From IMG/VR virus record IMGVR_UViG_3300007516_000067, positions 1 through 34,193 of that record: a DNA stretch of 34,193 bases; one strand, given 5' to 3'. The first letter of the stretch is position 1. The number at the start of each line of letters is the position of its first letter. Positions 1 through 34,193 of the stretch are shown one piece after another. The stretch is from a virus (lineage: Duplodnaviria > Caudoviricetes). Below the pieces are notes generated by a model that made no database searches, was not told the origin of the DNA, and saw nothing but the letters and a program-made list of their open reading frames with translations. Made by a program: the position numbers and the translations under genes.

Positions 1-1814
1 AACTTTTCAATGAACTCGGCAAAAGCAGCGCCACCCAGAACGAGATCTGGCATCTTGTCAAGAATCGCGCCGACGCCATCTCTGATGCCCTGCATCGACG
101 ATTCGAGCGATTTTTCTCCGCCGGTTTTAAGGATTGCTTTAACAATGTCTCCAATAATTTGAAGAATTATTTTAAAGCTAGCCCACGCCGTGTTGAAGTA
201 CTCTTGTAACTTGCCACTGGCCAAATGTTTCGCAGTAAAGTCCTCGAAACCCTGCGACAGCTCAACGAACCAGGCGAGCATGCTTGTGCCGGCGCCGTCT
301 TCGCCAGTAACCGCGCTGCCCATATTTCTAAACGCGCCGATGAGGTTTCCAATTACGTCACCAAAAGCGGCAGCGATATCGCCGGCCTTGTTAAACATTT
401 CTGTGATGCCGCCTATATTCCCTTGCGCCTTGTCAGCCCATCCACCGGTAATTAGAGCAACCCAGTCAGTGAACCGTCTAATCAGCGGGCCAGCAGCTTC
501 CCACAGTGCAAGAAGAAGTCTTGATATGTTTCCAAATATATCACCGGATTTCTCAACAACATAGATGTTCGTATCCATCACAGATCGAATGCTCTTTAGC
601 GTGGCGTCAGTTGTAAGCGCCCCCGCGAAGTCCTTTATCGCATTTCCAGCAGCGCGCCCGGTCGCGATCATTTTTTCTCTGACCAGCGGAAAGAGTTTAT
701 CCATAAGCAGGACTATCGCTTCTTTTACCGGTGGAAGCATGGCATCAGAGATAGACGTTTTCATTTCCTTAAACACCGGCGCCAGCCCTGCAATAAACTT
801 AGCAAAATCAGCTTGAATATCCGAAAGCCCAGCTGTTGGATCACCGCCGCCAGCGGCACCACCGCCACCAGAGTTGCCTTTATCCAGGTTATTGTTGGCG
901 ATAGTGAGCCCACGTTCTGCCGCATCGAACTCAGCTCCGGCCCGCCTCCTGGCCTCGATAGCGTCGAGAACTTCTTTAGAGTTTGCCTTCTCTTCTTCGG
1001 CGCTCCGCGTGCCATTGGCGGTTACTTCTTTAAGTTCTGTATTTAAGTTTGTTGCTGACGCTTTTGCTTTACGCAGGTTAAGATCAGCGGAAGCCATTGC
1101 AAGCTCGGCCTCTCGCCTTGCGCGTGAATTTGGTGGAAGATCCTGCACGCGTAACAATGTTTCACGCGCCTTTTCAAACTCAATCGCCGCTCTTTTTTCG
1201 CTGATAACGGCGTCTTCGCTACTGAACTTAAGCGCTTCTATTCGCTGTCGAGCGATCTCGTACGAGTCTGTGAGCCGGTCTACGGCCTGTTTCTCGTTGT
1301 ATCGCGCGTTAGTAAGCCGATCTTGGGCAGCCGCCTGCGCGGCGATAAGCCCTGGCATTTTATCGACGCCTGTGGCACCACCGCTGCTTTTCTTTATTAG
1401 CCCACTTACTGCTTTACCGATGCCAGAAAAACCCATCTTCACAGCGATCATTCCTTGCAGAAGTCCGCCGATGACGCCTGTAAGTGCGCCGACCGCTGGC
1501 GCTGCCGCCAACGCTTGCAATCCAAATATGGTAACGCCGGCCGCTGCCGAACCAAGCATTGGAACAAGCAGCCCAACAGCTCCTTGAAGTATGTAGCTTT
1601 TCTGAATTAATGCGTTTACGGCATCGGCCGTCGCCCTCGACTTTCGCTCAAATGACGACATTCCTTTGTTTGCGCCAGACGAAAAAGCATTTCCAAGAGA
1701 GTTTCCAGCATTTTGTCCTAAATTGCCCATGCCGCGCATAGACTGCTGAACCTGCTGCGTGAAACCCGTTGTGATGGCGTTGACAACAATGTAGGCACTA
1801 CCGACTACTGGCAT
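1..1814 (-). CDS. Tape measure protein (3'-truncated at window edge; absent from ORF track)
   Basis: ATG at 1814 (MPVVGSAYIVVNAITTGFTQQVQQS...), strong SD upstream, and an open frame to the window edge (...DGVGAILDKMPDLVLGGAAFAEFIEK). Ala/Gly-rich amphipathic helices and coiled coil; lies directly after the tail assembly chaperones. Confidence 0.92.
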   Translation of the reverse strand, partial: MPVVGSAYIVVNAITTGFTQQVQQSMRGMGNLGQNAGNSLGNAFSSGANKGMSSFERKSRATADAVNALIQKSYILQGAVGLLVPMLGSAAAGVTIFGLQALAAAPAVGALTGVIGGLLQGMIAVKMGFSGIGKAVSGLIKKSSGGATGVDKMPGLIAAQAAAQDRLTNARYNEKQAVDRLTDSYEIARQRIEALKFSSEDAVISEKRAAIEFEKARETLLRVQDLPPNSRARREAELAMASADLNLRKAKASATNLNTELKEVTANGTRSAEEEKANSKEVLDAIEARRRAGAEFDAAERGLTIANNNLDKGNSGGGGAAGGGDPTAGLSDIQADFAKFIAGLAPVFKEMKTSISDAMLPPVKEAIVLLMDKLFPLVREKMIATGRAAGNAIKDFAGALTTDATLKSIRSVMDTNIYVVEKSGDIFGNISRLLLALWEAAGPLIRRFTDWVALITGGWADKAQGNIGGITEMFNKAGDIAAAFGDVIGNLIGAFRNMGSAVTGEDGAGTSMLAWFVELSQGFEDFTAKHLASGKLQEYFNTAWASFKIILQIIGDIVKAILKTGGEKSLESSMQGIRDGVGAILDKMPDLVLGGAAFAEFIEK

Positions 1815-1820
1815 TTGTCA

Positions 1821-1830
1821 TCACCTCCTT
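1821..1830 (-). promoter_or_regulatory. Shine-Dalgarno AAGGAGGTGA of tape measure gene
   Basis: Plus-strand tcacctcctt, 6 nt upstream of the ATG at 1814. Confidence 0.85.
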
Positions 1831-1876
1831 CCATCGCGCTGTCTTACAATATTCTAAACTACTCTAGACTACGCGA

Positions 1877-2295
1877 CTACTTAAGCGGGGCGTCGAGTAC
1901 TCTGCCAAACGGCAGCGGAGAATCGGCGTCAGGGACGGTAGAAGGCACATATGGTTTAGTGGTGTAGGACTTTTGGAATGGGTCGACTGGGACAATTCCA
2001 TAGTCATCAGACAGATCATCCATTGGTAGTTCTATGTTCTGGACGCCACTCTGCCCGTATGCGTAAGTCCGCCCATACATGTCGCGGTATATCGTCGAGC
2101 GAATACTGTCACGAGCCTCGAGTTCTTCTTTAGACGCGAACCCGGTCGTGTCCTCTTCAAATAAAAAGTGTATAAAATCGAGAGCATCTTCGCTATCGAG
2201 TTCTCTGATGTTTACGCCTAACGATATTGCTTTACCATTAATAAAAGGCCACAAATCAACTGCCCAAGTTAGGAAACTAATGGTAGTGGCGTGGG
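1877..2295 (-). CDS. Tail assembly chaperone C-terminal (T-like) frame, probably made as a -1 frameshift fusion with the upstream chaperone
   Basis: Overlaps the end of 2269..2610 in the -1 frame; its nominal TTG start (2323) has no SD; lies between chaperone and tape measure. Confidence 0.7.
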
Positions 2296-2610
2296 GCGTT
2301 TTGCGTATTCCTCCACTAACCAAGCAACAATGTCGCTTAACTGCTCAACATCGATAATTTTGTCCTCACTCAGCGTGAGTGCCGTGAATCTTTCAAAACT
2401 TTCTTTCAAAAGCACGATCCCAAAAAACTCACTAATCAGTTTTGCAGCTTCAGCAGGATTTTCCTGCGCGTTAGATCGCGCGATAAGATCAAGCAATACT
2501 TTGCCTTGAATTTTTGGTTTGCACTGAAAGTCTTCGCCGTGCAGCGAAAAATGCAATTCCTCTACGGGCTTATCTTGGTCTCCTGTCCCAAAATCCTTAA
2601 ATCGTGCCAT
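2269..2610 (-). CDS. Tail assembly chaperone (G-like)
   Basis: 113 aa, SD AGAAGGAG, ends ...WLVEEYAKRPT, a C-terminal pattern typical of actinophage chaperones; position upstream of tape measure. Confidence 0.8.
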   Translation of the reverse strand: MARFKDFGTGDQDKPVEELHFSLHGEDFQCKPKIQGKVLLDLIARSNAQENPAEAAKLISEFFGIVLLKESFERFTALTLSEDKIIDVEQLSDIVAWLVEEYAKRPTPLPLVS

Positions 2611-2668
2611 AATATGTTTCTCCTTCTATGTTTTGCGTCTTGAGGTACTTCCTCGTTTGTTTACTGTA

Positions 2669-3064
2669 TTATCGTACCATATATAAAAACGATGAGAGAT
2701 ACTTATTCGGCCTCGTTCCAGGATGCATAACCGATCGCGCGTACACTACGCGGCCTGTATTTGAAAACCTCAAATGCCCACCCGGCTTATTCGCAGTGAT
2801 AATGTGCGGGCGCGTCCCTTGATGACGCATATAGGCGTAGTCCAACCGTGATCCCACAAGCATTTGTTGACCAGCCAGCGTAGTTTCCATAGAAATACCA
2901 ATCGACGCAGCAAGCGCACCAGTCCTCTTCCCAACTTTTGCCCGTGCCGCTGCTTGGATAGAGAGTCCGCGCTTATATAGATATCGTCCGACGTCGCCTG
3001 AAGGATCCTTGAGCAGATGGAACAGTGGTGTGTTGTACCAGGTGATCTGACTATAGCGTGACAT
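2669..3064 (-). CDS. Tail completion/neck protein (HK97 gp10-like); start revised to ATG 3064
   Basis: Basic protein with RTGALAASI, YAYMRHQGTRPH and VMHPGTRPNKYL motifs; ATG overlaps the upstream stop (TAATG). Confidence 0.7.
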   Translation of the reverse strand: MSRYSQITWYNTPLFHLLKDPSGDVGRYLYKRGLSIQAAARAKVGKRTGALAASIGISMETTLAGQQMLVGSRLDYAYMRHQGTRPHIITANKPGGHLRFSNTGRVVYARSVMHPGTRPNKYLSSFLYMVR

Positions 3065-3567
3065 TACGGGATTGCGATCGTCAACTGCATAGAAACGGTC
3101 TGGTACCCACCCAACGGGGGTTGGATATCTACTGTCGCAATTACACCTACACCGAATGACCCTGGCTCCCATTGATCTAGCGTATTTATCGAAGACAGCA
3201 ATACATACGCGTCAACGGCGGATATTGCGGCCCCTTCTGATATGCGCTCGGCTGTTGGCGCACGGCCACTCGTGCCTACCACAGGGACTGCTCTAGAAAT
3301 AGATATTGCCATAACAGCGCTTCTCACAGTGTTGCACCTCTGTGGCGACGCTGCTTCGTCACCAGGCGGCCCCAAGTATATTTGTATGAGCGCAATAGAT
3401 AACTGATCGCAGTCAACAGCGGCCTCACCCATCGTCCAGTACTGCCTGTCTGGTAGTGGCACATTGTGCGAGGTAAACACACTTACAACTGTGCTGAGCA
3501 CGTTGTCCAATAGATTTTTTAGATTGAGCGCGTCTTCAGAAACATCTGCTATCGATGTAATTGCCAT
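3064..3567 (-). CDS. Putative tail terminator / head-tail connector protein
   Basis: 167 aa, between adaptor and gp10-like gene; ends in a PLGGYQTVSMQLTI beta strand. Function inferred from synteny. Confidence 0.55.
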   Translation of the reverse strand: MAITSIADVSEDALNLKNLLDNVLSTVVSVFTSHNVPLPDRQYWTMGEAAVDCDQLSIALIQIYLGPPGDEAASPQRCNTVRSAVMAISISRAVPVVGTSGRAPTAERISEGAAISAVDAYVLLSSINTLDQWEPGSFGVGVIATVDIQPPLGGYQTVSMQLTIAIP

Positions 3568-3569
3568 TG

Positions 3570-4709
3570 CTAAGCTCCAATTGTAAATATTGGGTCTGAC
3601 GACGGTGCTGCCATTTTTACTCTTAGGTTTCCAGAGCCAATATACACTGTCTCAGTTTCACCAGGTGTTTCGACACTAGGACGTGATGCGTACAGGTCCC
3701 ATGTCCCTGGGTCAACAAGCCCAATAACACTGAGAGCGTCAGCGTACGTTACTAATATGCGAAGCTTATCTTCTCCAATAAGATCTACGACAGCAGACAG
3801 CGGTAAGACAAGTGACCGCGATCCCGACCAACTATTTATGGTTACCTCTGGAATCCACGCGGTGTTAGTCTGCAAGAATGCCGCGTTTAAGTAGATGTAC
3901 GTAAGATCTACGCTTCCAACAGCGCCCTTTATCGAGTTAATGTCAGCCAGCGACTTCACGAGTTTGTCTTCCTTTGGTGTTAGTCTCCGCGGTCTTGCTG
4001 TGTCGGGGCTGAACACCCTGGCACGATTTTTAGCTTTGTCCGGGTTGACAGACTTGATAAACATGTCAACAATGTAGAGTCCTGTCCGACCTTCTTGTAC
4101 AAAGTCTTGAGGATCTAAGATCGTGTATGACACTCCTTGACGAGAAACGCTAGTGATTCGTTGTGGAAGATCACAATCTTCGCCAGACCACATTTTTGCA
4201 AACTCGATAGCGAGCATGCGGGCTGCCATCTTTCCCATTACTGGTGGATCGGCTCCGTACGTATATGTGACTTCGACGTCGCACGGCCTCCAAGGAACAC
4301 CAGTAACCGGTTGAATCGTCGAATGGTCAGACAAGTAGTAGTAATTCGGATCAACTATGTTCCCAAGGTTGTCTCTGACAGCATGTATCTTTGACACTGG
4401 CTTCCCACGAAGCTTGAGCCGCGAGCCTACCGCTATTCCGTCCGCTGACGCCTCGTAGAGACCGTGAGCTGATAGAGGAATGTTCACAACAGAGCCGTTA
4501 GAAAGTCCAGCCGCAGACGTGCCTCTCGAAAGTCCGTAACCATATCCCTGTGTGGCGCATACATAGCGCTCAGTTACTGTTGCCGCACCACTAAACTTTC
4601 TACCAGTCAGCGACCACAGTAGCTGCGATGCCGATTTTGCAGCATCATACGAGAACTCTGTGTCTGAGTATCTACCAAGGTCCGAAGCGCTTACCCAAAG
4701 ACTGTCCAT
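3570..4709 (-). CDS. Head-to-tail adaptor with C-terminal beta-rich extension
   Basis: Motifs AAKSASQLLWSLTGRKF, VEVTYTYG..PP..G..AA, CDLPQRITSVSRQGVSY and GRTGLYIVDMFI..VNP, characteristic of actinophage adaptors. Confidence 0.8.
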   Translation of the reverse strand: MDSLWVSASDLGRYSDTEFSYDAAKSASQLLWSLTGRKFSGAATVTERYVCATQGYGYGLSRGTSAAGLSNGSVVNIPLSAHGLYEASADGIAVGSRLKLRGKPVSKIHAVRDNLGNIVDPNYYYLSDHSTIQPVTGVPWRPCDVEVTYTYGADPPVMGKMAARMLAIEFAKMWSGEDCDLPQRITSVSRQGVSYTILDPQDFVQEGRTGLYIVDMFIKSVNPDKAKNRARVFSPDTARPRRLTPKEDKLVKSLADINSIKGAVGSVDLTYIYLNAAFLQTNTAWIPEVTINSWSGSRSLVLPLSAVVDLIGEDKLRILVTYADALSVIGLVDPGTWDLYASRPSVETPGETETVYIGSGNLRVKMAAPSSDPIFTIGA

Positions 4710-4741
4710 CTAAATCCCTTCTGCGTCAACAGACCAATATA

Positions 4742-4781
4742 AGCGTGGCGCTTAAGTATATATTACTACGAGCGCCACGCT
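4742..4781 (-). terminator. Intergenic hairpin after major tail gene (terminator/attenuator candidate)
   Basis: Perfect 11-bp inverted repeat agcgtggcgct (4742-4752) / agcgccacgct (4771-4781) with an 18-nt AT-rich loop; only a weak U-tract. Confidence 0.5.
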
Positions 4782-4794
4782 CAGACTGTCAAAA

Positions 4795-5841
4795 CTACGA
4801 GACTGGATCTTCTGTAGAAGCGATAATAAAGTCAATCGCGTTGTCCGCGTTGTAGTCAGCGCTACCTGGTACGTTAAATACGCTTGTCGAACCCTGCGAC
4901 GTAAAGTCAGTGACTGCACGACTGTTGGCTGTGACTAGCAGAGAACCGCTGTCTCCAACTGAGCTGATAGTGCCGGTAGTTGATGTAGTGTACGTAATAG
5001 TTGTCGATGTTGGAACAGTCACGACTGTGTATGATCCGTTTAACGCGCTGGCTGTCAGACCACTGATAACGGCTGTGTCACCAATCGCGAGAGTGTGTGC
5101 CACTGAAGTTGTGATCGTAGCTGTAGTGCCTGTGCGCTCAACGTTGCTAACAGTTTTTGTAATGTCAGCGTGCCAAGTGAAGAAGCCCTTGCGGCCAGTT
5201 GGCGCCCACGGTGCGCGAGCGTACGAATACGGCCGCTCCGTTGCGACTGGGAACTCCCAGCGTTCGTCGAGACCAGCACCGAATAACACGTTGCCAATGG
5301 CGAATCCTTCAAATGTGCTTGCGAGCATTCCATTTTCGATAACGCGATCGCCTGATTGACGGAGACGGCAGTATGGGAACACCCAGTGAAAGTACGGAAG
5401 TGTTCCGGCGCGCTTGCCATCCTTAACAGCGAACGACCAGCACTCGATGGCCACACCGAAACCGGCAGGATCATCACCAACACCAGGAGCCGACCAACCA
5501 ATGCTCTTACGATCTGGAACAGCATACGTGCCGAGATTCTTACGAAGTAAGAGACCGCCAGACACAAGATTAGTAAGCTCTGGGTCCGGCTCGCAAATGG
5601 CAAGTTCAAGTGTTACGCGCTTAAGAGTGTCAGGCGCTTTGTATGAAACACAGATCGTCCCGTTTGCCGACTTCTCCGTGATTTCATCACCCTCTTCATA
5701 TTCAGGCGTGAATGACAGACGCATGAATGAGCTGGTTGTATAGCTGTCCCCAGCAGCGTTGAGCAGGTTGCCAGATGCATCAAGCCGCGTTACGCGAACT
5801 GATACGCCTTGGATGCTTGCTGCGTAATCCTGTGTTGCCAT
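4795..5841 (-). CDS. Major tail (tube) protein with inserted beta-barrel domain
   Basis: RVTRLDASG, EYEEGDEITEKSANGTICV, TLELAICEPDPEL and YFHWVFP motifs of actinophage tail tube proteins; strong SD AAGGAG. Confidence 0.88.
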   Translation of the reverse strand: MATQDYAASIQGVSVRVTRLDASGNLLNAAGDSYTTSSFMRLSFTPEYEEGDEITEKSANGTICVSYKAPDTLKRVTLELAICEPDPELTNLVSGGLLLRKNLGTYAVPDRKSIGWSAPGVGDDPAGFGVAIECWSFAVKDGKRAGTLPYFHWVFPYCRLRQSGDRVIENGMLASTFEGFAIGNVLFGAGLDERWEFPVATERPYSYARAPWAPTGRKGFFTWHADITKTVSNVERTGTTATITTSVAHTLAIGDTAVISGLTASALNGSYTVVTVPTSTTITYTTSTTGTISSVGDSGSLLVTANSRAVTDFTSQGSTSVFNVPGSADYNADNAIDFIIASTEDPVS

Positions 5842-5892
5842 TGTTTGTTCTCCTTAGGCGAAATTCTGATATGTGAGCGTTGTAGGTGTATT

Positions 5893-7011
5893 CTACGCCG
5901 TCAAATCGACCTTGATAGCAAGGTGAATTGACTCGTCGAAAGAGGCCATCGCGGCGCGAGTGGCCTTAATTCTTACGTCGTTTTTGTTGCCAGCGACATC
6001 GTACCCATGTGCTACTGTGTCATTGACAATTACTGAGTCACCAACAATGGTTTTTACGCAACCTGTGGCGTAGATCCACTTGGTAGTGTCAGTGCCTACC
6101 ATTTGGACTGTCCCAGTCGATGCAGTATCGCCTTGGTTTGCCTGTGTCAGAGCGGCAGTGAACGTCGTCGTCGTTGGTATGGACGCTACTACAAGTGTCT
6201 GCGTGAACGCTGTCTGATATCCAGCATTTCCACTAGTTACGACCATGCTAAACGTCTCACCCACCGACAAGTGATGGGCTGCCCCTGTTGTAACTGTAAC
6301 AACATTTGTTGTGACAGCAAGAAAAGAGATGTTGCGATGAGGGCCATTGCCACTGTAGCCAGAGCCAACAATGACTGAAGTACCTGAAAGTGTCAGAACA
6401 TGGTGAGGTGCTTCGCTGTTTGGATAGAATGCAAACGTATGGCCGTTGCTGATAAGTAAACTAAACGTGTCTCTAGTTAAGTGAAAGACGCCAGGTTCTC
6501 CGGCTGCAGACACCCTTCCAGCATGGTAATCAAGCAGCGCTATCGCACGCTTAGGAGAATACGACGCACTAGGAGTGGCAGTGACATGGATTATAGTCGC
6601 TGTCTGCTTCGACAAGAACGGATTAGGAAGTCCACCAGCAAGGGCTATTTCGCCATCCCAGAGTTCTTTCTCTAGGCTCTTCTGCGTGACACCTTCAAGC
6701 TGCTTAGCGATTCTTGAAAACTTATCTGCCGTTGGGAGATCAAACGTTGATCTAAAATCCTCAACTTCAATAAAAATTGGCGTATTTTCTTGGTATATCG
6801 GAGATGCTGGGTCAGAAGTCGCAACAAATGATGTTGCCGACGTGTCATCCCACAAGCGCACATAGTTTGGCCTCGTGTCGAGCATTTGAGAAAAACCACG
6901 AACCCACTGTTCGTTGTCAGATTCGGCGGGGTCATTAGGAACTGAAACAGAAAACAACCCGAACGGGGCAGGTGTAATCTCTGGTGACTCAAGTACGCCC
7001 TTAAACGCCAT
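5893..7011 (-). CDS. Second capsid protein (major capsid pentamer-like)
   Basis: Immediately downstream of the major capsid gene; PAPFGLFSV N-terminus, LEKELWDG, GTSVIVGSGYSG and WIYATG..V motifs match pentamer-type proteins of cluster B-like phages. Confidence 0.72.
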   Translation of the reverse strand: MAFKGVLESPEITPAPFGLFSVSVPNDPAESDNEQWVRGFSQMLDTRPNYVRLWDDTSATSFVATSDPASPIYQENTPIFIEVEDFRSTFDLPTADKFSRIAKQLEGVTQKSLEKELWDGEIALAGGLPNPFLSKQTATIIHVTATPSASYSPKRAIALLDYHAGRVSAAGEPGVFHLTRDTFSLLISNGHTFAFYPNSEAPHHVLTLSGTSVIVGSGYSGNGPHRNISFLAVTTNVVTVTTGAAHHLSVGETFSMVVTSGNAGYQTAFTQTLVVASIPTTTTFTAALTQANQGDTASTGTVQMVGTDTTKWIYATGCVKTIVGDSVIVNDTVAHGYDVAGNKNDVRIKATRAAMASFDESIHLAIKVDLTA

Positions 7012-7052
7012 GTGTAACTCTTCCTATCATACAAAATTTTGTAATACTAATG

Positions 7053-7090
7053 TGTATTGGGAGCGCCCATTTCTGGGCGCCCCCTATACA
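7053..7090 (-). terminator. GAAA-tetraloop hairpin between the two capsid genes
   Basis: Minus strand TGTATAGGGGGCGCCCA-GAAA-TGGGCGCTCCCAATACA: 17-bp stem with one G-U pair and one mismatch, starting ~20 nt after the capsid stop. Confidence 0.7.
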
Positions 7091-7109
7091 ATTACAGCTT
7101 CAAGTAGGT

Positions 7110-8996
7110 TTAGTACTCGATTACCGCTGCTGTTGCTCCACCTGTGGTGTCACGGAGGGCTGCTGCCACACCGTTGACCGAGATGGTCGATGTTACGACA
7201 AGCGACTCGATACCAAGCTTGGCAATACCTTCGAAAGTTTCAACGAACATTTTGTAGTCGTTGGTTCCAACAAGGGTAGAGTCACGGATGATTCCGAGAT
7301 CCAAGGTACCACCGTCGAGGAACAAGAACGTTCCTTCAGCGAAAATGTACCATGTGAATGTGTCTGCGAACTCGCCGAGTGCGGCAGTACCCTGTGAGCC
7401 ATAGACGCTCAGGTCGTATGAGAAAGTGCAATCAACTCCGCGATCAGCGAGGTATCCATCAATTTGCCCACCAGCACTCAATGTGCTGTCACCAGGCGCC
7501 GACAGCGTGAGGTCAGCAACCATTGCATCTTTGATCCACGCTGGTGCGATTACGCGCAAGCGCTGTGAAGGATCAAGACGATGGCGGCTTCGCATCGCTA
7601 CGGCTGCACGACTGACCTGAACAAGGAAGTCACGGGCAACGCCGATGAGGCTTGTTGTCGTAACTGCTGTTGAACCAGCGGTCAGTTGGGCTGCCAAGTA
7701 TTGCTCGGCTTCACGGGCGTGCTGAACCAGAGCCAACTCGTTGTGACGAGCAATCAGTTCTGGGTAAGCGCGTGTCATGAGGTTACCGAACTGCAGTTGC
7801 AGCGTAACGGCGTCTGTGAGGACGGTTAATTCCGTTGCTGAGGCTACAGTCAAGCTTGCCTTTGTGGATGGCGCGTCTAGCGAAATATCGTTTGCAGCGG
7901 TCCACACAGCGACTGCGCCAGCATAGCTGGAGAGTACTGGTGGAGCGATGTAACGAATACCACCACGGTCGGCGGCGAAACGTGGAAGCGAATCGCGAAG
8001 TGGTCGGTCAGTTGTGCCAAAACCGAAGATGTCGTACTTGACTTCATGCGGTGTTGAGAAACCACCGGAAGCGACAAGCGCTTCTGGCGATGTAACTGCC
8101 TTGATCTTCGCAACGTTGCTAGCCGCATCTGTCGTGAGAACACGCGATTCTGGGTACTTCGTTGTGATTGATGCTACGATGTGCTGTTCGCCATCGCCGC
8201 CCTTTACACGGCGCAAACCATGCAAACGAGCCGCCATTGCTTCAGCGATATCGTTGGAATCTTTCATTGTTGAACCAGCCGTGTAACCTGGGATGTCAGC
8301 ACCAGCAGTAATGACTGCTAGTTCGAGGACTTCCCGCGCTACTGGACGACGGTCTTCTGGGACTTGGATTTCTACTTCCAAGATTGTTTCATTAACGGCG
8401 GCAGCCACGATGACTTCCTGACCTTCCTGCTCATCTAGAGCATTGCTATCTTCTTGTGTGAGTGTGCTTGCTTCGGCCACAACTTCTGGCGTAACTACCG
8501 CCTCTGTCGCAACTTCTACGATTTCTTCTGCTGTCTCTGTTGAGAGTTCCGCGGCCTCAATTACTTCTGTCGATGCCTCTGCCATTGTTGTTTCTGTTGC
8601 AATCTCTTCTACCGCAAATACTGGGGCTTCAGCGATTTCTTCATCTTCAGTAACTACCTCTTCTTCGAGGGCTTCTAAAGCTACTTCTTCTGGCATTTCT
8701 TCTGGCATTTCTTCTGGCATTGGCGCTACTTCCTCATCTGCTGCTTCACCTTTAACACGCATTGTTGCTTCGGATGCGCGTACTGCGAGTTCTTGTGCAA
8801 GAGCTTCGCGACGCTTACCTTCGGCACGTACGGTGTCAAGCATGTCAGCAAGCTGAGTCATAGCGTCGACTGTCTGTAATGTTGGCTCGTTTCCCTCAAC
8901 CGTTTCGAACTCTGAAACAATGTCAGCTTGCAGCGCGACAACTTCGTCGTCTGTAAGATCAGCCATTGCATCAAGCTGTTGTATAATACGGTCCAC
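7110..8996 (-). CDS. Major capsid (hexamer) protein with N-terminal coiled-coil/acidic scaffold-like region
   Basis: GTG start with SD GAGGAGGG; ~200-aa Glu-rich N-terminus; core begins ALVASGGFSTPHEVKYD and includes LPRFAADRGGIRY and GTLDLGIIRDSTLVGTNDY..F.E.FEG. Confidence 0.9.
   Translation of the reverse strand: MDRIIQQLDAMADLTDDEVVALQADIVSEFETVEGNEPTLQTVDAMTQLADMLDTVRAEGKRREALAQELAVRASEATMRVKGEAADEEVAPMPEEMPEEMPEEVALEALEEEVVTEDEEIAEAPVFAVEEIATETTMAEASTEVIEAAELSTETAEEIVEVATEAVVTPEVVAEASTLTQEDSNALDEQEGQEVIVAAAVNETILEVEIQVPEDRRPVAREVLELAVITAGADIPGYTAGSTMKDSNDIAEAMAARLHGLRRVKGGDGEQHIVASITTKYPESRVLTTDAASNVAKIKAVTSPEALVASGGFSTPHEVKYDIFGFGTTDRPLRDSLPRFAADRGGIRYIAPPVLSSYAGAVAVWTAANDISLDAPSTKASLTVASATELTVLTDAVTLQLQFGNLMTRAYPELIARHNELALVQHAREAEQYLAAQLTAGSTAVTTTSLIGVARDFLVQVSRAAVAMRSRHRLDPSQRLRVIAPAWIKDAMVADLTLSAPGDSTLSAGGQIDGYLADRGVDCTFSYDLSVYGSQGTAALGEFADTFTWYIFAEGTFLFLDGGTLDLGIIRDSTLVGTNDYKMFVETFEGIAKLGIESLVVTSTISVNGVAAALRDTTGGATAAVIEY
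8685..8720. repeat. Perfect 12-bp tandem repeat x3 (ttcttctggcat), encoding MPEE x3
   Basis: Read directly at 8685-8696, 8697-8708 and 8709-8720, in the acidic linker of the capsid protein. Confidence 0.95.
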
Positions 8997-9128
8997 TGTC
9001 CCTCCTCAAGGGTCAGTCACGATAAACTCCTGATAAGTCTATCTAGGGCTTCTGTCCACGAGAGGGACCCACACGCAATGCGTAAGGGGCACTCACTTGT
9101 ATATTACAATAACCTGTCTATACTGGTG

Positions 9129-12100
9129 CTATGTCAGCAACCGCAGCAGCGTACTCAACTCGGAAGACACTTCCCCTTGAGAGTAGACATCACTACCAGA
9201 TTTATATGACTTTAGACTAGCAGTTGCTTCGTCTGCGTCTTCTTTACCAATCTTCGCTTCAACCTTGTCGATCATGTCGTCGATCAGATTCTGTAGCACT
9301 GGTGGAAGATCACTAAACCTGACTTTTTGATTCTGGTTTCCAAACGGCAGTGGCAGGTTTGAGATTACTTGACCTAGTAAACGCGCAGATTCCCTAACGT
9401 TTCCAAGGGCTGTAGCATCTAATGCCCCTGAATCTAAGCGGCTAATGAGCTCTAATAGCTGCGCAGATGATGATGATGCTTGGTCGTAGTTTCCGGCGTT
9501 TAGCAGCACATTGGCCTCTTCTGCTTTATCCATTACGTTCTGCAATCCAGCAGCTCCAAGATCAGATTTAAGTCTGGCCAGCACATCGCGGAACTTTCCA
9601 CGCGAATCTCGCGGTTGAGTTATCCCGGAAACGTATTTTCCATTTACTTTACTAACTGCTTCTGGGGCTGCATCTTCGTCAATAACTTCAGAATCTTCAA
9701 TCGGTAAGGCCGCTAAAAGCCCCTCTTTTGCTGATGCTACTCTGGCTCGGAGGTCATCTAAGCTGTTGACTACGACAGGTTCTGGCACTGGCAATGATGC
9801 TACACGAGCTCTAATGCTGTCGACAACGTCGTCATCGATCAGCGATGCTGTCTTCCAATGCTCAGGAATCACGCTGACTCTCTTGAGCTTACGGGCGTGC
9901 TTCATAATATGCCTACGTACCATAGCTCGTTTGCCTGGCGTGGCACGGCCATAGGCGCTAATAGCCCGCTCGAGATCAGCAGAATCACGAATCGGGAATG
10001 ACCCGTCTGGGAGCGCTTTGCCTTCTTCTGCAAGCCGCGTACGAGCTGCCTTTGAAATGTAGCCAAATGAACCGTACTCAATGTTACTGCGAAGTCTGGC
10101 CGATACTGCGTCTGCCGCAGCGGATAGCTCTAGTTTTTCTTTTCTCTCAAGCTCAGCAATTCTAGTCGACAGCTCGTTGATTGGGTCGGCCTTCATTCTT
10201 GCGAGAACGGCGGCACCGGCAGCGACGAGAGCGTACACTTGCCCCGACGCAACTCTTGCACGGGCGATTGGGAAACCTGGAACGTTGACTTGGCAAACAG
10301 CCACTAGTTCAAGTGCTCCGTTGATTGGGCGCCAGTCGCCTGACGGCGCCGATGCCCGCAACGCTCTGATCTGCTCCATTGTTGCATTCGAACGAAGTGC
10401 TCCAGCTACCCAAATACCGTACATGTCTTCTCCAGCATGGACATCGGCAATTGCAGAACCAGTGTCATCATAGTGACGAGCAGCGTCAACGGCACTTGCC
10501 TCGAGCGACGCGTGGCCACCAGCAAGCGTTAGCTGGCCAACAGTGTAGTCTTTACCGTCATCGGCTCGCACGACTCCAGTGTGGAAGTACGCGTACCCTG
10601 TGCGGCTCTTCGGTGCACGAGTGCCTCGAGACATTCCGATGTGATCTGTCTGCCATGACGCAATGTGGCCGAAAACTCGGCCTAAGTCATCAACTGCAAG
10701 TGGCGTAGGTCCCGCAAGCTTGGGATCTGAAAACCATTCAGCCGGCGGCACCGCTGGGATGGCGCCAGCAAGAAGTCCGCAGGCAACAATTGACGCAGCA
10801 TCAATCTGGTCAATGTTTTCTTCGACGTAGATACCGTCTGGCATCTGTTCCATATTTTCCTCCAATAACGTGCTATCTGCTGTATCTAAATATATCTTAC
10901 ATTCTTGAAATGCCGGCTTCGGGACAACCGTAACGGCCATAACTCTCGCCTTTGTTATTGTCATCTTATCACCACCGATTTTCTTATCTTTCGGTGAATC
11001 AGCGGCCTCATCACTTGCTTTTTCGACGATGTCTTCACTTGCTTCAAAGTTGTCTAGATCAGCAGACACGCCACTAATGAAGCCTTCGCGTACCATTCTC
11101 TCGACTTCTTTTCCGTGCTCGCTTCTGTCGAATACGCCGTAGGCGTTTCCAATGCCACCTTCAACTCGTTCCATCGAATCGATCCGTCCGACTACGACAG
11201 AACCACTATGCCCGTCAGCAGTTGAAATCTGCCACAGTAGCGGCAGCGGCAACTCGCGGATCTCAATTGCGCCCTTCTTAAACTTTCGACCGTCACCAGA
11301 TTCGATGTCCTCTGGAATGACAAGTGGAATTGAGAACTTAGCTCCGTACGAATCTGTTTTTTCCGCGGAAGCGATGATCCTATTCTTAGCTACAGTTGCA
11401 CTTGCCTTAGAGTAAAGTGCTTCTAGAAGTGCTTCTTCGCTGATTAAAGTGCAGTCGCCAGAGCTTACTAAGTTCCTGTTTTTCTTTCCAATGTTGTTTC
11501 TACTACCTGGCCAAGTACCTGTTGCCTCTTTGTGCCGAAGAGCACAATATCCTTTTGCGCGTGGACCCATGTACTTGGCGAGGTGCTTATAGCAACGAGT
11601 CCAATCGCCTGGAGTGTTCCATCTAATCTTTAGAGCTCCACGACCGTACAACCAATAGCGCCGCAGCTGCTCGGCTTTCCCGCGGTTTCGATCAAGACCG
11701 CCGGCGGCTTGCACCGGATTTGGATCAGACTCATTGGCTACGCCGTCAACTTGAGCGAGAACATCAATATATTCTTCTCCGTGTAACGGTACGACTGGGG
11801 GCGGGGTCGCCGATGAAAGGTCAGCAAGAATTTGATCGTCTTGAACCCATGCTGCGTTCACTCGCTTAAACACTGTCGGTCTTGTCAAGTTTGTCTGCGC
11901 TGGAACGATCGAGATTAGATCAAACACCGCTGAAGGATTGTCAGGTGAAACAATCGCCAAATACATTGGCTGCACGTCTGACGTTGTTGGCGTTATGCGC
12001 TTTCCAGCACCTTTGTCATTCACGCCTTCTTTTTCAATAAGCTCTTTTACTGTTCTTGGCTTTTGCTCGTCTACTTCAACAGCAAAGGCAGACGCCCGAA

Positions 12101-13778
12101 CTTTAAATGTTTCTGGATCATAGTACAGATGGTACTTCGGATTTTTCTTAAAAAGATCTTTGTAAACCGGATGTAGCCTTAAATCTCTTTCATCTAGTTT
12201 TACACCGGTCTTTTTTTCAAGCTGTTTTGTATAGTTTGCTTGTCTCTCTTCCGCAGAGACAATGGACGGCGCCGTTTGCGTTGGCGTGTTCTTCTCTCCA
12301 GCTTCGCGTTGACCCTTGACCCAGGCAGGGTAGTTGTACAAAATATCGTGCATATCTTGTGCGCCCAGCGGAGGCAAGGTGCCACTAATCGTGGCGTTGG
12401 GACCGGACGTCGCGGCACGCGGCATTCCCAAGATTCCTGATGTATCGAGCGGTGCTCCCTCGGCAAATGGTGGGGCGATTCCTTGGCCACCCGGCTGCGG
12501 CGTGCTGCCTATGGCCTCAGTATCTGTGCCCTGGACATCTATGCTTCCGCCTGAATCAAGCTTCACAGTCACACTCTGACTTAGCTTGTTGATCTTTGTT
12601 ATGTTTCCTGTCTTATTCGGGTCACCGCCAACGGAAACTCGTGAACCCATTCGTGCGAATTTTCCGCCTCTGTCACGTACCTGTTTGCCAGCGGCGATTG
12701 ATCTCTCTTTTGGAGAAAATATTCCATCTCCAGGCGCTACGGCACCTTCTGGTTCAGCGGCGGCGGTAAGTGACGCGTCAACTAATATCCAATCAATCTC
12801 TGACATTGCATCTCTAGCAAGTTCAGCCTCTTCTGGATAGATATCGTATATGCCTATTAGGCCAAACGGAAATTGCTGAAATCGGGCTGAGACAACGAGC
12901 GCCATTCCTGCGTCAATTGGGACGTGCACTTTCTCGATGGTGTCATAGATATCGTCAAGTGCTTTATCAAAAGTGACGATGTCACTATCGACGTGCCCTA
13001 AGTCATCCCAACCTGAACCGTCCCACACAAAGGCGTCGCCATCACTATTAACCATGTATAGACGATCAATTTCACCAGTGTCAATACGGACTCGTACTAC
13101 AAACTCTGGAGCATCTTCAGAACTAAGCTCATGCGCGGTCTTAAACGCGTCTACATCCGCGTCGTAATCAGTCGCCATATTGTATGGATGGTTGTCGCCT
13201 ATGCCAGGAACCGTGCAACCAGCGGCACTTATACTCTTGCTGTTTTCACGAGTGACAATTGACTGAGCCCAGCGTTGACCGGCATCGCCACCCCAAAGAG
13301 CCCAGGCTGTTCTACCGTTTGACGGAAAACCATCTTGGCTTAACGAGAAGCCTACGCTCTTCTTATCGACTTCGTGTCGTGGAAAATATTTAGCAATGTG
13401 GCTGATTTTCTTGAGTCCAATTTGCCCGCCAGCAGCAAGAATTTGCGCTGTGCTGACTCCAACGGGTGTCCCACCGCGGCTGTTTTCTTCGCGCCATACG
13501 AGTGCCTTCTCTGCCTCGTCTTGAACAGATTTTGGTATTGTGTACATCCGCCCAGATGCGGCAATGGCACTGACTCTAAGGTCAGAGAGTGCACCAGAAG
13601 CGAGCTCAAACTGCACCTTCGTGCAGACTGCTGATTCTCTATTCCACGGTTGTATATATGACAGTGAACTAAGAGACCCGACGTTGTCCACCATATTCGT
13701 GCGCGAATCAACTATGACCGCGGCGGATCCGTCAGTGAACAACAAGTTCCCACCGTGCGCGCCGAATAGCTTAATCAT
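9129..13778 (-). CDS. Multidomain capsid maturation (prohead) protease; start revised to ATG 13778
   Basis: Protease core ESGDGRKF..LPLPLLWQ..GHSGSVVVGRID..GVSADLD (candidate His/Ser), followed by the GHIASW..GYAYFHTG..SGDWR..LELVAV..VNVPGFP region. Also PSNGRTAWALWGGDAG, LRRYW..GDWTRC..GYCA..H and ALPDGSFPI (DUF6582-like) accessory domains. ATG overlaps the upstream stop; gene lies directly upstream of the capsid gene. Confidence 0.85.
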   Translation of the reverse strand: MIKLFGAHGGNLLFTDGSAAVIVDSRTNMVDNVGSLSSLSYIQPWNRESAVCTKVQFELASGALSDLRVSAIAASGRMYTIPKSVQDEAEKALVWREENSRGGTPVGVSTAQILAAGGQIGLKKISHIAKYFPRHEVDKKSVGFSLSQDGFPSNGRTAWALWGGDAGQRWAQSIVTRENSKSISAAGCTVPGIGDNHPYNMATDYDADVDAFKTAHELSSEDAPEFVVRVRIDTGEIDRLYMVNSDGDAFVWDGSGWDDLGHVDSDIVTFDKALDDIYDTIEKVHVPIDAGMALVVSARFQQFPFGLIGIYDIYPEEAELARDAMSEIDWILVDASLTAAAEPEGAVAPGDGIFSPKERSIAAGKQVRDRGGKFARMGSRVSVGGDPNKTGNITKINKLSQSVTVKLDSGGSIDVQGTDTEAIGSTPQPGGQGIAPPFAEGAPLDTSGILGMPRAATSGPNATISGTLPPLGAQDMHDILYNYPAWVKGQREAGEKNTPTQTAPSIVSAEERQANYTKQLEKKTGVKLDERDLRLHPVYKDLFKKNPKYHLYYDPETFKVRASAFAVEVDEQKPRTVKELIEKEGVNDKGAGKRITPTTSDVQPMYLAIVSPDNPSAVFDLISIVPAQTNLTRPTVFKRVNAAWVQDDQILADLSSATPPPVVPLHGEEYIDVLAQVDGVANESDPNPVQAAGGLDRNRGKAEQLRRYWLYGRGALKIRWNTPGDWTRCYKHLAKYMGPRAKGYCALRHKEATGTWPGSRNNIGKKNRNLVSSGDCTLISEEALLEALYSKASATVAKNRIIASAEKTDSYGAKFSIPLVIPEDIESGDGRKFKKGAIEIRELPLPLLWQISTADGHSGSVVVGRIDSMERVEGGIGNAYGVFDRSEHGKEVERMVREGFISGVSADLDNFEASEDIVEKASDEAADSPKDKKIGGDKMTITKARVMAVTVVPKPAFQECKIYLDTADSTLLEENMEQMPDGIYVEENIDQIDAASIVACGLLAGAIPAVPPAEWFSDPKLAGPTPLAVDDLGRVFGHIASWQTDHIGMSRGTRAPKSRTGYAYFHTGVVRADDGKDYTVGQLTLAGGHASLEASAVDAARHYDDTGSAIADVHAGEDMYGIWVAGALRSNATMEQIRALRASAPSGDWRPINGALELVAVCQVNVPGFPIARARVASGQVYALVAAGAAVLARMKADPINELSTRIAELERKEKLELSAAADAVSARLRSNIEYGSFGYISKAARTRLAEEGKALPDGSFPIRDSADLERAISAYGRATPGKRAMVRRHIMKHARKLKRVSVIPEHWKTASLIDDDVVDSIRARVASLPVPEPVVVNSLDDLRARVASAKEGLLAALPIEDSEVIDEDAAPEAVSKVNGKYVSGITQPRDSRGKFRDVLARLKSDLGAAGLQNVMDKAEEANVLLNAGNYDQASSSSAQLLELISRLDSGALDATALGNVRESARLLGQVISNLPLPFGNQNQKVRFSDLPPVLQNLIDDMIDKVEAKIGKEDADEATASLKSYKSGSDVYSQGEVSSELSTLLRLLT

Positions 13779-14124
13779 CTGATACAACAATATCCTGTGC
13801 AGAATCGTCTGCTTCTACTTTAGTTAGACGGATAACTGGCATCTCTAACGGCACTTTCTTGCCAGCCTTTTCTAGGTCATCGAAATACTTAATATAGTGC
13901 ACACCAACGCGTTCGTTCCACAGTAAATCGCCGGCGTCGTCATGCTCTTCCCAGAACAGTCCATTGAGCTGAGCCCAAGTCCCGTTGTCTCGGACAAGAG
14001 TCATTTTCATCTCAGCAGACGAAAAAATCAAATAGCGAACGAACCCGTCCGCGTTGTCGACTACTGCGTAGAGATCATCTCCTTCGATAAGCTCTGTTGG
14101 CCATACTGTGTTATCCTGTGCCAT
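13771..14124 (-). CDS. Hypothetical head-cluster protein (117 aa)
   Basis: Fills the gap between the giant gene and the protease, and its stop overlaps the protease start; resembles a module repeated inside the protease. Confidence 0.75.
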   Translation of the reverse strand: MAQDNTVWPTELIEGDDLYAVVDNADGFVRYLIFSSAEMKMTLVRDNGTWAQLNGLFWEEHDDAGDLLWNERVGVHYIKYFDDLEKAGKKVPLEMPVIRLTKVEADDSAQDIVVSDD

Positions 14125-14147
14125 TTACTTCTCAATCCTATGCAATG

Positions 14148-17100
14148 CTATAGTGGCTTATCTGACGGCAGTTTCGCTCTTATACTATACCGTACACCTC
14201 TATACGAGAAGCGGATTTCATTGTTTTCTTTGTCAATATCATAGCTATTCTCATTATTGAGAACGAAGACGTTGCCACCTTCACGGTTGCCTTCAATTGA
14301 TACTTCATACAGACGTTGATTGCCTTTGTCTGCGATAACGCGCTCTACTTTAGCGCGGTAGATCGTTCTAGTGTACCCAGCATCTTCTCCATCAACTATC
14401 TCGATAACCGCGCCTTCGTCCGGTATTACGTATTCGATGAGAGTTGTTGACCCTGTCTCGCTGCCGCCACTGGCAGTAATAGACGCTATTGGCTGGTCGT
14501 AAGAGACAGCGCTAAACGCGTTATTTGATTGCGATGTCCGCATCGGGCCGTCGTGGTCGTTGATACTGCCGGTGTTCGCTGTGCGATTCACTACCTCTTG
14601 TATGATGAAGCTTCTCTCTTCTGGTGTTATGTTTCCAAGCAACAGCGTTGTTAGACGCAGTATCATTCCTCTCGCTGTTGACGTTTCCATTTGAAGATTA
14701 TCTGGAAAAAGCGTGTCGTATTGTTCTAATAGATCTAGTACATATTTTTTTAGATCAGTGGCACTTTCGTCTGTGTACAGCACATCGTGCTCTCTTGGAA
14801 GTCCAAGTAGACCCTGCCCAACAGGAACAATGACAGTTTTTACATCGCCATAATCATTAGTGCTGTCTTCGCCGGCAATTGCTTTCCCACCGAGGATGAA
14901 ATTGGCCGGTTCAGACGCGGTAAGATGGCCAATAAGCTGATTAAGTTGAAATTGATCTATTACAAACGATGTTGTCTGCCCGTGTTGGTGTGTAGCTAGG
15001 TCCGCCGGTCTGTGCTCAACAAGCTGCCCATCTGGCCACCGTACTATCAATATTGGAGCGCCGTTTGAATACGCGGCGCGCGCTTTAATGTACGGAACAA
15101 TATTGAGGTTACCTCTATTAGCACCAGAATCGGTTTTGAATGTCGCTGCAATAATTTTACTTCCAGCAGGCGCCCAGTCGTATGCAAACGGCGCCCCGTC
15201 GACTTCTTGTATTTCAAGAAACGTATCTCTGAACTCTTTGAAGTCGACTCCGTCTGCATTTCCGACAAGCTTTGTCAGTGCACTATCAATAGCTTCTGTC
15301 TGCTCTGGAGTTGGCACAGACCGCTTAAGCGTATAGTCATCTGTACCTTGCACTTTAATAAGTTCTCTAACAGGAATGCCGTTAATTTCACTAATTCCCA
15401 GAGCGTCTAACTTGGCAAGCGCACTATCGTAGACAGGTCCTGCTACGAAGACAACGTTACCTTTATTAGCAATATCAAGTCCATTTTTGACCATAGTCTC
15501 GTGATTGTTAGGTCCAGAAGCGCTTATAACTTCTGTGTAACGTATGCGTTTTCCAAAACTATCGCCAATATTTGCATATAGGTCTGCTCTATTGTAAACA
15601 TTGGCTGGTGGAAACACAACGCTTGCTTCTATAATGTAGTCTTTAGAACCTTTTCCAAAGTGCTCGACAGGGACTGACCTTGGAGTTAGGAATACATAGT
15701 TTCCTCCGCCAGTGTATATGTCTTCGTCACTAGATAGTCCTTTGTACTCTCCTCGCCCTTCGCTGAGTCTGACAGCTGTCGACTGTAGTCCGCTAATGAT
15801 CATCCCCGCAATAACATCACCGGCAACATTAATAGTTTCTTTTTCAGTTAGCTTCTTACTTCCGTTTTTCGCTCGTGCAGCTTGCATTGCTTTGCCGATC
15901 GACAAACTGTGTGTGAACGATTCTGTTCCTGTTTTTTCAGCTATGCTGTTTGCTACGTACTCTGGAAACAGATATTGCAGTCTTCCGTTATCACCAACAG
16001 TAACAATGACCATGCCAAATGTTACATCAGCGGTTACGCCATACCTTTCTTCGATTTTTGCGAGCCCGATTGCTCGGCCTTCGCCGGCGAGATTGTCTTC
16101 AGTAACTACTTGGCCGTAGAATAAGCTAAGAAGTTTATTTTCAATTAGCGTTTTTGCATCTTCTGGTTGGGCCGCTCTAGGGTCGACAACTCCTGCCTTT
16201 TTTAGTGCTGCAATTATTATTTCTTCTGTCGCGTTGTCAGGGTCTATATCAATCACAACTTCATTGTGAAACGCCGCCGGGGCACCAGCAGACTGTGTTG
16301 TCAGTGGTGCAGTATCAACAGGTCTGTTACTGGCACGCGTAATTGAGATGTCAAAGCCTTCTGAATTATCGTCTCCAAATGACATATAGAGTCTTCCACT
16401 TGGAAACGCTTCCGCGTACTCTGGTCCAGTGTACTTAGAATCTTCGACAATATTACCGTCTTTGTCTCTCGAGGAAGCGCGGAACATTGGTTTTGATATC
16501 GTCCACCCTCCTTCTTTTTCTATTTCCATCGCGCGCTTCTGGCCTGCCCAAGGCGTTAGTCTGAACCTGAGTCTGAGTTTAGTGTCTCCGTCTGGGTTGA
16601 TTATAGTCGTTACACGAACATCTAGGTCGTCAATGCTGTCGCCGTCGACGGCCGCCGATAGCGCCATACCGTGCGGCGATGCCGGGCGCGCAAGCACCGT
16701 TGAAACGGCGCCCATAAGCGAAGGAACACCACTAAACTCACTCACGCTTATTGGTTTTCCGTCTACGTCGGTGCGCTCTGGAACACCAGATAGTGAAAGT
16801 GCTGGAGCATTGACGCCGTATATTATTTGATTAGTAGCAACCTGGCGCCTACCTCCTTTAAACCTCTGCTCTGCGTTGCGCGCGTCACCCGGTGAATGTC
16901 TAAATGATTCGTGGATTTCACTAAGCTCGGCGAAGTATTCTTCATGCTGCGGAAAGTTATCAGCAAAATTGCGAACTGTGGCATTGAATCTATGGCCGGT
17001 ATAATTGTCAAAGTCGCCTTGTAAAACGTAATTGGTCACTATTGAGCTAATAACATTTGCAGTAAGCGACTTGCTATCTATTTCTGCTTTCATCATAGAG

Positions 17101-20100
17101 TGATCTGCCGCTGCCACGATGAGCCCTGATATGATTCCTGCGTCTTCTGATAGAGAATTTGCAAGTAGTATAGTGGCTAAACCAGTCAACTCAAAAAATT
17201 CTTTAGGGTCGGATATGCCTTGCTCGTCTTTGAGTGACGCCGGCCATGATGTTCTGTCGATTCCGTCTATCTCCTGCACAAACCCGCGGCTATACACGCT
17301 TCTAGATGCTGAAAACTGTTTAATAAGTCCAGCAAGCTCATCGATAACATCTTGACTAACTGAGTCCAGCGGACCCATGTGATCAGCAACAGCGGAGCTC
17401 AGCGAGGCGCGCAGACCTGGCGGAATGTTCGTCTGAGTATCTACTATGCTCAAGAATTCCGCGACCATAGGGTTCATGTCAGCATACGGCGTGTCTCCGC
17501 CGAAGTCTTCATAGATGTGCTGTAGTTTTGTGCTGACGTCAGTTAGTTCAGACTCATTTTCTGGCGTCCATACATTTGGCCCAGCTGGGGGAATTGTGTC
17601 GTAGCCACGTGCTGTACGGACATCGTTTATTTTAGCTATTAACCGCGCGTTGCGTTCTTTTGATGCAAGAACAATTACGTCGAGCTTCGCCTCGTACTCT
17701 GTGCTTATAAACGCCCGTTTAAGCCATGTTGCGTGGCCGAATGCTACAGCTTTTTCACCAGATATGATGTCCTCAATGTCAACAAATTGCGCAGTCGCGG
17801 CGTCGTCACCAGCAATGTGCTTTGTATCACTTGGCACGTGGAACACAACCGCTCCAACCTTTGCGCCCTTCAATGCTCGAGGATCCCAGTCAAATGAATC
17901 GACAACTCCAATATTGTAGACATTCGTGGCAATTGGGTCTGGCACTCCGACTTCTTCTTGCATTTCTCTCGCGGCGGCATCTGCAAAAGATTCACCTTTA
18001 TCTAGGAATCCGCCTGGCAACGCATATGAGCCTCTGAATGGCCCGAATGCTCTGCCAATCATCATCACGTACCGCTCGTCTTTGATGATCACGGCGTCTG
18101 CGGCAACTATCTTTCCACTTTTGTCTTTACCAAGTGAAAAATCATTTGTTGATTGCTCAACATCGTCATCGTCAAACGACTCGTCAAAGTAGCTGCTGAT
18201 GTCGACACCATACTTTTCTGCAGCAGCTGCCAATTGCTCACTTGGCTTCGGCATTTCAGAAATAAATTCCTCTGGCATTTCAGGAGCTGCAGCTTCTGGA
18301 GCTTCTGGAGTTTCTAGAACATCCGGCACGCTCACGTCTGCTAGCGGTATTTTTTCATCATAGTCTTTTGCAACTTGCTTATCTGTCTCTGGCCCAAGCG
18401 CGACAAGCTTGATCGTGTTTCCATCTTTTGAAAGAACTCTATATTTCATATTTCTAGGAAGCATAAGTTCGGCTTCAGCACCTTCATCATCTATGAAACT
18501 TTGGCTATACGGAGCCTCAAGTTCCATTGACCTTCCGTACCACGCGTCAATGAAAGCTCCCCTTATGCCTTTAGGTACGACAATTTCAAGCAGTATTCCT
18601 CCGCCATCACCTCCTGCAAAACCTTCAGCAATTGACTTTATAATTGACGTAGACGAGTATGTCACGCTTACGAACTCGTCACCAGGTTCTACGTCTATTA
18701 GATTCTTAGTGGCGTCAGCAGAGGAGTCGCCGCCAACACCACGGTAAACAAGAATGTCTTGCTCAAGCCCTGGCGCGCGAGTGAGCATGCGATCTACTTT
18801 TTCTATATTGTCTAGCGTGTTTTTATCGGCATTTTCTATATCTAATAGTGCAGTGTTAACGTCATGTGCCCCACCTTGACCGTAGTAAGCAAAATAAATA
18901 GCGTCATTGTCTTTATTTAAGTCTTCACGGCCAAACTTGCTATTCTTCTTTTTGTATTGCTTTTCTACTTTATCAAGAAACTTGAATGGATCAGCTACTG
19001 GTTTTACAGCTAACCATTTAGCATCTTCTTCGCTTACAGCCTTGGGCGCTTCAGCTTCTGGAACTTCATCGGCGGTAGGAAATGGAAACTTGTGGGTATC
19101 CTTATCGAATATTTTTCCGTCTGGCATTGTTGCGCCTGCGAATTTTATGTACTGCGCATCTATGCTAATCAATGTTGCTCCTGTCAGATCGGCCCCGGCC
19201 AGGTTGGCCCCACCCAAGCTGGCCCCAGTCATGTTAGCCCCAGTCAGGTTGGCCCCAGCCAACTTAGCATGGAGCATCATGGCTCCAGACAAGTCAGCAC
19301 CAGATAGGTTGGTGCCTAGCAGCTTTGTACTATTAAATTTGGCGCCGCGTAAGTTGGCCTCTGATAGGTTGGCCGCACTCAGGTCGGCGTAGCTAAAGCT
19401 GACATCGATTAGTTCTGTCTTTGACAGATTGACACCGGACATGTCAGCTCCAAACATGCGTGTCCTAGTCAAATTGGCACCAATCATGTTGGCCTCCGAC
19501 AAGTCGGCTTTTTCAATGTTGGCATGAGACAGATCGGCACCAGCCAGATTGGCCCCAGCCAATTTAGCTCCTATGGCGTCAGCGTAAGATAGGTTGGCAC
19601 CTGTTAGGTCGGCAAACGACAAATTGGCTTTTGATAGGTCGGCTCCAGTTAGGTTGGCCTCGGTCAATATGGCCCCTGTCAGGTTGGCCCCGATTAGGCT
19701 GGCCCCAGCTAGGTCAACTTTAGATAGGTCAGCGTCAGATAGGTCAGCGCCTTCGAGATTGGCACCAGGTTCTAGTAGATGCTCACCCCAAGTAATTGCG
19801 TTTGCCGAGTAGTTGTCTTGGGGGCTATCGATGTCTTGAATACCATAATGCTTAAAAATATATTCACGACGCGCCTTCAAACGTGCTTTTATTTTACTCG
19901 CAGTCTCGGGGTCGCTCATATTCGCGTCAACTATCTCATCAACGCGCTCTTGCGTAATGCCAAGCAACTTGCGCGCAGATGCAGCCTTAGCAGCCCTAGT
20001 CATTGGCGAAAAAACCGCCGCTGAGCCTTCACTTAGTTCAATATTTAACATGTCGTCTAGTTCGGCAACAGTGCCACCAAATTCAGTACCCTTTGGATGG

Positions 20101-23100
20101 CCTGGGCCAATAAACAATAATGCGCCACCTGCATCAATACGGAATGGTGTGCCATCTTGGTCAACAACTATGTTAGCGTACTTGTGACCAACGGCATCGC
20201 CGTTTGCTAGCCACGCGTCGATGGCGAAATCACTTCGTACTTTGTCGAGTACTTGTTCATCTTCGCGGTATTTTTTTAGTGTGCTGCCATCACCCGAGAT
20301 GAACTTTGAAACTGTGTATATGTTGCCATTAAGAGTCCCTGAACCTATTTGCATCTGTGCTACGTTGACACCAAGTTCTTTGTACAATTCAAACGCTAAT
20401 ATTTCATTTTCAGCGTGCGTTAGAGACTGCTGTTCTTTTACATAGTACAAATTACCATCTGAGTCTTTATACGTTCCGCCAGCATTTGCGCCAAGCTGAC
20501 CTCCAACCACTTCAAAGTTTAGAACATCAAAACCTAATGCCGATTTGGCATCTTTGTCAGATGCCCCGCTAGGGGCGTCAACTTTTGGGCTTGGGTCTCC
20601 GCCTCTGTGCTTCTTAAGCCACGCCAATTGCTTATCAAGATCCGTTGGTCGTTTGCCTTCAGGAGTGCTTGGAAGCTCAACGTACGGATCTTCATCTGGC
20701 CCAATAACTGACAGTGTTGCTGGGTGCTTTGAGATCCTAGCAACACCAGCACCCCACTTACCCTTCTTAACTTTTGCTGGGTCGCGCGGATCAATGTCGT
20801 ATCTAACATTGACGTTTACCCAGTCGTTTTCGTTATAGCTCTCGACTGTGCCGGCGTAGCCCCACTTGTCACGGACGCGAGTGCCTGGCACAAGGAATGT
20901 TACACCGTCTCTCGCGTAGCCAACCGCACGTCCTTTAGGATCAAGAGCGTCTATTGGAGGTAGGCCCTTACCAGTTGGGCGCCAATAATATTGTCCGTCA
21001 AGAACATGCGTGATTGCTGTAACAGCATCTCTAAAGAAGTCCATATCAATCTGTGCGACGCTTGACGAGCCAGACGATGGAAGAGAGTCTATGATCGCGT
21101 TTAGTGCGGCCAGCGCCTCGTGTTCAGGCATCGCCCCGTCTGCTAGAGCCTTACGGATTTCTTTTACTTTTTCAAAGGCTTTTTTGACAACAGATTTGTC
21201 GGAACCCTTAAGTCCAGAGTCTTCTCCGTTGATGACAATGTCAGCAGTTTCTTCTAGGTCATTGAACATAAGTTCAATATCTTTTTCACGGCTAGCCGTG
21301 TCGTAGAACCGCTTTGTTTTATCCAGTGCATTGTTGTCGCCGCTGTTTTCCGCAGTTTCAATGGCCTCTGGCAAAACGTCATCCGGCGCCTCTTGTGTTC
21401 CGGACGGAACTGCCCCTTGCGGTGCGGGCACGTCACTTGGGCGCCACTCTGGATCAAGCGTTGGTACTGGTGGCGTCTGCGTTTCTGTCTGTGCTGGCAC
21501 CTCGAGCTTTGACAGACGGACCCTATCGGCAGCACTCGCTGCTTCAAGGAACAGGCTTTGAAGCTCTGGAAGATTGGCGCCTTCAAGAAGCTCTGAAGCC
21601 GCTGTTAGCCACTCTTCTGTGTCAACGTATTGCCCACCGTCATAGGCGTACAGTGATTTTTCAACAAGCTCGCGGACCTTCTTTACTTTCTTTTCATTCT
21701 TAGAGCTTAAATCTGCAAATTTCTCAAGCTGCACGTCTGCTTCTTTAACAGCATTTTTCAAAGACTTGACAAGTGCATCATCTGCGTTGACAGACGTTGC
21801 GTCTCTCGGGGCGGCCTCTGGTGACTCTGGCGTAGCCTCATTCTCACTAATGTATTCATTTATCCAGTCGAGTGAACCAACGTCTATTTGATCCTTCGAA
21901 CGAGTAACGGCAACATATGCTATTTTGTATTCTGTCGGATCAGGCATTGTCACTTCGCCTGTCTCCTTGTTCACTCTTGGACCGAAGAAATCACCCCAGA
22001 TCCACACCTTGTCCCACTCGAGACCTTTGGCTTGGTGCACTGTTGTTACTAGTACATCAATTTTTCCACTATCTTCTGAAGTGCTGCCGCCGAGCGCCTT
22101 GCTTAGTTTTTCAACAGCCGCTCTAACAGCAGCCGGGTCATCTTGGTCTTTGACAGGAACACGCCACTTTTTGTCATCATTGACTTTGTTGTAGTCCCAG
22201 CCACTTTTTCCAATAGCTGTCTTGTTCTCAAACGTTTTCCCTGTAAGGTACGGACCGTTCTCATCAACAGCATACTCGACGCCGTTGCCAAGAACACCGG
22301 TAGACCCGAGTGACAGGTCACCGATATTAGATGCTTTTGCATCACTTTCGCCGGTCGCGCGAACAATCTTAAGCCTGCCGATAAGCTCACTTACTCCGTC
22401 TATTTTGATTTCCTCTACGAGGTCAACAAACAGCTTAAGCTTCTTTGTCTCATCTCCCTGTTCAACTGCCTTGACAACGTCAGCCCACGACGCAAACGGG
22501 GCTAGTTCGTCGTGAAGTATTTTTGGCCTGTCCGCGCCTGTCATTAAGAACTGAGCGGTATCCCGTAGGTTCTCAAGATCACCCTTATAGTTCTTTGTCA
22601 CGCCAACAACGCGTCCGCGTCCGAGTTGGTCATAAATCGCACCCAAACCGCCGCTATTAGTGCGAACAAGAACCGCGTTCGCCGTATCAGCGAGGCTGCC
22701 TTGTTCAACAATAGACCCTGGGTTTACGTTTCCGCCAATAACACGCAATCCCTTTGAGTCAGCAACGCGTGGATCTGATTCAAGAAGACGCAGCCACTTG
22801 TTTCCTTCATTGGCAATAACGCTTCCGAATCTCCAAGACTTTGTAAGAGGAAACTCTTCTGACTCAAGCACTTTGCCAAGTTGGTTCTCTCCACCGCGGA
22901 ATCCGTAAATTGCTTGATTTTCATCGCCAACGTAGACCTTTTGCACGGTCTGATCGGCAATAACTTTTCCAGACACCGGGTTAATGTCTTGTGCCTCATC
23001 AAAGAATATGAAATCAACTCCGCGAGAAAGTCCAGAACCGGTCTTTCCTAGATCAGGCTTAGATAGTCCCCACATCTTCGTGAGCACCGTATTGGTAACT

Positions 23101-26100
23101 CGCATCTTTCCGTCTGGATTGATGTAGTCTTCCCACATCTTCTGTGCGATATCAACCATCCACGGCTTTCCAGCGCCGTCACCGTCACCAAAGTGTTTTG
23201 CACTAAGTTCCGCGTCGTCACTTATCATGAACGCATTAACGGCGTCACGGAACTCTTTTACAGCAGCCCTAAGCTTGAGCATCTCGCCGTCTGTAGCTTC
23301 AAATTCAGTAATTCCAAACAGATCTGCAATTTTCTTGTATTGCACAACATTTTCAGTTCTGCTAAACTTGGCTTGCATTTCTTTCGACGACCATCTATAC
23401 GATATCGCGTCATTTGTTATAACTTCAATATTTGTAAGACCGGCGTCGCGGAACTTCTTTTCTGCTTCAACCTGCGCTGATTTGTTGAACGCGATGTACA
23501 CGCCCTTTTCTGATTTCTTTTCTTTCTTCTTACGTTTTCCAGCAATCAACAATGTTGCTGTCTTACCGGTTCCAGCGAGTGCCTGTACAACAACATTCTT
23601 ACCAGCAAGAATGGCGTCAAGAATATTGCGCTGTTCCTCTGTTGGCATAAACGCTTCATCTTTGTACGGATCATTAGTGTCAATGCCGTCATGCACCGCA
23701 TTGTCAGTAGTCTGCGACTCAACGAGACCGCTTGGGAAATCATCTGGGTCAGGATCACCCAAAGGCTCTGGAGTCGCGTCACGAATAAGTGACGGAATGT
23801 CTGGCGTTGAGCAAGGCCCGTCTCCTGGGCCTACAGCGGCGGTAATACCAGCACCGCCGCAGTTCCACGCCGCTGCAATAGCTTTTGCTGCAACGTAATC
23901 GGCCAGTGCAACTTCGTATTCTTGCATTTCTTTAGTAAACTTCTCTGCGCCGACACGTTGACGCTCAACTTCTTCTTTATTGTTGAGTAGCGTTGTTGGC
24001 GTGTCTGGGTTGCTGACAGCGCGAGTCAACATTGCATCTGTGATCTCCCACGAAGCTTGCGCGTCCGCGTCAGCACGGTGCCAGTCTGGAAGCTTGACGC
24101 CGAGGTACTCGGCAATGGGCCCGAGGCTGTTTGACGCTCGAGTCTTTCCAGTTTCCTTGTTAGTTAGGGAAGGCCCGTCTGGTTTTCCCTGTGTCCACTT
24201 TGGAAGAGTGCCAGCGGAAATGTCTTTTGAGTCGACTGTGCCAGAGATCTCAATCGAGAGACCCTGCTCTTTGAGTACGCGCTGGAGAATCTCTATATCA
24301 AACGGAACATTCTGTCCGCCGATAATTACAGGACCTTCACCAACAAAATCAAGGAACTGTTGATGTGCGTCTTTCATAGATAATTGCCCAGCAAGCCATT
24401 CATTTGTAACTGGGGAAGTTCCATCTTGTTGCTTCAGTGCTGCGGCTGACCAACCAGAGAGTTCGTGCTCCGGGTTCATGTAGATACTTATGCTATCAAC
24501 GACCTTGCCGTCCTTGACGCGAACCGCGCCTATTTGCACTGGGCGGTTAAGGCCGCCTGCTTCAGGACCTGGAAGACCAGTTGTTTCGTAGTCTAAGAAT
24601 ACGATGTCAAGCGCGCGAATTGCATCAGCTGCCTCTTGCCATGTTTTTGCATTGGCAACTGCGTCAGCGGCAACACCTGTAAATGCTGGGCTTCCAGTGG
24701 CACGCGGCTTTTGTGGCCTGTGAAGTGCTGGCCTGTCACCCTTTGGTGGAATAGTACCGCCACGGGCAACAGGAATGACTGTTGCATCATTCCACTCTTT
24801 GCGCTGTGACTCGTGCCCTGGGAAGTATCCCTGAATACTTACTTTGCCCTTCGGCGTAGTTTCGTCGCGGAACACGCGCTCGATAACAAACGAATCAGCT
24901 GCGGTTACGTCGTTTGCCTGTAGATCTTGCGCCGCGTAACCGATGCTCTCAGTTAGTGGCACGCGATTGGCAAATGGATCTTCTGTTGTTTCTTTAATTC
25001 CGTAGAAATCAAGTATGTACTCACGACGACGCTTAAGTACGTCTTTTAGCGACGCGCTTTGTTCTGGATCGCTAATAGCACCGTCGATGATTTCATCGAT
25101 TCGACTTGGTTTAATGTCAAGAAGTTTTCTTGCGCTATCAGTCAATTGAGCCGGTGACATCGACTTGTATACGCGGCCCGCTGTTGCATTAATACGCGGA
25201 TCACGCATTGACGTGAGTTCAGCAACCTCCGGGCCAAACCATTCTTTATGACTACCTCGTGCGCGCCAGATGAGTGAGCCGCCCTGGTCAATTCGAACTG
25301 GATTACCGTTTGTGTCAACGATGATATTGTCGTATTCCATGCCAATAACGTCATAGTTCGACAACCACGCATCGATCGCAAAACCTTCTTGGATTTTAGC
25401 AACAAACTCTTTGTCATCACGCAGGCTATACATACCGGTAGTCGAGCCAGGTATCATTGGAGTGATGATTGCCAATTCGCCGTATTGCTCACCGAGCCCT
25501 GTCTCACCGGCCGTGATACCGAGTTCTTTGTAGAATGCCGAGCCCAACGCTTCCATTTCGCCGTGCGACTGGCTTTTTGCCGTTTTTACGTAATACTCGT
25601 TGCCGTCATCATCTGTGTGCACGCCACCGGCGTTCGACCCACTCGGACCTTCTTCTGAACGCGTCCAGTCACTGACGTCGCCGTATTGACGAATACCAGC
25701 GAATGCAGATGCCGGTGCGTTAGGTGCTGCCGGAGCCGCGCTTTCTTCTGGAATATTTGGCTGTTCTTTTACATACTTTTTAAGCTGAACAACGTACTCT
25801 TTTCCAAAAAAGCCGTCTTGCTCGCGGACCGCGTCGACAATAAACTCACCCACTGTCATTACTTCATTTTCGAAATAATGTGAGAATCCACTAACTGATA
25901 TGCCGTCTGCGTCACCGGCTTTGATTTTGAAGACAACGCGTGATAGCTTTCTACCCACCGTTATCAACGTGTCGCTGGCTGTCCCATCCGAGTCTGACGC
26001 CACCACCGAATGCGCACGAGGATCAATTGCAAAAATGAAACCTGGAGTCGTATAATTCTTAAACGACTCACTATCTTTGTCTATACCAATCACCCTAGCG

Positions 26101-29100
26101 AGATCGGTATCAGTAGGGCGTTTTGCTGCTGCGATGAGTCTGTAAAATGCGGCTGCAGTAGTTTCACTGTACAGACTGTCAGTGCCATTGGAAATATCAC
26201 TCTTCCCCGTGATAAACTCCGGGAAGCCGCCAAACTTCTTGTGAAGAGCATAGTATTGTTCTACGGCCATTTCGTGTGCAGCGTCTTCACCAATACCGGG
26301 GTTCTCAACGTCTACGAACGATCTAATCGCATCAATAATCGACATACGTGAGCCGGGCGTTCCAGTCTCAAAGTCAGCTAAGTCGCCATCTCCACCATCA
26401 ATCGACATGAATAATCCCCAGAACGCTCTAAACCCGTCTAACTCTTGAGGATCGTCACTTCTTGACCACGGAAGGTGCGAAATAAAGTCATTTGTAAGCC
26501 GCTCTAGTAAGCCTTCGTCACCGTAACCATAGTATATTGCATCCATCTCCATGTCAACGCGCATCTGCAGATCGGTTGCGAGCTCGATAATATGTGGGTT
26601 TGTTTCAGTGTGATTAGAAATAAGATTGAATGCTGTGCGTGCATTTTCTGGTTGACCAAGAAGCCCGTTCAGAGCCTGCGCTTTTTTCGCTGCTTCAATT
26701 CTCTCACCAACCGTGAGCTCATCGTCAATGGCGCCACTTCTCCAAATATTCTTTTGCGCGTTTTCTACATTTGTAGGCACGCCGCCGTCTTCTGTGAGAC
26801 CACGATCGTAGATGCCTGAGAGAATGGCCGTGTCGTTTACTCCACTTATTGCGAGAGCCTCAAGTAGCGCCTCAGCCGCAACAGGCTCGTTCCCACCTTG
26901 AAACTCAAGCTCGCCATATCCTGTCGCGGGCACGCCATCTTTTGGCAGAACAGCCTCTGAAAGTGCCTTCGCCAATTCTAACGGCTCAAACTTCGCAGAA
27001 AGAACTTCTGGATCATCAGTGTAGTCTGCGCTGTCTTGATTTGTTCTACCTTTTGGACTGTACGCTTGAAAGATATCTGGACGATACGCGCCTTCTGGAA
27101 CTGAGAATATCCCGTCAAACATTTCTTTATCAAACGGCATTTCAATGTCATCGTCATTGAGCCGGTCAGTCGGTGCTGTGCCTCCATCATCGTAGAACTT
27201 CGGTTTAGCGTTACTAATGTTGTCAGCTTGCCAGAGTTCGAAGTTTGCGACGTCGTCTAGTGGAACAGCAAAAGTGACAACGGCGTCCCCATCTGGAGTC
27301 TTTTCGTTGAGTACCATGACTCGCACGTTTGGAAACTTTTTCATGAAATCGCTAAGAATTCCGTCAAGAGTTTCATCAACGTTGACAATCACGTCAACGT
27401 CAGAGATCTTTGCTGGTTCCCCGTTAAGTCCTGTGCTCCCCGGCGCGTGTGGGCCTTTGCCTACAGGGGCGGGCTCACCTGGTGATACTAGAGGCGCTGG
27501 CCCGTATGTTGACTCGTAGAGCTCGCGCTCTTCGCGGGGTGTCCGTGTTTTTTTATTCTTCAACCACGCTATACGCTTCTCGCTATCATCACGTATTTTC
27601 TTAATTAAAGCGTCCTGATATGCTTTTTCCTTCGCAGCCTCGCGCTCTTTCCGCTCAATATCCTTCCTAATGCGCGCTAAAGCTTTTTCTGTGTAGCTAA
27701 CTAGCTCCGGATTCCCAGCTGGGATCTCGCTCTTTAGCTGCTCAATCACTTCCTTTGCGTCTATTGGAGATGGGGTATCCCGCAGGTCAGACAGTCCCGG
27801 GTATCGCCGTCTAAGGTTGCCGAGCTCAGCCTCCTCCTCGCGTGTTAGTGTTTTTTTGTCTTGTAATTCTCGTAACCGCTTTTTACGAGCTGCTTCCTCT
27901 GCAATTAGCCGCTCTGTCAGCCGCATACTTTCACGCGCTCTAGCGTCTGCTTGTTCTTTTGTTTCCGGCGCTCCTGGCTTAGCCGGCTCTATTGGAGATG
28001 GGATGTCTTGTTGAGTGATTGCTGGTACATACGGCCCTGCCCACTCGGAAGGAGGACCAAGCTTTGGTTTTTCGTAATACATTGGCGTGCCGCTAGCGCC
28101 AGGCTCTTTATAGACCGGTCCGCCTGTGCGCTCATTGATTACGTTTTGTTTGAGTTTGGCGACAACGAACTTATCTTTGGTGATTGCTGTAGTAAGTTCT
28201 TTCCAGGTTCCGAACTTGCCGAGTTGTTTGTTTTTTGTGTCGGGTGTTATTGCCCAGCCCATACGGATTAGCACTGGCGTGTCGCCATCCTCAAGCGTGA
28301 TCGTGTGCGTAGGCGGTCTTGTTGATCCGGGCGCGACGAGCCACGATGGCGGAATGAGCTGCGACTTTAGAACCTTGCCGTCTTTTTGCTCGAGCGGCAC
28401 AGACGTCCAGCCGTCAGGGAGCTTATCAATATCAAACCTAGATTCGAACTGCAGGAAGCCTGTAGGGGAACGGCCGTTCTTTATCGCGGCAAGAGTGTTG
28501 TTCACGTTTGATTGGAGATCGTTGTTGCCCATGCCTCGTGCCGCAGGCTTCATGTGATTATTGACTGCGTCAAGCGTTACCTGTGCGATATGCTTATTTT
28601 CGCCGTCAGGTATAGACTTTGGAATCTCAGTATTCGCACGTGCATTAGGCAGATTTGTGTCAAGCCACGCGGCCACGTTACGAAGCTCAGAAGAACCGTA
28701 GTAATCAGCGATGTCTTCCTCTGATGTCTTGTTGAACCAATTACTCTCTGGATCAAGACCAAAAAATGGATACCATTTATCAGCCGGGACATTTTTCTTT
28801 CCGCCAGAGCCAGTGCTTACATAGAACGGTACATCAACGCCGTTTATATTGACAATCGTCATTGGTCTTTTCGATACGTCAACGACGCGTGACATAACAG
28901 TGTTTCCGTTACTGTCAACTACCGGAATTGGCACTGACACCGCAGATGACATTTCAACGCCAGTATCAATGTCACGCCAGTTGGTGAGTGAGAACGGGTC
29001 AAATATTTGCGGTGTTGTTGTGAGTGTTGGTGCTTGGGCTGGTGGTTGCGCTGGGCCGTCGGGGGCGTAGACGGGCGGTGACATCTTGTTGAGAGTAAAT

Positions 29101-31343
29101 GTCCGGCCTTCGCCGTCTGTTTCACTAAAACCAGTAACATTAGTTGCGTTGGTTTTAGGATTCAGATACATTCTTTCCGGTCGGAAAAGTCTGTTTTTCC
29201 CGCCGTAACTAAATGTGACGACTGCTCCGACGTCGATTGCTTCTTGGATTAGGTCTTTGATTTCGGTTGGATCGGTTGAGGTGATTGCGATTGGTTCGCC
29301 TGTTGTGCGAGGTGGAGCGATCTTTGCTACTGGCTTAGCGGCTGGTCGCGCCTTCAGAGCCGGAGGCGAACTGATCTTGTCGAATGAGTACGTGCGCTCT
29401 TCGCCAACATCAAGGTCAAAACCAACAACGTTGCTCTTGCCGGTTTTTGGATTTACGTACGTGTCTTTAGGAAGAACTCTACGTGTTTTTCCACCATAAC
29501 TAAATCGAACAACATCGCCTTTTTCATCGGCGGCACGAAATTCTTGTGTAAGACCTCGCATAGTGTCGGCACCGTGCAAGTCTCTTACAGCCCCAGATAT
29601 TTTTTTGTAAGAATTGACAGTTTTTTGTGCGGTTTCTTTTCTTGTCTTTCCAGTTTCTCTGTACCCGTCTTTCTTTGCATCATAGACGTCGTCTCCGCGG
29701 AACCAGGCCGGGCCGCCGCTACCGCCGCCGCTGCCATCTATCATTTCATACAATGTTTCGCCGGAACCAAACTGGACAGTTCCTTTGATGTCTTTAGTGG
29801 CATTCTTCAAACCCTCAAGCTCAGCAGGGGACAGCTTTGACGTCACAAATGACGAAGCTTCCATAACCGCATCTGATACATTGCGATCGCCGTCAGTTGC
29901 TTGGTCAACTGCGTTACGTAGGTTTGACTCAGTTCCAGTAAGCCGCACCGTCCCGTTTGGCTGAAGTGCGAGTTTGACGCCTGGAGCATTTTGCTCCGCC
30001 CAGTCGGCGAAGTCCCCGTCTGTGAGATCAGCTTCGTCAGTTGCCCAGTTTACAACAACTGTTTTTTCTGGTGCCATGTCGTCAGCATCAGACTCGGCGA
30101 TATCTTCTTCTTGCGCGTCAAAACCGGGGGCGCCAATTCTAAGAGCTTCTTGACCGGCAGGACTATCAAGATACTTTTGATAGTTATCTTGGTCTTTTAG
30201 AATCGCCTTTTCAACGTCAGCCCATGTAAAAAGTGCAGACTTATTAACCGATGTATCCTGTGGCCCAAACGCTCTTACAATCCACGCGCCGTGTGCTGGG
30301 AGCAGCGATATGTCGTCTGCTTCTGTGAACTCGGCACTGCGGCTCGTGACAACTGTGTACCCGTCGCTGTTCGCGTAGATGACGCGGTCGAGGACGCTGT
30401 CATCCTTGCGGGGAATTTCTTTAATGATGCGCCAATCCGATGGGGCAGCGCGTCTTACCAGGTCTTCGGTGTTAATCGAGAATTGCCAGTCTTCAGACGG
30501 TACAGCAACTTCTTCCGCTGGTGGCGCTCCCCGCTTGCGGCGCACAATCGCTTTAACAGATAATCCCTTAGATGCCTCAACGGCATATATTCCGTCAGGA
30601 AGTGATGAGTCGCCCGCCACCTCAACTTCAACATCATTAGTTCCAGACATACCAACAACGCGGCCAGCTATTCTGTAATGATTTCCACCGCGGAGCATGC
30701 CAAACAACCAGCCACCACCCATAAATGCGAATCGGCCGATCCTGTCACGACGCTGCATTCGTGCGCGAAGTGACCTTGCCGCATTCGAGTTTCCACCAAG
30801 GCCGAGACCGAGAGCTGCAATAAGCGGCTCTAAGTCGACGCTTACTGCGATTGGTACTACGCCTAGGGGGAAAGCAGCGAGGCGCGCGAATGCGTGTGTG
30901 CGCTCGATTGAGCCATGCTCGAACGAGTACGCGGTTGCAACAAGTGCCCGTGCTTCATCGCTACGAATCAGTTTATCGGCGGAGATCCATACTGCCTGCG
31001 CATGTCGTAGAGAAGCCTCTGTCATCGAGTGCCTCTTTGTTGACAGCGGGTGGCCAACTGAAAGAAGATCAGAGTTATTCAATGCTGCTACTGTTACTTT
31101 GTTTACAGCAGCGAGCGAAACGAAAGCACCAACAGCACGCAGCGCCGAGAACACTCGTACCTGGCTTACGCCACCGCGGCTTCTCCTAAGTGCTCTGTTT
31201 GCGACTTCAACTGCTGCGCCAAGCGAAACTCTGCGCTCCAAACGCGTAGATGTGTTTGCCGCAGAAAGCATCGCAATAATAGCATCGCGCAAGCGAACAA
31301 GCTCATACGCGCTTAGTGTTTTTTTATTTTTTCTATTTGACAT
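14148..31343 (-). CDS. Giant polyvalent multi-enzyme protein (5731 aa), putatively virion-associated
   Basis: Uninterrupted 17.2-kb ORF, co-oriented and tightly packed in the head gene cluster; many recognisable catalytic motifs (listed separately). Confidence 0.93.
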   Translation of the reverse strand: MSNRKNKKTLSAYELVRLRDAIIAMLSAANTSTRLERRVSLGAAVEVANRALRRSRGGVSQVRVFSALRAVGAFVSLAAVNKVTVAALNNSDLLSVGHPLSTKRHSMTEASLRHAQAVWISADKLIRSDEARALVATAYSFEHGSIERTHAFARLAAFPLGVVPIAVSVDLEPLIAALGLGLGGNSNAARSLRARMQRRDRIGRFAFMGGGWLFGMLRGGNHYRIAGRVVGMSGTNDVEVEVAGDSSLPDGIYAVEASKGLSVKAIVRRKRGAPPAEEVAVPSEDWQFSINTEDLVRRAAPSDWRIIKEIPRKDDSVLDRVIYANSDGYTVVTSRSAEFTEADDISLLPAHGAWIVRAFGPQDTSVNKSALFTWADVEKAILKDQDNYQKYLDSPAGQEALRIGAPGFDAQEEDIAESDADDMAPEKTVVVNWATDEADLTDGDFADWAEQNAPGVKLALQPNGTVRLTGTESNLRNAVDQATDGDRNVSDAVMEASSFVTSKLSPAELEGLKNATKDIKGTVQFGSGETLYEMIDGSGGGSGGPAWFRGDDVYDAKKDGYRETGKTRKETAQKTVNSYKKISGAVRDLHGADTMRGLTQEFRAADEKGDVVRFSYGGKTRRVLPKDTYVNPKTGKSNVVGFDLDVGEERTYSFDKISSPPALKARPAAKPVAKIAPPRTTGEPIAITSTDPTEIKDLIQEAIDVGAVVTFSYGGKNRLFRPERMYLNPKTNATNVTGFSETDGEGRTFTLNKMSPPVYAPDGPAQPPAQAPTLTTTPQIFDPFSLTNWRDIDTGVEMSSAVSVPIPVVDSNGNTVMSRVVDVSKRPMTIVNINGVDVPFYVSTGSGGKKNVPADKWYPFFGLDPESNWFNKTSEEDIADYYGSSELRNVAAWLDTNLPNARANTEIPKSIPDGENKHIAQVTLDAVNNHMKPAARGMGNNDLQSNVNNTLAAIKNGRSPTGFLQFESRFDIDKLPDGWTSVPLEQKDGKVLKSQLIPPSWLVAPGSTRPPTHTITLEDGDTPVLIRMGWAITPDTKNKQLGKFGTWKELTTAITKDKFVVAKLKQNVINERTGGPVYKEPGASGTPMYYEKPKLGPPSEWAGPYVPAITQQDIPSPIEPAKPGAPETKEQADARARESMRLTERLIAEEAARKKRLRELQDKKTLTREEEAELGNLRRRYPGLSDLRDTPSPIDAKEVIEQLKSEIPAGNPELVSYTEKALARIRKDIERKEREAAKEKAYQDALIKKIRDDSEKRIAWLKNKKTRTPREERELYESTYGPAPLVSPGEPAPVGKGPHAPGSTGLNGEPAKISDVDVIVNVDETLDGILSDFMKKFPNVRVMVLNEKTPDGDAVVTFAVPLDDVANFELWQADNISNAKPKFYDDGGTAPTDRLNDDDIEMPFDKEMFDGIFSVPEGAYRPDIFQAYSPKGRTNQDSADYTDDPEVLSAKFEPLELAKALSEAVLPKDGVPATGYGELEFQGGNEPVAAEALLEALAISGVNDTAILSGIYDRGLTEDGGVPTNVENAQKNIWRSGAIDDELTVGERIEAAKKAQALNGLLGQPENARTAFNLISNHTETNPHIIELATDLQMRVDMEMDAIYYGYGDEGLLERLTNDFISHLPWSRSDDPQELDGFRAFWGLFMSIDGGDGDLADFETGTPGSRMSIIDAIRSFVDVENPGIGEDAAHEMAVEQYYALHKKFGGFPEFITGKSDISNGTDSLYSETTAAAFYRLIAAAKRPTDTDLARVIGIDKDSESFKNYTTPGFIFAIDPRAHSVVASDSDGTASDTLITVGRKLSRVVFKIKAGDADGISVSGFSHYFENEVMTVGEFIVDAVREQDGFFGKEYVVQLKKYVKEQPNIPEESAAPAAPNAPASAFAGIRQYGDVSDWTRSEEGPSGSNAGGVHTDDDGNEYYVKTAKSQSHGEMEALGSAFYKELGITAGETGLGEQYGELAIITPMIPGSTTGMYSLRDDKEFVAKIQEGFAIDAWLSNYDVIGMEYDNIIVDTNGNPVRIDQGGSLIWRARGSHKEWFGPEVAELTSMRDPRINATAGRVYKSMSPAQLTDSARKLLDIKPSRIDEIIDGAISDPEQSASLKDVLKRRREYILDFYGIKETTEDPFANRVPLTESIGYAAQDLQANDVTAADSFVIERVFRDETTPKGKVSIQGYFPGHESQRKEWNDATVIPVARGGTIPPKGDRPALHRPQKPRATGSPAFTGVAADAVANAKTWQEAADAIRALDIVFLDYETTGLPGPEAGGLNRPVQIGAVRVKDGKVVDSISIYMNPEHELSGWSAAALKQQDGTSPVTNEWLAGQLSMKDAHQQFLDFVGEGPVIIGGQNVPFDIEILQRVLKEQGLSIEISGTVDSKDISAGTLPKWTQGKPDGPSLTNKETGKTRASNSLGPIAEYLGVKLPDWHRADADAQASWEITDAMLTRAVSNPDTPTTLLNNKEEVERQRVGAEKFTKEMQEYEVALADYVAAKAIAAAWNCGGAGITAAVGPGDGPCSTPDIPSLIRDATPEPLGDPDPDDFPSGLVESQTTDNAVHDGIDTNDPYKDEAFMPTEEQRNILDAILAGKNVVVQALAGTGKTATLLIAGKRKKKEKKSEKGVYIAFNKSAQVEAEKKFRDAGLTNIEVITNDAISYRWSSKEMQAKFSRTENVVQYKKIADLFGITEFEATDGEMLKLRAAVKEFRDAVNAFMISDDAELSAKHFGDGDGAGKPWMVDIAQKMWEDYINPDGKMRVTNTVLTKMWGLSKPDLGKTGSGLSRGVDFIFFDEAQDINPVSGKVIADQTVQKVYVGDENQAIYGFRGGENQLGKVLESEEFPLTKSWRFGSVIANEGNKWLRLLESDPRVADSKGLRVIGGNVNPGSIVEQGSLADTANAVLVRTNSGGLGAIYDQLGRGRVVGVTKNYKGDLENLRDTAQFLMTGADRPKILHDELAPFASWADVVKAVEQGDETKKLKLFVDLVEEIKIDGVSELIGRLKIVRATGESDAKASNIGDLSLGSTGVLGNGVEYAVDENGPYLTGKTFENKTAIGKSGWDYNKVNDDKKWRVPVKDQDDPAAVRAAVEKLSKALGGSTSEDSGKIDVLVTTVHQAKGLEWDKVWIWGDFFGPRVNKETGEVTMPDPTEYKIAYVAVTRSKDQIDVGSLDWINEYISENEATPESPEAAPRDATSVNADDALVKSLKNAVKEADVQLEKFADLSSKNEKKVKKVRELVEKSLYAYDGGQYVDTEEWLTAASELLEGANLPELQSLFLEAASAADRVRLSKLEVPAQTETQTPPVPTLDPEWRPSDVPAPQGAVPSGTQEAPDDVLPEAIETAENSGDNNALDKTKRFYDTASREKDIELMFNDLEETADIVINGEDSGLKGSDKSVVKKAFEKVKEIRKALADGAMPEHEALAALNAIIDSLPSSGSSSVAQIDMDFFRDAVTAITHVLDGQYYWRPTGKGLPPIDALDPKGRAVGYARDGVTFLVPGTRVRDKWGYAGTVESYNENDWVNVNVRYDIDPRDPAKVKKGKWGAGVARISKHPATLSVIGPDEDPYVELPSTPEGKRPTDLDKQLAWLKKHRGGDPSPKVDAPSGASDKDAKSALGFDVLNFEVVGGQLGANAGGTYKDSDGNLYYVKEQQSLTHAENEILAFELYKELGVNVAQMQIGSGTLNGNIYTVSKFISGDGSTLKKYREDEQVLDKVRSDFAIDAWLANGDAVGHKYANIVVDQDGTPFRIDAGGALLFIGPGHPKGTEFGGTVAELDDMLNIELSEGSAAVFSPMTRAAKAASARKLLGITQERVDEIVDANMSDPETASKIKARLKARREYIFKHYGIQDIDSPQDNYSANAITWGEHLLEPGANLEGADLSDADLSKVDLAGASLIGANLTGAILTEANLTGADLSKANLSFADLTGANLSYADAIGAKLAGANLAGADLSHANIEKADLSEANMIGANLTRTRMFGADMSGVNLSKTELIDVSFSYADLSAANLSEANLRGAKFNSTKLLGTNLSGADLSGAMMLHAKLAGANLTGANMTGASLGGANLAGADLTGATLISIDAQYIKFAGATMPDGKIFDKDTHKFPFPTADEVPEAEAPKAVSEEDAKWLAVKPVADPFKFLDKVEKQYKKKNSKFGREDLNKDNDAIYFAYYGQGGAHDVNTALLDIENADKNTLDNIEKVDRMLTRAPGLEQDILVYRGVGGDSSADATKNLIDVEPGDEFVSVTYSSTSIIKSIAEGFAGGDGGGILLEIVVPKGIRGAFIDAWYGRSMELEAPYSQSFIDDEGAEAELMLPRNMKYRVLSKDGNTIKLVALGPETDKQVAKDYDEKIPLADVSVPDVLETPEAPEAAAPEMPEEFISEMPKPSEQLAAAAEKYGVDISSYFDESFDDDDVEQSTNDFSLGKDKSGKIVAADAVIIKDERYVMMIGRAFGPFRGSYALPGGFLDKGESFADAAAREMQEEVGVPDPIATNVYNIGVVDSFDWDPRALKGAKVGAVVFHVPSDTKHIAGDDAATAQFVDIEDIISGEKAVAFGHATWLKRAFISTEYEAKLDVIVLASKERNARLIAKINDVRTARGYDTIPPAGPNVWTPENESELTDVSTKLQHIYEDFGGDTPYADMNPMVAEFLSIVDTQTNIPPGLRASLSSAVADHMGPLDSVSQDVIDELAGLIKQFSASRSVYSRGFVQEIDGIDRTSWPASLKDEQGISDPKEFFELTGLATILLANSLSEDAGIISGLIVAAADHSMMKAEIDSKSLTANVISSIVTNYVLQGDFDNYTGHRFNATVRNFADNFPQHEEYFAELSEIHESFRHSPGDARNAEQRFKGGRRQVATNQIIYGVNAPALSLSGVPERTDVDGKPISVSEFSGVPSLMGAVSTVLARPASPHGMALSAAVDGDSIDDLDVRVTTIINPDGDTKLRLRFRLTPWAGQKRAMEIEKEGGWTISKPMFRASSRDKDGNIVEDSKYTGPEYAEAFPSGRLYMSFGDDNSEGFDISITRASNRPVDTAPLTTQSAGAPAAFHNEVVIDIDPDNATEEIIIAALKKAGVVDPRAAQPEDAKTLIENKLLSLFYGQVVTEDNLAGEGRAIGLAKIEERYGVTADVTFGMVIVTVGDNGRLQYLFPEYVANSIAEKTGTESFTHSLSIGKAMQAARAKNGSKKLTEKETINVAGDVIAGMIISGLQSTAVRLSEGRGEYKGLSSDEDIYTGGGNYVFLTPRSVPVEHFGKGSKDYIIEASVVFPPANVYNRADLYANIGDSFGKRIRYTEVISASGPNNHETMVKNGLDIANKGNVVFVAGPVYDSALAKLDALGISEINGIPVRELIKVQGTDDYTLKRSVPTPEQTEAIDSALTKLVGNADGVDFKEFRDTFLEIQEVDGAPFAYDWAPAGSKIIAATFKTDSGANRGNLNIVPYIKARAAYSNGAPILIVRWPDGQLVEHRPADLATHQHGQTTSFVIDQFQLNQLIGHLTASEPANFILGGKAIAGEDSTNDYGDVKTVIVPVGQGLLGLPREHDVLYTDESATDLKKYVLDLLEQYDTLFPDNLQMETSTARGMILRLTTLLLGNITPEERSFIIQEVVNRTANTGSINDHDGPMRTSQSNNAFSAVSYDQPIASITASGGSETGSTTLIEYVIPDEGAVIEIVDGEDAGYTRTIYRAKVERVIADKGNQRLYEVSIEGNREGGNVFVLNNENSYDIDKENNEIRFSYRGVRYSIRAKLPSDKPL
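15400..15930 (-). other. Domain: candidate H-Y-E-type ADP-ribosyltransferase-like fold
   Basis: FTHSL...SGLQSTAVR...SSDEDIYTGGGNYVFLT...DSFGK...NNHETMVK: His, aromatic and Glu in the order seen in ART folds. Inference only. Confidence 0.4.
17715..18115 (-). other. Domain: Nudix hydrolase, ADP-ribose pyrophosphatase type
   Basis: Complete Nudix box GGFLDKGESFADAAAREMQEEVG, plus WDPR, AGDDA and AFGH motifs typical of NadM/NrtR-type ADP-ribose Nudix domains. Confidence 0.92.
18390..18900 (-). other. Domain: VIP2/ADPrib_exo_Tox-like R-S-E ADP-ribosyltransferase
   Basis: VNTALL...ILVYRGV...YSSTS...LLEIVVPKG...EAELMLPRN: intact R, STS and ExE. Confidence 0.92.
19110..19770 (-). repeat. Domain: pentapeptide repeat array (~40 units)
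   Basis: A[DN]L[ST][GDE] repeats from GANLEGADLSDADL to FAGATMPDG; visible 15-nt DNA periodicity (aggttggccccag). Confidence 0.97.
19840..20520 (-). other. Domain: HipA/PI3K-like atypical kinase, copy 2
   Basis: GANAGG..YYVK..ENEILA..LY..FAIDAWLANGDAVG..NIVV..RIDAGGAL. Confidence 0.82.
21880..23650 (-). other. Domain: UvrD-like superfamily 1 helicase
   Basis: All main motifs present: TEEQ, ALAGTGKT, AFNK, DEAQD, VGDENQAIYGFRG, SWRF, LVRTN, TVHQAKGLEW, YVAVTRS. Confidence 0.96.
24020..24610 (-). other. Domain: DEDDh (DnaQ-like) 3'-5' exonuclease
   Basis: ExoI FLDYETTG, ExoII GQNVPFD and ExoIII HRADAD. Confidence 0.95.
24995..25680 (-). other. Domain: HipA/PI3K-like atypical kinase, copy 1
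   Basis: GSNAGG..YYVK..EMEALG..FY..FAIDAWLSNYDVIG..DNII..RIDQGGSLIWRARG. Confidence 0.85.
25770..26200 (-). other. Domain: divergent R-S-E ADP-ribosyltransferase candidate
   Basis: DLARVI (R) ... PRAHS ... VVFKIKAG..GISVSGFSHYFENEVMTVGEFIV (ExE); the central STS motif is degenerate. Confidence 0.55.
29078..29560 (-). other. Domains: two tandem WYL-like domains
   Basis: VVRFSYGGKTRRVLP..NVVGFD..EERTYSFDKI and VVTFSYGGKNRLFRP..NVTGFS..EGRTFTLNKM match the WYL pattern F.Y...R.V.P...G....R.F..D.I. Confidence 0.82.
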
Positions 31344-31345
31344 GT

Positions 31346-31972
31346 CTAGCTTTCGATTCTCGGCAACAGATCTGAATTTTTACTATCATAAGTCATTACC
31401 GCAAGTTCACGTGCCTCTTCAAATCCGTTTTTGCCATCATCTACGCCGCGTTTCCACGCCGCACGTAGAGAAGGAATTATCTCATACCCTAGACCACTGT
31501 ATTCTGCGAATGCAACAAGTGCGTGCTCTGGTGATTTGTACGTGCTAGATGTACCAAGCTCAAGCGACATCTCAATGGCAATGGCTCCTCCAGATGTCAA
31601 TGCACTAGACGCTTTAGGGTGCCCTGCTGGAAGAAGATCATTGTCCTGTTTGTAAATTGAATTGGCTGGCGCCCCAGTACGAAGAAGTCTAGTGAACGCA
31701 TTAATGCGCATCATTGCCAGCTCGTGGCGCGTCACGTCGACGTTACTTGACGACAGGTACGTGTGCACGCCGCGGCGATACACTGCCCTTAGCTGTTGAA
31801 GTGACGCCTTGTTGTCTATACTTGCCGTCATATTGTGTTCTTTTACTTTTTCAACTAGCGCTTCTTCTACTGCATTAGAGAAATTGATGTTGTGCATAGT
31901 TGAATTAGACCGTCTGACAAGAAGTCGCAGCGAGTCATCGAACAACTCTGGATCGGTATCTTCTACACTCAT
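31346..31972 (-). CDS. Hypothetical head-associated protein (208 aa)
   Basis: Contains the KVKEHN..LRAVYRRG..AMMRINAF..QDNDLLPAGHP domain, which I recall from phage head gene clusters; lies between portal and giant gene. Confidence 0.75.
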   Translation of the reverse strand: MSVEDTDPELFDDSLRLLVRRSNSTMHNINFSNAVEEALVEKVKEHNMTASIDNKASLQQLRAVYRRGVHTYLSSSNVDVTRHELAMMRINAFTRLLRTGAPANSIYKQDNDLLPAGHPKASSALTSGGAIAIEMSLELGTSSTYKSPEHALVAFAEYSGLGYEIIPSLRAAWKRGVDDGKNGFEEARELAVMTYDSKNSDLLPRIES

Positions 31973-31982
31973 CCTATGTTCC

Positions 31983-33713
31983 TTATTGTCCAGGTGCCGG
32001 TGTAATCATTGATGGGTCAGCGGGAAGTGCGTCGTCTGGCGCTTGTTCGACTGGGGCTGGCGCCTGTTCGGCTGGTGGTGCCGGTGCCAGTTCTGGTGGC
32101 GTAGCTGGGGCACCTTCGAGCATCTGTTGCACCTCAGGCGGAACTGGTGCCGCGCTGCCGGCCTGCTGCGCGCCGCGAATTGCTTTAATAACCTCTGGTG
32201 CAACGGCCCCGAGCATCGCCTCAGTGAGCTCAGGAGTGACTGCACCCTTCTCAATAAGAAGTCTGAGTGCCATTTCGTTCGGTGTTGGCGCGTCTGCATC
32301 AGAGAAACCGTGTGCGCGCCGCCACGTAGCGTATGACACCGCCATACGATCAAAACCATTATCAGCATCCATTGCTCTGTCATTGCGTGTCGCAACTTGG
32401 CTTGGGTCGTACCAAATTGTAAGGCGCTCAACTGCAACTTCGTCAAACCCGTTAGCAATCAGATACGGGCGAAGATACACGATTGTAAGTGCGTCAACAA
32501 TAAGCAACATCAACGGTTCGATGTGGGCTTTGTAGAGTGACTCATCAATTTGCAATGCATTTGAATATTTAACATTCGCGAGTCCAGTGACGATGTCTTT
32601 TGGCACGTCAAGGCCTTGAAGGATCCGCTCAAGCACGCGATCAGCGCGTGCAGCAAGTGCGGGGTCAAATGAGCGCTCGAACTTGAACTGCCTAATCTTC
32701 TCGCCGAGTTCAGCAGGGCCGCGGATAATTAACGGAACAACTGCGGACGCCGAATCCTCGTCGCGGATCGGCGTTGTCATCGCGTCGATTAACTGCTCTT
32801 CGAACTCGTCTGCGCTCTCCTCCGGGTTAAACGCTGGATTCGTATCATCATCGCCGTCAAATGGATAGTTTGGATCTGGTGTGGCCGCGACACTGAGACC
32901 GTCTGGCAAGTACAGTGCACCAGCATTCAAACGCGAACGGGCGGTTGAACGGAACGTACGGTTCAACAGCAACAACTCAGCGCAGAGGTCAAGAAGACCA
33001 CGTAGTGACGAATCGGCCTCTTCTGAGAAGCGTGGATGCGCTCGCCAGATGCGACCAACAAACGCTTTTTTCGGAAGAGTAACAATTCCTTTTCCACCTC
33101 TCGATGAACTAGAACCGCCAGTCAACAGGTCACGCCGTGGAACGATTCCGTACTGGTTCTTTGAGTCAATCTGGATCTCATCAACCGAACGAATATCCCA
33201 CGACTCTGGGATATTAGAACCAACCTGCTTTGGCATTTGTACTAGGTAACATTCACCGGTGACGCTGAGGTTTAGTGCGGCATCGCGGAGAAGACCGGCC
33301 TGACCGCCGTATGCCGAGCTAAGTCGAGCAAGTGCACGCTCGGCGGCGTTTGCTAGACTGGCATCAACAGCATCCGTGTCGCGAACCGATATTGGAGCCT
33401 CGGCAGGGTCATCAATGACTGCTGCGTATAAACGAATTCGCGAAACAACTGATGCTACGAGGCTAAACGCATACTTGATTTCGCCGATAGCGTCATAGTA
33501 CTCCCACGCTTCTGATTGCCAAGTGCTCGATGATGCGGATCGGCGGCTCTTGAACTGCTCTGATTCTGATTTGTTTTCGAGTTGCATCTGCTTTGCCGCG
33601 GCCGTAATCGAACGTGGAGCCGAGTACGAAGCGGATTTGGCGGACGTTGCACCAGTCAACGGCGTGTGCGCTATACGCTGTATCGCTGGTGTGTCTCGCC
33701 TAAATATGGCCAC
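31983..33713 (-). CDS. Portal protein
   Basis: WQSEAWEYYDAIGEIKYA, LNLSVTGECYL, RIWRAHPR..EADS, ARSRLNAGAL and DEDSASAVVPLII motifs of cluster B-like actinophage portals; SD GAGGAG; Pro/Ala-rich tail. Confidence 0.92.
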   Translation of the reverse strand: MAIFRRDTPAIQRIAHTPLTGATSAKSASYSAPRSITAAAKQMQLENKSESEQFKSRRSASSSTWQSEAWEYYDAIGEIKYAFSLVASVVSRIRLYAAVIDDPAEAPISVRDTDAVDASLANAAERALARLSSAYGGQAGLLRDAALNLSVTGECYLVQMPKQVGSNIPESWDIRSVDEIQIDSKNQYGIVPRRDLLTGGSSSSRGGKGIVTLPKKAFVGRIWRAHPRFSEEADSSLRGLLDLCAELLLLNRTFRSTARSRLNAGALYLPDGLSVAATPDPNYPFDGDDDTNPAFNPEESADEFEEQLIDAMTTPIRDEDSASAVVPLIIRGPAELGEKIRQFKFERSFDPALAARADRVLERILQGLDVPKDIVTGLANVKYSNALQIDESLYKAHIEPLMLLIVDALTIVYLRPYLIANGFDEVAVERLTIWYDPSQVATRNDRAMDADNGFDRMAVSYATWRRAHGFSDADAPTPNEMALRLLIEKGAVTPELTEAMLGAVAPEVIKAIRGAQQAGSAAPVPPEVQQMLEGAPATPPELAPAPPAEQAPAPVEQAPDDALPADPSMITPAPGQ

Positions 33714-33752
33714 TATGTCTCCTCATTCGTTTATGACGGAATTGGCGTCTTG

Positions 33753-34043
33753 CTAACCAATGCGGTACAGTAGCCCAACAAACGCCGAGACAGCAAACAC
33801 GCTGGCAACGATGACTGTTGGTACACTGGCTATTGTATATGGTACTATGAACAGCGATGCTACTGGAATGCTGGCACACCACTCGCAGGTGATCCAATAT
33901 CCGAGGCGCCCTTTTTCCGGTGGAGACTTCTTCCAGATCCGCTCTCGGATAGAGTTAAAGATTACGTCAGTCGTGATCAGTCGCGTAACACGGTAAGCTG
34001 CTAGAGAAATGATGATGAGTTCAAATGAGAAGATGCCGGTCAT
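33753..34043 (-). CDS. Small membrane protein, DUF1360-like; start revised to ATG 34043
   Basis: LAAYRVTRLITTD..R..ITCEWCASI with hydrophobic helices; ATG overlaps the upstream TGA (ATGA). Confidence 0.75.
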   Translation of the reverse strand: MTGIFSFELIIISLAAYRVTRLITTDVIFNSIRERIWKKSPPEKGRLGYWITCEWCASIPVASLFIVPYTIASVPTVIVASVFAVSAFVGLLYRIG

Positions 34044-34192
34044 TCTGTTGGGTCCTTTGATGAGTTCATTGTACGATACGGGTTCCAAGTTCGGAGACGA
34101 GAACCACAGCCGGAACAGCTACTTTCGTCCTTGCCGAAGACGATGAACTTCCCCGTAATCGTCGTCAGATACGACTCGGCTTTGCCACCTTT
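34040..34192 (-). CDS. 3' end of a hypothetical protein (truncated at window edge; absent from ORF track)
   Basis: Open frame ...FIVFGKDESSCSGCGSRLRTWNPYRTMNSSKDPTE*, with its stop overlapping the next ATG. Confidence 0.65.
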   Translation of the reverse strand, partial: KGGKAESYLTTITGKFIVFGKDESSCSGCGSRLRTWNPYRTMNSSKDPTE

Positions 34193-34193
34193 G

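What the first reader, a model, noticed from the sequence alone, without database searches (positions are those of the whole stretch)
8061..33608. Recurring [ILV]-x-A-[AS]-[AG] motif at domain boundaries of head proteins: candidate cleavage code for a polyprotein system
Seen: portal ITAAA (~33594-33608). Giant protein LIAAL (~30810-30824), ITAAV (~23832-23846, between exonuclease and helicase) and ITASG (~14466-14480). Protease IAASG (~13555), ISAAG (~13225), LTAAA (~12760), VQAAG (~11705), IIASA (~11370, just before the catalytic domain) and LVAAG (~10220). Capsid IVAAA (~8400) and LVASG (~8061-8078, at the start of the capsid core). In the protease the motifs bracket individual domains. Known: HK97-type prohead proteases share a fold with herpesvirus assemblins, which cut after (V/L/I)-x-A before S/A. 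Inference: the phage protease trims portal and capsid and cuts itself and the giant protein into separate products inside the head.
Basis: partly seen in the sequence, partly recalled or inferred. Interest (0 to 1): 0.8.

Follow-up and report, generated by a model that had tools for sequence, protein, structure and literature searches.

The report
Actinophage head-protease alanine cutting code
A short alanine-centred signal is strongly enriched and conserved in the head-building proteins of this actinobacterial phage and of cultured relatives, and it is likely where the phage's own herpesvirus-like head protease cuts them, which would make capsid maturation predictable in a large phage family, although no cut has been measured.

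Summary
All twelve listed peptides are at the stated coordinates. The motif is real but unevenly spread. In the window only the 1553-aa protease polyprotein is enriched among head proteins (12 vs about 1.7 expected); the 5731-aa giant protein is not (5 vs 3.8-4.7). Relatives settle it: the motif (aliphatic-Thr/Val/Ile/Leu-Ala-Ala/Ser-Gly/Ala) is enriched in protease, capsid, portal and giant-protein leaders, but not in tape measure, terminase or non-head proteins of two near-complete genomes. The capsid-core site is kept in 17 of 17 named phages, down to about 24% capsid identity. The protease has two protease-type domains: D1 folds like T4 gp21 and herpesvirus assemblins; D2 has its own conserved His/Ser. 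Best reading: prohead-protease sites removing the capsid delta region and portal and cargo leaders and splitting the protease polyprotein (0.75). Wholesale chopping of the giant protein is not supported. No cut is measured. This is a new variant of known T4/phiKZ-type processing. The scan noted this motif before on at least eight other genomes.

The parts
31983..33713 (-). portal protein, 576 aa as called from the first GTG
   Evidence: PHROG 776 portal, E 1e-106
33594..33608 (-). portal site ITAAA (aa 36-40), predicted end of a short N-terminal leader
   Evidence: strict in 27 of 32 and relaxed in 32 of 32 other non-redundant portals; P1 and P1' columns 100% conserved, upstream flank 0.59
31346..31972 (-). 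208-aa head-module gene; its family carries the motif 6-14 aa after a DLLPxxHP domain end; the window has a degenerate LTSGG (31586-31600)
   Evidence: 24 of 33 family members strict within 25 aa, 1.1 expected; window form
14148..31343 (-). 5731-aa polyvalent giant protein (exonuclease, UvrD helicase, pentapeptide repeats, ADP-ribosyltransferase, Nudix)
   Evidence: Pfam and PHROG scans
30810..30824 (-). giant site LIAAL (aa 174-178), predicted end of the leader, 25 aa before an RDxxGRF tag
   Evidence: 34 of 47 homologues keep [ILVM]xA[AS] at this position; 39 of 47 giants have a relaxed motif 10-35 aa before the tag, 12.0 expected
23832..23846 (-). giant site ITAAV (aa 2500-2504) between exonuclease and helicase
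   Evidence: 5 of 5 homologues that cover it keep the loose motif; Pfam domain limits
14466..14480 (-). giant site ITASG (aa 5622-5626) before the C-terminal domain; doubtful
   Evidence: the four relatives with this domain read h-T-S-[AS]-[AG], Ser at the predicted P1
9129..13790 (-). 1553-aa protease polyprotein with 12 strict motifs
13551..13565 (-). protease site IAASG (aa 76)
   Evidence: 9 of 11 close orthologues incl. window; 19 of 45 strict in the wider set
13218..13232 (-). protease site ISAAG (aa 187), weaker
   Evidence: 3 of 11 strict; 13 of 45 strict, 24 of 45 relaxed
12756..12770 (-). protease site LTAAA (aa 341), 31 aa before an RDxxGKF tag
   Evidence: 7 of 11; 19 of 45 strict, 31 of 45 relaxed; tag
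11700..11714 (-). protease site VQAAG (aa 693)
   Evidence: 29 of 47 strict, 38 of 47 relaxed, upstream flank conservation 0.28
11364..11378 (-). protease site IIASA (aa 805), at the end of a predicted helix just before D1
   Evidence: 7 of 11; 17 of 47 strict; model
10887..11345 (-). protease domain D1 (aa 816-968), His861 at 11208-11210, Ser909 (GVSAD) at 11064-11066
   Evidence: Z 10.4 to T4 gp21 (rmsd 3.6, 127 aligned), Z 9.9 to VZV protease (rmsd 3.1, 120 aligned); His 67 of 71, Ser 69 of 71
   Evidence: relaxed motif in 46 of 47; lies in a predicted helix
10266..10703 (-). second protease-type domain D2 (aa 1030-1175), His1093 at 10512-10514, Ser1150 (PSGDW) at 10341-10343; the matches LEASA (1096) and LRASA (1144) lie inside it and are likely structural
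   Evidence: His 71 of 71, Ser 70 of 71; same strand/helix order as D1 in the model; Atlas look-alikes Peptidase_S80/S77, Mu-like protease at 0.92-0.93
10215..10229 (-). protease site LVAAG (aa 1188), after D2 and before a long helix
   Evidence: 46 of 47 strict; a strict motif closely follows D2 in 146 of 149 representatives; low-confidence coil in the model
7110..8996 (-). major capsid (hexamer) protein, 628 aa, with an N-terminal helical and acidic extension
   Evidence: PHROG 777 E 7e-78; 845 phage records, mostly annotated 'major capsid hexamer protein' in the rows shown
8397..8411 (-). capsid site IVAAA (aa 196), end of the acidic linker
   Evidence: relaxed in 120 of 120 homologues, consensus MTAAA, so strict [ILV] only 8 of 120; seen in distant capsids
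8064..8078 (-). capsid site LVASG (aa 307), predicted start of the mature 33.8-kDa shell protein (Ser310)
   Evidence: 119 of 120 strict; 11 of 11 and 6 of 6 named phages; mass

Best explanation
The motif aliphatic-(Thr/Val/Ile/Leu)-Ala-(Ala/Ser)-(Gly/Ala) is enriched and positionally conserved in the protease, capsid, portal and cargo leaders of this phage family, and it is likely the site at which the phage's own assemblin-fold head protease cuts after the Ala during prohead maturation. Predicted outcome in the window: the capsid loses residues 1-309 in two pieces and leaves a 33.8-kDa shell protein starting Ser310; the portal loses about 38 residues; the protease polyprotein is split at its linkers, freeing D1, D2 and small modules; the giant protein loses a 176-residue leader and may be cut once more between exonuclease and helicase, but otherwise stays in large pieces. 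The second domain D2 (His1093/Ser1150) is the more likely general cutter because it stays in motif-bearing phages in which D1 is not found; D1 keeps its His/Ser where present and may also be active. Shown: motif, enrichment, conservation, D1 fold, D1/D2 distribution. Inferred: that cutting happens, the register after Ala, and which domain cuts.
For: Protease enrichment in the window 12 vs 1.5-1.8. Named phages, pattern [ILVM]xA[AS][AG], local shuffles: protease genes of 10 phages 66 vs 12.8, capsids of 11 phages 30 vs 11.2, portals of 11 phages 13 vs 6.9, against tape measure 17 vs 23.4 (7 proteins), tube 1 vs 2.0 (10), terminase 0 vs 1.7 (5), adaptors 0 vs 1.8 (8). Two near-complete uncultured genomes: other proteins 28 vs 29.7 and 19 vs 16.1, protease 13 vs 2.0 and 9 vs 1.9. 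150 protease representatives (clusters at 50% identity): 453 vs 106 outside the conserved core. Both capsid sites line up across 14 capsids at 23-74% identity where flanks do not align; the core site is in 17 of 17 named phages. In the 208-aa family the motif floats 6-14 aa after a domain end in 24 of 33, 1.1 expected, as a recognition site in a linker would. Ser at P1 is not enriched in protease representatives (17 vs 20.0) while Ala is (258 vs 44.2). Head proteins of four actinophages with other capsid and protease types are not enriched (7 vs 4.8), and phiC31's annotated mature capsid starts after Arg. D1 folds like T4 gp21 and herpesvirus proteases; pseudorabies virus sites are given as YLQA-T and VQA-S (PMC4498786). 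D1 not found in whole genomes of KimmyK and GMA2 nor in head loci of GodonK, Forza and Ailee, while MakoManhole, Mask and Lonelysoil are found at E 1e-12 to 1e-42; all five keep D2 and both capsid sites. The 23 of 150 representatives with D2 only are as enriched outside the domain (59 vs 6.0) as the 127 with both (465 vs 34.2).
Against: No measured N-terminus or cut exists in anything I could read. Orthologues are related, so pooled counts overstate independence, and Met was added to the pattern. The giant body is not enriched (13 vs 12.2 in 53 giants; 6 vs 5.5 in 4 named giants), and Atuin's 3113-aa giant has no leader and no strict motif. Some conserved matches are inside folds: LEASA and LRASA in D2, and the tube's LDASG (11 of 12). 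In the model IVACG lies in a helix and IIASA at a helix end. Protease matches 117, 1222 and 1411 are not conserved (2 of 11 each). Pentamer proteins of named phages show 8 vs 3.8. Portals of KingVeVeVe and MakoManhole have no strict motif. The capsid model was poor (mean pLDDT 44), so the position of LVASG relative to the HK97 N-arm is not shown; the Gly-Gly after it could be a structural N-arm feature (recalled, not tested). D2's fold rests on pattern, the model's secondary structure and an Atlas feature match below its recognition mark (2070 of 2300); D1-D2 profile comparison was not significant.
Confidence: 0.75

Rival explanations
1. The motif is a docking or capsid-targeting peptide that binds a protease-fold domain or the scaffold and pulls proteins into the prohead; it is not cut, or the cut lies in another register.
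For: A3Wally and Pumpernickel giants keep the motif on leaders of only about 11-12 residues, like the 10-residue T4 capsid targeting sequence (PMC9026906); two protease-type domains leave room for one to bind only; some sites are predicted helical.
Against: The capsid core site predicts a product of ordinary HK97 size (33.8 kDa); strict Ala at one position with an aliphatic residue two before matches assemblin sites; both domains keep His and Ser. In T4, targeting and cutting share one peptide, so this rival partly overlaps the best explanation.
Confidence: 0.13
2. The matches are a by-product of Ala-rich helices and of conserved fold elements in related proteins, with no common function.
For: LEASA and LRASA are inside D2; tube LDASG is conserved; giant N-terminal hits near 107 and 134 may be helical parts of a shared domain; window counts outside the protease are not significant.
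Against: Ala-richer tape measure proteins are below expectation (17 vs 23.4); local shuffles keep composition; the motif recurs in non-homologous proteins and at variable spacing; enrichment persists outside the conserved core; unrelated actinophage heads lack it.
Confidence: 0.07
3. One reading: D1 (GVSAD) alone cuts, and the giant protein is released as many single-enzyme products.
For: D1 has the confirmed fold and conserved His/Ser; the exonuclease-helicase site is kept in 5 of 5 homologues.
Against: No enrichment in giant bodies; most loose matches in the giant are not conserved; D1 is not found in five motif-bearing phages.
Confidence: 0.05

Closest known systems
Herpesvirus assemblin precursor (pUL26) with release and maturational sites
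   Same: Same protease fold; protease made as part of a longer precursor; predicted sites with Ala at P1, an aliphatic residue at P3 and a small residue at P1' (YLQA-T, VQA-S for pseudorabies virus, PMC4498786, passages read).
   Different: Two protease-type domains in tandem; no Arg-Arg oxyanion loop or second His at the matching strand by sequence; many more predicted substrates (capsid, portal, cargo leaders); P1' is Ala more often than Ser (62% vs 31% of 125 picked sites).
T4 gp21, phiKZ gp175 and SPN3US gp245 prohead processing
   Same: Best fold match is gp21 (Z 10.4); one protease removes propeptides from capsid, portal and internal proteins at a short shared motif, several sites per propeptide, short capsid-targeting leaders, an ADP-ribosyltransferase cargo (PMC9026906, PMC10052503, passages).
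   Different: Those enzymes cut after Glu and occur in myoviruses; here the invariant residue is Ala, in phages with a long tape measure and separate hexamer and pentamer capsid genes; those cuts are measured, these are not.
Polyvalent proteins of phages (Iyer et al. 2017, PMC5512222)
   Same: Giant multi-enzyme protein among virion genes, proposed to be packaged and released by peptidases (passages).
   Different: There the assemblin-like peptidase is described at the C-terminus of the polyvalent protein; here it is in the next gene. No cleavage motif appears in the passages read, and the giant body here lacks the motif.
SEA-PHAGES 'capsid maturation protease' and 'major capsid hexamer protein' families (mycobacteriophage cluster B and relatives)
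   Same: Homologous protease, capsid and gene order.
   Different: Annotated by name only; Podgorski et al. (bioRxiv 2022.09.09.507160, passages) state that the delta-domain cleavage site of actinobacteriophage capsids could not be predicted.

Membership tests
Prohead protease / assemblin fold (D1, aa 816-968) | beta-barrel fold shared with T4 gp21 and herpesvirus proteases | tested here: met
   model pLDDT 85.7; Z 10.4 to 5jbl, 9.9 to 1vzv, unrelated rows at 6.0 or less; Foldseek alone gave E above 0.01
Prohead protease / assemblin fold (D1, aa 816-968) | conserved catalytic His and Ser | tested here: inconclusive
   His861 in 67 of 71 and Ser909 in 69 of 71 rows; superposition on the known catalytic residues was not available
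Pfam Peptidase_S78 (HK97-type prohead protease), D1 | score above the curated cut-off | tested here: not met
   16.9 bits against 21, E 0.007
Prohead protease / assemblin fold (D2, aa 1030-1175) | same fold with His and Ser in matching places | tested here: inconclusive
   matching secondary-structure order and His1093/Ser1150 conserved; Atlas neighbours S80, S77, Mu-like protease, YonD_N at 0.92-0.93 but recognition below the mark; fold searches covered D1 only; hhalign D1-D2 not significant
Herpesvirus assemblins | Ser-His-His triad and two consecutive Arg in the oxyanion loop (PMC4498786) | tested here: not met
   the matching last strand and loop read VTVVPKPAF in D1 and VCQVNVPGF in D2, with no Arg-Arg; register judged from sequence pattern
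Herpesvirus assemblins | cleavage after Ala at aliphatic-x-Ala sites | not testable with these tools
   motif matches, cutting not measured
T4 gp21 / phiKZ gp175 type processing | cleavage after Glu | tested here: not met
   the invariant residue of the conserved sites is Ala; Glu rule from PMC9026906 and PMC10052503
T4 gp21 / phiKZ gp175 type processing | one shared motif on propeptides of capsid, portal and internal proteins, absent from non-head proteins | tested here: met
   as a sequence pattern only
Polyvalent proteins | several effector-type domains in one chain, encoded among virion genes | tested here: met
Polyvalent proteins | packaged in the virion and delivered to the host | not testable with these tools
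   no proteome of this or a close phage found
HK97-fold capsid with delta domain | HK97 fold after an N-terminal extension | tested here: inconclusive
   model pLDDT 44; top Foldseek rows are HK97-type capsids at E 0.04 or worse; Atlas nearest Pfam Phage_capsid at 0.85

The most novel reading that the evidence does not exclude
D2 is an unclassified prohead protease with herpesvirus-like Ala specificity, and its site doubles as a capsid-loading signal: a leader of about 11 residues ending in Leu-Thr/Val-Ala is enough to load a giant multi-enzyme cargo into the head and then release it, giving cluster-B-like actinophages a T4-style targeting and release system with a different code.
Probability: 0.25. 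Interest if true: 0.72.

Novelty: new variant of a known kind. Interest (0 to 1): 0.5.

Why it matters
It would give mature N-termini for a capsid family with 845 records in the phage collection searched, where a structural survey called such sites unpredictable, and the prediction can be checked directly in cultured phages such as Rosebush. It would show a phage prohead protease with the Ala specificity of herpesvirus assemblins rather than the Glu specificity of T4-type enzymes, and it points to an overlooked second protease domain as the enzyme. Multi-substrate head processing itself is well known, so the surprise is moderate.

Tried and rejected
Sequence search of solved structures with capsid, protease, Rosebush capsid and a 14-capsid profile gave no homologous capsid core or protease, so no mature N-terminus could be read from a structure. 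The capsid fold prediction failed (pLDDT 44). Pentamer-versus-hexamer profile alignment, tried to fix the start of the mature shell protein, was not significant. D1-versus-D2 profile alignment was not significant. A complex prediction of D2 with capsid residues 290-323 returned no verdict (score 0.01, mark 0.32). The whole-genome search for D1 is not a fair control because its three positives were in the query alignment; one search replaced it. An unbiased word count outside the protease core was dominated by conserved small domains and did not rank the motif in the top 25. Widening P1 to Ser was tested and rejected as a general rule. Protease matches 117, 1222, 1411 and 1358 and most loose giant matches were rejected as unconserved. 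The Rosebush mass-spectrometry supplement lists coverage only, no peptides or band sizes. Ten literature searches found no paper giving this motif or a measured cut in this family; subscription papers are not covered, bioRxiv supplements were closed, and the GMA2 mass-spectrometry table (PMC4524720 S5) was not opened.


Full report
The window is the head-to-tail module of a tailed phage, read on the minus strand: portal (31983-33713), a 208-aa gene, a 5731-aa giant protein (14148-31343), a 117-aa gene, a 1553-aa protease polyprotein (9129-13790), a 628-aa capsid protein (7110-8996), then a 372-aa gene in the position of the pentamer capsid gene, tail tube, adaptor and tape measure. The closest named record is the lake phage DSL-LC01 (57% protease identity), then Microbacterium phages Pumpernickel, A3Wally, Big4, Cece and Zooman; 1005 records match the protease and 845 the capsid, mostly mycobacteriophages and Gordonia phages. 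An actinobacterial host is inferred from these relatives.

Observation. Two of the three giant-protein examples break the stated pattern, and 13 other strict matches in giant, protease and tube were left out. With global and local shuffles the protease is clearly enriched (12 vs 1.5-1.8), the giant is not (5 vs 3.8-4.7), portal and capsid are too short to judge, and the tail tube is enriched (3 vs 0.2). Because the pattern was drawn from this window, I tested it in relatives.

Relatives. From 103 IMG/VR loci, fetched stretches of five contigs and two named records I built non-redundant sets. Portal site 36 is strict in 27 of 32 and relaxed in 32 of 32 other portals; capsid site 307 is strict in 119 of 120 homologues and site 196 relaxed in 120 of 120 (consensus MTAAA). 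In 47 full-length proteases, sites 693, 1001 and 1188 are kept in 38, 46 and 47 (relaxed), sites 76, 187, 341 and 805 in 24, 24, 31 of 45 and 26 of 47, and matches 117, 1222, 1358 and 1411 mostly are not. Of the tube's three matches only LDASG is conserved (11 of 12), with Asp at P2, unlike the head sites. In 11 named phages the pattern (with Met allowed at P3, added) gives protease 66 vs 12.8 (10 phages; GMA2 Orf12 separately 5 vs 0.3), capsid 30 vs 11.2, portal 13 vs 6.9, pentamer 8 vs 3.8, giant 6 vs 5.5, tape measure 17 vs 23.4, tube 1 vs 2.0, terminase 0 vs 1.7, adaptors 0 vs 1.8. Six more named phages repeat the capsid core site, making 17 of 17. An alignment of 14 capsids at 23-74% identity shows both capsid sites in register while the flanks differ. 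In two near-complete uncultured genomes, proteins without a homologue in the window give 28 vs 29.7 and 19 vs 16.1, the proteases 13 vs 2.0 and 9 vs 1.9. In 150 protease representatives from clusters at 50% identity the count is 880 vs 172, and 453 vs 106 outside the conserved core. Head proteins of phiC31, L5, Che8 and Patience give 7 vs 4.8, and phiC31's annotated mature capsid starts after Arg. These pooled counts are not independent, but the within-genome contrasts and the recurrence in non-homologous proteins do not depend on pooling.

Giant protein and the 208-aa gene. In 49 giants with an intact start, strict motifs run at 6.6 per 1000 residues in the first 200 residues and 0.2-1.3 beyond; with a tighter P2, 58 vs 3.7 in the first 200 residues and 13 vs 12.2 beyond in 53 giants. 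The window's LIAAL is the positional equivalent of a site kept in 34 of 47 homologues; it precedes an RDxxGRF tag, and 39 of 47 giants have a relaxed motif 10-35 residues before that tag (12.0 expected). In A3Wally and Pumpernickel the leader shrinks to about 11-12 residues and still ends in the motif; in Atuin both leader and motif are missing. ITAAV between exonuclease and helicase is kept in 5 of 5 homologues that cover it. ITASG near the C-terminus corresponds to h-T-S-[AS]-[AG] in the four relatives with that domain; since Ser at P1 is not enriched elsewhere (17 vs 20.0), this site is doubtful. The 208-aa family has a strict motif 6-14 residues after DLLPxxHP in 24 of 33 members (1.1 expected); the window's copy is degenerate. 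So the giant likely loses a leader and may be cut at one internal joint, but the code does not separate most of its enzymes.

The enzyme. A model of residues 780-1240 (pLDDT 85.7) shows two beta-rich domains. D1 (816-968) matches T4 gp21 (Z 10.4, rmsd 3.6, 127 aligned) and varicella-zoster virus protease (Z 9.9, rmsd 3.1, 120 aligned), with unrelated rows at 6.0 or less; His861 and Ser909 are nearly invariant. D2 (1030-1175) repeats the order of elements, with His1093 in 71 of 71 and Ser1150 in 70 of 71 rows; its Atlas look-alikes carry Peptidase_S80, S77 and Mu-like protease families, but the recognition value is below the mark, the fold searches covered only D1, and D1-D2 profile comparison was not significant. 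Two conserved motif matches, LEASA and LRASA, lie inside D2 next to these residues and are likely structural. D2 is present in all 11 phages, D1 in 9. A no-filter profile search found no D1 in the whole genomes of KimmyK and GMA2 or the head loci of GodonK, Forza and Ailee, while MakoManhole, Mask and Lonelysoil, not in the named-phage alignment, were found at E 1e-12 to 1e-42; Pfam showed no other protease in the neighbouring head genes scanned. All five keep both capsid sites. Among the 150 representatives, 23 have D2 only (8 with more than 200 residues upstream; some others may be fragments) and are as enriched as the rest (59 vs 6.0; 465 vs 34.2); a strict motif closely follows D2 in 146 of 149. 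A D1 too diverged to detect cannot be excluded.

Mechanism. Most likely the protease polyprotein is built into the prohead with capsid, portal and cargo, and cuts after the Ala of aliphatic-(T/V/I/L)-A-(A/S)-(G/A). That would remove capsid residues 1-198 and 199-309, leaving a 33.8-kDa shell protein, trim about 38 residues from the portal and 176 from the giant, and split the protease chain. Cutting, register and the role of D2 are inferred. The capsid model was too poor to place the site against the N-arm.

Known systems. One protease removing propeptides from capsid, portal and internal proteins at a short motif is established for T4, phiKZ and SPN3US, always after Glu, and T4 uses 10-residue leaders for capsid targeting (PMC9026906 and PMC10052503, passages; PMC7411985, abstract). 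Ala-specific sites are those of herpesvirus assemblins (PMC4498786, passages). Giant virion-linked enzymes are polyvalent proteins (PMC5512222, passages). For actinobacteriophage capsids with long delta domains the cleavage site was called unpredictable (bioRxiv 2022.09.09.507160, passages). PMC7150772 (passages and the whole supplement) gives Rosebush coverage tables without peptides. Passages of PMC4524720, PMC7302621, PMC10611076, PMC10893344 and bioRxiv 2023.05.30.542743 and 2025.11.23.690004 gave nothing on cleavage in this family. Ten searches of the open library found no description of this motif; subscription papers and bioRxiv supplements were not visible. The scan's own notes record the same motif on eight other genomes; these are not independent evidence.

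Verdict. A real, family-wide motif, most likely a prohead-protease site (0.75); a new variant of a known kind. Interest 0.5.

Noticed in passing
window giant aa 199 (about 30730-30750), protease aa 372 (about 12655-12677) and aa 1394 (about 9590-9611): An RDxxG[RK]F tag occurs three times in the head module, each 25-36 residues after a loose motif match; also in relatives.
   Followed up: partly
window 31040-31300 and 31346-31972: The giant protein's first 100 residues end in NSDLLSVGHP and look like a degenerate copy of the 208-aa gene's domain ending DNDLLPAGHP; in relatives both are often followed by the motif. Likeness judged by eye.
   Followed up: partly
window giant aa 1890-2130 and 3605-3835: Two stretches of the giant protein look like copies of one domain; single relatives hit both ranges. 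Not identified by Pfam or PHROG.
   Followed up: no
window 5893-7011 and 4795-5841: The presumed pentamer capsid protein and the tail tube share a Thr-rich domain of about 75 residues (32% identity, E 2e-6).
   Followed up: no
L001:28804-33723 (DSL-LC01); L127:10696-13207 (GMA2): The protease polyprotein is split into three genes in DSL-LC01, and in GMA2, GodonK and Forza D2 is a separate gene; GMA2 Orf12 starts at window residue 982, about 20 residues before the 1001 site.
   Followed up: partly
L129:7565-8158 (KimmyK gp19): A stand-alone protein annotated RNA ligase begins directly with MTAAG; in Ailee a domain of that Pfam family is fused behind D2 in a chain with 11 motifs.
   Followed up: no
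L126:15467-16216 (Rosebush gp17): The proposed outer decoration protein has two strict motifs (0.4 expected); whether an outside protein is cut is open.
   Followed up: no
window 5770-5784: Tail tube LDASG is conserved in 11 of 12 close relatives but has Asp at P2; likely structural.
   Followed up: partly
window 1877-2610: Two overlapping ORFs before the tape measure gene sit where tail assembly chaperones lie in relatives; a programmed frameshift was not checked.
   Followed up: no
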